Origin: a virus
Taxonomy: Duplodnaviria; Caudoviricetes
Virus record (IMG/VR): IMGVR_UViG_3300022841_000021
Span: 1 to 51,285 of that record
Length of the DNA: 51,285 nucleotides
Reading direction: 5' to 3' (one strand)
Below the pieces are notes generated by a model. It had not been told where the DNA came from. It ran no database searches and saw nothing but the letters and a program-made list of their open reading frames with translations. Below are positions 1 to 51,285 of this stretch, piece after piece. Position numbers and translations under genes: made by a program. Each line of letters begins with the position of its first letter. Positions within the stretch are counted from its first letter, which is position 1.

Positions 1-101
1 TGTTAGGAGTTGTCTGACCACTAAATAATTTGCCTCAGTGCTAAATTTTTCAACGCAGTCGCCTAATATTACGGAGTTTAAAGAAGTTTAAAGTTTTTTT
101 G

Positions 102-152
102 TATATTTGTGACAGAGGGATATTTTTGTATCATACTATAATACTATCTTTG
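102..152 (+). promoter_or_regulatory. Two Bacteroidota-type -7 promoter elements (TATATTTG 102-109, TATCTTTG 145-152)
   Basis: Match to the TAnnTTTG consensus upstream of a + strand gene run. Confidence 0.5.
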
Positions 153-416
153 TATAACAATATAAGGTACGAACTAAAGTTTTTGGATGTTCTCTACTCT
201 AGGGTTCTCTTATATATAAGTTCTTTGCTTGAAGATAAACGATAATACCCTACATCTTAAAGGTGGAATATTATAAACTGTATCAGCAGTTGCGTTTATT
301 GTAGAGGTGTGATGACAGGTATTGCTAGGTAGCTCCTAAATTATCAAAAATATTCCATAACTGAAATTTGGACAAAGAACTTTTAATTTAAAACCAATAA
401 TTAAATAAATAATAAG

Positions 417-581
417 ATGAAAAAAAACCTAGTAAAAACAAAGAAAGAAGGCGGGACAGTAGGTAGTTTTGTTAGATTACCAATAGCTTTAAAAGAAGAG
501 GCTCAAATTTGGTGCATTAAAAATAAGAAAAGTTTAACTGATATCATAATTAAAGGTATCGAAAATGAAATAAAAAAATAA
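417..581 (+). CDS. 54-aa ribbon-helix-helix (Arc-like) DNA-binding protein, not in ORF track
   Basis: MKKNLVKTKKEGGTVGSFVRLPIALKEEAQIWCIKNKKSLTDIIIKGIENEIKK; beta strand xRLP, helix, SL-helix pattern; stop overlaps next ATG. Confidence 0.65.
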   Translation: MKKNLVKTKKEGGTVGSFVRLPIALKEEAQIWCIKNKKSLTDIIIKGIENEIKK

Positions 582-823
582 TGACAAAGCTATCGATAAG
601 ACATAGTAGAATTTCACCAAACGTATCAGTTTCTCTAATCAAGGATTCTAGTACAGGAATTATGATTTGGAGATATAGGTTTACCGAAAGCAGTAAAGCC
701 AATATACATCTAAGACAAAAGTTCATAGATTATACTCACGACCAGTTTAGGTCTATAGAAACATTTAGAAGCTATATAGAAAGAGAAATAGAATCTAAAA
801 AAAGAAAATTAGAAAACGCATGA
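581..823 (+). CDS. Hypothetical phage protein
   Basis: ORF translationally coupled to both neighbours. Confidence 0.6.
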   Translation: MTKLSIRHSRISPNVSVSLIKDSSTGIMIWRYRFTESSKANIHLRQKFIDYTHDQFRSIETFRSYIEREIESKKRKLENA

Positions 824-1149
824 AGTCAGAAGCAAGAATACAGCAGGAGATAGTTATGTTTTTTAACAACGAATACCCTGAGTTAAGAGGGTGTTTATGT
901 TATAACAACAATAATTCTACTGGGGCTTACCGAGGTAAGGTAAATAAATTCCTTGGAGTCGTTAAAGGTCGTTCTGATATGGTTTTATACTATAATGGAA
1001 ATTCCTATATGTTAGAGCTAAAAAACGAAAAAGGTAGGCAAAGCCTCGCTCAAAAAGAATGGCAAGAGTTAATGGTTTTTCACGGATTTGAATACGCAGT
1101 TATTCGTTCGTTAGAAGATTTTAAAGAAATACTAAATATAATACTATAA
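820..1149 (+). CDS. VRR-NUC domain nuclease (putative Holliday-junction resolvase)
   Basis: SEARIQ start, GVVKGRSD, ELK..KGRQS..QK.W motifs. Confidence 0.85.
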   Translation: MKSEARIQQEIVMFFNNEYPELRGCLCYNNNNSTGAYRGKVNKFLGVVKGRSDMVLYYNGNSYMLELKNEKGRQSLAQKEWQELMVFHGFEYAVIRSLEDFKEILNIIL

Positions 1150-1153
1150 AAAC

Positions 1154-1492
1154 ATGTCACAAAAAGATATAGAAGAAGAGGCAAGAGAAAGAAGACAAAG
1201 AATAATTGCACAGAATGGACCATCAGGTATTCATTACTATAAAGATTCAGGTATTTACGTAACTAATAGTTCGAATATATCTATAAAGGAACCTAATAAA
1301 TACAAAGTAAAGTGCAAAGGTGTAGAAATAGACGTCTACGATGTTTTAACCGCCTTTAACGTAACAAACCCAGCAATTCAACACGCAATAAAGAAATTAT
1401 TAAAAGGAGGAACTAGGGGTTACAAGGACGAAAAACAAGACTATACAGAGTCTATTGAAGCTATTAATAGAGGTATAGAACTAATTAAATAA
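1154..1492 (+). CDS. Conserved phage protein (DUF3310-like), paralog of 32994..33380
   Basis: IDVYDVL..F.V.NPAIQHAIKKLL.GG.RGYKD motif present in both copies. Confidence 0.6.
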   Translation: MSQKDIEEEARERRQRIIAQNGPSGIHYYKDSGIYVTNSSNISIKEPNKYKVKCKGVEIDVYDVLTAFNVTNPAIQHAIKKLLKGGTRGYKDEKQDYTESIEAINRGIELIK

Positions 1493-1575
1493 TATATGGC
1501 ATATATAAACTACTGGCTATTTCCCGTAATGTCACCATGCGGAACTTTTGTAACTTATAAAAAAATGTATTACTA

Positions 1576-1953
1576 ATGAATAAATTAAACGAAAATCAAA
1601 TTGAGAATTTAAGCGGAGCAATATTAACAGGATTTGAGCATTGTCACTACCTAGAAGAAATGGTAAAAGCAAAAGTATTTGCACCCGCAGCACTTAATCA
1701 AGTAAAAAAAACTCTAAAGCATTTAATGTTTTTAGAAGAAAGCTTTTACAACCAAGTAGAAGCTATGGATGAAGATAATTTAGCTGACAAAATAATGTCA
1801 AACAAATTAGATTATGTAAAAAGGCACTTAAATAAGTACCATAATAGTAAGTATATAAAATTTCAACAAATAGAAGTAGCTTTTGACTTAGACCCTGTGA
1901 GATTGGCGGGTATATCAGATAAGATACTTCAAGAAAACGGAGCAAAAAAATAA
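1576..1953 (+). CDS. Hypothetical phage protein
   Basis: 125-aa ORF in operon. Confidence 0.6.
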   Translation: MNKLNENQIENLSGAILTGFEHCHYLEEMVKAKVFAPAALNQVKKTLKHLMFLEESFYNQVEAMDEDNLADKIMSNKLDYVKRHLNKYHNSKYIKFQQIEVAFDLDPVRLAGISDKILQENGAKK

Positions 1954-2174
1954 TGGAAGTAAGCGAAGCTTGTCAAATTTGCTTTAAAAAAGAAATTAAA
2001 GTCTACCCTGTGAAAGTCGGGGGGACTTTCCGTATTGAAGTAAAAGAAGGTCAAAATAAACCTGTAAGATATAATAAACCTGTTAAAGCAGGTATAGATA
2101 CGGGAAAAGCTATGGCTAGTACGTATATTTTTCTAGCTAAAAAAATTCTAAAAAAAGAAACATACCTTATTTAA
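1953..2174 (+). CDS. Hypothetical phage protein
   Basis: Coupled to the upstream stop (TAATG). Confidence 0.6.
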   Translation: MEVSEACQICFKKEIKVYPVKVGGTFRIEVKEGQNKPVRYNKPVKAGIDTGKAMASTYIFLAKKILKKETYLI

Positions 2175-2185
2175 AATTTTTAGCG

Positions 2186-2193
2186 TACTTTTG
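2186..2193 (+). promoter_or_regulatory. -7 promoter element TACTTTTG in front of portal A
   Basis: TAnnTTTG consensus 19 nt before the ATG at 2212. Confidence 0.5.
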
Positions 2194-2211
2194 GAGGAAA
2201 TCTGTAAAGGT

Positions 2212-3519
2212 ATGCCATTGAATATTATTCAAAAATTAAGAAAACTAACGTGGACAAGAGATTCTTCAGGAAATAACTGGTACGTTAAGAACGGTGGGGA
2301 CGGCTTTGGTTCTATCGAAGGTATGACTAATTTGCAAATTGCTCAAAATCACCCTATATTAACACCTTCACTTCTTTTTATATCAAAACTATTTAGCCAG
2401 GCAGAATTTAAGGTTAGGAATAAGGATACTAAAAAAGAAGAAAAAAACCATTGGTTGATTAAACTATTAAACAACCCAAACTCTTACCAAACAAAATCAG
2501 ACTTCTTAGAAAGTTTACAGTTTAGTCAAATCGCTCAAGGTAAAGCAGTAGGTTACTTGAAGAGACCTATTGGTTTTTCAGACGCACAGGATATAGACTC
2601 AATATATCTTTTAGACTCTGATTTAATAGAGTGGCCACAAAACTATAAATCCAAAATGGTTTCTAAAGTTGCTTCAAAAACCATTGACTCTCATAAAATA
2701 AAATACGATAAAGATGGTGAAAACTTAACTATTCAAGTAAAAGACTTAATTTTCTTTTATGATTTACCTAACGGATTAAATAGAAATTTCTATGACGTTA
2801 AATCTCGTTTAGACGGCTTAAAACAAACTTTAATTAATACAAACGACTCTTTAATAGCTAAGAATATAATTCTTAAAACAAACGGCAAGGAACTTATAAG
2901 TGGCGGGAACAATGAGCACTTTCCTTTGGGTTCAGTTGATAAGGAGAACGCAGAAAGCTTATTGCAGAACAATTATGGTTTAGGTTGGTTTAGAAAAAGA
3001 GGCATTGTTACAAAGGCAAGTATAAACTATCAATCTTTACATATAGCTTTAAGAGACCTAGGTCTTGATGAATCTGTGAAAGTAGACGGTAACTTAATAT
3101 ATACTGCCTTACATATTCCAAAAGATATTATTTCTTTAGAAGCTAAGAAAACAACCTACAACAACTTTAAGGAATCTATGGTTTCTTATATTCAAAACGA
3201 AATGCAGGCTAGTATAAACTCCTTTACTGATGTAATGAATGAGTTGCTTGTAGATACTGAATTTGAGTTAGTTGGTACTTACGAGCATTTACCTATAATG
3301 CAATTCATACTTATTGAGCGTTATGAAGGTATTAGTAAAAAAGCAAAAGCTTTAAACGACTTACTTATGACGGGTATCCCTAAAGAGGTTGCTTTGGAAA
3401 TGTGTGGGTTTGATAAAACACTACAATTAGAAGAAATTCAAGTAATATCAGCATCTACAAATTCAAATATAGAATCAAATCAAAACGAAAATCAAGATGG
3501 AGAAAACGAAGCTGAGTAA
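2212..3519 (+). CDS. Portal protein (module A)
   Basis: LLNNPNSYQTKSDF...GKA...IDSIYLLDS portal motifs; size; precedes protease and capsid; ATG 2212 preferred over TTG 2191. Confidence 0.85.
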   Translation: MPLNIIQKLRKLTWTRDSSGNNWYVKNGGDGFGSIEGMTNLQIAQNHPILTPSLLFISKLFSQAEFKVRNKDTKKEEKNHWLIKLLNNPNSYQTKSDFLESLQFSQIAQGKAVGYLKRPIGFSDAQDIDSIYLLDSDLIEWPQNYKSKMVSKVASKTIDSHKIKYDKDGENLTIQVKDLIFFYDLPNGLNRNFYDVKSRLDGLKQTLINTNDSLIAKNIILKTNGKELISGGNNEHFPLGSVDKENAESLLQNNYGLGWFRKRGIVTKASINYQSLHIALRDLGLDESVKVDGNLIYTALHIPKDIISLEAKKTTYNNFKESMVSYIQNEMQASINSFTDVMNELLVDTEFELVGTYEHLPIMQFILIERYEGISKKAKALNDLLMTGIPKEVALEMCGFDKTLQLEEIQVISASTNSNIESNQNENQDGENEAE

Positions 3520-3589
3520 AGAGGAGTTAGAAAAAATAATTGCTTTAAAGAAAAAAGCGATTAACGGTAACAAGATTATTAACAAGTAG
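3497..3589 (+). CDS. 30-aa basic mini-protein between portal and protease
   Basis: MEKTKLSKEELEKIIALKKKAINGNKIINK fills the gap exactly. Confidence 0.4.
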   Translation: MEKTKLSKEELEKIIALKKKAINGNKIINK

Positions 3590-3593
3590 AATT

Positions 3594-4421
3594 ATGAAGA
3601 TAGAAATTCCACAATACGAAACAAGAAAAGAATTATTTGATTTCTTAATCCTAAACAAGGACACTTTAATTACTCAAAAAAAAAGCGTAATAAAGTTGGC
3701 TGACGGAATAGGATATACTCAATTACCTAAAGAGTATATTGATAGCGTAAATAAATCAACATCTTCAAATGAAAACCCGTCAGAAGTTCAGGTAAAAGTA
3801 GTTATAAATACTACAAACCTACTAGACTCACACGGAGACGTTCACGTAAAAGGTATTTGGAACAAGTCTTTAAAAGAGAATAAAAGAATAATGCATATTC
3901 AGGAACACCAATCAAGTTCTTTTGATAAAATAATATCTAGTGGGGATGACTTAGTTGCTTCGGTAAAAACAATGTCTTGGAAAAGCTTAGGTTATGACGC
4001 TATAGGAAATACTCAAGCACTGGTATTCGACTCAACAGTAAAGGAATCTCGTAATAAATATATGTTCGACCAATACAAACAGGGGTTTGTTACAAACCAT
4101 TCAGTTGGTATGAGGTACGTAAAAATGGAACTTGCAATAAATGACAAGGACTATGAAAAAGAAAAAGGAACTTACGATAAATATATATCTCAAGTAATAA
4201 ATAGTGACGATGCCGAAAAATTAGGTTACTTTTGGGTCGTAACAGAGGCAAAAGTAATTGAAGGCTCGGCTGTCCCTATGGGTAGCAATCCAATTACACC
4301 AACAATAAACACCAAAAGTGAGCCGTCTTTCCTTGATATGATTGGAAAAATAGACACTCACAAGAAAGCCGCACAAGGCACTTTCGATATATTTGATGCA
4401 ATTAGTAAAACAAATTTTTAA
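3594..4421 (+). CDS. Prohead protease (HK97-like, module A)
   Basis: DSHGDVH, HSVGM, EGSAVPMGSNP motifs; position. Confidence 0.8.
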   Translation: MKIEIPQYETRKELFDFLILNKDTLITQKKSVIKLADGIGYTQLPKEYIDSVNKSTSSNENPSEVQVKVVINTTNLLDSHGDVHVKGIWNKSLKENKRIMHIQEHQSSSFDKIISSGDDLVASVKTMSWKSLGYDAIGNTQALVFDSTVKESRNKYMFDQYKQGFVTNHSVGMRYVKMELAINDKDYEKEKGTYDKYISQVINSDDAEKLGYFWVVTEAKVIEGSAVPMGSNPITPTINTKSEPSFLDMIGKIDTHKKAAQGTFDIFDAISKTNF

Positions 4422-4438
4422 TTTAAAACCAATTTAGT

Positions 4439-5698
4439 ATGACAAAAGAAGAATTTGACGCACTTATTTTAAAGATAGAAGGTTCTATCGGTACGTCTAT
4501 GGACACAAAGTTAAAGGATGCTTTTAAAGAAGTAAATCCAGCTGTCTTAAAAGCAATTAGTGACAATTCAGTTGAGTTGAAAGCTACAATCGAAGCGTTA
4601 GGAAAAACTAACGAAGGATTAAAAACTGCTCAAAAAGAGCAAGGAGGCGTAATTGAAGGCTTACAGGCTGAGATTAACAAATCTAACAAAAACGAAAACC
4701 TATCTTTTAAAGACCAAGTAAAATCTTTACTTACTGAGAATAAAGATAAGTTGACTTCAATGAAGAACGGAGATTCTAAAACTAACGTTCGTATGGCTGT
4801 AAAAGCTGTGGGAAATATGACTTTTGGAAACGTTACGGGTCAAATTCCACAAGGGGAAAGAGAAGCTGGTATCACTAGAGTTGTAAGAAGAAATCCTTTT
4901 ATTGTAGAATTAGTGAACGTAGGTTCAATTACTTCTAACTTATGGGAGTGGGTTCAACAAGCTAATCCAGAAGGAGATGCAGCAATGACTGCGGAGGGTG
5001 CTAAAAAGGCTCAAATCGATTTCGATTTAGTTCTTGCTAGTGCGTCAGTACGTAAAGTTACTGCTTTCATCAAAGTATCTAAAGAGATGTTAGATGATAT
5101 TCCTTTAATTGAAGCTGAAATCAACCAAGAACTTACTGAGGTAATTAATCTTAAAATTGATGCTCAAGTATTATCAGGAGACGGTACGGGTCAAAACTTA
5201 GTAGGTATTAAGGACAACGCAGTAGCGTTTGCACCAGGTAGTTTTGCAACAGGTCAAGCTAATGAGGTTTCTACTCCAAACAACCAAGATGTATTGAGAG
5301 TAGCTATTAATCAGATTGCTATTGCTGAATTTCAGCCAAACTATATTATAATGCACCCATCAGATGCAGCAGCTATGGATTTATCTAAAGCAACTGACGG
5401 TCACTATATATTACCTCCGTTTTCTACAAACGCAAACACGGTAGTAAAAGGTATTCCTATTATTACAAACGTAGGTATGTCTGAAGGAGATTACCTAGTA
5501 GGAGACTTTACTAAATCTGGAGTAAGATTCAGAGAAGGTTTAGTTTTTGATGTAGGTTACGAGAATGATGATTTTACAAAGAATTTTGTAACTATATTAG
5601 CAGAGGCTAGATTAGTTCAGAGAGTAAAATCTAATCACTATCCAGCATTTGTATTAGGAGACTTTGCAACTGATAAAGCAGCTATAGCGAAAGCTTAA
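4439..5698 (+). CDS. Major capsid protein, HK97 fold (module A)
   Basis: N-terminal coiled delta domain, EGAKK, VSKEMLDD, LSGDGTGQNL.GI, IMHP.D, GDF motifs. Confidence 0.95.
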   Translation: MTKEEFDALILKIEGSIGTSMDTKLKDAFKEVNPAVLKAISDNSVELKATIEALGKTNEGLKTAQKEQGGVIEGLQAEINKSNKNENLSFKDQVKSLLTENKDKLTSMKNGDSKTNVRMAVKAVGNMTFGNVTGQIPQGEREAGITRVVRRNPFIVELVNVGSITSNLWEWVQQANPEGDAAMTAEGAKKAQIDFDLVLASASVRKVTAFIKVSKEMLDDIPLIEAEINQELTEVINLKIDAQVLSGDGTGQNLVGIKDNAVAFAPGSFATGQANEVSTPNNQDVLRVAINQIAIAEFQPNYIIMHPSDAAAMDLSKATDGHYILPPFSTNANTVVKGIPIITNVGMSEGDYLVGDFTKSGVRFREGLVFDVGYENDDFTKNFVTILAEARLVQRVKSNHYPAFVLGDFATDKAAIAKA

Positions 5699-5838
5699 TG
5701 GGGTTCTATAAAGATAACACCGTTGAAGTAAAATTTAACGGTGTAATTAAAAGAGTTTCTAAAGAGGTAGCATTAATCTTAAAGAAATCTGGTAAATTAG
5801 ATGGCCAGAAGAAAGAAAAAATAAAAACTGATAAGTAA
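5698..5838 (+). CDS. 46-aa small head-region protein
   Basis: TAATG-coupled on both sides; MGFYKDNTVEVKFNG... Confidence 0.55.
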   Translation: MGFYKDNTVEVKFNGVIKRVSKEVALILKKSGKLDGQKKEKIKTDK

Positions 5839-6494
5839 TGAGTAATATAATTGACGCAACATATTTCGAAAAAGGTTCACTTTATATCCCAAACAACAAG
5901 GATATGAATGCATCCCCTGAAGGAACTCCAACTAATCAAACTGATTTGGATTTTTTTATAATTGAATACGAGCGTGAATTGTTACTTAATGCTTTAGGTA
6001 TAGTATTATATGAAGAATTATTAACAGCACTTGAAGACTTAGATATATCTGCTCAGAAGTGGAAGGATTTAGTCAACGGACTTACTTATGAAAACATAGA
6101 AGGCGTTAAAAAACGCTGGGACGGTTTAATAGGTTACAATAATCAAAGTGTAATTGCTTTTTATATATATACTAAATACCTTAGAAACTATAATGAAACA
6201 TTTGCTACTACGGGAGTGGTTCGTAATGATTCAAAGAACGCTACTAACTATGACGCTACGCCAAAATACATTAAAGCGTATAACTCATTTTTAGAAAAAT
6301 ACCAAGCAGACTTACTACCTCAGCCAAGATTCTATGCAAATAGATTCGGAACAGAGGGTATTGACTGGTATGGTTCCGAGAAAGTACAGGTTTCATTATT
6401 TCAGTTTTTAACTGATTCTAACGAATTAGATGAAACAGCTTTTCCTGATTTTAAGTTTAAGTTCTATGAACAACAAAACTCATTTGGTATATGA
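5838..6494 (+). CDS. Putative head-tail adaptor (module A)
   Basis: Position after capsid; helical acidic protein. Confidence 0.55.
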   Translation: MSNIIDATYFEKGSLYIPNNKDMNASPEGTPTNQTDLDFFIIEYERELLLNALGIVLYEELLTALEDLDISAQKWKDLVNGLTYENIEGVKKRWDGLIGYNNQSVIAFYIYTKYLRNYNETFATTGVVRNDSKNATNYDATPKYIKAYNSFLEKYQADLLPQPRFYANRFGTEGIDWYGSEKVQVSLFQFLTDSNELDETAFPDFKFKFYEQQNSFGI

Positions 6495-7006
6495 TTGTAA
6501 CTGAGCACTTCATTCAAGCAATTGTAGATACTATTCCTTCGGTTAGAATCAACCAAAATGTATCTTCTAAACCGAAGTTTCATTGGGGCGATGAAGACGA
6601 GTTGAATAGATACGTGCAGTTAAAGCAAAATGATTCATATCCATTAATTTGGCTTCTTCCTACAACCGATAATTACGAAGGTTCTCTAGGTCAAGAGGTA
6701 ATTAAGGAGTGTTCTTTTATAATAGCAACAAGGGAGACTAGAAAAGAGTTGTTTAATAACGAAAGGTACAAAAAATCATTTGATACGGTGTTACAGCCCT
6801 TAACAGATAAGCTAATACACGGTCTTACAACCTCTTCTATAAGTGATAGGGTTGGTGATAAATGGGAGGTTATGAAGTTTCCAAATTACTCAGCAAGTAG
6901 TGATGAGAACGGAACAATTGACCTTTGGGACGCTATTGGTTTAACAATAGAAGTTAGGTTTCACTCTGATTTAAAATGTATAAAAACTATAAATTATGGC
7001 AGTTAG
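6491..7006 (+). CDS. Putative tail terminator/completion protein
   Basis: Position before tail tube; YPLIWL motif. Confidence 0.5.
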   Translation: MIVTEHFIQAIVDTIPSVRINQNVSSKPKFHWGDEDELNRYVQLKQNDSYPLIWLLPTTDNYEGSLGQEVIKECSFIIATRETRKELFNNERYKKSFDTVLQPLTDKLIHGLTTSSISDRVGDKWEVMKFPNYSASSDENGTIDLWDAIGLTIEVRFHSDLKCIKTINYGS

Positions 7007-7142
7007 TAAAAAAAAGAAAGTAGCGGTTGCTATTTCTCAATTCACCTTTTCAGGAATCCTGTATAAATTAGGAGATACTTTTACAGGTAAGAAAGGTCAA
7101 ATAGATTCATTAATCATTAAAAATTTAATAAAATGGCAGTAA
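6996..7142 (+). CDS. 48-aa small protein
   Basis: MAVSKKRKVAVAISQFTFSG..., overlaps both neighbours. Confidence 0.4.
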   Translation: MAVSKKKKVAVAISQFTFSGILYKLGDTFTGKKGQIDSLIIKNLIKWQ

Positions 7143-8068
7143 TAAACACAATAGCCTCAAAATCTGCGGGTTGCGGAGGCTCAACAATTAATACGGGTGA
7201 CTTAGGATGTGATGTAGACTTCGGTCTAGTTATACACGCACTTGGGTTCAAGAAAGGAATTAAAATTCCTAAAACTACAGATATCAATAAAGCGTATATC
7301 GATAAATTAGTACAATCAGGAGATGTAATTCCATTAATGGATGCTTTCTCTTCTGAGCCAACAATGTCTGAAGACACTTTAGAGACTTCACCTTTAGGTG
7401 TTGAGGCTTTAACTTTAAAAGGTCTTCCTAAGTATATGTTGACAATGAAGAAGGGTCAGCATTATTACAAGGAAATGGCTAAGTTGACTGGTTTTGGAAA
7501 CTTAAACTGGGTACTTGGAGATGTAAACGGAAATTGGAAATTCGCAGTAACTACTGAAGGAGATTTTACAGGTTTTACTTGTGGTCAAACATTGGCTTCA
7601 ATCACGGTACCAGCAACGGCTACTGAGACTGAGAAAAAATCTTTTTCTTTTCAGTTAACTGATAGAACTCAAATAGATTCAACTTACGCAGTTGTCTTAG
7701 CTTCTAATCTTTTCCCTATTTCTGATATTTCAGGAGTTAACGGAGTTGCTTTATCTTTTGAAGATGCTAACGGTGCGGTTGTACCTGCTAGCGGGGATAC
7801 TACCTTAAAGGTAAAAGCTTTACTAGATTCTGATAAATATACTGGAGTTGAAGGTCTTAGTGCTTCTAACTTCTCTTACTTAGTTGGTACTACGGAAGAA
7901 ACTCCTACGCTTGTTGATAACGGTGACGGTTTCTACACTTTAACTATCACTGCTTTATCGTCTTCTACTATTTCTTTAAAATTATATGATTCAAGCGAAA
8001 GCGAAAATACTATAATCTTAGAAAGTGAATTGTATAGAAGTAACTTATTAAGCGCAGTAGTAGCTTAG
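7133..8068 (+). CDS. Major tail (tube) protein with probable C-terminal Ig-like domain (module A)
   Basis: S/T/G-rich, DNGDGFYTLT motif, followed by a terminator. Confidence 0.7.
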   Translation: MAVINTIASKSAGCGGSTINTGDLGCDVDFGLVIHALGFKKGIKIPKTTDINKAYIDKLVQSGDVIPLMDAFSSEPTMSEDTLETSPLGVEALTLKGLPKYMLTMKKGQHYYKEMAKLTGFGNLNWVLGDVNGNWKFAVTTEGDFTGFTCGQTLASITVPATATETEKKSFSFQLTDRTQIDSTYAVVLASNLFPISDISGVNGVALSFEDANGAVVPASGDTTLKVKALLDSDKYTGVEGLSASNFSYLVGTTEETPTLVDNGDGFYTLTITALSSSTISLKLYDSSESENTIILESELYRSNLLSAVVA

Positions 8069-8090
8069 TAGTTTACTTGTAAGTAAATTT

Positions 8091-8124
8091 AAAACCCTTT
8101 CTCAATGCGAGGAAGGGTTTTTTT
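8091..8124 (+). terminator. Intrinsic terminator
   Basis: AAAACCCTTTCTC-AATGC-GAGGAAGGGTTTT plus T run. Confidence 0.85.
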
Positions 8125-8136
8125 AACACCTATTAT

Positions 8137-8592
8137 ATGTCAAAATTTAATGTATTGGATTACAAAAGAAGGCTTAGTTCATTTCACGTAGAAAAGAATA
8201 TATCAAAAGCAGTAAAAGAAGGTGCTTGGCAAATAATAGACTTAAATAAAATAAATCTAGCTAAGGGATTAAATAGTAAAGGAAGATTAGTAGGTACTTA
8301 CTCCGTGGTAACTCAAAACTACGCTAGAAAAGGAAGAAGACCAAATGAAAGCAAAAAAGCAGGTACTACTTATAATTTTAACTGGACTGGTGCCTTTATT
8401 AATGGAATTTTCATAACTTACAAAAATGATAAAATATCCTTCTCAAGTACAGGACTGGGACTTAGTAAGAAAAATTTTTTTATATTGAGTAACGATTTGT
8501 TAGGGGTTGAGAAAAATAGAAATGAGTTAATAAATTACGATATACTAGCACCTAGGCTGAGAAGGTATTTTAAAACACATATAGGTAAATAA
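8137..8592 (+). CDS. Basic neck/tail-completion-like protein
   Basis: Basic; TGAF motif; position. Confidence 0.45.
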   Translation: MSKFNVLDYKRRLSSFHVEKNISKAVKEGAWQIIDLNKINLAKGLNSKGRLVGTYSVVTQNYARKGRRPNESKKAGTTYNFNWTGAFINGIFITYKNDKISFSSTGLGLSKKNFFILSNDLLGVEKNRNELINYDILAPRLRRYFKTHIGK

Positions 8593-8593
8593 T

Positions 8594-9262
8594 ATGAAAG
8601 AATATTTAGGCTTCGAAGATATACCAGTTTTCAACTTCTACAAGATAGTAGAAACTTCAGACGTTAGGTGGTTTTATAAAAAGTTTAGGTTCGATAAAGA
8701 TATAACTGCGGAAGGTGAGGTAAAATCTGAACTACTAGAAAGATATAAAGAGGTTTACAATGATAGGGTTAAATATACAAATGATATCAAGACAGGCGAG
8801 TATTATAGAAAGCTTAATGAGTTAAGTGATTTGGAGACAAAATTATTTAGAATAACTTCATCATTCGATGTTTTAGTAGAGATTAATTTCGACAATGAAT
8901 TGTTTAACGAGTACGTAGAGTACTTTTCTGAAGATGAAGGATATGTTTTTGTAAAAAAAATAACAAGCAAAGAAATAAGGCTAGAGTACTTGGTATGGTT
9001 AAGGAAAAGGATAAAAGGCTTTAAGACTAAAACAGCCGTTAAGAAAGCAAATTATGCAGATATTTTAAAACCAGCTGAAATTAATTCTAAAAACGCTAAA
9101 TTTGACCCAATCAAAGAAAAGATACTTTTACAGGAATCTTTAGGGGTTACAATAGATATTTATAAATGTCCTTTAATTGAGTGGTGCGCTATGATAATTA
9201 GAGCCGAAGAAAAGTCTAAAGAAGCTAAAGAGCAGGTAGAAAAAATAAAACGTAAAAGATAA
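8594..9262 (+). CDS. Putative tail assembly chaperone
   Basis: Immediately upstream of the tape measure gene. Confidence 0.45.
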   Translation: MKEYLGFEDIPVFNFYKIVETSDVRWFYKKFRFDKDITAEGEVKSELLERYKEVYNDRVKYTNDIKTGEYYRKLNELSDLETKLFRITSSFDVLVEINFDNELFNEYVEYFSEDEGYVFVKKITSKEIRLEYLVWLRKRIKGFKTKTAVKKANYADILKPAEINSKNAKFDPIKEKILLQESLGVTIDIYKCPLIEWCAMIIRAEEKSKEAKEQVEKIKRKR

Positions 9263-9266
9263 AGGT

Positions 9267-12200
9267 ATGGCAGGTCAAGTTGATGTTATAATTTCAGAGA
9301 AAGCAAGAAGAGAGATAGCTGATGCTACTGTTAGATTAGAGACTTTGCATAGAAAAATACTACAAGTAAATAAGGCAGGTGCTAAAGGAGGTTCGTTGGG
9401 CGTTGGAGGCAACCAGGCTTCAAGTGCTCAATTAGCTAGTTTAAATAAATTAGTTTCAGCAAACAATAGGTTGGCTTCAGCTTCAAATAAAAGCTTATCA
9501 GCGATAAATAGAAACACTGAAGCAACAAGGATTAATACTAGAGAGAATAAAAAGTCTCTAGGAGTTATGAAGGCGTTAAGGGGTGCCGCAGGTGCTTTAG
9601 GATTGGCTTTTGTAGCAATGAAGGTAGCTCAGTTCGGTAAACATATATTTGAACTAGCAAAGACTTTCGATTCACTTAGGTTCGCATTAGAAAGAACTTC
9701 AAAGAACCTTAATGAAGCAGGAATGACTATGAGGTTTATGTTAAAGACATCTTCCGACTTAGGTTTAAACCTGGTAGCTACAACAACAAGATTTATAAAA
9801 TTCGCAGCAGCTGCACGTCAATCTGGTGTTGCAATGAAAGATACTCAGAAGATATTTAAAACAATGGCAACCGCTGGTGCTGTTCTTGGTTTACGTACTG
9901 ATGAGCTAGGTGGTATATTTTTAGCTTTAGAGCAAATGCTTTCTAAAGGAAAGGTAACTACAGAGGAATTGAGAAGACAGTTAGGTGAAAGGCTACCAGG
10001 TGCTTTTGGTATAATGGCAGCTAGTTTAGGGGTTACTCTTCCAAAGCTAGATGAAATGTTAAAAAAAGGAGAGTTACTTTCGGCTGAAGTTTTACCAGGA
10101 TTTGCTGATGCGGTTGAGGTTGCTTTCGGGCTAGATACTGTTGATAAAGTAGAAACTCTTACTGCTGCTCAAAACAGAATGACTACTTCTTGGCAAAACT
10201 TTGTTAAGAATGTAACTGAGTCTGACGGTATTCTTTCTAAAACTTTTAAATTTTTCCTAGACCAAGCTACTCAGGCAATAAACGAGTGGAACGAACTTTT
10301 AAACAATCAAGCCTATATGGACAATAAAAGATTGTCTGCTGGGTTTGACAACGAAACTCAAATAATAAAGTTTCAAGCTAAAAAGAAATTAGAAGATACT
10401 AGAAAAGAGGGTCAAAAACTAGAGGACTTAAATATAAAAATAATAGAATCTAAAGCACTTTTAGAATCTAACGTAAACAATAAGTTAGCTGAAAAAGAGC
10501 TAAGTGACGCAGTATCAGCTAAGCTAGAGTACAATAAAATTTTAGGGGAGTTAGAACAACAAGGTGCTTCTGAAAGATTTAACGCAAGTTTTTCTGCGGT
10601 TGTTGCGGGTCAAAAGCTACTAGACGATGCAAATAAGCGTTTAGAAGGTATAGGGAAAACAAAATCAAAAACAACAGACTCAGAAGGAAACTTCTTTTTT
10701 ACTTACAATAAAAAACAGCAAGCCTCAGCGGATGAAGCTAAGGAAATGATAGAAGACGCTAGGCGTGATTTACAGATACTACAAGGAGCGTTAAATGCTA
10801 CAAGATTATTGGCTGAGAAATCAAAACCAGCCTCTAGCAAGGAAGATGATAAGGGAAAAGGTCAAAAAAACTTAAACGATATAAAAGACCTCGAAAAGAA
10901 GATACAAATAGAAAGGTTACGAAACCAGTTAGAGTACAACAAGGAGGCTATTGGTTTAGAAAGGTACGGGAGCGAACAGAGGTTATTTTTATTAAAGAAA
11001 AACGCAGAGCACTTAGAAAGCATAGCTAGATTAGAATTAGAAGACTCTATTCAAAACGACAAACAAAAAAGAGACTCAAAAATAGAAGCAATTAAAAAAT
11101 CAATAATAGATAAAACATTAGGAGAAAAGAAGGGGAACGACCAGATAACTTTACTGAACAAAGAGTTTACACAAAAGGAAAAACTAGCAACTTTAAAGCA
11201 TGACGGTGAGTTAATAAAAATACAAGAAGACCTAGACTCTGAAATAGAAAGCGAAAGAAAGGACGGCATAAAGAGGAGGCTTCAAACGGTTCAAGCTGGT
11301 TTTGATAAAGAAGAGACTGCTGCAAATGATTTGTTTAAAGCTAGTCAAAAAACCACAAAAGATAGGGAGTTACTAGAAAAAACTCTAACAGATATTGCGT
11401 TCAGGTCTTCAAATGCTAGGATAGATATATTAATAGAGGAGCAGAAGAAACTTTTAGAAGTTGACGGTTTATCTGAAGAGTATATACTTAAAATAAAAGC
11501 CATAATTGCAAAGCTAGACGCTAGCAGGGGGGTACCTGGTTCTAAAAAAATAGACAAAACAGCTCAAGAGCAGTTTGAATCTGATATGGGTTATGTTAAA
11601 GATTTTTCAGATGCTATAGGTAGTATAGGAGACGCTATATTTGATTCAAAGATTGCTAGGATTGACGCAGAGATTCAAGCAGAACAGGACAAGTACGCTT
11701 TACTATTTGCGTTTGCGGAAGGTGACGCAGAGGCTCAGAGGTTATTAGCTATTCAACAAGAAGAGGATATGCAAAGGCTAGAGGCTAAGAAAAGAAAAAT
11801 GCAAAGAAAACAAGCTGTATTTAATAAAGCTCAAGCTTTGGTTGATATCGCAATAAACACAGCGGTAGCTATTTCTAGGATTGTAGCCGAGGGTGGTTTG
11901 TTTTTAGGTTTACCTTTGGTACCGGTTATTGCTACCCTAGGTGCTCTACAAGCCGCAGCTGTACTTGCTCAACCTTTACCTGCTTTTGCTGAAGGTGGTG
12001 TGATGGGTCACGATGGACCAGCATTGGTTGGGGATGGTGGTAAGCAAGAAGTTATACGAACTCCTGACGGAAAAGTGTCTTTAACACCCGCTACTGATAC
12101 AGTTATGAATTTACAAAAAGGTACTGAAATATTTTCATCCGTAGAAAAGTTTAATCAACAAAACCCTAGCGACATGAGTAGTATGTTACACTCCGCTTCC

Positions 12201-12395
12201 TTGTTATCTAGTATTAGTTTAAATCAAAAGAATATTGAGGGAATGTTATCTAGCAAACAAGAATTAGACGAAAGACTTTTGGATGCTATGATTTTAAATA
12301 CAAAGGCGGTTAAAAACTCAAGGTCTAATACTTACGTTAAAACTCAAAAAATCGATATACCACACGAGGTTTGGAAATCTAAATTATTAAATTAA
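9267..12395 (+). CDS. Tape measure protein (module A)
   Basis: 1042 aa, helical; QMLSKGKVTTEELRRQLGERLPGAF motif; C-terminal FAEGG...VGDGG..E. Confidence 0.93.
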   Translation: MAGQVDVIISEKARREIADATVRLETLHRKILQVNKAGAKGGSLGVGGNQASSAQLASLNKLVSANNRLASASNKSLSAINRNTEATRINTRENKKSLGVMKALRGAAGALGLAFVAMKVAQFGKHIFELAKTFDSLRFALERTSKNLNEAGMTMRFMLKTSSDLGLNLVATTTRFIKFAAAARQSGVAMKDTQKIFKTMATAGAVLGLRTDELGGIFLALEQMLSKGKVTTEELRRQLGERLPGAFGIMAASLGVTLPKLDEMLKKGELLSAEVLPGFADAVEVAFGLDTVDKVETLTAAQNRMTTSWQNFVKNVTESDGILSKTFKFFLDQATQAINEWNELLNNQAYMDNKRLSAGFDNETQIIKFQAKKKLEDTRKEGQKLEDLNIKIIESKALLESNVNNKLAEKELSDAVSAKLEYNKILGELEQQGASERFNASFSAVVAGQKLLDDANKRLEGIGKTKSKTTDSEGNFFFTYNKKQQASADEAKEMIEDARRDLQILQGALNATRLLAEKSKPASSKEDDKGKGQKNLNDIKDLEKKIQIERLRNQLEYNKEAIGLERYGSEQRLFLLKKNAEHLESIARLELEDSIQNDKQKRDSKIEAIKKSIIDKTLGEKKGNDQITLLNKEFTQKEKLATLKHDGELIKIQEDLDSEIESERKDGIKRRLQTVQAGFDKEETAANDLFKASQKTTKDRELLEKTLTDIAFRSSNARIDILIEEQKKLLEVDGLSEEYILKIKAIIAKLDASRGVPGSKKIDKTAQEQFESDMGYVKDFSDAIGSIGDAIFDSKIARIDAEIQAEQDKYALLFAFAEGDAEAQRLLAIQQEEDMQRLEAKKRKMQRKQAVFNKAQALVDIAINTAVAISRIVAEGGLFLGLPLVPVIATLGALQAAAVLAQPLPAFAEGGVMGHDGPALVGDGGKQEVIRTPDGKVSLTPATDTVMNLQKGTEIFSSVEKFNQQNPSDMSSMLHSASLLSSISLNQKNIEGMLSSKQELDERLLDAMILNTKAVKNSRSNTYVKTQKIDIPHEVWKSKLLN

Positions 12396-14668
12396 TGAGC
12401 AGAATAAATCCAATATATTCAGATAGGATAAGATACAAGTTAAATCACAATCCAACGGGTGAGCAGCTAATTCAAGAGCCAAAAGGTTTTAAAGATGATG
12501 ATAATGAGTTTGTAAGAGATAAGGCTTTTAGGGGTATGTTTCTTCAAATGACAAACAACCTAACCTTCTACGGTGACGGTGCTGTTTTTATTGAGGATAT
12601 ATATTTAGAGTTTGGTATTAATGCTGAGTTGATTTTAACAAAAGAAGAAAGAAACCCTGTAACAGATGAGTGGGAGTTAGCCTATAGCGGTTACTTAGAT
12701 TTTTTTACGTACCAAAAAGAAGATTTTGGAATATCTATTAAATTTATTAGTAGCGGTCTTTTAAGGGTTATTAAGGCTAGGCAGAACGAAAAAATAGAGA
12801 TAGATAGACTAGATACCTTAAAAGGTCAAGAGGTAGCTTATTTAGAGCCAAAAACGGTTCTACTTGAGGGTAGAAATATATTTCTAAATACAAAGTTTAC
12901 AACAGATTCCAAGGATAGTGTTAGCACTGCTTTTGGAATGGCTAACTTTAAGGACGGAAACCTGAGAACTGGTAGTTTAGCAGTCCCTTTAACGAAGGTT
13001 TACGCTTCTGATATAAAGGCTCAAGGAGTTTCCAAAGACCTTAGTTTTACAACCTTCCCAGACCAAGGTACAGCTCAGACAATGTTTTATGCAGACAATG
13101 ATAGGGATAAGGATTTAAAGCTTAGTATTAAAACCAGTTTCACAACTGTTGAAAGAAAAATAGAGGATATTAACAACTCAACACTAAGGCTATTCTTAGT
13201 TGTATTTAGCGATAGTACGGAGTATGTATTAAAAGAAAGAATACCTTTATCTGTAAATATAATTAACAATAACTCAGTAATCGTACCAGATATTTCAGTA
13301 GATTATCAGAGCACGGTTAGACTACTTAAGGGAGAGAGCTTATCATTGCAATGGTACGCAAGTGCTAATTTTGGAGGTTTTTTAGACGCAGGAAGTATAG
13401 AGGTTAATTTTACTAATATAATTTCAGAGGTTTTAATAGATGAAAATAGTTCAGTCGTACCAAGTTTGAGTAAGGTTCATTTACCTTTTGAGGTAGCTAA
13501 TAGGTTTTTAAAATTATTCACAGGCAAAGACGACTTATTTAGAAGTAGTATCTTTGGGAGAAAAGACCTAGGCTATACTGAAGATGGCGAAGCTTCTCTT
13601 TTAGGTATGTCTCATGGGTTTTGGATAAGAGGGTTTAGTAAGGATGACCCATCTGAGGTTAATGAAGAAAATAGGTACAAATCATTAACAACCTCTTTTA
13701 AGGATATGTACGAGTCTTACTTTAGCACCTGGAACTTAGGAGCAGGTATTGAGTTAGAGGGGTTTAAGGAGGTGTTTAGAATTGAAAAATTAGATTTCTT
13801 TTTTAATAAAAATATATTAATTAGATTAGGTGAAAAGGTTAACGGAGTATTCGAGTACGTTCAGGTAAATAATGTTAAAAGAAGCCTTGATAAAGATGTT
13901 TTTAACTCAGGTATAGAGTTAGGTTACTCTAAGGGTGGTGATTACGAGGAAGCTGTTGGTCTTGATGAGTACAATACAAAGACAAGTTATACAACTATTA
14001 TAGATAAGGCAGAGACCACATACGAAGCAGTATCAAAGTATAGAGCTGACTCTTACGGTGCTGAATTTGCTAGGAGAAAATCTTACAATAACTTTCCTAC
14101 CGAAGACTCTAAATATGATAACTCTATTTGGTTATTTGATATGAAGAGAAACGCTTTAGATATTGAATTATCTACATTTAGAAACCCGTTAGAGCAAAGA
14201 TTATGGCAAGACGATTTCGAGGTAGCTCCTACAGGGGTATTTAGTCCAAATACTGCTCAGAATTTAAGACTATCTCCTTTTAATATATTACTTAGGCATG
14301 GTTTTCTTCTAGGAGCGGGTCTTGTAAAATACCCTTTAGATTTTATTAGATACGGTAGTTCGGTAGCTAATAGCGGTATGATTACTAAGTTAAAGGGCGG
14401 GTTGGAGTACGCTGAAAACGGTAATATTCAAAACAATAAATTAGAAAAAGCAAGAACAGATGGTGAGACAATAGAGTTTGAATTTAATGTTGACTACGAT
14501 TTATTGCAAAAAGTTAAAGGAAAAAGCGTAATTTTGGGGAAAGAGGTACAAAACTTTTATGGACTTGTATCTTTTAAGAATGAAAACGGTGAAATTGAAG
14601 AAGGCTACTTAGAGAAGCTATCACCAAACGGAGTTGGTAAGTGGACTTTAAGGAAATTTAATACATAA
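12395..14668 (+). CDS. Tail tip/structural protein
   Basis: Large beta-rich ORF directly after tape measure. Confidence 0.65.
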   Translation: MSRINPIYSDRIRYKLNHNPTGEQLIQEPKGFKDDDNEFVRDKAFRGMFLQMTNNLTFYGDGAVFIEDIYLEFGINAELILTKEERNPVTDEWELAYSGYLDFFTYQKEDFGISIKFISSGLLRVIKARQNEKIEIDRLDTLKGQEVAYLEPKTVLLEGRNIFLNTKFTTDSKDSVSTAFGMANFKDGNLRTGSLAVPLTKVYASDIKAQGVSKDLSFTTFPDQGTAQTMFYADNDRDKDLKLSIKTSFTTVERKIEDINNSTLRLFLVVFSDSTEYVLKERIPLSVNIINNNSVIVPDISVDYQSTVRLLKGESLSLQWYASANFGGFLDAGSIEVNFTNIISEVLIDENSSVVPSLSKVHLPFEVANRFLKLFTGKDDLFRSSIFGRKDLGYTEDGEASLLGMSHGFWIRGFSKDDPSEVNEENRYKSLTTSFKDMYESYFSTWNLGAGIELEGFKEVFRIEKLDFFFNKNILIRLGEKVNGVFEYVQVNNVKRSLDKDVFNSGIELGYSKGGDYEEAVGLDEYNTKTSYTTIIDKAETTYEAVSKYRADSYGAEFARRKSYNNFPTEDSKYDNSIWLFDMKRNALDIELSTFRNPLEQRLWQDDFEVAPTGVFSPNTAQNLRLSPFNILLRHGFLLGAGLVKYPLDFIRYGSSVANSGMITKLKGGLEYAENGNIQNNKLEKARTDGETIEFEFNVDYDLLQKVKGKSVILGKEVQNFYGLVSFKNENGEIEEGYLEKLSPNGVGKWTLRKFNT

Positions 14669-14671
14669 TAT

Positions 14672-16714
14672 ATGTCAAGTAAAATAACAATCTCGCTAAA
14701 TACATTACCTTACGAAAGTTACTTTGTTGAATTAAATAGTTCTTATCAAAATGGATTAAAAGAGACTTTTGAGATTAGAAGATTTGCCTCTTACGAATCA
14801 ACTATAGGTCAAGACAAGCAAATGACATTGTTGAGCTTGCGAAATTCTTTAGTAGCTGATTACAATGCTTCAGGAGTTTTTATAATAGAAATAGATGAAC
14901 TATATACCGAACTATCAATAACACATCCTACTACTGATTTTTTTGAAGAATCAAGGTTTTTTCAGTCAGGGAGTTTAGTAAATAAAACAATAGTAAATAC
15001 TCAAGAAGACCCGTCGATAGTGGTATCTGATTTAATATATAAAGAGGCGGATACGCTTCCTTGTAAGAATATTTTGATAGAAGCAGATACAAACGTATTG
15101 GCTACTGAGTATAAAATAAATGACGGTTCTTTTGTTTCAAATACAGAAAACCCTCTTTCATTTGAACACATTAGAGGTTCGGTTATTTTTTTAACCGTAA
15201 AAGATAATGAAGGCAATGAGGATAGTATAATAAGAAGGGCACCTTATTCTTTGGTTTCTAGTAATATAGAAGTGACTTACGTAAATTCACCACAGGGTGC
15301 TACCGTTACAATAACTGTATCTGATAGTGAAGGTCTTGACATAGAGTACTCTTTAGATAATATAACTTACAAAGAATCTAATACTTATTCAGGATTATTT
15401 GAAGGAGACTATACGGTTTACGTAAGAGACCAACTAGGGTGCGAAGAAAGTAAGGAGTTTACTATTGAATCTTTTGAAGATATCGGTGTAGGAGAAAGAG
15501 TACCTTACTCAGACCTACCAAGCAAGTCCAACTCTATTAGATACTCAAAAATAGTAGATACAACTGATTGTTCAAATTATAAGAACGAAGAAAATACTTT
15601 AACAAGTGATATACCATACGTAGAAAACGCCTGTAGTTATTCTCAATTATTTCAAAGCTGTGATATTATAACTACGCAGTTTAAAACAAACTACCGTGTT
15701 AATAAAGCAACGGTAATTTATATATCAAATACACCTGGACCTACAAAAGGAACTACAATATTTGTAGACCAGCCAGTTGTTCAAAAATCAAACAATACTG
15801 ACTTAAAGGACAGTAGAGACGGTATTATATATAATTTAGAAGGAGCAGGTCAGCAATCAGGTATTTACTTTACAAATGGAAAAACATACAATTACGATAC
15901 GGGAGAGGAGACGGGGGATTACTCTCTTAACGGAAATCTTCCTTCATGGGGTACAATAGGTAATTTCTTATTTTATAATAACGCTTGGTTTGAGATTCTA
16001 AATATAGTTTATGATGATTCTAAATCAGCATACGTATTGGTTATTAATTTAGTTTATACCAATGAAGAAGCGGTTGTAAAACTAAGTAGTATATATAATG
16101 TAGAAAAATACAATATATTTGAATTTGATATCGATATGAGTTTATTTAACGATAAACAAATTCAGGTAAATATAACACAGACGGACGAAAACCTTTCTTT
16201 TGAAGACGAGGTATATTTAAGTGAGATAATAGACATTGCAACCGTTCAAAAAGGAACTATATTAATAGAGTACTACAACGATACGAACACAGATATATTC
16301 TACGCAACAGGTATTATAAATAAAATAAGGATGCCTATAGAGTATCTGGGTGGGGGTTATAGTGATTCTACTGAATCCGAGAAAACGGATTCTAATACTT
16401 ACTTGATAAACGCGGAAGCTTACGAGAATGATACTATATTCTTTAAGTTAATGCCGAAACAGATTATGAGAAAAGTATTTCAAGCCTTGGCTCATAAATT
16501 TGTATTCTTAAACGAAGTACAATATATTAAAGAAGATTCTCCTGAAATAAACCACCTAGTAGGAACTAATTTATATAGGTTGAGTGCTTTAATGACAAAA
16601 GCTAACGCAGTATATACTTCTAAGGGATTAGTACAAGGATTTATTCCTGGTCCGTTCGAAGCACCAGCTTTACTTAATAATGAATCAAACGGTTATATAA
16701 AAATTAAACAATAA
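14672..16714 (+). CDS. Tail tip protein with SprB-like repeat
   Basis: EYSLDNITYKESNTYSGLFEGDYTVYVRDQLGC; position. Confidence 0.6.
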   Translation: MSSKITISLNTLPYESYFVELNSSYQNGLKETFEIRRFASYESTIGQDKQMTLLSLRNSLVADYNASGVFIIEIDELYTELSITHPTTDFFEESRFFQSGSLVNKTIVNTQEDPSIVVSDLIYKEADTLPCKNILIEADTNVLATEYKINDGSFVSNTENPLSFEHIRGSVIFLTVKDNEGNEDSIIRRAPYSLVSSNIEVTYVNSPQGATVTITVSDSEGLDIEYSLDNITYKESNTYSGLFEGDYTVYVRDQLGCEESKEFTIESFEDIGVGERVPYSDLPSKSNSIRYSKIVDTTDCSNYKNEENTLTSDIPYVENACSYSQLFQSCDIITTQFKTNYRVNKATVIYISNTPGPTKGTTIFVDQPVVQKSNNTDLKDSRDGIIYNLEGAGQQSGIYFTNGKTYNYDTGEETGDYSLNGNLPSWGTIGNFLFYNNAWFEILNIVYDDSKSAYVLVINLVYTNEEAVVKLSSIYNVEKYNIFEFDIDMSLFNDKQIQVNITQTDENLSFEDEVYLSEIIDIATVQKGTILIEYYNDTNTDIFYATGIINKIRMPIEYLGGGYSDSTESEKTDSNTYLINAEAYENDTIFFKLMPKQIMRKVFQALAHKFVFLNEVQYIKEDSPEINHLVGTNLYRLSALMTKANAVYTSKGLVQGFIPGPFEAPALLNNESNGYIKIKQ

Positions 16715-16720
16715 TTTATA

Positions 16721-19627
16721 ATGAGCAACATAGAACAAACGGTCGCAGCACATTCGAAATGGATTAACTCAGTTATTGAAAATAGTAAGCTACCTTCTGA
16801 GTTGGTTGAGACATTGGATTTAACAGCCTCTACCGAGGTCTCTATAGTTCAAGAAGGAGACCAGGATACCAAGAAAGTTAAAATACCATTGCTTAGAGGT
16901 TTTAAAGGCAATTGGAACTCTACGACAAACTCACCTGAGTTGGTAGACGGAGTTGGTCTACCTGGGGACGTATATACCCTTACTAGCGATTCTACAAGAA
17001 ATCTAGGTAGCGGTAATATAATCTATTTAATAAACGATTTAATTTACTACAACGGCTCTATATGGGTTAAGCTAACTCAATCTCAGATATCTGAAATAGT
17101 AGGTCTTCAAACCGCTTTAGACACTCTTCAGGAAAATATTGACGCAGAAGCTATTACTAGAGGTGACGCAGATACAACTTTACAAAATAACATAAGCACA
17201 GAGGCAACCGCAAGAGCAAGTGCAGATACAACTTTACAAAACAATATAGATTTAAAAGTAGATATTTCAAGTATTGTTGACAACGTAACTGCTGGGGGTG
17301 TAAGCGTTCCTTTATCAGCAGAGCAAGGAAAGATACTAAAAGCAGAAATACTAGCCTTAGCGGGTTCTTTAATACCGCAAGGCAATTGGGATGCAAGTAC
17401 TAATACTCCCGACATTTCAGGAACTACAGAAACAGGTTATTTTTGGATAGTATCGGTTGAAGGTGCTACCGATATTGGTGGAATTACTGATTGGAAAGTA
17501 AATGATTGGGCGATAAAAACCGCAGACGGTTGGGCAAAAATAGATAACACAGATAAAGTTTTAAGCGTAGCTGGTAAGATTGGCGAGGTTGTTTTAGCTA
17601 AAGCAGATGTAGGATTGTCTAATGTAGATAATACAACGGATGCAAATAAACCGATTTCAACCGCACAACAAACTGCCTTAGACTTAAAAGCGAATAAAGC
17701 TTCACCAAGTTTTACAGGAAATGCCAATTTTGCGGGTCTTGTTACAATAAATAATAGACTTGATTTAAACGATGCCTTAAATAATACTTTTATAGGTAGT
17801 AGTGTTGGAGAAAATAACACAACGGGAAGTTCCAACGCAGCTTTAGGCTACCTAAGTTTACAAAATAATACAACTGGAAGTGGAAACGTAGCTTTAGGTT
17901 TCCTAAATTTACAAAATAATACAACGGGAAATAGAAACGTAGCTTTAGGTTTCCAAAGTTTACAAAATAACACAACGGGAAATTCCAACGTAGCTTTAGG
18001 TTACCTAAATTTATATGAAAATACAACGGGAAGTTACAATGTAGCTTTAGGCTACCTAAGTTTACAAAATAACACAACGGGAGGTTCCAACGTAGCTTTA
18101 GGTCTTCAATCGGGTAGATATATAGCAGACGGAAATACTTCAAACGAAACAGGTTCAGAATCTATTTTTATAGGTAGAGATACTAGGGCAAACGCAGACG
18201 GAGAAACAAACCAAATTGTAATCGGAGTTAACGCTATCGGAAACGGTTCTAATACAGTTACTTTAGGAAATTCAAGTATTACAGATAATTACTTTCAAGG
18301 TAACTTAAGAGCTAGTAATTTTATAGGAGACGGTTCTGCTTTGACAAATATGCCTGTAAGTTCTGCACAACAAACCGCCTTAGATTTAAAAGCAAATAAG
18401 GCTTCACCAAGTTTTACAGGGGATGCTACGTTTGGGGGTGCTTTAACAGTAGGTCGTACGTCTGGTTATGGAAATTCAAGAATACAGTCTTTTATAGCTA
18501 CTACTGCAAACTTTGCTACATCTAATTTCCTTGCAGGAGATTCGGCAAATATGGCAGAAGGAGTTGGAGGAGAAATATCTTTTCTAGGTAAGTACGCGAC
18601 AGGTAATGATGATTTAGCTTTTTACGGTGGAATAAAAGGGTTTAAAGAAAACGCTACGGATAATAATACGGCTTGTGCGTTAGGTTTTTATACAAGACAA
18701 AATGCAACGGCACCAACAGAAAGAATGCGTATCAAAGCAAACGGAGATTTCGACTTTAAGTCAGGCAATGCCACGTTTGGGGGAAATGTAATTTTAGATG
18801 ATTCGAGAATTTATTCGGGTTCCTCAAATCAAAGGATAATACTTTCAGGTTCTAATTCAACTTCTTCAACTACTTACCAAGTAATTGAAGGCTATGACTT
18901 TGGTGGTACTGGTTTAGGAGGGGATTATTACGTAGTAATAAATAAAGACGGAACAACACCTACTAACGTTTTTAATATTGATGGAAAAACAGGAAACGCC
19001 ACTTTTGGGGGTAGTGTATTAATTAATCAAACAAGTTCCGTTTATAGTTTTGAGTTATTTCAAACAGGCACCGCTGCAACAAGTTACAATGCTTTAAGAA
19101 TAAGGGGTAACCATACGGATGCTGTTGGGATTATCGGAACTGGGGGTTCTTCAACTGGTAATACTGCGTTTAGAGATAAATTTGTTATTGGTACTCAAAC
19201 AGCACACTCAACTTCATTAGCAACAAGTGATACGGCTAGATATACTATTGATTCAAGCGGAAACCACGACTTTAAATCAGGCAACGCCACTTTTGGGGGT
19301 AATGTAACCGCTTCAAGTTTTGTAGGTACCATACAAGAAAATTTTACCTATTTAGATGCTAATTATACTTTATTAGATAGTGATTACAATTTGCACTCAA
19401 TAAAAACTAATGGAGAATTAACTGTTATCGTACCGTTAGGTTTAGGAATAAATCAGTCTTGGAATTTCAGTAGCGCACTTTTTAATATAAATCTTACACA
19501 TCCATCGGGTGTAACTATAACGACAATTCCTAACGGAAATGCTAACAACCTAAAATGCGAGGGATTGACTAGCGCTAGACTTGTAGCAACTTCAACGGCA
19601 AATGAATATCTATTTATAAAAGGATAA
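16721..19627 (+). CDS. Mosaic tail fibre / receptor-binding protein
   Basis: GNW repeats, KADVGLSNVDNT motif, 17-aa beta-roll repeats, GNATFGG linkers; last tail gene. Confidence 0.88.
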   Translation: MSNIEQTVAAHSKWINSVIENSKLPSELVETLDLTASTEVSIVQEGDQDTKKVKIPLLRGFKGNWNSTTNSPELVDGVGLPGDVYTLTSDSTRNLGSGNIIYLINDLIYYNGSIWVKLTQSQISEIVGLQTALDTLQENIDAEAITRGDADTTLQNNISTEATARASADTTLQNNIDLKVDISSIVDNVTAGGVSVPLSAEQGKILKAEILALAGSLIPQGNWDASTNTPDISGTTETGYFWIVSVEGATDIGGITDWKVNDWAIKTADGWAKIDNTDKVLSVAGKIGEVVLAKADVGLSNVDNTTDANKPISTAQQTALDLKANKASPSFTGNANFAGLVTINNRLDLNDALNNTFIGSSVGENNTTGSSNAALGYLSLQNNTTGSGNVALGFLNLQNNTTGNRNVALGFQSLQNNTTGNSNVALGYLNLYENTTGSYNVALGYLSLQNNTTGGSNVALGLQSGRYIADGNTSNETGSESIFIGRDTRANADGETNQIVIGVNAIGNGSNTVTLGNSSITDNYFQGNLRASNFIGDGSALTNMPVSSAQQTALDLKANKASPSFTGDATFGGALTVGRTSGYGNSRIQSFIATTANFATSNFLAGDSANMAEGVGGEISFLGKYATGNDDLAFYGGIKGFKENATDNNTACALGFYTRQNATAPTERMRIKANGDFDFKSGNATFGGNVILDDSRIYSGSSNQRIILSGSNSTSSTTYQVIEGYDFGGTGLGGDYYVVINKDGTTPTNVFNIDGKTGNATFGGSVLINQTSSVYSFELFQTGTAATSYNALRIRGNHTDAVGIIGTGGSSTGNTAFRDKFVIGTQTAHSTSLATSDTARYTIDSSGNHDFKSGNATFGGNVTASSFVGTIQENFTYLDANYTLLDSDYNLHSIKTNGELTVIVPLGLGINQSWNFSSALFNINLTHPSGVTITTIPNGNANNLKCEGLTSARLVATSTANEYLFIKG
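17174..17897 (+). repeat. 724-bp direct repeat, copy 1 (copy 2 at 50562-51285)
   Basis: Gap-free alignment at offset 33,388; last 127 nt identical. Confidence 0.97.
17811..18103 (+). repeat. About six 51-bp coding tandem repeats (NNTTGxxNVALGxxxLQ)
   Basis: Direct inspection of DNA and protein. Confidence 0.95.
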
Positions 19628-19659
19628 TTAATATAAAAGTTTTCTATAAGAAAACTAAT

Positions 19660-19759
19660 ATAGTAACAAATAGTTATAACAATAAGTAAATATAATATAA
19701 AAAAAATTATAAAAAATTGGAAAACGTCTTTAATGGGATTGGTAATAATCTTTACATAA
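19660..19759 (+). pseudogene. Degenerate duplicate of the holin upstream region and 5' end
   Basis: 39 nt identical to 19797-19835; ATG changed to ATA; KNWKTSLMGLVII then a stop. Confidence 0.75.
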
Positions 19760-19833
19760 GGAACGCAATAGGATAAGAAAATTAAAAAACCTTTACATAG
19801 TAACAAATAGTTATAACAATAAGTAAATATAAT

Positions 19834-19998
19834 ATGAAAGAAATTATAAGAAATTGGAAAACTTCATTAATAGGATTGGTAATAATTACAGGACTTGCAT
19901 ACTCTGGACTTTCAAATGGCTTTACAATTTCAGAAGCAATAGCTGGACTGATTGCAATTGGATTTTTAAGAGCAAAAGATAAGAAAGATGACAAATAA
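19834..19998 (+). CDS. Putative holin (54 aa, two hydrophobic segments), not in ORF track
   Basis: MKEIIRNWKTSLIGLVIITGLAYSG...AIAGLIAIGFLRAKDKKDDK; charged C-terminus; upstream of endolysin. Confidence 0.7.
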   Translation: MKEIIRNWKTSLIGLVIITGLAYSGLSNGFTISEAIAGLIAIGFLRAKDKKDDK

Positions 19999-20302
19999 AT
20001 TTTTATTAGAAGAAATACACAAAGAGCAGAAAGAACAAGCACAAAAACAATTGCAACTTTCTGCTGACTTTTCTAACTTTATGAATAAACAAGAAGCTTT
20101 TAATAAAAGGGTTACAAGTTTACTTTATAGCGACACAGACACCAACAGCACAGGGTACATTGAAAGTCACAACAAATTAAGTGAAAGAGTTTTAGACTTG
20201 GAAGTGAAAAACAAAGTAACCGCTGGAAAGGTTGCAATTAGTGTGATTATTGTTTCTGCAATAGGAACAGCAGTTTGGAAATTAATATCAATTTTAGACT
20301 AA
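19988..20302 (+). CDS. Coiled-coil protein with C-terminal TM (holin/antiholin-like)
   Basis: Hydrophobic C-terminus; lysis cassette position. Confidence 0.5.
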   Translation: MTNKFLLEEIHKEQKEQAQKQLQLSADFSNFMNKQEAFNKRVTSLLYSDTDTNSTGYIESHNKLSERVLDLEVKNKVTAGKVAISVIIVSAIGTAVWKLISILD

Positions 20303-20303
20303 A

Positions 20304-20642
20304 ATGAGCCTAAGTAGTAAACAAATTATTTTCAGTAAAAATATAGCAAGTCTTATAGTTTACGCAGATATGATAGGTATAGAATTGACTTTTGGCGATG
20401 CTTATCGTAATGAATTTACACAAAGAGAGTACGTAAGGTTAGGACTTTCTAAAACTATGAATAGTTTACACCGTAAGCGGTTAGCAGTAGATTTTAATTT
20501 CTTTATAGATGGTGAATTAACCTACAACAAAGACCGTTTAATGGATCTTGGCGAGTTTTGGGAAGGATTACACAAAAAAAATAAATGGGGTGGTAGTTTC
20601 TCTCGATTCATTGATACACCGCATTTTCAAATGTCAGAATAG
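20304..20642 (+). CDS. Endolysin, peptidase M15 family
   Basis: R...Q, SLH....AVD, WGG.F..F.D.PHFQ motifs. Confidence 0.9.
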   Translation: MSLSSKQIIFSKNIASLIVYADMIGIELTFGDAYRNEFTQREYVRLGLSKTMNSLHRKRLAVDFNFFIDGELTYNKDRLMDLGEFWEGLHKKNKWGGSFSRFIDTPHFQMSE

Positions 20643-20648
20643 TTTTTT

Positions 20649-21101
20649 ATGAAAAATCAAATATGTACATCTTGCAATAAATTAAAAGAAATTAAAAGTT
20701 TTGAGCATCAAAAAAACAGAAAAAACCCTAGAAAAAAGTGTAAAAAATGCAGAATATCTGAAAGAGTTTATACTGATGAGCAAAGAGAGAGTAGAAAGAA
20801 ATATGCATTAGAGCAAAGAAATAATCCTGCATATTTTGAGAAATATAAAAATAGTTCCCTACAAAGAAATTACAATATAAATTTATCTGATTATAAAAAA
20901 ATGCTAAAAAATCAGAAAGAGAGATGTGCAATTTGTAAAAATAAATTTAAAAGCAGTAAAAACACTCACGTAGACCACAATCACAATACATTAAAGGTGA
21001 GAGAATTACTTTGTTCAGGGTGTAACGCAGGTATTGGGTTATTAAAAGAAAATATAAAAACACTTAAAAGTGCAGTAGAATACATAAAAAGACACGAATA
21101 A
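20649..21101 (+). CDS. Endonuclease VII-type HNH nuclease with N-terminal Zn ribbon
   Basis: CAIC...HVDHNH.T.KVR.LLC..CN.GIG. Confidence 0.9.
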   Translation: MKNQICTSCNKLKEIKSFEHQKNRKNPRKKCKKCRISERVYTDEQRESRKKYALEQRNNPAYFEKYKNSSLQRNYNINLSDYKKMLKNQKERCAICKNKFKSSKNTHVDHNHNTLKVRELLCSGCNAGIGLLKENIKTLKSAVEYIKRHE

Positions 21102-21551
21102 ATGAAACTACAAAATAAATCTTACATCTTTTTATTAATCTTTTTTTTTGGTGGTTGTGTGGCTCGGAAGTCTACAATTGAGTACAAAGAGCGTATTGTT
21201 TTGGACACGATTAAAATTGAAACAATTAAAACAATTATTAAACCAATAAAAGAAACTTTAATAGTTCAGAACCCTTGTGATTCTTTAGGGATTTTAAAGC
21301 AATTTGACAAAGAAATTAAGACAGAATTATCTTCTGTTAGGGTTTACAATGATAAAGGAGTTATAAAAGCAGAAATAAACATAGACAGTTTAAAGCAAGT
21401 TTTAAGAACCGAATTTAAAAGCAACTACATAGCAAAGACAGACACAAAAGAAGTCGAAATTATAAGGTATAAGTACCATTTATGGCTTGTTTTAACATTA
21501 ATAATATCAATTTTACTAAATATATTACTACTAAAAGGAAAAGTATTTTAA
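21102..21551 (+). CDS. Putative unimolecular spanin
   Basis: N-terminal lipoprotein signal (FFGG-C) plus C-terminal TM; after endolysin. Confidence 0.65.
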   Translation: MKLQNKSYIFLLIFFFGGCVARKSTIEYKERIVLDTIKIETIKTIIKPIKETLIVQNPCDSLGILKQFDKEIKTELSSVRVYNDKGVIKAEINIDSLKQVLRTEFKSNYIAKTDTKEVEIIRYKYHLWLVLTLIISILLNILLLKGKVF

Positions 21552-21564
21552 CTAAAAAGCAAAA

Positions 21565-22746
21565 ATGAAAATTCATAAAAATTTAAAAGCACAGGAAGCA
21601 GAATTATTAGGATTTCAAGTTAAGCCAAACGAAAAAAATAGAAAGTCAGCACGTTATTATATTACTATTGAAGATAACGAATACATTACGGAATTAAGAA
21701 GCACCCCAAATAAGCGAAAGTTTATTGAAACACAAAAGAAATTTGATAAAAGCGGAAACGTTATTTCTTCGGTGCAAAAGCTACAGAGTAAGCCGATAGA
21801 TATTCCTGAAAACTTCGAGGTAATTAAAGTATCTACTTCTAAAACCACCGGTCAACAATGGGTGCAATACGCTCCAAAAAAAGGTAATAACGAGAATGAC
21901 TATTTAAAATTAAAAGATGTTATAATTAAGGAGATGAAGACACACGCTCCGAAGTTTCCAAAGTTAAAAAGAGATAAACTAGCAGACGAACACTTACTTG
22001 TTATTGACCCAGCAGACGTACATATAGGAAAGCTTGCAACGTCTTTCGAGTGTGGCGAAGATTATAATAATCAAATAGCAGTACAAAGAGTTTTAGAGGG
22101 CGTAGACGGCATATTACAGAAGTCTAACGGCTTTAATATTGATAAAATACTATTTATAGGAGGTAATGATATACTACATATCGATACTCCCGATAGAAAA
22201 ACAAGCAATGGGACTCAACAAGATACTGACGGAATGTGGTACAACAACTTTCTAATAGCTAAAAGGCTATACATTGAAGTTTTAGAGAAATTAATAGGAA
22301 TAGCAGATGTACACTTTACATTCAACCCGTCAAATCATGATTACACAAACGGTTTCTTTTTAGCTGATGTAATACAAACTTACTTTAAAGACTGTAAGAA
22401 TATAACATTTGATTGTTCTATTGCACACAGAAAGTACTACACCTATCACACAAACTTAATAGGCACAACGCACGGAGATGGTGCAAAACCGCAAGATTTA
22501 CCGTTATTAATGGCGCAAGAGAGTAACGAATGGAGTGCTACAAAACACCGGTACATTTATACACACCACATACACCACAAAACTTCTAAAGATTTCGTAG
22601 GAGTTTGCGTAGAGAGTTTAAGAAGCCCAAGCGGAACGGATAGTTGGCATCATAGGAAAGGGTACGAACACGCACCGAAAGCAGTAGAGGGTTTTTTACA
22701 TTCTAAACTAAACGGGCAAGTCGCGCGCTTAACACATATTTTTTAG
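21565..22746 (+). CDS. Calcineurin-like metallophosphoesterase
   Basis: DxH, GND, SNHD, HGD, HHIHH motifs. Confidence 0.85.
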   Translation: MKIHKNLKAQEAELLGFQVKPNEKNRKSARYYITIEDNEYITELRSTPNKRKFIETQKKFDKSGNVISSVQKLQSKPIDIPENFEVIKVSTSKTTGQQWVQYAPKKGNNENDYLKLKDVIIKEMKTHAPKFPKLKRDKLADEHLLVIDPADVHIGKLATSFECGEDYNNQIAVQRVLEGVDGILQKSNGFNIDKILFIGGNDILHIDTPDRKTSNGTQQDTDGMWYNNFLIAKRLYIEVLEKLIGIADVHFTFNPSNHDYTNGFFLADVIQTYFKDCKNITFDCSIAHRKYYTYHTNLIGTTHGDGAKPQDLPLLMAQESNEWSATKHRYIYTHHIHHKTSKDFVGVCVESLRSPSGTDSWHHRKGYEHAPKAVEGFLHSKLNGQVARLTHIF

Positions 22747-22778
22747 CCAATAAACACAATTTTACAATATAGTCTTAC

Positions 22779-22807
22779 AACCCTTATTTCGCATAATAAG
22801 GGTTTTT
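22779..22807 (+). terminator. Intrinsic terminator ending the late operon
   Basis: AACCCTTATT-TCGCAT-AATAAGGGTT plus T run. Confidence 0.8.
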
Positions 22808-22895
22808 ACGTGCTTAAAACCACCTTATTTGTAAGTTATTTTGTAAATAAACTGAAAATAAATAGAAATTATAGTGTTTTATATTGTATTGTATT

Positions 22896-22903
22896 GTATC
22901 TTT
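22896..22903 (+). promoter_or_regulatory. -7 promoter element TATCTTTG for the small-gene cluster
   Basis: TAnnTTTG about 20 nt before ATG 22924. Confidence 0.6.
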
Positions 22904-22923
22904 GAAGAAAAAACAAAGGAACT

Positions 22924-23124
22924 ATGAAAGAATTATTAAGTTTAACAGCAAGTAAATTAGTAGAAAATAATTTTAGCGATGAGTGTATTTTAGCTTGTGG
23001 TTCTGTTTTTAAACAAGCATTTATTGAGCAAGGATTTACAAGGGTTCTTTCGAATGAATTTGCTATAGACTCTTTAAAAATAATAATAACCACTTTAAGT
23101 AAAATTAAATATGAACTACTGTAA
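22924..23124 (+). CDS. Hypothetical protein
   Basis: ORF after promoter. Confidence 0.5.
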   Translation: MKELLSLTASKLVENNFSDECILACGSVFKQAFIEQGFTRVLSNEFAIDSLKIIITTLSKIKYELL

Positions 23125-23196
23125 AAACAAACTAGAAAGAAAACCCTTAACACTGTGTAATGTTAAGCAGTGCAATAAGTGTAAGATAAAATAACT

Positions 23197-23466
23197 ATGA
23201 ATACAGATATATTTTTAACCAAAAAAAAGAAAGTAGATTTAACAAAGTGTTATTTTATGCTATGCAAAAGTATTGGAGGAAGCTTATTACTAAGAACTAT
23301 TTACACTTCTAAAGTAGATAAATCGGATGTTATATTTCATTACGAAGATGTTAAAAAAATGAATTGCGTATTTGCTATAAAAAACGATAAGAAAACTTGG
23401 GATAAGTTTAAAACCTTTAAGGGATTTATAAACAGAATAAATAAAGATTTAATTAAACAAAAATAA
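23197..23466 (+). CDS. Hypothetical protein
   Basis: ORF in small-gene cluster. Confidence 0.55.
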   Translation: MNTDIFLTKKKKVDLTKCYFMLCKSIGGSLLLRTIYTSKVDKSDVIFHYEDVKKMNCVFAIKNDKKTWDKFKTFKGFINRINKDLIKQK

Positions 23467-23468
23467 TT

Positions 23469-23639
23469 ATGGACATATTTAACATTAATTTACCGTCAGA
23501 CGAAGAGAATAAGAAATTTAAAAAATTAGATTCTTGGTTTGATTTTATGAATAAACAATTCGGAGAAATAGAGGAGAGTAATCACAAGTTACAAGTTAAT
23601 AATCTTCTTAGTGATAACGATATAAACGCAATAGAATGA
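23469..23639 (+). CDS. 56-aa acidic hypothetical protein, not in ORF track
   Basis: MDIFNINLPSDEENKK...; coupled to neighbours. Confidence 0.5.
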   Translation: MDIFNINLPSDEENKKFKKLDSWFDFMNKQFGEIEESNHKLQVNNLLSDNDINAIE

Positions 23640-23821
23640 GTACAAAATTTGGTATAATAATACCAGCAACGGGCGAAATAGTAGAAGTGGCTTTTAGAAG
23701 CAACGGTATTCGATTTACAAACCCATTAGCGCACTTACTACCGAACGAAACAAAAGTAGAGCCGTTAAACAACACCGCACAAGGAATTTACACAATCGAA
23801 GACATTAAAAAATCTATATGA
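23636..23821 (+). CDS. Hypothetical protein
   Basis: ATGA overlaps on both sides. Confidence 0.55.
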   Translation: MSTKFGIIIPATGEIVEVAFRSNGIRFTNPLAHLLPNETKVEPLNNTAQGIYTIEDIKKSI

Positions 23822-24018
23822 ATAATTGGAAAGAACGATACGAGAAGTATAAAAAAGGAATGGGCTACAAGAATAAAGACGTTGCAAAACTCTTTAACAA
23901 GAATCTAAACGCAATAGAAAAGGCGGTTTCTTGTGTACCTTTCCCTGAATATTTAAAGCCTGTTATTATAACGTATGAGAGTATGTTAGAGAGTGGGCGG
24001 ATAGTTTATAAAATCTAA
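23818..24018 (+). CDS. Small HTH-like protein
   Basis: KKGMGYKNKDVAKLFNKNLNAIEK. Confidence 0.5.
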   Translation: MNNWKERYEKYKKGMGYKNKDVAKLFNKNLNAIEKAVSCVPFPEYLKPVIITYESMLESGRIVYKI

Positions 24019-24150
24019 CGTAATTGTACAACAATTGAACGGATTAAGTGGGCGAGGATTTTCCGCAGGAAAATACAAGCCAACGTAAAAATAGAAAAAA
24101 CAAAATAGTAATAATATTAGCAACGTTTGATTTATGTACGTTGTTGGTTA
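24013..24150. repeat. Imperfect palindromic attC-like element
   Basis: ATCTAAC...GTTGGTT ends; inner arms GTACAACAATTGAACG / CGTTTGATTTATGTAC; internal TTTTCC-GCA-GGAAAA hairpin. Confidence 0.5.
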
Positions 24151-24169
24151 CTTTAAAAATTATGAAATT

Positions 24170-24316
24170 ATGATAGAAATTTATGGAATTGCAATTATTT
24201 TAATAATAGGATTTGTTAAAATATCTTGGACTTTGGATGATATAAAGATAGAATCTAGATACAGCAACACCTTGTTAGAAGAACAAAATAAATTAATAAA
24301 AGACAAAAGTAAATAA
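24170..24316 (+). CDS. 48-aa single-TM protein flanked by 22-bp inverted repeats
   Basis: MIEIYGIAIILIIGFVKISWTLDDIK...; IRs at 24141-24162 and 24314-24335. Confidence 0.5.
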   Translation: MIEIYGIAIILIIGFVKISWTLDDIKIESRYSNTLLEEQNKLIKDKSK

Positions 24317-24365
24317 TTTTTATTGTTACCAACTACTTATATCCTCCATTCAATAAATTGAACCA

Positions 24366-25673
24366 TTAAATTACAATATCTATTTTTTCGCTCCAATCTT
24401 TAGGAATATCTGCGTCTATTTTATGAATGTAATTCATTAAACCGCTTTCCGAATCGTGCCCTGTAATTGGCATAAGCTGCTGGATTGCTTCGTTAAAAGA
24501 TAGGTTTTCTTTCGTTCTTAAATATCTAAATAGATTAGTAATATAAGAATGGCGAAAAGAATAAATATTATCTCCTTTTTCTAGAGCTATAGGCGGCTTT
24601 TCTAATAACATTCTAACTTTTAAACGTGTAAATCTTCTAGTAATTGTAGAGCGTTTTTGTTGGTCTGTGGCGTTCCATATTTCGGGAATACCTGAAGGCG
24701 TAATTAAGCTGCACTCTTTATCATAGCTATCTAAATTCATAGCCTTTAAATCTTGTAGTAAAATAGTAGGTATACGCTTTGTCTTTAATGGCTTGTTTTT
24801 GGCTTGGTAATATAATAGTGCATCTTCTAAATTGATATCTTTTATTTTTAGCCTACAAACTTCTACAGGTCTTAAAAAATTATACGCTACAAATTTAACA
24901 ACTAATAAAAGTAAAGGATCGTTTTCTCTTAAAAAATTGGTAACGTCTTTAAGTTGTTTATTTGAAAGCGTTCTGTTTCTTTTTTCTTGGGTTCGTTCTT
25001 TTTCTATGTTTTTTACAAAGTTGTAATCAATTAAAAGAAGCTTCTTTTCCATTACAGAAAATAGCGAAGATAAATCCGCCTTATAATTGTTTCGAGTTCG
25101 TGCGGATGTCTTTTTTAAAATCTCGTTAAGGTATTTAATTACTATTTTCCTAGAAACTAACTTTAAATCCTTTCTTTGGTTTTCCTTACCCAAGTACTTT
25201 AGAAAGCTAAGTGCAGTTTTTTTATAGTCATTATATGTACTTAACGAAACGGTTAATTTAATTTGCTCCAAAGCAAGTTCTAACGCTTCTTTAATGCTTT
25301 TTGGCTTTTCTTTTTCTTCACCACCTAAATTTATAGAATCGTCATTATCAAATGGCGAATAACCGTCTTTTATGAATTCTGTTAAAAGTTTCCGCAATTC
25401 TATCAAAGCTTTATGCCTTGCTTTTTTAGTTTTTAAATAATTTACACCGCCTTTGTAATCTTTTTGTCTTTCTAGTTTTCCTGTTTTAGGATTTCTAAAA
25501 GCCCAGCGCATAAACCAGCTTTTAGATAAAGCGACCTCTTTTTCTTTTTGGGTTAAAGTTTCCCAGTCTTCAATTTTAACACTTCCCGTGTAAAACCCTA
25601 TAGAATGATTTTTGCCCATAAAACGGTATTTCTGTAAAGTTTCTTTTAAAGTTTCTTTTTTCTTTTTTTGCAT
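24366..25673 (-). CDS. int: Tyrosine integrase (start may be 25619)
   Basis: LRPVE, AKNK, YSFRH, TGH, NY catalytic motifs; SAM-like region; adjacent to tRNA fragment. Confidence 0.95.
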   Translation of the reverse strand: MQKKKKETLKETLQKYRFMGKNHSIGFYTGSVKIEDWETLTQKEKEVALSKSWFMRWAFRNPKTGKLERQKDYKGGVNYLKTKKARHKALIELRKLLTEFIKDGYSPFDNDDSINLGGEEKEKPKSIKEALELALEQIKLTVSLSTYNDYKKTALSFLKYLGKENQRKDLKLVSRKIVIKYLNEILKKTSARTRNNYKADLSSLFSVMEKKLLLIDYNFVKNIEKERTQEKRNRTLSNKQLKDVTNFLRENDPLLLLVVKFVAYNFLRPVEVCRLKIKDINLEDALLYYQAKNKPLKTKRIPTILLQDLKAMNLDSYDKECSLITPSGIPEIWNATDQQKRSTITRRFTRLKVRMLLEKPPIALEKGDNIYSFRHSYITNLFRYLRTKENLSFNEAIQQLMPITGHDSESGLMNYIHKIDADIPKDWSEKIDIVI

Positions 25674-25702
25674 AAAAAAACGGTTTAAAATTAATTAAAC
25701 CG
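25674..25702 (-). terminator. Terminator placed to follow the reconstituted tRNA, directly before int
   Basis: CGGTTTAA/TTAAACCG stem with U-tract on the minus strand. Confidence 0.7.
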
Positions 25703-25723
25703 CTTATTTTAAAGGCTTTGCCT

Positions 25724-25770
25724 TGTAGCGAAATCGGGATTTGAACCCGAGACCTCAGGGTTATGAATCC
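25724..25770 (-). other. att core: 3' half of a CAT-anticodon tRNA (Met or Ile2)
   Basis: Minus strand GGATTCATAACCCTGAGGTCTCGGGTTCAAATCCCGATTTCGCTACA: anticodon loop, perfect T arm, acceptor 3' strand; no D arm or 5' strand. Confidence 0.9.
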
Positions 25771-25970
25771 GAAAACAAGCGGTTTTTATCGGTATTTAAA
25801 AATTAATTAATACTTGCAAAGTCTTACTATGAGAGTGTTTACAGAGTATCTAGGTGTTTATCTATTTTTAGCGTTAAATGTTGAAAAGTTTACTGTAAAG
25901 TTTCCGCAACGTTTTTACTTTAATACTGTTTAATTTTTTATATTTGAGTGAAAGAAAAAGCTATTACCCT

Positions 25971-26309
25971 ATGAAAAAGAAACAATCATTCTTGCAAAAA
26001 AGAACTATTGAACGTATCGAAAACTTTTGCGGAATTAAAGAACTTACCAAATATCTTAACAGACTTAAAAACAATCAAACCCCAATTAACAAACTTCATA
26101 TTTTAACAACTATTCAATATTATGAAAGTTTGTATTTATATTACGTATCAGTAGAGGATGATTTTATCGACTATAAAGAAAACGCAATGGATACCGTAAA
26201 GTTCTTAAACGAACAAAATCTTTTAAAAGATTGCCAATATTTATGCTTTTTAGTTGACCTTATAAATGATGGCTTAGAATATACTTCTAAAATTAGGCGT
26301 TTAGCTTAA
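25971..26309 (+). CDS. Hypothetical protein in the immunity region
   Basis: TATATTTG at 25939-25946 then ATG 25971; converges on repressor. Confidence 0.55.
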   Translation: MKKKQSFLQKRTIERIENFCGIKELTKYLNRLKNNQTPINKLHILTTIQYYESLYLYYVSVEDDFIDYKENAMDTVKFLNEQNLLKDCQYLCFLVDLINDGLEYTSKIRRLA

Positions 26310-26951
26310 CTTTTTAACAATTACTTTACTCTCTTTTAATTCCTTAAAAACTGCTTGAATGTTTAAATTATAAAGCATCAAGGCTCTATCGTTTTTACAT
26401 ATTATTTCGTTATTTAACGCGATATCTTCTTTTATAGAGGCTATGGCGTTTTGATTTTCTTTTAAAGTTTGAAGCTGGTTAAAAATAACGTTTAACTTGT
26501 CGTCTATTTTTAAATCTCTAAAATCTACGTTTTCGGTTACGTCTACATCTGTAGAAACAGAGTTTGCAAACTGTATTATACCTTTTCTTGTTTTTCTTTG
26601 TGGATTATCAATTTCATTATTAAGCACTCTCCTTATACCGCTTTCGTTTAATCCTGTTTGCTTGTGAATTTCGTACGCTTTATAACCTTGCTCTTTTATA
26701 ATACTTATAGCGTTCTTAAACTCCATATGTTCAGCGTAAAGAACCTCTATATCTTCCTTTACATCCTCTTTAAACAGAAAGGAATGTATCGCATCTATTG
26801 TTAAATCTCTAGGGTTTTTACTAGACTTATTTAGTATTTTACCTACTCCAGCCTCTGATACCTTAGTTGCTTTTGCTATACTATAGGCTGAAATGTTGTT
26901 TTTTTCGACATAATCAATGATTTCTCTTACTTTTCTTTCTTTATCTAACAT
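26301..26951 (-). CDS. CI-like repressor with two tandem XRE-type HTH domains
   Basis: AYSIAKATKVSEAGVGKILN..KNP and AYEIHKQTGLNESGIRRVLN..DNP; divergent from the early operon. Confidence 0.75.
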   Translation of the reverse strand: MLDKERKVREIIDYVEKNNISAYSIAKATKVSEAGVGKILNKSSKNPRDLTIDAIHSFLFKEDVKEDIEVLYAEHMEFKNAISIIKEQGYKAYEIHKQTGLNESGIRRVLNNEIDNPQRKTRKGIIQFANSVSTDVDVTENVDFRDLKIDDKLNVIFNQLQTLKENQNAIASIKEDIALNNEIICKNDRALMLYNLNIQAVFKELKESKVIVKKLS

Positions 26952-26986
26952 ATTGGTTTATAGTTAATTAGGGGAGTTATAAAAAA

Positions 26987-27066
26987 TAGTTTAGTATTTT
27001 TACTAAATAAGTGTTGTATTACTTAATTAGTTTAGTATATTTGTAGGGGCTACCAACACAAAGGTA
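26987..27066. promoter_or_regulatory. Lysis-lysogeny switch: operators and opposed promoters
   Basis: TTTAGTA-N4-TACTAAA palindrome; TAGTTTAGTAT twice; TATATTTG (+, 27036-27043); TACCTTTG (-, 27059-27066). Confidence 0.6.
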
Positions 27067-27128
27067 GTTTATAATGTAAAGGTATCAAAATAATATCGTT
27101 AACAAGTATTCAACAAAAAAAATAAACT

Positions 27129-27419
27129 ATGATTTCAAACAAAAACTTAAAAGACATTTTGTCAAGACAAGAAATTACAAGCTACTCTGGTTACACTTCA
27201 TTTACTACAGATGAAAAAGAATTAAACTTCTCCGCTTCTTTAGAGAACGCAAAACTTGTTTTTAGTTGTGCAATGTGGATAGGAACGGATGACGAAGAAA
27301 CGGTATTGACAGAAGAGCAAAAAGATATTATTTACTACACGCTTTTAGCAGCTGCTGAAGAGGAGATAGTAGAAAACGATATAGACCAAGAACACGCATT
27401 AACCTTAATATACTCATAA
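27129..27419 (+). CDS. Hypothetical early protein
   Basis: First ORF of the rightward operon. Confidence 0.6.
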   Translation: MISNKNLKDILSRQEITSYSGYTSFTTDEKELNFSASLENAKLVFSCAMWIGTDDEETVLTEEQKDIIYYTLLAAAEEEIVENDIDQEHALTLIYS

Positions 27420-27421
27420 CT

Positions 27422-27607
27422 ATGGCAACTACACTAAGCACAGAGCGCACAAAGGAACTTTTAACAAGGCTAATCAGCGATGACTACGAAAAGATAGACT
27501 TTGAAATGGATTACATCTACGGTAAGGCAGACGAACTAATAGCACTCGCTTTAAGCTACGGTTTAAATGACCAAGCTAACGCAATGATAAGTAGTAAAAA
27601 CCTCTAA
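27422..27607 (+). CDS. Hypothetical early protein
   Basis: Operon packing. Confidence 0.55.
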   Translation: MATTLSTERTKELLTRLISDDYEKIDFEMDYIYGKADELIALALSYGLNDQANAMISSKNL

Positions 27608-27616
27608 ACATAAAAA

Positions 27617-27850
27617 ATGAAAATCGAAGCATTAAGGTACGAATTAGTAAAAGTAGCAAAAGAAGTGGGTAACCATAAAATAGTTGCAGAAATAGCGGGT
27701 ATAAGTATCGCATACTTAGCACAAATAAGAACAGGTAAAAACGCCAAGTTAGATACAGACGAAAATATTAACTTATTAAGTGCTTTAATTAAAATCTATA
27801 GAAATATAGGTAAGACTAAAATTAACTCTTTAAACAGGGTTTTAAACTAA
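27617..27850 (+). CDS. Cro-like HTH protein
   Basis: HKIVAEIAGISIAYLAQIRTGK. Confidence 0.7.
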   Translation: MKIEALRYELVKVAKEVGNHKIVAEIAGISIAYLAQIRTGKNAKLDTDENINLLSALIKIYRNIGKTKINSLNRVLN

Positions 27851-27853
27851 CTA

Positions 27854-28012
27854 ATGACACAATTAGACCAACATATTATAGCAAGTTTAGATTCTCTTTC
27901 GGATGAAGGAAAAGAGTTTGCGCGTAAGACGTTGGGAGTGTCAAAGCCAATTAGAAAAAAGAAAGATAATACGATTGCAAAACAAAAGATGTTTAAAGCA
28001 TTATTTACCTAA
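27854..28012 (+). CDS. 52-aa hypothetical protein, not in ORF track
   Basis: MTQLDQHIIASLDSLSDEGKEFARK...; fills the gap. Confidence 0.5.
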   Translation: MTQLDQHIIASLDSLSDEGKEFARKTLGVSKPIRKKKDNTIAKQKMFKALFT

Positions 28013-28022
28013 AAACAAAGAT

Positions 28023-28250
28023 ATGATTGAAATAGGATTAGTAGTAACAATATTAATATCAACGCTAATTATAGTAGGCTATTTATTTAAACTTATAAAA
28101 GACGACAAGCTTACAAAAGAAGATATTAGATACATAAGAGGTATGAATGTTCTTAAAAGTAAACAGTCTTATAGTAAAATAGAAATACAAAAAGCACAAC
28201 AAGACATTGATAGTTATTTAGAATTTAAAAAACAAATAGAAAAGATATGA
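28023..28250 (+). CDS. Small membrane protein
   Basis: MIEIGLVVTILISTLIIVGYLF; start reassigned from 27903. Confidence 0.55.
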   Translation: MIEIGLVVTILISTLIIVGYLFKLIKDDKLTKEDIRYIRGMNVLKSKQSYSKIEIQKAQQDIDSYLEFKKQIEKI

Positions 28251-28753
28251 AAAACATTTATGCAAAGATATTGGCAGCCAAAAAGGAGATTGGTACAATA
28301 TCAAAAGACAGTAAAAACCCATTTTTTAAGAGTAATTATTTAAGTCTGAACGGTCTTATAAATGCAGTTGAAGATGTATTGCAGAATCAAGATTTGCTTT
28401 TGTTACAACCTTTAGGAAATGGCGGTGTAAGTTCTATAATATACGATACCGTTAGTGCGGAGCAAGTGGAAAGTTTTATGATGTTGCCAAATATTCAAGA
28501 CCCGCAAAAATTAGGTTCTGCAATTACATATTTTAGAAGATACACTTTGCAAAGTTTGTTAGGATTACAAGCAGAAGATGACGACGGAAACCAAGCTTCA
28601 AAAAAAACTGTAGTTATACCCTCTGAAAAACTAAAGAAGTGTAAAAATTTAGCGGAGTTACAAAGCGTTTTCTTAGGTCTTACGAGAACAGAACAGACCG
28701 CAATGGAAACTTTAAAAAATCAACTTAAAACTACTTTAAATGGGAGCAAGTAA
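28247..28753 (+). CDS. erf: ERF-family single-strand annealing recombinase
   Basis: KNPFFKS.Y, Q.LGSAITYFRRY.L...LGL..EDDDG. Confidence 0.92.
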   Translation: MKNIYAKILAAKKEIGTISKDSKNPFFKSNYLSLNGLINAVEDVLQNQDLLLLQPLGNGGVSSIIYDTVSAEQVESFMMLPNIQDPQKLGSAITYFRRYTLQSLLGLQAEDDDGNQASKKTVVIPSEKLKKCKNLAELQSVFLGLTRTEQTAMETLKNQLKTTLNGSK

Positions 28754-28994
28754 AGAGATGTTTATAGATATGCGAGAGAGAGAATTTACAATTAATACAA
28801 CCTTAAAAATAAAGGGGTTTAATTTAATAGGATTGGAAAACTCTTTACGCCACGATTTCAATGTTATAGACTTTAAAATTATAGCAGACACCGAGAAACT
28901 TTACGCCAATGACGAACAGTTTAAAAAGCTGGTAAAGGCAAAAAAAGAAGCTACTAAGAATTGCGAACTGTATATCAATAGAAACAATGAATGA
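28740..28994 (+). CDS. Hypothetical protein
   Basis: Operon packing. Confidence 0.55.
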   Translation: MGASKEMFIDMREREFTINTTLKIKGFNLIGLENSLRHDFNVIDFKIIADTEKLYANDEQFKKLVKAKKEATKNCELYINRNNE

Positions 28995-29298
28995 GATACT
29001 TATAAAAATTACAGAATTAATAACAGAGTACGAAAGTGGTAAATGGATTTCTGCTGACAATTTAAAAGTAATGCAAAGGCAATTATCTACAAGTATTTAC
29101 CACCTAACAAAGCACAATATAGAGGCTTTTAACCAATGGAACGGAATAGTCTACAACGAAACCACAAGTAATGCAAAAGCGGTTACAAAGGCAGACCACG
29201 ATGTTCCCGAATTAAGAATGACACGCAAAATATTAGAGGCTGCAAGAGGTGTTAGTATAAGTATGAATAGCGAATTATCAATATTAAAAAAAGAATAG
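28987..29298 (+). CDS. Hypothetical protein
   Basis: Operon packing. Confidence 0.6.
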   Translation: MNEILIKITELITEYESGKWISADNLKVMQRQLSTSIYHLTKHNIEAFNQWNGIVYNETTSNAKAVTKADHDVPELRMTRKILEAARGVSISMNSELSILKKE

Positions 29299-29303
29299 AA
29301 ACT

Positions 29304-29474
29304 ATGATTATTACAAGAGAACAACAAGAGAAGCTAGTAAGTGACTACCACAATGAAAAAGATAGAACAGTAAGCGAACATTTCGCTTTTATTGATGGTA
29401 TGGGTTCGATGTTTAGAATGGTGGATACAATGCTTATTAAAGAGTTAAAAGAACGTAAACAATTAAATAAATAG
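29304..29474 (+). CDS. 56-aa hypothetical protein, not in ORF track
   Basis: MIITREQQEKLVSDY... Confidence 0.5.
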   Translation: MIITREQQEKLVSDYHNEKDRTVSEHFAFIDGMGSMFRMVDTMLIKELKERKQLNK

Positions 29475-29481
29475 AAACAAA

Positions 29482-29664
29482 ATGAGTAAAGATTTGAAAA
29501 AAGTAGAGGAAGTAAAAGAAGTTTTAAGCGCAGAGCAACAAAGAGCATTAAGTATTATAATTCAATCGGTTGAAATAGCAACAAAACAGGGTGCTTTTAG
29601 TTTAGACGATGCGGTGGTTATTGGTAATGCAAAGAACTTTTTACAGGAACTAATTAAAAAATAA
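29482..29664 (+). CDS. Hypothetical protein
   Basis: Operon packing. Confidence 0.55.
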   Translation: MSKDLKKVEEVKEVLSAEQQRALSIIIQSVEIATKQGAFSLDDAVVIGNAKNFLQELIKK

Positions 29665-29669
29665 AAATT

Positions 29670-29768
29670 ATGGAAGAATCAGATTGTTGTGGTGCAGATA
29701 GATGGCTAGGTACAGATGTCTGCAACGAGTGTAAAGAACACGCAGATTTTATAGAATTCGAGGATTAA
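29670..29768 (+). CDS. 32-aa Cys-rich mini-protein
   Basis: MEESDCCGADRWLGTDVCNECKEHADFIEFED. Confidence 0.55.
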   Translation: MEESDCCGADRWLGTDVCNECKEHADFIEFED

Positions 29769-29788
29769 TAATTAAACAAGTAGAAATT

Positions 29789-30124
29789 ATGGAAGTAGTT
29801 GGAAAAATTAAAGTAGTAGGAGAGTTAGAAACATTTGCAAGCGGATTTACTAAAAAATTATTAGTAGTAACCACAGACGACCAATACCCGCAGAATATCG
29901 CTATTGAGTTTATGAAAGACAAAATAGACTTGTTAAACGGTTATGCAGTCGGTCAAGACGTGAAAGTGTCTATTAATTTAGGTGGTAGAGAGTGGATTAA
30001 CCCGCAAGGCGAAGCAAAGTATTTTAACAGTATTACAGGTTGGAGAATTGAAAAAGCAGAGGGCGCACCCGCACCATTTACACCGCCTACAGTCTTAGAA
30101 AAAGAAGACGATTTACCTTTTTAG
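29789..30124 (+). CDS. DUF3127-family SSB-like protein
   Basis: YPQ.I..EF, INL.GREW, YFNSI.GWRI, C-terminal DDLPF. Confidence 0.9.
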   Translation: MEVVGKIKVVGELETFASGFTKKLLVVTTDDQYPQNIAIEFMKDKIDLLNGYAVGQDVKVSINLGGREWINPQGEAKYFNSITGWRIEKAEGAPAPFTPPTVLEKEDDLPF

Positions 30125-30139
30125 TTTTGTTAGTTTTTT

Positions 30140-30171
30140 CCCGTGCGTTTTCATAGTTCGCACGGGTTTTT
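30140..30171 (+). terminator. Intrinsic terminator
   Basis: CCCGTGCG...CGCACGGG plus T run. Confidence 0.75.
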
Positions 30172-30187
30172 AAACCCCTATAAAAAT

Positions 30188-30469
30188 ATGAATACATACG
30201 AATGCAGCGACGGTACAAGGCTTAAAAAATCTGTAATAGATAGTTTAGTTAGAAAGGCAAAAGAGCAGAAATTAAGGCAGTTTATAGATGAAAACGGATA
30301 TGTTTTTTGCGAAGAGTGCAAAGTTTCAAACGCTTTTAAATTTGACTGCTCACACGATTTAAGTGTAAAGAAATGCCAGGAGAATGGAACTACAGAACTA
30401 GCGTTCGATGTTAATAATATTTCAATACTATGCAGAAAGTGCCACCAAATTAAAGACAAACTCTATTGA
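30188..30469 (+). CDS. HNH/NinG-like Zn-finger protein
   Basis: CEEC...DCSH...NISILCRKCHQ..D. Confidence 0.7.
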   Translation: MNTYECSDGTRLKKSVIDSLVRKAKEQKLRQFIDENGYVFCEECKVSNAFKFDCSHDLSVKKCQENGTTELAFDVNNISILCRKCHQIKDKLY

Positions 30470-30789
30470 TTTTAAACATAAAAGCATTAAGCGTAAACCA
30501 AGCGTGGCAAGGCAGAAGATTTAAGACGAATAAATACAAAGCATTTGAGAAAGAAATGTTATTCGTGCTGCCAAATCTAAAGATAAAATTTAAAGGAGAT
30601 TTAAAGGTTACAATACATTACGGTTTTAGTTCAAAATTAAGCGATATAGACAACCCCACAAAATTAGTACTAGATATACTATGTAAAAAATACGGGTTCG
30701 ATGACAGGCAGATTTATGAGTTAAACCAAACTAAAGAAATTGTAAAAAAAGGAAAAGATTTTATATCAATTGATGTAAAAGAATTATAA
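30466..30789 (+). CDS. rusA: RusA-family Holliday-junction resolvase
   Basis: SVN, DIDNPTK..LD, FDDRQI motifs. Confidence 0.85.
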   Translation: MILNIKALSVNQAWQGRRFKTNKYKAFEKEMLFVLPNLKIKFKGDLKVTIHYGFSSKLSDIDNPTKLVLDILCKKYGFDDRQIYELNQTKEIVKKGKDFISIDVKEL

Positions 30790-30801
30790 AAAAAAACAAC
30801 T

Positions 30802-31473
30802 ATGAAACTAACAAAAAGAAAAGGCTTTAATTTCTTCAGAAGTTACTTCGATGTTTATAACGAATTAGAAAAAGATTCTGATAAAGTTGCTTTTATAGAT
30901 GCGTTATTAGGTAGGCAATTCTTAGGAGTTAAACCCGAAAACTTAAAAGGGATGGCAAAGTTTGCGTACATATCTCAAACTAACAGTATTGATAGCCAGG
31001 TAAGGGGTTACGAAGATAAAACAAGGACTAAATTAAACCCCTTAGAGGTAAATAATTACACCCCATCTGTAGGGGGTTCGGTAGGGGGTAAGGTAACCCC
31101 TCCCCTACAAGTAGAAGAGAAAGAGAAAGAGAAAGTAAATAATAATACTACTGTGCCTTTGCAAAAAGCAAAGGGGTTGATTGATTTTGATTCTTTGTTA
31201 ATGTTCTTAAACTTAAAAACTGGTAAAAACTTTAGAATAATAAACAAAGCCACACGCCAAAAATTTAATGCAAGGCTAAAAGACAAATACACAAAAGAAG
31301 ATATTAGAAACGCAATTACAAACGCCTGTAAAGATACTTTTCACAAGGAGAACGGTTTTAAATATTTAAACCCTGAATATTTCAGTAGGTCGCAGACGTT
31401 GGATAGTCACGCTTTTAAGAAGATTAACGGAGTAATAGCAGCAGAAGTAAACCCATATTTTCCTAAAAACTAA
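30802..31473 (+). CDS. Replication initiator-like protein
   Basis: F.FFRSY N-terminus, low-complexity linker with repeats, C-terminal FLN.KTGK.F...ARLK..Y...YLNPE.F domain. Confidence 0.7.
   Translation: MKLTKRKGFNFFRSYFDVYNELEKDSDKVAFIDALLGRQFLGVKPENLKGMAKFAYISQTNSIDSQVRGYEDKTRTKLNPLEVNNYTPSVGGSVGGKVTPPLQVEEKEKEKVNNNTTVPLQKAKGLIDFDSLLMFLNLKTGKNFRIINKATRQKFNARLKDKYTKEDIRNAITNACKDTFHKENGFKYLNPEYFSRSQTLDSHAFKKINGVIAAEVNPYFPKN
31036..31150. promoter_or_regulatory. Candidate origin iterons inside the initiator gene
   Basis: GTAGGGGGT at 31069 and 31081, inverted CCCCT copies, followed by an A-rich tract. Confidence 0.45.
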
Positions 31474-31478
31474 AAACG

Positions 31479-31985
31479 ATGAGCAACACAAAAAAACTAG
31501 CAAACGAGAAAGAGTTTAGAAACGTTAAAAAAGCGGGTGAAAAATTGCTATGGCGTTTATTACCAGATAAGTCAGGTCAGTATAAAGCGTTTAAGCCTAA
31601 TGAGAACGATTCTAACGCAATTAAATCTATTTTAGGTATGATTAATAGGATTGAAAAAAATAACGTCGCAAACAACACCCTTTTTGCAAAGCTTTATATT
31701 AACTTTTTAACGCAAGAAATTAGATATCACGGTACAACGGTTTTTGATGAAACCATTTTCGCAATTGTAAACGCAAAATTAGACTACTCTTTAGACTCTT
31801 ATTATGCAGCTTTTGTAAATGATTTACACGGCAACCAATATAATAAAATTGTAACAGATGAAACTGAAAAAGAGCAGTTAGAAACTGTTAAAATGGCACA
31901 ACAATTTAAGCAGACTTTTAGCCACGATTTTATAGCACCAAAATTAAACGAAGCAATTAACCACGCAATTTTAAACCTCTCATAA
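31479..31985 (+). CDS. Hypothetical replication-region protein
   Basis: Between initiator and helicase. Confidence 0.6.
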   Translation: MSNTKKLANEKEFRNVKKAGEKLLWRLLPDKSGQYKAFKPNENDSNAIKSILGMINRIEKNNVANNTLFAKLYINFLTQEIRYHGTTVFDETIFAIVNAKLDYSLDSYYAAFVNDLHGNQYNKIVTDETEKEQLETVKMAQQFKQTFSHDFIAPKLNEAINHAILNLS

Positions 31986-32983
31986 TGTTCAACTTAAACG
32001 AAACACCACAAGAACCAAAAGAGCAAATAGATTACTCTAAATATATTGTTAATTCTGATAGTATAAACAGTAGCGTACAAGCGTTTTTTAATGGCGAAAT
32101 TAAGAAAGGTTATGGTATTGGAATACCTTGTTTTGATGAGTATTTTGTATGTAAAGAAAATGAATTATACGCACTAACAGGAAAGAAAGGAGAGGGTAAA
32201 ACCACAATTAATCAAGCGATACAAATAATGCAATCTATTGTAAATGGTTTAGTGTGGGTTTGTGCTTACCAAGAAAACAAAGACTACTCCCAAAAGATAA
32301 ATTATTTAGACTATTTACTTGGAGAAAGTGCAAACAATGTAAGGTTGAAAAACCCTGAATTATACAACAAAGCAAGTCTTTGGATTGACAAACATTTTAT
32401 CTTTTTAAAGTTAGAAGATATAAGCACCGCTTTAGAGGTAACAAAGCATTTAATAGATTCAGGTGTAGAAGTTCACGCTTTAGTATTAGACCCTATCAAC
32501 TCTTTTATAAGTGGATTTAACACAACAGGCAACGGTTACTCTGACGGAGTAGAAACCGCAAGAAAGGTGCAAAGGTTTGTAGAAGATTACTGTACGGTTT
32601 ACGTTTCTCAGCACCCTAATATGAGAGCGCAAAGAGAAGATAAACCTGTAACTTCTTACGATGCAGAGGGTGGATGGTGGAATAATAAAGCAGATACAAC
32701 GTGGGTTATTAATAGAGAAAAAGGAACGTCTTTAAATAATATAGGAATAGAGAATGTAAGAAATAAACATACAGGAGGGAATAGAACAGACCCAGAAAAC
32801 CCTTTAATTATTGATTGGGATTTTTGTATTATAAATATAATAAAAGGCGGTGAAAAATATCAAAATGTAATACAATATTTAGTACGAAAACACAACCCTT
32901 TAAACTTTGACCACGAATATTTAGAAGAAACAAAAGAGATAATAACAGTAGAGCCAGCGGAAGCGTTTGACGTACCATTTTAA
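31985..32983 (+). CDS. DnaB/RecA-fold P-loop helicase
   Basis: Walker A GKKGEGKT, Walker B LVLDP, QHP, NKAD motifs. Confidence 0.8.
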   Translation: MFNLNETPQEPKEQIDYSKYIVNSDSINSSVQAFFNGEIKKGYGIGIPCFDEYFVCKENELYALTGKKGEGKTTINQAIQIMQSIVNGLVWVCAYQENKDYSQKINYLDYLLGESANNVRLKNPELYNKASLWIDKHFIFLKLEDISTALEVTKHLIDSGVEVHALVLDPINSFISGFNTTGNGYSDGVETARKVQRFVEDYCTVYVSQHPNMRAQREDKPVTSYDAEGGWWNNKADTTWVINREKGTSLNNIGIENVRNKHTGGNRTDPENPLIIDWDFCIINIIKGGEKYQNVIQYLVRKHNPLNFDHEYLEETKEIITVEPAEAFDVPF

Positions 32984-32993
32984 AAAGTAAGAT

Positions 32994-33380
32994 ATGAACA
33001 CACAAGAAAAATATAACGAGTTAATGGAAGCAGCAGAAGAAAGAATGAACATTATAGGACAAAATGGAAACGATGGTTTGGTATACGAAGAGCCAAGCCA
33101 ATACCAAAAAGACCTACAGAAATACTATTCTAAAATAGGCTTAGACGTTGTTAGCGATGTTGCATTCCCAAAAGAAGAAAACAAATACAAGGTGAAGTGC
33201 AAAGGTGTAGAGATTGACGTGTACGATGTTCTATGGGCGTTTGATGTTATAAACCCAGCAATTCAACACGCAATAAAGAAATTATTAAAAGGTGGCGAAA
33301 GAGGATATAAAGACGAATCACAAGATTACAAGGAAGCCGTGCAAAGTATTAACAGAGCAATAGAACTTATAAAAGAATGA
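32994..33380 (+). CDS. Conserved phage protein (DUF3310-like), paralog of 1154..1492
   Basis: Same motif; 42 nt identical between copies. Confidence 0.6.
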   Translation: MNTQEKYNELMEAAEERMNIIGQNGNDGLVYEEPSQYQKDLQKYYSKIGLDVVSDVAFPKEENKYKVKCKGVEIDVYDVLWAFDVINPAIQHAIKKLLKGGERGYKDESQDYKEAVQSINRAIELIKE

Positions 33381-33580
33381 GATTCACAATAAATAAACTA
33401 TTCACAGAATTGTTTTTGAGTTACAGAACCACACAGACAGAGTTCGGACACCTTACAGACACAAATAAAAACACGGTACACGATTGGATCAAAGAAAAGA
33501 ACCAAATAAAATTTAGCAAACTAGAAGAAATCTGCAAAGAGTTAGGTTTAAAAGTTGAAATAAAAATATCAAAAATATAA
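33377..33580 (+). CDS. XRE-type HTH protein
   Basis: TQTEFGHLTDTNKNTVHDW...LEEICKELG. Confidence 0.75.
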   Translation: MRFTINKLFTELFLSYRTTQTEFGHLTDTNKNTVHDWIKEKNQIKFSKLEEICKELGLKVEIKISKI

Positions 33581-33581
33581 A

Positions 33582-33845
33582 ATGAGCGAACACCAACAAC
33601 AATTACAAAGGTGCTTTATATTAATAGACCTTTTAATACAAGAAATAGACACGGTAACAGAGAAGCCTTTGCCTATGACAGTAACGCTAAGAGAACGCTT
33701 AGAACTATCGCAAGAAACGCTTATAGAGCTATTCGAAGACGTGTACGCAAAAAGCAATATAAAACGCACTTCGTTCTTTCAAACGGTACAAGAAAAAGTA
33801 AACTACATAATTAACATTCAAGAAAAAAAATTATTTAAGATATGA
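33582..33845 (+). CDS. Hypothetical protein
   Basis: Operon packing. Confidence 0.55.
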   Translation: MSEHQQQLQRCFILIDLLIQEIDTVTEKPLPMTVTLRERLELSQETLIELFEDVYAKSNIKRTSFFQTVQEKVNYIINIQEKKLFKI

Positions 33846-34330
33846 TTAGCAGAAAAGAAATTATAGAGGTTTTAAAAAAGGATATTAGCAAAGCGTTTGG
33901 AGTAGACTTTAACGAAACAACAAACAAAAGCAGAAAAAGAGAATTTGTAGATGCTCGGTTAGTATTCGCACAAGTGTGTAGATATCATTTAAAGATGAAA
34001 TACAGACAGATTGGCGAATTGATAAACAAAGACCACGCTACAATAATACACTATCTAAATAGCTACGATGGGCATTACAAATATGATTCTGTTTTTAAAG
34101 AGAACGTAGATAAATTAGTTATAGACGACTATTTAATAACGGATGACTTACTAATAAACCACGAGTTAAAAAGACTAGAGTTAAAAGTGCATAATCTAAA
34201 AATGCGTTTAAGCGATACAAAAGAAGTAGAAAAGTACAAGGCGAAGCAATTAATAAACAACGTTTTAAACTCATACAATATTTTAGGGCTTAGCAATCTG
34301 CAAAATAATTTAATTATAATGCCTAGTTAA
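33842..34330 (+). CDS. DnaA C-terminal-like HTH protein
   Basis: KSRKREFVDAR...QIGELINKDHATIIH. Confidence 0.8.
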   Translation: MISRKEIIEVLKKDISKAFGVDFNETTNKSRKREFVDARLVFAQVCRYHLKMKYRQIGELINKDHATIIHYLNSYDGHYKYDSVFKENVDKLVIDDYLITDDLLINHELKRLELKVHNLKMRLSDTKEVEKYKAKQLINNVLNSYNILGLSNLQNNLIIMPS

Positions 34331-34338
34331 ATAAACAT

Positions 34339-34430
34339 AACTTCTTAGTATCACAAAGGGCGCAATAAGAAACCAAGCTACTTAATTAGGGTGTAGAATG
34401 GTGGGTGTTACCGATGTATACTAAGAAGTT
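34339..34430. repeat. 92-nt hairpin with 13-bp perfect terminal inverted repeat
   Basis: AACTTCTTAGTAT / ATACTAAGAAGTT with inner ACCA/TGGT and CTAC/GTAG pairs. Confidence 0.75.
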
Positions 34431-34665
34431 TTCATTTATTTACAAACAAAACAGTACTTTACAATACAAATAGATTACCTTTATATCGTAAAACACCCCT
34501 TATGTTCATATATCGAATAAAGAGAAACGGAGTTCACCACGATTATTCTATAGAGTATAGTTGTAAGGCTTTGGCTCTAAAATGGTATAAAGAGCAAGGT
34601 AAGGAGTTAGCAAAGTTAAGTAATAGAGATTTAATACTTTTTAATAACAGTTTAAGAGATAGATA

Positions 34666-35094
34666 ATGGCACACCCTACAAGAATTTTCCACAAGCCTGA
34701 AGAGATAGAAAAAGCCTTTAACGAATATAAAGAAGATATAAAGGAACAGTCTAAAGAATGGTTAAAAATTCAGTATGTAGGTAAAGATGGTGAGAGAAAA
34801 GCTGATGGGCAAAAAGTACCCTTAACAATGGAAGGATTCGAGCGTTTTTGTTATGATAGATACGGAGTTGTAGAGCAATATTTTAAAAATCAAGACGGTT
34901 ATTATGATGTCTTCATTCCTATCTGTTCGCGTGTAAGAAAAGAAATAAGAGAAAACCAAATAACAGGCGGTCTTTTAGGTTTCTATAACCCTAGTATTAC
35001 ACAACGTTTAAATAGTTTAGTAGATAAGACGTCTACGGAGTTAAGTGGTGGTTTGAATATTCCAGATATTCCTGATATTAGTGAAAGAAAATAA
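34666..35094 (+). CDS. terS: Terminase small subunit (P22 gp3-like)
   Basis: PLT.EGF, QI.GGL.G.YNPSITQRLN.L; overlaps terL. Confidence 0.85.
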   Translation: MAHPTRIFHKPEEIEKAFNEYKEDIKEQSKEWLKIQYVGKDGERKADGQKVPLTMEGFERFCYDRYGVVEQYFKNQDGYYDVFIPICSRVRKEIRENQITGGLLGFYNPSITQRLNSLVDKTSTELSGGLNIPDIPDISERK

Positions 35095-36295
35095 ATATCT
35101 ATATACGAGAGCTTACTTTAAGATTTTAGACCTTATAAAATCGAACCCTGACGAGAACGTATTTGTTATTCGTGGCGGTCAAGGTGCTTCTAAAACGGTT
35201 AGTATAATACAACTTTTAATACAATCTTTATGCTCAAAAACCCAAGAAGCTACTATTCTTTCTTCTGAACTCTCTAAAATGAAGAGAACGGTTATAAGAG
35301 ATTACAAAAAGATATGTAAAGACTGGGGTGTATTAGATAACGAATACGATTTTAATAAGTCAGAAAGCAAACACGAATACTTTAACGGTTCTTATTTAGA
35401 TTTCTTAGGTGCAGATGTAAACGATGTAGGTAAGGGTTTTAGACGTGATATTCTCTATATCAATGAAGCGGATAAAATGGATGTAGATACTGCGGTTCAG
35501 TTTATATCTAGGGCTGGTCTAACATTAATAGATTACAACCCCGATGCTCTTTTTTGGGGTGACGACTACATAAACGAAAACAACTTTATAACATTAACAT
35601 TTGAAGATAATGAATACTTAGCAAGTAGCGAAGTTAAAAGTATTTTAGACTACAAGCAAAAAGGCTTTTTCGATACTCTTTTACCTACTGAAAGTTTATT
35701 CTCTGATGGTAACGTTAAGAATAAATATTGGTCTAACAAATGGCGTGTTTATGGCTTGGGGTTAGTTGGTAATTTAGACGGTGTAGTGTTTGATAATTGG
35801 AGTATTATTAGTAGCGTTCCTGACGGTGCAAGATTGGTAGGTATTGGTTTGGATTTCGGTTATACAAATGACCCAACGGCTGCAGTTGAAGTATATCAAT
35901 ACGAAGGTAAGAGGGTTTTAAATGAAATAGTATACAGAACAGGAATGCTTAACCACGACATAGCTAAGGTATTACCTATGAATACTTTTGTTTATGCGGA
36001 TAGTGCAGAGCCTAAGTCTATTGAAGAGATAAGAAGGACTGGGGTTAATATTATGCCTGTTACTAAAGGTGCGGATTCTATTATTTTTGGTATTCAAACG
36101 ATGCAAACACAAGAGTATTTAATAACATCTAAGTCTAAGAATGTTTTAAATGAGTTTCAAAAATACATTTGGCAGAAGGATAGGAGAGGAGACACACAGA
36201 ATAAACCCATTGATAAATACAACCACGCAATAGATGCAATAAGGTATCACGAAATGATGGACATAGGCGTTAACAACAAAGTATTCTTTTTTTAA
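35081..36295 (+). CDS. terL: Terminase large subunit (PBSX/SPP1-like)
   Basis: RGGQGASKT, YINEA, DYNP, GLDFGYTNDP, ADSAEP, NHAIDAIRY. Confidence 0.95.
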   Translation: MKENKYLYTRAYFKILDLIKSNPDENVFVIRGGQGASKTVSIIQLLIQSLCSKTQEATILSSELSKMKRTVIRDYKKICKDWGVLDNEYDFNKSESKHEYFNGSYLDFLGADVNDVGKGFRRDILYINEADKMDVDTAVQFISRAGLTLIDYNPDALFWGDDYINENNFITLTFEDNEYLASSEVKSILDYKQKGFFDTLLPTESLFSDGNVKNKYWSNKWRVYGLGLVGNLDGVVFDNWSIISSVPDGARLVGIGLDFGYTNDPTAAVEVYQYEGKRVLNEIVYRTGMLNHDIAKVLPMNTFVYADSAEPKSIEEIRRTGVNIMPVTKGADSIIFGIQTMQTQEYLITSKSKNVLNEFQKYIWQKDRRGDTQNKPIDKYNHAIDAIRYHEMMDIGVNNKVFFF

Positions 36296-36353
36296 ATTAA
36301 CATTATAGATTTTAATGATTATTTTTGTTTACAGTATAAATTATAACTATTAG

Positions 36354-37733
36354 ATGGGATTATTTTCAGATATATTTAAGCGAGGTAACACGACAAACAA
36401 GTATAATCAATCATTCTTTAAATGGATGGGTGGTAATGGTAGTGCCTACGATACTAATGCGGTATCTTACATAGAGAAAGGGTATAATATAAACCCTATT
36501 GTTTATAGTGTTATTGCACAAATGGCTACAAAGACTTCTTCTGTGCCTTACACTATTAAAAAGATAGAATCTAAAGAGCAAAAGAGAAAGGCGGACAGAC
36601 TTGTTAAGGCTACAGGTTACGACCTAACACCACAACAACAAGCAAAGCAATTATTAATAGAAACTAAAGCATATTCAGACGAAGAGTTAGATATGCCAAT
36701 CGTTAAGCCAAACCCTTTGCAAACGTGGAGCGAATGGTTAGAGTTATACAAAACATTAATTAGATTAACTGGTAACGTTTATATCTACAAATTAAGTGTA
36801 ACAGAGGGCGCAAACGCTGGTAAAATACTAGGTGTTTACTTGCTACCTTCTCATTTAATGAATATTGTACTAAAACAAAACGCTGATTTAATGAGTTTAG
36901 AAAGCCCTATTAGCGGTTATAAACTAATTAGCGGAGAAACGGATGTAACATTCACAGAAGATGAAGTAACGCATATAAAGTATGCTAATCCAAACTATGA
37001 TACTGACGGCTCACACTTATACGGTTTAAGCCCATTAAGAGCAATCTTAAAGAACATTGAAAGCTCTAACACCGCTTTAGACCTAAACATTAAAACAATG
37101 AATAACGGTGGCGCTTTTGGTTTTATACATTCTAAAGGGCAAACACCGTTAACATCTGACCAAGCGAAAGGAATTAAGGAGCGTATTAAAGATTCTTTTA
37201 ACGATAAAGATAAGTTAAGCCAAATAATGGGCGTATCGGCTGAAATTGGTTTCACTAGAATAGGTATGACTACAGACGAATTAAAGTTGTTTGATTACTT
37301 AAACTTTGACCAAAAGCAAATATGTAACGCGTTAGGTTGGTCTGATAAGCTACTAAATAATGATGCTGGTGCTAAATACGACAATGTAAACCAATTCCGT
37401 AAGCAAGTTGTAGTAGATAATATTATACCAGATTTAAACCTCTTAACAGAAGCTTTTGATACGGATATTTTACCACATTTTAAAGGCTATGAAGATACTT
37501 GTTTAAAGTTTGAGTATTCAGAACTGCCTGAAATGCAACAAGATTTAACCGAAATGATAAACTGGATAAAACCAGCTATAGAGATTGGTTTAATTAATAG
37601 AAACGAAGGTCGTAGTTTTATGAAGCTATCAGTTTCGGATAACGAGCAAATGAATGAAATTACCGTAAACACAGATATACTAACGTTAGAACAGGCTTTA
37701 GACGATTTTCCTAGTGTAGATGGCGGTTTATGA
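36354..37733 (+). CDS. Portal protein, HK97 family (module B)
   Basis: PNPLQT..E, GNVY, YLLPS, HIKY.NP, YGLSPL. Confidence 0.93.
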   Translation: MGLFSDIFKRGNTTNKYNQSFFKWMGGNGSAYDTNAVSYIEKGYNINPIVYSVIAQMATKTSSVPYTIKKIESKEQKRKADRLVKATGYDLTPQQQAKQLLIETKAYSDEELDMPIVKPNPLQTWSEWLELYKTLIRLTGNVYIYKLSVTEGANAGKILGVYLLPSHLMNIVLKQNADLMSLESPISGYKLISGETDVTFTEDEVTHIKYANPNYDTDGSHLYGLSPLRAILKNIESSNTALDLNIKTMNNGGAFGFIHSKGQTPLTSDQAKGIKERIKDSFNDKDKLSQIMGVSAEIGFTRIGMTTDELKLFDYLNFDQKQICNALGWSDKLLNNDAGAKYDNVNQFRKQVVVDNIIPDLNLLTEAFDTDILPHFKGYEDTCLKFEYSELPEMQQDLTEMINWIKPAIEIGLINRNEGRSFMKLSVSDNEQMNEITVNTDILTLEQALDDFPSVDGGL

Positions 37734-39328
37734 TAAAACAATACAGAAAGCAATGGTTAAAGTGGCACGGCTCTTATGAGAATAAAGTAAGGGTTATATT
37801 TCAGCGAACTTTTAAAGAGATTGCCAACGATATACCATTTGACAAAATGAGTGTAAACACTTATAAAGCCTACTTAGAAACTCATATTTCTAAAGAAAAG
37901 ATACTAAAATCTTACGTTAAAGTGTATGAGGAAGTCGGTACTGTTCACGGTAAAAGAATAGGTAAGCAAATAAACAAACAAATAAACCAAAAGAATTTTA
38001 CGATTGATGGCTTTTTAAGCGAGTTTCAAAAGACTTTAATGCAATGGCTTGTTAAGAATGGTGGGCGTAGAATCGTAAGCGTTAGGCGTAGTTATGCAGA
38101 GTATTTAACGCAGATAATAACCAAAGGAATAGAAGACGGTAAGTCTATGGCTTTAATAGCTTCTGATATGCAGAAAACTATTAAGAGCAGAAACTTTTAC
38201 AGATGGCAATCGTTAAGGATAGCACGTACCGAAACTACTGCGGCATCAAATTACGCTGCTACTGTATCTTCGTCAGTTAGTGGTGTTCTTATGGATAAGG
38301 TGTGGATTAGTGCGTTAGATAAGCGTACAAGAAGAGCGCCTAAAAGCAGTTACGACCATTACGCAATGAACCGAGTTAGAGTTCCTTTAGATAAACCTTT
38401 TAACGTAAGCGGTGAGAATTTAATGTTTGCGGGTGCGCCTTTAACGGTTGAAGGTAACAGAACGTCAGGCGGTAATGTTATAAATTGTCGTTGTTCCATT
38501 GCACAAGTTGTAAGGAGAGATAGCGATGGTAATATTATGCTTTCAGGTGCTAATAAACCTGTTTCGAGTGGGTTTGTTAAGCCTATTGTACGTACTGTTA
38601 AACCTAATTTAGGTACTGTTAATCCTAATGTATTTAGAGCAGCTAAAACATTAAAAGAAGCAGAAGATAGAATGTTATCTACTGGTAGTGTAAAAAATGT
38701 AAATTTAAAAGGACTTAAAAAAGAAGAGTATAACGAGGTTTTAAGAATATTTGAGAAAGAAAATAAGTTTTCTAAAATGAATTTAGATTCAATAGTAACG
38801 TATAGAAATGCACGAGATGGTGCTAACGCATTATACTCTCCGTCTAATAATAAAATTGCTTTAAATATTTCTAATTTAAGAAAAAGGGTTAAAAATGATA
38901 TCGTATCTTATGAAAATCAACTATTAAAGTATGATAAAATGCTTACAGATTACAAAGATAATTATGTCGGAAACGTAAGATATAACCAAAGACAAGTAAT
39001 TACTAGAATGAACTCGTTAAAAAGGCGTATTAATGTAATAGATAGAAAAATTAAAGACGGAGAAAAGGCAAGATATTGGAGTATTTCAAGTTCTTTTGAA
39101 AATCAAATAGATGCTTTAGGTTCTACTTTTACTCACGAAATAGGGCATTACAGACACTTTAAACAATTAGGTGAAACTAGGTTTTTAGGATATAGCAAAC
39201 TTAGAAGTGTTTCTGAATATGGTAGAACGAATGATAAAGAGTATTTAGCGGAATGGTACACGCATTATAGATATTTTGGAGAACAGGGAGTGCCAGAAGT
39301 ATTATTAAAATTATTTAAATCACTATAA
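37730..39328 (+). CDS. MuF/SPP1 gp7-like head protein fused to a C-terminal zincin metallopeptidase
   Basis: RIARTE, KVW.S..D.RTR, INCRC; then linker and HEIGH...VSEYG..N..EYLAE. Confidence 0.85.
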   Translation: MIKQYRKQWLKWHGSYENKVRVIFQRTFKEIANDIPFDKMSVNTYKAYLETHISKEKILKSYVKVYEEVGTVHGKRIGKQINKQINQKNFTIDGFLSEFQKTLMQWLVKNGGRRIVSVRRSYAEYLTQIITKGIEDGKSMALIASDMQKTIKSRNFYRWQSLRIARTETTAASNYAATVSSSVSGVLMDKVWISALDKRTRRAPKSSYDHYAMNRVRVPLDKPFNVSGENLMFAGAPLTVEGNRTSGGNVINCRCSIAQVVRRDSDGNIMLSGANKPVSSGFVKPIVRTVKPNLGTVNPNVFRAAKTLKEAEDRMLSTGSVKNVNLKGLKKEEYNEVLRIFEKENKFSKMNLDSIVTYRNARDGANALYSPSNNKIALNISNLRKRVKNDIVSYENQLLKYDKMLTDYKDNYVGNVRYNQRQVITRMNSLKRRINVIDRKIKDGEKARYWSISSSFENQIDALGSTFTHEIGHYRHFKQLGETRFLGYSKLRSVSEYGRTNDKEYLAEWYTHYRYFGEQGVPEVLLKLFKSL

Positions 39329-39329
39329 A

Positions 39330-39485
39330 ATGTTAAACAATAGATGTATTAGTTGTAGTAATTATTTAGGTGACTTGTCTTGTATGGCTTTTGATAAAAT
39401 ACCTAATGCAATATTGCAAGGAGAAAACAATCACACAGAACCATTAAAAAACCAAGATAATGATATTGTATTCGAATCAATATAA
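39330..39485 (+). CDS. 51-aa Cys/His-rich protein directly after MuF fusion, not in ORF track
   Basis: MLNNRCISCSNYLGDLSCMAFDKIPNAILQGENNHTEPLKNQDNDIVFESI. Confidence 0.7.
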   Translation: MLNNRCISCSNYLGDLSCMAFDKIPNAILQGENNHTEPLKNQDNDIVFESI

Positions 39486-39494
39486 ATAACATTT

Positions 39495-39559
39495 GTATCG
39501 TAAAAGGTATAAATATTATTTATTAATATCGCATTTGCTATAAATTCTATTTATATTTG
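39495..39559 (+). promoter_or_regulatory. Late promoter block, copy 1
   Basis: 56/65 identical to 44246-44310; ends in TATATTTG. Confidence 0.7.
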
Positions 39560-39566
39560 TGTAATT

Positions 39567-40238
39567 ATGAGCAAACAAATGAATTTTAAGCAAATAAGTT
39601 TCGACCTAAAGGACTTAGACGAAACAAAAGGAGTTATTAAAGCGTATGCAAATGCCTATAATAATGAAGATTCCGACAAAGATATTTCTGCAATGGGTTC
39701 TTTTACTAAGACAGTAAAGGAAAACTACAAGCGTATTAGGGTGTTAAAAGACCACAACCCTAAAGATATGATAGGCGTTCCCTTGAATATAGATACCGAA
39801 GATTCTTACGGGCTACTTACAACTACTCAATTCAATATGAATAAAGAGATGGGTAGGGATATGTTTACAGACGTTAAATTAATGCACGAAAACGGCTTAA
39901 ATGCTGAATTGTCTATTGGTTATAACGTAATACAAAGAGATGTAAAGAATAAATCTATTATTACAGAATATAAGTTAATGGAGTATTCTTTTTTATCTAG
40001 TTGGGCAGCTAATGAGTTAAGCACCGTGCAAGATATAAAGAGTATTAAAAGTACTTACGGAATACTAGAACTAATAGAGAAGTCTTATGACTTGGACTAT
40101 TCAGATACAAGATTAAAACAGATTGAAGCATTACTAAAATCACTTACTAGTACAGAGCCGTTGATTATTGACACTCCTAACGTTGAGCCGATGAATGCAA
40201 AGTTAATAAGTGAATTTATACAAACATTAAAACATTAA
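39567..40238 (+). CDS. HK97-family prohead protease (module B)
   Basis: DSDKD, LKDHN, LSIGY, L.EYS...WAAN. Confidence 0.9.
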   Translation: MSKQMNFKQISFDLKDLDETKGVIKAYANAYNNEDSDKDISAMGSFTKTVKENYKRIRVLKDHNPKDMIGVPLNIDTEDSYGLLTTTQFNMNKEMGRDMFTDVKLMHENGLNAELSIGYNVIQRDVKNKSIITEYKLMEYSFLSSWAANELSTVQDIKSIKSTYGILELIEKSYDLDYSDTRLKQIEALLKSLTSTEPLIIDTPNVEPMNAKLISEFIQTLKH

Positions 40239-40241
40239 ACA

Positions 40242-41357
40242 ATGGAATTAAAAGAACAATTAGAAGCGCTAACTCTAAAATTAGAGGGCAAATCTCAAAC
40301 AGAAGTAAAGAACGCAATAGAAGCGTTTGAAGTAAAGCATAGTGAAGCGTTATCTTTAGAAACTAAAGCAATCAAAGAAGAGTTTGCGTTAGAATTGAAA
40401 AAAGTACAAGACCACGCAGATAAATTAGACGTAAAATTACAGGCAAAAATGAAGAGTGAAGTTAAAAACGTAGACAATATTAAGTCTGCAATTATGGAAA
40501 GTGGTAACGAAATCAAAGGATTAAGTAACCAAAAAGTACAAGTTAAAGCAGTAGGAGATATGTCTACGGCTAACTTAACAGGAGATGAGCCAAGAAGTTA
40601 TAATTATGATATTGTTGCTTTTCCTTCGCAGAAAGTAAATGTATCTGACTTAGTAGGTTCTGTAAACATTGATGGCGGTACTTATACCTATACCAAAGAA
40701 ACAGGTTCAGAGGGTTCTATTGGAGCGCAAACAGAAGGAGCAAGTAAGAACGCAAAAGATTATGACTTTGCTACTGTAGACGTTGCAACTGACTTTATCG
40801 CTGGTTTCGCAAGGTATTCTAAGAAAATGAGAAACAACCTTTCTTATATCGCTTCTGCAATTCCAGATTTATTAAGAAGAGATTACTTTAAGGCTGAAAA
40901 CGCTGCATTTAATGCTATTTTAGCTTCTGATGCAACTGCTTCGTCTGAAATTATCACAGGAAAGACTAAGGTAGAGATGTTAGTAAATGAAATCTCTAAA
41001 TTAGAAGATACAGATTACGATGTAACTGGAATAGTTGTAAGACCTTCTGATTACTACAGTATTTTAAAAACTCCTAAAGATGACTTAGCTGCTATCGTAT
41101 CTTACGAAGGTGCAGTATTAAGAGTAAATGGTATTCAGTTGTTAAAAGCTACTTGGGTAGGTGCTAACAAGTACTATGTAGGAGATTGGTCAAGAGTTAA
41201 CAAGATTAACACAGAAGGACTTTCTTTAGAGTTTTCTGATGTTGAAGGGACTAACTTTGTTAAGAACAATATTACCGCAAGAATAGAGAGCCAAACGGCT
41301 TTAGCAGTAGAGCAGCCTTTAGCGTTGATTTACGGAGATTTTACGGCTACTGCATAA
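40242..41357 (+). CDS. Major capsid protein, HK97 fold (module B)
   Basis: Delta domain, EGASK, GDW, NF.KN.IT.R.E motifs. Confidence 0.93.
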   Translation: MELKEQLEALTLKLEGKSQTEVKNAIEAFEVKHSEALSLETKAIKEEFALELKKVQDHADKLDVKLQAKMKSEVKNVDNIKSAIMESGNEIKGLSNQKVQVKAVGDMSTANLTGDEPRSYNYDIVAFPSQKVNVSDLVGSVNIDGGTYTYTKETGSEGSIGAQTEGASKNAKDYDFATVDVATDFIAGFARYSKKMRNNLSYIASAIPDLLRRDYFKAENAAFNAILASDATASSEIITGKTKVEMLVNEISKLEDTDYDVTGIVVRPSDYYSILKTPKDDLAAIVSYEGAVLRVNGIQLLKATWVGANKYYVGDWSRVNKINTEGLSLEFSDVEGTNFVKNNITARIESQTALAVEQPLALIYGDFTATA

Positions 41358-41378
41358 GTAGAATAGTAATATAGTAAG

Positions 41379-41413
41379 AAAGCCCTTTCGTTAAATCGTT
41401 AGGGCTTTTTTTT
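41379..41413 (+). terminator. Terminator after capsid gene
   Basis: AAAGCCCT...AGGGCTTT plus T run. Confidence 0.8.
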
Positions 41414-41435
41414 CATATATTTACATAAAAAAGAT

Positions 41436-41735
41436 ATGAAAAAGTTACTGTTTATTATTGGATTTATTACGCTAATTGGTTGCACGGAAAATACTTATAT
41501 TACAGAGTTAGAAGAAATAGAGGTAGAGAACCCTGTAAGCGATTGCTGGCGTATTATTTCAGCTAATAGTGGTAATCCTCAATGTGAAACGAGATTGAGT
41601 ATAACCGTAGTTCGTGCTGACCTTTTCGGTACTCGAGACGCAAGAGGTTTACTTATTTGTGTTACTAATTCAGAATACACTATAGATAACTTTCGTTTAG
41701 GTCAAACTCTTTGTGATTTATCAATATACAACTAA
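41436..41735 (+). CDS. Lipoprotein moron
   Basis: MKKLLFIIGFITLIG-C lipobox; four further Cys; terminators on both sides. Confidence 0.75.
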   Translation: MKKLLFIIGFITLIGCTENTYITELEEIEVENPVSDCWRIISANSGNPQCETRLSITVVRADLFGTRDARGLLICVTNSEYTIDNFRLGQTLCDLSIYN

Positions 41736-41754
41736 CCAACTTTACACACCTATT

Positions 41755-41788
41755 AAAGCCCTGTCATTAATTTGATAGGGTTTTTTTT
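41755..41788 (+). terminator. Terminator after moron
   Basis: AAAGCCCTGTCA-TTAATT-TGATAGGGTTTT. Confidence 0.8.
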
Positions 41789-41864
41789 ACACTTGGTTTT
41801 TTTATATCGTATATTTGAGTAATATATCGTAATACGCACGTAATTACGAGATAAAAACATTAAA

Positions 41865-42035
41865 ATGATTAAAATAATAAAGGATATTTTTAAGTTAAGT
41901 GAGCAAAAATCTTATAAAATAGGAGATGTAGCAGACTTTGGAGATAAAGACAACAAAAGACTAATAAGCGAGGGCGTAGCGGAGTTAATAGTAAAAGCAA
42001 CAAAAGAGCGCAAAAGAACGATTAAAACAAAGTAA
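41865..42035 (+). CDS. 56-aa small head-region protein, not in ORF track
   Basis: After TATATTTG promoter; TAATG-coupled to connector gene. Confidence 0.55.
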   Translation: MIKIIKDIFKLSEQKSYKIGDVADFGDKDNKRLISEGVAELIVKATKERKRTIKTK

Positions 42036-42505
42036 TGGCATATTTAGATATCATAACGTTAGCAGATGCTAAAACATACCTTAGAATTGACGACACGTTA
42101 ACAGAAGACGATGCGCAAATTACTCGAATGATTAAGGCTTCGCTTTCGCAAATTGAAAGGGTTACTAATTATATTCTGTTTGCACGTTCTAAAAGCTATG
42201 TCGTAGATAATTCTATTGTAAATGTATATGACTATCCAATTAATAGCCTAACAACACCGACAACGGCTACAAGTGTGGAGCGTTCTATTTATACAACTTA
42301 CACAACAACGTTAAGCACGGATTTAAATGTGGTTTTAAACGTTGGTTATGCTGATACTATAAACGTACCAAGTGATTTAATTGAGGTTGCTTACGAAATG
42401 ATAGACTTAATGTATTATTCGCCCGAAACAGGCAAAAGTATAAAAGCAGATTTATCGGAGTTATCTAAAATGATTTTAGGCAATTACACAAGATTTTTTA
42501 TCTAA
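42035..42505 (+). CDS. Head-tail connector (HK97 gp6-like)
   Basis: ITLADAKTYLRID..EDDAQI. Confidence 0.9.
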   Translation: MAYLDIITLADAKTYLRIDDTLTEDDAQITRMIKASLSQIERVTNYILFARSKSYVVDNSIVNVYDYPINSLTTPTTATSVERSIYTTYTTTLSTDLNVVLNVGYADTINVPSDLIEVAYEMIDLMYYSPETGKSIKADLSELSKMILGNYTRFFI

Positions 42506-42867
42506 TGAGAAGCAGAAAGTTAAGCAAACGTATAGAAATATGGCAAACGTCTAATGTATCGGATGGTTTTGGCGGTAATACTGTAGCAGAAACTTTAATA
42601 ACGTCTTCGTGGGCTGAAATTATAACGCTTAACGATGTAAATAGAAGCACGGATATAGGAATTACCAGCGCAACAAACACAATTAAAGTAAGATTTCGTA
42701 AAAGAAACGATATTACTTACAATGGTTTAAATCAATATTTAAAATACAGAGGGTTTAAATACATTATAAAAAATCAACCTTTTAACGTTAGTTTTAGAGA
42801 TGACATTATAGAGATTATAGCAACTAAAGAGGAGTTAAGGAGTGTTACGCAAATAGAGCCGATATAA
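42505..42867 (+). CDS. Head closure/stopper protein
   Basis: L.KRIEI....DGFGG...WA. Confidence 0.85.
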   Translation: MRSRKLSKRIEIWQTSNVSDGFGGNTVAETLITSSWAEIITLNDVNRSTDIGITSATNTIKVRFRKRNDITYNGLNQYLKYRGFKYIIKNQPFNVSFRDDIIEIIATKEELRSVTQIEPI

Positions 42868-43298
42868 TGTCAGATAAGAGCGTAAAAGGGCTAGTTAAGG
42901 TGTTAAAAGACTTAGAGAAGTTCGGGAAAGAAGCTGATAAAGGAGTTGAAATAGTTACAAAGGCGGTTTCTATGGATATTGTTGCAGATGCGAAGGCTTT
43001 TGCACCTAAAGATTACGGTAAGTTAGCCCAAAGTATAATTTATACTAAAGTAGAAGAGGCTGATTACAAGGTAGTTGTACACGCTCCTTACGGTGCTTAT
43101 GTAGAATTTGGAACTGGTAAAATGGTGCAAGTGCCAGCAGAATTAAAAGAGATTGCAATACAGTTTAAGGGTGCAGGCGTTAAACAAATTAATTTACAAC
43201 CTAGACCGTATTTATACCCAGCTTTTGTAAAAGGGAGAACACAATATTTAAAGGATTTAAAACACCTACTAAAAACATTAACAAATAAATATGATTAA
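42867..43298 (+). CDS. HK97 gp10-like tail completion protein
   Basis: AP.D.G.L..SI, YGAYVEFGT, PRPYLYPA. Confidence 0.9.
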   Translation: MSDKSVKGLVKVLKDLEKFGKEADKGVEIVTKAVSMDIVADAKAFAPKDYGKLAQSIIYTKVEEADYKVVVHAPYGAYVEFGTGKMVQVPAELKEIAIQFKGAGVKQINLQPRPYLYPAFVKGRTQYLKDLKHLLKTLTNKYD

Positions 43299-43725
43299 GC
43301 AATTACCAGACAAATACATACGCAAAGCGGTCTTTAGTGCCGTTAATAATTTGGTGGTTGATACGTTGACCATACCCGCGTTTGATAGTAGGGTTTCAGG
43401 CAACACAATACCGCAACACTTTATACTAATGACAACACAAACGAGCCAAGTAGACCAAATGACTAAATGCGGTGATGTTTGGCAAAGTTCTATTTTAATA
43501 GACGTTGTAACTACGTATGATGGTAGCGGAAACACTGGTAGCCGTTTATTATCTGAAAACATAATAGATGCAGTACGAAATGCTACAAATAACTTAGTTT
43601 TAGACGTAGATAGTGGATTAGTAGTACAGAAACAAATACAAGATTTTCCTAATGATATTGTTACCATTACGGAAAACGAGAATATATTTAGAAAGTTAAT
43701 GCGTTTAGAATTAACCATTAACTAA
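43291..43725 (+). CDS. Tail terminator protein
   Basis: Position and size. Confidence 0.7.
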   Translation: MIKQLPDKYIRKAVFSAVNNLVVDTLTIPAFDSRVSGNTIPQHFILMTTQTSQVDQMTKCGDVWQSSILIDVVTTYDGSGNTGSRLLSENIIDAVRNATNNLVLDVDSGLVVQKQIQDFPNDIVTITENENIFRKLMRLELTIN

Positions 43726-43778
43726 CTTAACCCTATACTTTTCCTCGAAGTATGTTTTTTCTTTTTTAGCTTTTTTTT

Positions 43779-43806
43779 CCTCACTATTAATTTAGTGAGG
43801 TTTTTT
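43779..43806 (+). terminator. Intrinsic terminator
   Basis: CCTCACTA-TTAATT-TAGTGAGG plus T run. Confidence 0.8.
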
Positions 43807-43821
43807 ATTTATGCAGTAGTT

Positions 43822-44184
43822 TTATTGTGTTAAAATTAATTCATTACCTATAAGTGTGAAGTATAGGTTTTGTAATTGGTGTACGTGTTTTAAATTAGGA
43901 ATAGTTATACATTGTTTTCCTTGAATTAATATTAATGAATTTCTAACATATCTAATTCTGTATGCTATTTCATTCCTACATAAATACACTTTCTTTAAAT
44001 CCCAAGTAAACCCAAACTTCAACAACCAATCTTCTGTTAATGGTATAGTTTCAATTTTAGATAGTGGGGTTTCTTTAAATTTATAAATATCACAATAAAC
44101 ATTTTCTTTAGTCAGTGATTTAACTATTAAGATGTTTTTAGTGTCTGTTAAATAGTTTCCAATCCTTAATTCGTTTGCTTTCAT
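43822..44184 (-). CDS. Reverse-strand moron, hypothetical protein (MKANELRIGN...)
   Basis: ELRIGN, IPLTE.WLLKFGF, VHQLQNLYF motifs; minus-strand TATATTTG at 44204-44211. Confidence 0.7.
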   Translation of the reverse strand: MKANELRIGNYLTDTKNILIVKSLTKENVYCDIYKFKETPLSKIETIPLTEDWLLKFGFTWDLKKVYLCRNEIAYRIRYVRNSLILIQGKQCITIPNLKHVHQLQNLYFTLIGNELILTQ

Positions 44185-44245
44185 CGTTTTTATCCTTTTT
44201 AAGCAAATATAGTAAAAACCACCACAATACAAAACTTATTTCATA

Positions 44246-44310
44246 GTATCGCAATGGGTATAAATTATAGTTATTAATATCGCATTTGGTATAAATTATA
44301 TTTATCTTTG
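44246..44310 (+). promoter_or_regulatory. Late promoter block, copy 2
   Basis: 56/65 identical to 39495-39559; ends in TATCTTTG. Confidence 0.7.
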
Positions 44311-44336
44311 GTATATAATTATAAAAATATACAAAA

Positions 44337-44771
44337 ATGAGTACTTTTATTAAAGGCGATGCCGTTATTCTATCTATCTGGGATGGTTCAGCTTATTTAC
44401 CAGTAGGTTGTTTAACCTCAAACTCTTTAAGCGTTACAAGAAACGTAATTGAAGCACAGACTAAATGCGCACCTAGTCAGATTATTAGACAAGCGGGTTC
44501 GACAAGTTCAGAAGTTTCTTTCGAAGCAACTTATATTAAAACAGATGCAACAAAAACAGACTTTAACGCACTTTTAGATTTTATAAACGTTGCGCAAGGA
44601 ACTACACAAGATTGGAAAATGACAAGCGACCAAGATGCGCCTGTAGCTTACTATGGCTCTGCGGTTTTGGCTGACTTAGAGATTTCTGCTGCTGCTGGTG
44701 ACGAATTTGCTACTTATAGCGGAACGCTACAAAATAGCGGTTTAATTGTAACTGTAGATCCTAACGCATAA
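44337..44771 (+). CDS. Major tail tube protein (module B)
   Basis: GCLTSNSL, ATYSGTL; precedes chaperone and tape measure. Confidence 0.8.
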   Translation: MSTFIKGDAVILSIWDGSAYLPVGCLTSNSLSVTRNVIEAQTKCAPSQIIRQAGSTSSEVSFEATYIKTDATKTDFNALLDFINVAQGTTQDWKMTSDQDAPVAYYGSAVLADLEISAAAGDEFATYSGTLQNSGLIVTVDPNA

Positions 44772-45145
44772 TGACAAATAAAATAAAGCTAAATTTTGAG
44801 GGTAAAGAACTGGGTTTTCATTTCGGACTGGGTTTTTTAGGTGAGTTATTGGATAGTTTAGACTGTTCTATTGATGAATTGGATGCGAATATTAAAAATA
44901 ATCCTTTTAAGGTCATTCCTAAATTAATGTATACTTCTTATGCTTATAATCTTGAGAGAGAAGGCAAAGAAGTTGCGTTAAAACTGTATGATTTTATAGA
45001 CTTATTAGATAGTGTTGGCGGTGTAGCTTCTGACGGCGTTAGTTTGTTTTTAGATGCGTTTAGTAACAGTATGACAAAAGACGTACCAGTAGCAAAAAAT
45101 AAAATTCCAACGTCGGGAAAGAAGAGAGCGAACCCAAAGAATTAG
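44771..45145 (+). CDS. Tail assembly chaperone (gpG-like)
   Basis: Position; G-GGA-AAG slippery site near its end. Confidence 0.8.
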   Translation: MTNKIKLNFEGKELGFHFGLGFLGELLDSLDCSIDELDANIKNNPFKVIPKLMYTSYAYNLEREGKEVALKLYDFIDLLDSVGGVASDGVSLFLDAFSNSMTKDVPVAKNKIPTSGKKRANPKN

Positions 45146-45456
45146 ACTGGGCAAGTGATATAATTTCTTTCGCTTTAGGAGAACTAAATACTCCGTCTTT
45201 GTCTTACGTTTACGATATGACGTGGGCGGAGTTTTGTATTAGGCAACACGCTCACAGACGAATAGAAAAAAACGAATGGTATAAGGTTCGTGAGATGGCT
45301 TACGCTTCATTAATAGGTTCTCATATTGACCCTAAGAAGTTACCTAAATCTAAAGATAAGTTTATTCCTTTAGACGGTGAAAGTAACGCAAAAGGTCTAA
45401 GCGATGTTCATAGGAATGCTATTTTAAAGGCTCAAAAACAATATAATAAAAAATAG
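45115..45456 (+). CDS. -1 frameshift extension of the chaperone (gpGT-like)
   Basis: -1 frame is open from GGGAAAG (45115-45121) through ELDWASDIISFALGEL...DMTWAEF to 45456. Confidence 0.8.
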   Translation, partial: GKEESEPKELDWASDIISFALGELNTPSLSYVYDMTWAEFCIRQHAHRRIEKNEWYKVREMAYASLIGSHIDPKKLPKSKDKFIPLDGESNAKGLSDVHRNAILKAQKQYNKK

Positions 45457-45458
45457 TA

Positions 45459-47666
45459 ATGGCAGAATTAAGCGTAGAGATATCCGCAAAAATTGACAGG
45501 TTATTATCGGAGTTAGGTAAAGCAAAAAAAGCTTTAGGCGGTATCGGTGCGGCTGCTGAAAAACTCACAGACAAGTTAAAAAGAGTTGGAGAGAAAATGG
45601 GTAGAATAGGTAAGTCTATGGCTACCTATTTAACGTTGCCTTTGTTAGCAATTGGTGGCGCTGCTATCAAAATGTCTTCGGATTTTACAGAAAGTTTAAA
45701 TAAAGTTGATGTAGCTTTTAAAAGTTCTTCTAAAGAAGTACGTAAATTTGCAAAAACAACTTTAGAAACTTTTGGTATTGCAGAGGGTACTGCCTTAGAT
45801 ATGGCTGCACTTTTTGGAGATATGGGTACTTCTATGGGTATTCCAACAGATAAGGCGGCTATTTTAGCGACTTCTTTAGTTGGTTTGGCTGGAGATATGT
45901 CATCTTTTAAGAACATTAACATTAAAGAGGTTACAACGGCTTTAAATGGTGTTTTTACAGGTGAAACTGAATCTTTAAAAAGAATGGGTATTGTAATGAC
46001 AATAGCCAATCTAAAAGCTTACGCACTTTCAAAGGGTATATCTGGTAACATTGAAGCAATGACACAGGCACAAAAGGTGCAACTTCGTTACGCTTATATT
46101 TTATCAATAACTAAAAATGCACAAGGAGATTTCGCACGGACTAGCGATGGTTCTGCCAATCAAATGAGAATCTTTACGGAATCCGTAAAAGAGCTATCCG
46201 TAGCTTTTGGTGAGATATTATTACCATATTTTACTAAGGCAATTACCTACGTAAACAAATTAGTAAAAGCATTTACAAATTTAAGCCCAACCACAAAAAA
46301 AATAATAGTTGTAGTCGCTGCTTTGGTGGCGGTTGTCGGGCCTTTGTTAATTGGCTTAGGGTTTTTATCAACTACAATAATACCCGCATTAATTACAGGC
46401 TTTACAATTTTAACTGGCCCTATAGGGTTAACTATTGCTGCTATAGCTGCTTTAGGTGTTATAGTTTACAAGAGCTTTGATGCTATTATTGTGAAAGTGG
46501 CTGAATTTTATAATTCTTTTGTAGACGTTTATAATCAAAGTGCTTTATTAAGAGGTATTATCGCAGCGATTGGATTACAGTTTAAAAACGTTTGGACACT
46601 TGCAAAATTTGCTTTTAAGAGTATTTGGGCTTATATGAAAAGCTTTGGCTCTAATGTTATAAATTTATTTAAAAACATAGGTAAGGTTATAACTGGGGTT
46701 TTAGGTTTAAATCCAGCAAAAATAAGCGAAGGAATAATAGGTGCTAAAGATATTATAACTAAAGGTTTATCTAATATAGGTAAAGAAGTTTCTAAATACG
46801 CTAAAGAAGCAGGTGATGAAATAGGCGTAAATATTGCAAAGGCTTTAGATGAAACAGTAAACGGAGAGTTAAAACATAAAACACCACAAGAGATAAAGAA
46901 AAGTTTAACTTCTTTAGGAAACTCACTAAAAGAAACTGCAAAAGAAGTAGGTAATTCTATAGGTATTTCTTTAGCAGACGGAGTTACAGAAGGCTCAACT
47001 AATGGTAGAAGTAAGACAGTAGGATTGAATTTAGATGGTTTATCAAGTGGCGTTAATTCAGAGCCTTTATCTTTACCAATGATGCCTTTAATTGATACCG
47101 AACAGTTTGATATGCAAGCTGCATTAATGAGGGAAAAGGCACAACAATTTAGTGATGGTGTTTCAAATATATTACAAAATGGTGTTTTATCTACATTTGA
47201 ACAATTAGGTAATAATATAGGGATGGCGCTAGCAAATGGCGGTAATGTAATTCAAGCTTTTATGGGTACTATTCTTAGTGCAATGGGAAGTACATTACAG
47301 AAATACGGTTCTTTGGTGGTTGCAGCGGGTATTGCAAGTGAAGCTTTTTCTAAATCTATGAAAAACCCTTTCGGTGGTGGTATTGGAGCTATAATAGCTG
47401 GTACTGCATTAATAGCAATAGGTGGTGCAGTAAAGTCTTTTAGTGGTGGTTTAGGTAAGGGGTCATCTAGCGGTGGTTCTTCGTCTAGGGGTTCAGGTGC
47501 TAGTGATTTTAGCGGTTCAAGTAGCGGTGGAAACTTTGGTGCTTCAAGTGGTTCTAGCGGTCTACAGAACGTAGTATTCGAGATACAAGGCACAAAATTA
47601 GTAGGTGTGTTAAGTAACACACTTTCAAGGAATAGAAGTTTAGGTGGCTCTTTAAGTTTGACATAA
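45459..47666 (+). CDS. Tape measure protein (module B)
   Basis: 735 aa, A/G-rich helical; LTLPL, GETESLK..G, AQGDFART motifs. Confidence 0.93.
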   Translation: MAELSVEISAKIDRLLSELGKAKKALGGIGAAAEKLTDKLKRVGEKMGRIGKSMATYLTLPLLAIGGAAIKMSSDFTESLNKVDVAFKSSSKEVRKFAKTTLETFGIAEGTALDMAALFGDMGTSMGIPTDKAAILATSLVGLAGDMSSFKNINIKEVTTALNGVFTGETESLKRMGIVMTIANLKAYALSKGISGNIEAMTQAQKVQLRYAYILSITKNAQGDFARTSDGSANQMRIFTESVKELSVAFGEILLPYFTKAITYVNKLVKAFTNLSPTTKKIIVVVAALVAVVGPLLIGLGFLSTTIIPALITGFTILTGPIGLTIAAIAALGVIVYKSFDAIIVKVAEFYNSFVDVYNQSALLRGIIAAIGLQFKNVWTLAKFAFKSIWAYMKSFGSNVINLFKNIGKVITGVLGLNPAKISEGIIGAKDIITKGLSNIGKEVSKYAKEAGDEIGVNIAKALDETVNGELKHKTPQEIKKSLTSLGNSLKETAKEVGNSIGISLADGVTEGSTNGRSKTVGLNLDGLSSGVNSEPLSLPMMPLIDTEQFDMQAALMREKAQQFSDGVSNILQNGVLSTFEQLGNNIGMALANGGNVIQAFMGTILSAMGSTLQKYGSLVVAAGIASEAFSKSMKNPFGGGIGAIIAGTALIAIGGAVKSFSGGLGKGSSSGGSSSRGSGASDFSGSSSGGNFGASSGSSGLQNVVFEIQGTKLVGVLSNTLSRNRSLGGSLSLT

Positions 47667-47669
47667 TAT

Positions 47670-49790
47670 ATGAAAAAATTACAATTAAGTTTTATTAGCA
47701 GTTTGCAGCTAAATAACAGTATTATAGTTACTTATAGCGTAGGGGGTGTTAATGGTGATTTAATAGAAACATTTGTAGAGCCTGAAAATGCTAGAGCCTT
47801 TCATCCAGGAATAAATGAATCTACAGAAATACTTGCTATTAATTACGCTAATAGATTTAGATTCGATTATAATGCTGACATCTTTAAAGGTGGTTTAACC
47901 ATCACTAAAACAGGTAGTGTTTTAAATTTAACATCGACAGATACAACCGTAACTTTTCACGCAGTAAGCGGAACGGCTATATCTAGCGGTAAAGTAACTT
48001 ATGTTTTAAGTGATCCTGTTCCTGCACCTTTACCTATACAAAACTTAAAGTACTATTTTGAATTTAACGATGTTGTAGATGTTAGGCATAGAGTGGAAAT
48101 ATTAAGCGCAGAATTTGATGGAGAGCCTACGAAAATCTACGGAAGTTGTAGTTTAGAATATTCAGAAACAGACGACACGTTAGAACCAATAAGAGGTTCG
48201 GGTTTAAAAATAGACTTACAAGCGGATTCTAATTTAACATTCTACGACCTTTATAGCGAAGAGGAGCGCACTTATTCAGTAACCTATAAAAGAGATGCTT
48301 TAGGAACTAATACAACGTTATTTAATGGTTGGTTAAGCCCAGAGGGTATTTATGAAAGCCTAGTAACTGATAAATGGGTAATTTCTTTAGACTGTACAGA
48401 CGGTCTTGGATTCCTTAAAAACTTATCTTACGTAGAAGATGCTAACGGTCTTAGTTTTGTAGGTAAGCAAAGCCTAATTAAAATAGTTTCTAACTGCCTA
48501 AAAAGGACTAAAATAAACTCAAACATATTTGTTGGTATAGATATTTACTACGAGGGTTTACGAAATGACCTTTCTATTTTTGAGAATGTTTACTATAACT
48601 CGGATCGGTTTGTGAAAGACGATAAAGATACAATAATGAATTGTGACGAAGTTCTAAGAAGTGTTTTAGAGCCTTTTGGTGCGGTTATTACGGCTTATAA
48701 AGGGCAATGGCTAATATATAAACCGAACTCTTTAGTAACTGCTACAATACCGTCTTTTTTCGGGTACGACTTTAGCGGAGATAATTTATTAATACCTAAA
48801 AAGAATTTTGATTTTAGAGTTACTTTAGGTAGTCAGATAAACGGTTATTACCCACACCACGTAAACGCCAACCAACAAAAGACAGTTAAAAGTTCTATAG
48901 GTGCTTTTCGTATAAATTACAAGTATGGATTGGTTGATAGTTTAATACTTATAGACCCTTTTACACTATCTGGAAGCGATGGTGGGTTTCAAAGTACTAC
49001 TAAGATAGTACCTACAAGTAGTAGGTTAAAGCTTACCGTAAATACAAGTTGTAACTTTTTAAATAATGAGGGTTTTAGTTCTGATGTAGTTTTAAAAATT
49101 ACTAATGGTGCAGAAACATATTATTTTAACGGTAGTGAATGGGTTACGACTTTGGCTAAAATGCCTTTGCAAGTAAATGGTAGTTTTTTAGCAAGTACAA
49201 GCGCAACACCTATAAACGGAGATTTAAGTGTACTTATACCACAGGTAAATACATATCCTAACTATCTTAATGAGACTGGCGAAGTTTATGTTAGGTTTGT
49301 TATTGATGTCGTTCCATTATCTGCGGAACTTGAGGCAATAGGAGAAAACCATACATTTCAAAGGTTACTAAGACCATCTTCAAAAATTAAGGATATAAAA
49401 CAAGTTTTTAACGGAGATAATCCTACGGATACCTATTATGGTACAATATACGAGTTAGACCAATTTACACCCACAGAGAATTGGAATAGATTAGGGGTCG
49501 AAGAAAAAAAACCAATTCTAAAAATAATGGGAGAGGAGCGTATGAAAATGTATGGTAAACCATTGCAAGTCTATAGCGGTGATATTTTCGGATATTTTGA
49601 TTATTTAAACCTTGCTACTATTAGCAATTTTAACGGTGTTTTTATGGTTACTTCGTATAGCTATGATTGTTTGTCTAACGTAACGTCTATAACCTACGTA
49701 GAAGTTTTAGATACGGACATCTTAGAAGATGTAGATTATCAATTTACTTTAGATTATGGCAACGTTGTAGAGCCAACTATTCGTGGATAA
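47670..49790 (+). CDS. Tail tip protein (module B)
   Basis: Large beta-rich ORF after tape measure; DGLG.LK motif. Confidence 0.65.
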   Translation: MKKLQLSFISSLQLNNSIIVTYSVGGVNGDLIETFVEPENARAFHPGINESTEILAINYANRFRFDYNADIFKGGLTITKTGSVLNLTSTDTTVTFHAVSGTAISSGKVTYVLSDPVPAPLPIQNLKYYFEFNDVVDVRHRVEILSAEFDGEPTKIYGSCSLEYSETDDTLEPIRGSGLKIDLQADSNLTFYDLYSEEERTYSVTYKRDALGTNTTLFNGWLSPEGIYESLVTDKWVISLDCTDGLGFLKNLSYVEDANGLSFVGKQSLIKIVSNCLKRTKINSNIFVGIDIYYEGLRNDLSIFENVYYNSDRFVKDDKDTIMNCDEVLRSVLEPFGAVITAYKGQWLIYKPNSLVTATIPSFFGYDFSGDNLLIPKKNFDFRVTLGSQINGYYPHHVNANQQKTVKSSIGAFRINYKYGLVDSLILIDPFTLSGSDGGFQSTTKIVPTSSRLKLTVNTSCNFLNNEGFSSDVVLKITNGAETYYFNGSEWVTTLAKMPLQVNGSFLASTSATPINGDLSVLIPQVNTYPNYLNETGEVYVRFVIDVVPLSAELEAIGENHTFQRLLRPSSKIKDIKQVFNGDNPTDTYYGTIYELDQFTPTENWNRLGVEEKKPILKIMGEERMKMYGKPLQVYSGDIFGYFDYLNLATISNFNGVFMVTSYSYDCLSNVTSITYVEVLDTDILEDVDYQFTLDYGNVVEPTIRG

Positions 49791-49845
49791 TTTCAGTATA
49801 TTTATTTAAACTTTACGATACGTTTTATCTATATTTGTATTGGAT

Positions 49846-50310
49846 ATGATAAACGGAACTTATAGTATACTTTACTTAGATATTGGCGAGGGCTTCTTAC
49901 CTATTGGATGCCTTACCTCTAACGGATTTTCTGAAAGTGTAGAAACTTTAGATTCTACAAATATAGAGAATGGCGGTTGGAAAACTTACGTATTAACCAA
50001 CCAAGAATATAGCATAGACTTTAGCGGTGTTGCTTTAAATACCCTTTATAATGGCGGAGATACTACTAAATTTTCTTACGATATTCTTAAATTAATTAAG
50101 AGAAACAGACTTTTAATAGATTGGAAAATACAAGACAATCAAGGCAATATTGACAACGGAAAAGGCTATTTAACAGATTTATCTTCTGAAAGTAATATAG
50201 ATGAATTCATAACTTTTAGTGCTACTATTTTAGGCTACGGTATACCAGTTAGCACAAACATTAACCCAATAGATTCGGGGCTAGAATCTCACTTAGAAAC
50301 TTTAATATAA
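49846..50310 (+). CDS. Second tail-tube-like protein
   Basis: LPIGCLTSN vs LPVGCLTSN and DEFITFSATI vs DEFATYSGTL in 44337..44771. Confidence 0.7.
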   Translation: MINGTYSILYLDIGEGFLPIGCLTSNGFSESVETLDSTNIENGGWKTYVLTNQEYSIDFSGVALNTLYNGGDTTKFSYDILKLIKRNRLLIDWKIQDNQGNIDNGKGYLTDLSSESNIDEFITFSATILGYGIPVSTNINPIDSGLESHLETLI

Positions 50311-51285
50311 TGGCAAAGATACAGTATAACGATAAAGTAAATATAATAAGTCAGCCAGTACCCGAAGTAAATAAGGTTACTGCAGCAAACTTAAACGAGA
50401 TAAAAACAAGCGTTAATATCAACGTTGATAATATTGCTTTAAATGCTACAGACTTGTCGTTAAAAGCCGATATAAGCGGAAACAGTAGCGAGATTTTTAA
50501 AATTGCTAATGGTTTGTCTGCTAATGATGCCGTTAATCTTACGCAATTAGACGGATTAGAAACAACTTTACAAAATAACATAAACACAGAGGCAACCGCA
50601 AGAACAACCGCAGATACTACTTTACAATCTAACATTGATTTAAAAGTAGATATTGCGAGCATTGTAGACAACGTAACTTCGGGAGGTGTAAGCGTTCCTT
50701 TATCAGCAGAGCAAGGAAAGATACTAAAAGCAGAAATACTAGCCTTAGCAGGTTCTTTAATACCTCAAGGGAATTGGGATGCAGACACAAATACGCCTGA
50801 CATTACAACAGCAACTGAAACAGGTTATTTTTGGATTGTTTCGGTTGAGGGTGCTACAGATATTGGAGGGATTACTGATTGGAAAGTAAACGATTGGGCT
50901 ATAAAAACTGCTAGCGGTTGGGCTAAAATAGATAACACAGATAAAGTTTTAAGCGTAGCTGGTAAGATTGGAGAGGTTGTTTTAGCTAAAGCAGATGTAG
51001 GATTGTCTAATGTAGATAATACAACGGATGCAAATAAACCGATTTCAACGGCACAACAAACCGCTTTAGACTTAAAAGCTAATAAGGCTTCACCAAGTTT
51101 TACAGGAAATGCCAATTTTGCGGGTCTTGTTACAATAAATAATAGACTTGATTTAAGTGATGCCTTAAATAATACTTTTATAGGTAGTAGTGTTGGAGAA
51201 AATAACACAACGGGAAGTTCCAACGCAGCTTTAGGCTACCTAAGTTTACAAAATAATACAACTGGAAGTGGAAACGTAGCTTTAG
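50310..51285 (+). CDS. Tail fibre (module B), truncated by window end; not in ORF track
   Basis: MAKIQYNDKV... open to the end; from 50562 nearly identical to fibre A. Confidence 0.88.
   Translation, partial: MAKIQYNDKVNIISQPVPEVNKVTAANLNEIKTSVNINVDNIALNATDLSLKADISGNSSEIFKIANGLSANDAVNLTQLDGLETTLQNNINTEATARTTADTTLQSNIDLKVDIASIVDNVTSGGVSVPLSAEQGKILKAEILALAGSLIPQGNWDADTNTPDITTATETGYFWIVSVEGATDIGGITDWKVNDWAIKTASGWAKIDNTDKVLSVAGKIGEVVLAKADVGLSNVDNTTDANKPISTAQQTALDLKANKASPSFTGNANFAGLVTINNRLDLSDALNNTFIGSSVGENNTTGSSNAALGYLSLQNNTTGSGNVAL
50562..51285 (+). repeat. 724-bp direct repeat, copy 2
   Basis: Aligns without gaps to 17174-17897. Confidence 0.97.

Follow-up and report, generated by a model that had tools for sequence, protein, structure and literature searches.

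One viral record with two head-tail modules

The stretch analysed here (the window) comprises all 51,285 nt of IMG/VR record IMGVR_UViG_3300022841_000021 (Caudoviricetes). It carries two head-tail modules that lead into the same tail fibre, which raises the question of whether the record represents one genome, two neighbouring prophages or two separate phages. We consider it highly probable that it joins a complete 33-kb temperate phage (phage B) to a fragment of another phage (phage A), both from one salt-lake community, and that the two were fused during assembly via a near-identical tail-fibre segment.

Family matches confirmed that both modules are real, at 2.2 to 16.7 kb (A) and 34.7 to 50.3 kb (B). 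Module A (2191..16714, plus strand; matches to phrog_12, phrog_10, phrog_18891, phrog_15220, and phrog_26672) encodes a portal (2191-3519; phrog_12, E 1e-16), a 275-aa protein (3594-4421), a capsid (4439-5698; phrog_10, E 1.4e-44), a putative tube (7133-8068), a tape measure (9267-12395), and distal tail/virion proteins (12395-14668 and 14672-16714), all on the plus strand. Module B, also entirely on the plus strand (34666..50310), contains terS (34666-35094), terL (35081-36295), a portal (36354-37733), a head morphogenesis protein (37730-39328), a protease (39567-40238), a capsid (40242-41357), adaptor/closure/neck genes, a tube (44337-44771; PF06199), a tape measure (45459-47666), a 706-aa distal tail protein, and a 156-aa tube-like ORF (49840-50310). 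The first-pass annotation had listed two portals, proteases, capsids, tubes, and tape measures. Most of these assignments stand, but two labels in module A lack family support: the 275-aa "protease" gave no PHROG or Pfam match, and the "tube" matches only phrog_31902, a family of unknown function.

The two modules had also been described as lacking obvious DNA similarity, which holds apart from one minor exception. Outside the fibre, blastn aligned only 199 nt of A and B at 78% identity (1295-1493 versus ~33179-33377), and at the protein level only three pairs matched: a 112/128-aa pair, the capsids (23%), and the fibres. As had been reported, the record holds a single integrase, repressor, TerL, and lysis region.

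The record ends on an exact copy of its own interior

The final 127 nt (51159-51285, plus strand) are an exact copy of 17771-17897. The first-pass annotation overlooked both this identity and the fact that the record stops there. The 127-mer is the final part of a longer shared fibre segment, present on the plus strand at 17170..17897 (copy 1) and at 50558..51285 (copy 2), where it reaches the last base of the record. Over 728 nt, the two copies differ by 54 mismatches (92.6% identity), all of them in the first part: 17170-17770 is 91.0% identical to copy 2, while 17771-17897 is 100% identical. Mismatches at 17769-17770 bound the 127-nt match on the left, so that the repeat begins right after the last difference between A and B, and the longest exact run ahead of it is 77 nt.

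An identity of this length between end and interior points to an assembly path with k=127 that re-entered an already used node. The record would then be a "lasso," with a 17.8-kb tail (A; 1..17770, plus strand) and a 33,388-bp cycle (core plus B; 17771..51158, plus strand). For such a path, the end of the record repeats the interior by exactly k bases immediately after the last difference, as seen here. We infer both the de Bruijn assembler and its k from the 127-nt figure. Such an assembler would have run along A into the shared block, continued around the B circle, and halted at the first 127-mer it had used before, at 51159..51285. Terminal overlaps of 127 nt also occur in other records of the same collection, as a direct repeat in G001 and as an inverted repeat in G003.

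The cycle reads as a complete temperate siphovirus

Read as a circle, the 33,388 bp lead from the distal fibre through the lysis genes, endonuclease VII, and the exonuclease to the integrase, attP, and the repressor. Early and replication genes come next, then the terminase, head, and tail genes, and finally the 5' portion of the fibre gene. The 5' part of the B fibre gene (50310..51285, plus strand; residues 1-72 B-specific, residues 73-325 shared) is still open at the end of the record. Across the junction it reads in frame into an ORF of 2706 nt (901 aa) with no internal stop, and thus the gene that crosses the closure is intact. Every essential module is present once.

The region 3' of the fibre (19834..22746, plus strand; PF13539, phrog_2633, and phrog_704) encodes a 54-aa holin-like protein (19834-19998) and a 104-aa protein that has a hydrophobic stretch at its C-terminus. 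Enzymes of this region are an M15 peptidase endolysin (20304-20642), endonuclease VII (20649-21101), and an exonuclease (21565-22746), and a 149-aa protein is also encoded. The lysogeny control and replication module (26301..33380) includes the repressor (26301-26951, minus strand), an Erf-like annealing protein (28247-28753), SSB (29789-30124), HNH (30143-30469), a RusA-like protein (30466-30789), a replication initiator (30802-31473), a primase/helicase-like protein (31985-32983), and a phrog_2452 protein (32994-33380).

Independent relatives keep the same gene order across the closure. Among 23 B-type loci, we inspected synteny in three (L001, L089, and L090), and all three carry a B-type distal tail protein, a receptor-binding protein, small ORFs, an exonuclease, and an integrase on the minus strand. 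Two of them (L001 and L090) run on into early genes, L001 via a repressor homologue. The receptor-binding protein of B-type relatives is 441-512 aa long, with an N-terminus matching the 156-aa ORF of B. The whole contig of L090 (G006; 35.5 kb, CheckV 95%) contains a single B-type module and no gene of A type, and relatives G006, G007, G009, and G010 imply genome sizes of 37-40 kb.

The tyrosine integrase (24366-25673, minus strand; phrog_1 and PF00589) shares 84% identity with its L001 counterpart and 67% with the integrases of L089 and L090, all of which adjoin B-type tails. Next to it, at 25724-25770 (minus strand), lies an attP core equal to the 3' 47 nt of tRNA-Met(CAT), from the anticodon stem to the 3' end. 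This half-tRNA had been placed between the lysis genes and the integrase; its actual position is between the integrase start and the repressor side. The 47 nt are matched exactly in five Bacteroidota genome contigs, inside a full tRNA-Met gene in all three that were scanned, and a 30-33-nt part of the core is conserved in L089 and L090. The alignment to L001 is continuous from 24365 to 26753, through the attP core, with phage genes on either side. This context is that of an unintegrated attP. We read 17771-51158 as a complete phage map in circular form, that of a temperate siphovirus with a Bacteroidota host, which integrates into the 3' end of tRNA-Met.

The half-tRNA had been the basis for a different proposal, namely, that two prophages sit in tandem at one tRNA gene, with A ending in the lysis genes, exonuclease, and integrase at the half-tRNA and B beginning there. 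The partial tRNA at this position agrees with that proposal, as does the placement of attP between integrase and repressor, given which an integrated B-type prophage would end with its integrase. Several observations are against it. There is no bacterial DNA or host gene anywhere in the record, nor a hybrid attL or attR at the junction; L001 has the same phage genes, in the same order, on either side of the tRNA fragment; and an exonuclease and integrase follow B-type tails in 3/3 relatives and A-type tails in 0/5 contigs examined, so in relatives these genes travel with B tails. The record also terminates on an exact 127-mer repeat. Together with the depth ratios given below, this makes tandem prophages a very improbable explanation.

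The tail of the proposed lasso belongs to a second siphovirus lineage

In addition to portal, capsid, and tail genes, the A fragment, identified by PHROG matches and by synteny with four A-type relatives (G002-G005), carries small early/late genes, an HNH endonuclease (820-1149), and the 5' part of a fibre gene, a part specific to this chassis. TerL, lysis, and replication genes are absent from 1..17770. The four relatives share the entire A module at 50-82% protein identity. At lengths of 21-27 kb they are 46-58% complete by CheckV, which implies a full genome of ~46 kb for this lineage. Their ORFs match those of the core and B only in TerL (25-27%), in the shared part of the fibre (G002), and in a small early ORF at 29482-29664 (G002 and G003). 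Two of them (G002 and G003) have their own holin and amidase genes after the fibre and a TerL-exonuclease pair elsewhere. Positions 1-17770 are thus probably ~38% of a separate ~46-kb genome from another siphovirus lineage, with its own terminase, lysis, and replication genes outside the record.

These relatives also bear on the proposal of one real genome of at least 51 kb that specifies two types of virion with a common receptor-binding fibre design, the record having broken at the second copy of the fibre. CheckV rates the whole record 100% complete, as would suit such a genome. Against this stand the single terminase, the presence of TerL and lysis genes elsewhere in A-type relatives, and the existence of A-type and B-type relatives that each do without the other module, which was found in 0/5 A-type contigs and 0/4 B-type contigs or loci examined.

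Depths point to two genomes

Depth of the A-specific part, the fibre, and the core had been suggested as a check on these explanations. We compared mean k-mer depths of Logan contigs, as distinct from depths of mapped reads, in three salt-lake runs (X1, X2, and X4); the runs X1-X4 may include the source sample of the record and may all come from one campaign. These depths cover A, the distal fibre, and core contigs, and the depth of the B module (27-50.5 kb) is assumed to equal that of the core. In X1, A-specific contigs had depths of 25.2-30.6, the distal fibre 44.7, and core contigs 21.5, 20.4, 14.2, and 16.9. The corresponding values were 23-24.4, 39.8, and 18.8, 18.7, 16.7, and 20.3 in X2 and 5.4-6.4, 19.6, and 16.5, 14.6, and 9.7 in X4. 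The region at 19834..22746, just 3' of the fibre, had B/core depth only (21.5 and 20.4 in X1, 18.8 and 18.7 in X2, and 16.5 and 14.6 in X4). Strain variation was visible in the core, for example, as half-depth variants at 22662-22759.

Rounded, the depths in X1/X2/X4 were 25/24/5.5 for A, about 18/19/14 for the core, and 45/40/20 for the distal fibre. The sum of A and the mean core was 43.5, 43.0, and 19.1, compared to 44.7, 39.8, and 19.6 for the fibre contig, and the A:core ratio was ~1.3 in X1 and X2 and ~0.4 in X4, a ~3.5-fold shift between runs. In all three runs, then, the tail and the cycle of the lasso varied independently and the shared node had their summed depth, as judged by contig k-mer depths of A, the distal fibre, and the core. 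These contig depths favour two genomes.

For a two-virion genome, the depths would follow a 1:1:2 pattern. The values in X1 and X2 (A 25, core ~18, and fibre 40-45) fit that pattern only roughly, and in X4 (A 5.5 and core ~14) the two modules are unequally abundant, with a fibre depth of 19.6 that equals A plus core and is not twice either. Given these values and the relatives described above, we regard a single genome with two virion types as scarcely credible. Tandem prophages would likewise require 1:1 abundance, and the A:core ratio is neither 1 nor constant among samples.

A further possibility is a real recombinant or co-integrate, perhaps a minority form, in which the A head-tail module is joined via the fibre to the lysis/integrase/replication region of B beside free B circles. 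The assembler did output a path that leaves A by way of the fibre and enters the core. Given the ~2-2.5 kb of shared block, this path could reflect read-pair support, which the original assembler may have had, and recombination inside an identical block between co-infecting A and B phages would transiently yield exactly such molecules. The contig depths leave room for a minor fraction of them. However, the core is shallower (~18) than A (~25) in X1 and X2, and therefore at most a part of the A genomes can be joined to it, and the majority must lead elsewhere; A plus core already accounts for the depth of the fibre. In addition, A, core, and B together exceed 51 kb, compared to lineage estimates of ~46 kb and ~33-40 kb, and no such join was present in any relative examined. 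Overall, a co-integrate seems improbable, if somewhat less so than the two preceding alternatives. One observation counts against the reading as two separate phages: no contig or read was seen to run from the A fibre into A's own downstream genes. Of the explanations offered by the first-pass annotation, the one borne out is that of a 33.4-kb circular phage B and a co-occurring phage A with a recently exchanged fibre, fused in assembly; it agrees with the 127-nt overlap, the closure of the fibre frame, the B-type synteny, and the contig depths.

The two phages share a fibre block that was probably exchanged recently

The fibre gene as assembled (16721..19627, plus strand; 968 aa) joins an A anchor (residues 1 to ~140) to a part shared with B from residue 141, and it contains six 17-aa (51-nt) repeats at 17760-18160. 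The A anchor shares 43-51% identity with the N-terminal parts of the G003, G004, and G005 fibres. Different anchors grafted onto the same 724-bp segment had been noted before. The anchors are indeed unrelated and the segment is shared, but it measures 728 nt and, at 92.6% identity, is not identical throughout. Its two copies encode 233/253 identical residues, and the codons that differ comprise 30 synonymous and 13 nonsynonymous changes.

Further downstream, differences disappear. A distal block at 17644..19689 (plus strand) is common to both phages with no difference in the salt-lake runs, where single Logan contigs span the distal fibre with 0 other letters (17644-19689 in X1, 17678-19689 in X2, and 18739-19689 in X4). 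The A/B differences at 17674, 17677, 17692, and 17698 are present as alternative letters in the runs, and so both copies of the fibre occur there. From 17771 at the latest to at least 19689, the block is identical in the two phages and covers the remainder of the fibre and the start of the lysis leader. A similar distal fibre on unrelated anchors, in genomes that are otherwise unrelated, is the pattern of modular fibre exchange. What we describe is probably a very recent exchange of a fibre module between two co-occurring phages, a known phenomenon that involves no new mechanism.

The right border of the block carries a recombination scar followed by the lysis leader (19660..19886, plus strand), with an internal repeat of 93% identity. 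Positions 19660-19749 hold a partial leader and 17 codons of a dead holin start, with ATA in place of ATG. The full leader follows at 19747-19847, with the ATG of the real holin at 19834. Two unrelated metagenome contigs (L225 and L226) also carry this leader, at 83-90% identity.

These features suggest that the block passed recently between the A and B lineages by homologous recombination, with the left crossover probably in the diverged fibre shaft and the right crossover probably at the conserved lysis leader. The Erf-like annealing protein of B may have aided the exchange, and the shared block would make A and B use the same receptor. The sole complete genome of A's wider lineage has no tyrosine integrase, and on this ground A is possibly virulent. 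We therefore offer, as a tentative scenario that is rather doubtful in its full form, that a virulent A and a temperate B swapped a fibre block of ~2-2.5 kb so recently that 2 kb remain without a substitution, and that the crossover fell at a lysis leader common to several unrelated phages of the community. If true, this would be in situ flow of a receptor module between a virulent and a temperate phage of the same Bacteroidota host, of which an E. coli phage survey reports no case (PMC3945230).

Comparison with known systems

A public virus record rated 100% complete is, by this reading, a complete 33.4-kb phage plus 17.8 kb of another, and conclusions drawn from it about gene content, host range, or "two capsids in one genome" would be wrong. 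Comparing the last k bases of a record with its own interior is a cheap flag for such errors. Biologically, two unrelated siphovirus chassis in one salt-lake community have an identical distal fibre whose flanks suggest the crossover sites, a clean natural example of a known process.

As a temperate phage, B resembles other siphoviruses that use a tyrosine integrase at the 3' end of a tRNA gene, in that its integrase adjoins an attP duplicating the 3' 47 nt of tRNA-Met. Nothing in B is unusual in this respect, and attP lies 5' of the integrase gene, toward the repressor.

The classical case of fibre exchange is reportedly that of Haggard-Ljungquist et al. (1992), who are said to have described it among the otherwise unrelated phages P2, Mu, P1, lambda, and T-even. 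The likeness lies in a chassis-specific N-terminal anchor with an exchangeable distal part, in genomes that otherwise share almost no DNA. Here, unlike in the classical case, the two partners are found together in the same metagenomes, their distal 2 kb do not differ at all beside a flank of 91% identity, the hosts are uncultured salt-lake Bacteroidota, and the exchange has left a visible scar, the dead holin start at 19660-19749.

De Paepe et al. (2014) attribute mosaicism to relaxed homologous recombination by Rad52-like annealing proteins of phages, and report no exchange between virulent and temperate E. coli phages (PMC3945230). B has an Erf-like protein, and its shared block is bordered on both sides by diverged homologous sequence, a trace that these authors describe. 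The difference is that a role for Erf is here only presumed and that A's lineage has, as its sole complete representative, a genome lacking a tyrosine integrase.

Finally, the Phables preprint states, in its account of assembly graphs, that unitigs common to different phage genomes give rise to branch points and that repeats can give chimeric contigs (PMC10104058). The shared fibre module would likewise create a branch point. Compared to the cases in that account, the outcome here is a lasso, in which a complete cycle and a foreign tail were deposited as one linear, "100% complete" virus record.

The record closes on itself within a shared fibre segment

The record is a single contig of 51,285 bp (class linear, CheckV completeness 100%), and its plus strand holds all long ORFs except three. 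Two head-tail gene sets, here called A and B, had been described in it from the sequence alone, and family searches bore them out. On the plus strand, A comprises a portal (2191-3519), a capsid protein (4439-5698), a tape measure (9267-12395), two large distal tail proteins, and a fibre (16721-19627). The ORFs earlier named as the A protease (3594-4421) and the A tube (7133-8068) are present, but neither gave an informative family match. The B set, also on the plus strand, runs from terS, directly before terL (35081-36295), through a portal (36354-37733), a head-morphogenesis protein, a protease (39567-40238), a capsid protein (40242-41357), and adaptor, closure, neck, and terminator genes to the tube (44337-44771), the tape measure (45459-47666), a distal tail protein of 706 aa 3' of it, a tube-like ORF of 156 aa (49840-50310; phrog_1407, a family that the tube also hits), and a fibre gene that starts on the stop codon of this ORF and is open at the end of the record. 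The core between the two sets holds a 54-aa holin-like ORF (start, 19834), a 104-aa protein, an M15 peptidase endolysin, endonuclease VII, and an exonuclease (21565-22746) on the plus strand; a tyrosine integrase (24366-25673) and a repressor (26301-26951) on the minus strand; and then Erf, SSB, HNH, RusA, and replication genes before module B. A 65-nt AT-rich repeat (39495-39559, 44215-44279, and 44246-44310; 62 to 86% identity) lies directly 5' of the B protease/scaffold gene and of the B tube gene; these copies are possibly late promoters or regulator sites. Megablast found nothing in the phage collection that matched 1-25000 or 25001-50000.

DNA similarity between A and B is limited to the fibre segment and to 199 nt at 78% identity, the latter in a phrog_2452 protein (62% identical) that closes the early region of each (A, 1154-1492; B, 32994-33380). 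The two fibre genes had been read as carrying the same 724-bp segment. A segment shared between 17170-17897 and 50558-51285 is indeed present, as 728 nt with 54 mismatches (92.6% identity). All 54 differences fall 5' of 17771, where the longest exact run between the copies is 77 nt, and the final 127 nt of the record match 17771-17897 exactly. A de Bruijn assembler with a k of 127, the value that we infer from the overlap figures, would separate both fibre copies up to 17770, and its path would halt at the first reused 127-mer, which is the end point of the record. Given the exact 127-nt overlap and the shorter exact runs (77 nt or less) before it, we read the record as a lasso with a tail (1-17770, phage A) and a cycle of 33,388 bp (17771-51158, phage B). 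Two more records of the collection, both A-type relatives, have 127-nt terminal overlaps, as a direct repeat in G001 and an inverted repeat in G003. The shared part of the fibre contains six tandem 51-nt units (17760-18160) that encode a 17-aa repeat, LQNNTTGxxNVALGyxx, and in the second copy the record stops within the first unit.

Contig depths separate the two genomes

Four salt-lake metagenome runs, which may include the source sample, contain 93 to 95% of the sampled words of 12501-22500. Depth was taken in three of them (X1, X2, and X4) as the mean k-mer depth of single Logan contigs, not of mapped reads, that lie wholly or largely inside 7001-27000; this range covers parts of A and of the core and the distal fibre, with the B structural region outside it. 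In X1, A contigs had depths of 25.2 (a contig of 7,989 nt, 9173-17161), 27.3, and 30.6, the fibre (17644-19689) 44.7, and the core, which has some strain variants, 21.5, 20.4, 14.2, and 16.9. The corresponding values were 24.4, 24, and 23 for A, 39.8 for the fibre (17678-19689), and 18.8, 18.7, 16.7, and 20.3 for the core in X2, and 5.5, 6.4, 5.5, and 5.4 for A, 19.6 for the fibre (18739-19689), and 16.5, 14.6, and 9.7 for the core in X4. Fibre depth was thus close to the sum of A and mean core depth in all three runs (predicted values, 43.5, 43.0, and 19.1), while the A:core ratio shifted from ~1.3 in X1 and X2 to ~0.4 in X4, indicating that A and B are separate genomes. Because the core is less abundant than A in X1 and X2, most A genomes cannot run on into it. 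The fibre contigs are free of alternative letters; at 17674-17698, where A and B are known to differ, alternative letters are seen in the runs. The distal fibre is therefore identical in A and B from ~17771 to at least 19689, and the two part again before 20269, where contigs fall to core depth.

The first-pass annotation had also considered a single genome or co-integrate encoding two virion types with one receptor-binding fibre, and had proposed a comparison of depths. Run on contigs, this comparison fits two genomes: A and the core differ in depth, and the apparent double-virion genome is an assembly product.

Other community members are visible in the same data. Summed contig depths over 17006-17672 and 19674-20340 were 131 to 168 and 118 to 283, respectively, in X1, X2, and X4, several-fold above A plus B, which means that the proximal fibre shaft and the lysis leader occur in more than two of the community's phage genotypes. 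Two joints, one linking 20303 to the opposite strand at 24364 (depths, 15 and 29 in X1 and X2) and one linking 21242 to 8942 through 9 additional letters (depth, ~180 to 190 in X2 and X4), probably come from other members that share short stretches. In X5, a marine run from 2025, 7001-17005 had no contig cover and 17006-27000 was matched by many short contigs at 90 to 99%; we did not use this as a sign of B-like phages without A, since an uncovered stretch in contigs proves nothing.

Phage A is a fragment of another lineage

We found five A-type loci and read five whole A-type contigs (G001 to G005). The entire A module, including two small ORFs 5' of the portal, is common to four of them (G002 to G005) at 50 to 82% protein identity. 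These contigs are 21 to 27 kb long and 46 to 58% complete by CheckV, which puts an A-type genome at ~46 kb. G002 and G003 have a small TM protein, an amidase, and a holin of their own after the fibre, and a TerL-exonuclease pair elsewhere on the contig. ORFs of the four contigs gave only three weak or partial matches to the core or B: TerL at 25 to 27% identity, the shared fibre part in G002, and a small early ORF (29482-29664) in G002 and G003. The presence of a single terminase, lysis cassette, and integrase, which had stood out beside two head-tail modules, is explained accordingly: A's own copies lie outside the record, as the lysis genes and TerL of G002 and G003 indicate. The fibre N termini of G003, G004, and G005 match residues 4 to 140 of the A fibre at 43 to 51%, marking these residues as a chassis-specific anchor.

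With G002 TerL as the query, the only close matches in viral contigs were G002 and G003 themselves. Among 59 loci with a portal relative and at least 1,700 nt upstream, 48 (portal 52 to 63% identical) are arranged canonically as HNH, TerL, portal; in the other 11 (68 to 82%), HNH is followed by a 125-aa and/or a 73-aa ORF and then the portal, without TerL. The window (820-3519) likewise has no TerL between HNH endonuclease and portal, as is general in this close clade, whose contigs tend to begin 1.2 to 4.7 kb 5' of the portal. The sole close contigs with TerL, G002 and G003, are both "inverted terminal repeat" records. Their repeated upstream segment (small ORFs, plus HNH in G002) leads at one end to the 125-aa and 73-aa ORFs and the portal and at the other to TerL and a phrog_22398 exonuclease-like protein, in an arm convergent with the lysis genes. 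A real inverted duplication or a fold-back in the graph could each have given the exact inverted repeat, which is 1,571 nt long in G002 and 127 nt in G003. G001, the sole complete genome of the wider lineage (53,356 bp, with the 127-nt direct terminal repeat), has nearly all long ORFs on one strand and TerL ~7 kb upstream of the portal; no PF00589 integrase was found in it.

Phage B is a complete temperate phage

Read round the cycle, the B fibre ORF closes in frame without a stop (901 aa), and each module of a temperate siphovirus occurs exactly once. A copy of the 3' 47 nt of tRNA-Met(CAT) is present on the minus strand (25724-25770), with the integrase start on one side of it and the repressor on the other, and was detected through a weak Rfam tmRNA-end match and by eye; ARAGORN reported no tRNAs in the window. 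Five Bacteroidota genome contigs (Flavobacterium, Polaribacter, Chitinophagaceae/Chitinophagales, and Parasediminibacterium) contain these 47 nt, as the 3'-terminal part of a complete tRNA-Met gene in all three that were scanned, identifying the fragment as attP. From this shared fragment, the host is probably a member of the Bacteroidota. A single-protein query with the integrase against genome contigs gave 111 pattern matches, none of which was confirmed.

An arrangement suggested earlier has tandem prophages at one tRNA, with the half-tRNA as their junction and with integrase and lysis genes belonging to A. The alignment of the window with L001, the closest B-type relative (exonuclease 91% and integrase 84% identical), is continuous over 24365-26753, through the fragment. 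It therefore has phage genes to its left and right, as in an unintegrated phage. Tandem prophages are excluded.

Of 23 B-type loci found, gene order was checked in three (L001, L089, and L090) and in G006, the whole contig of L090 (35.5 kb; CheckV, 95%). All have a B-type distal tail protein, a receptor-binding protein, small ORFs, exonuclease, and a minus-strand integrase. Early genes come next in L001, via a repressor homologue, and in L090/G006, where terS, terL, portal, and the remainder of one B-type module follow. None of these contains A-type genes. The cycle is a coherent phage, and the explanation that phages A and B with a shared fibre were fused in assembly holds on the 127-nt overlap, cycle closure, the synteny of relatives, and contig depths.

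Borders and possible origin of the shared fibre block

At the left border, identity begins at 17170 in the coiled, repeat-rich shaft and is 91.0% over 601 nt; the differing codons of the segment comprise 30 synonymous and 13 nonsynonymous ones. At the right border, an incomplete lysis leader comes after the fibre stop (19627), together with 17 codons of a dead holin start that has ATA for ATG (19660-19749); the complete leader and the real start of the holin gene (19834) come next. The leader (19747-19847, ~100 nt) recurs at 83 to 90% in two otherwise unrelated phages, L225 (9630-9737) and L226 (1226-1326; reverse complement), where it precedes a different, 110-aa first gene, making it a candidate shared promoter or recombination border. 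We read the right border as a conserved recombination border with the scar of an earlier insertion.

A loose contig end behind 19839 in X1, X2, and X4 was considered as A's own continuation. Its 30-nt consensus had no match in viral contigs and two in metagenome contigs, L225 and L226, which share with the window only the ~100-nt leader and some lysis-gene homologues and have no A or B genes. As the matching contigs are other phages, we rejected this assignment; by eye, the first 12 codons also matched no first-ORF start after the G002 or G003 fibre.

B-type relatives have, where B has its fibre, a receptor-binding protein of 441 to 512 aa, whose first 130 to 145 residues match B's separate 156-aa ORF (L001, L089, and G006). 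On this comparison, the B fibre gene seems to have taken the place of that protein's distal portion. For the exchange of the block, we propose homologous recombination in the diverged shaft on one side and the conserved leader on the other, possibly aided by B's Erf-like protein. The distal fibre (residues 561 to 968) had four partial relatives in viral contigs, all on other chassis. A stretch 60 to 62% identical at the same place in the G002 and G003 fibres suggests that A-type fibres are the native setting of the block, and the resemblance of the dead holin start to B's own holin suggests a donor with B-like lysis genes.

What remains is a natural case in which two co-occurring and otherwise unrelated phages of a host that is probably a member of the Bacteroidota share a fibre module. 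Such sharing between phages has long been known in kind from the classical literature. Shared unitigs and chimeric contigs are treated in the Phables preprint (PMC10104058). The exchange proposed here, whose mechanism we infer, resembles the process described in PMC3945230.
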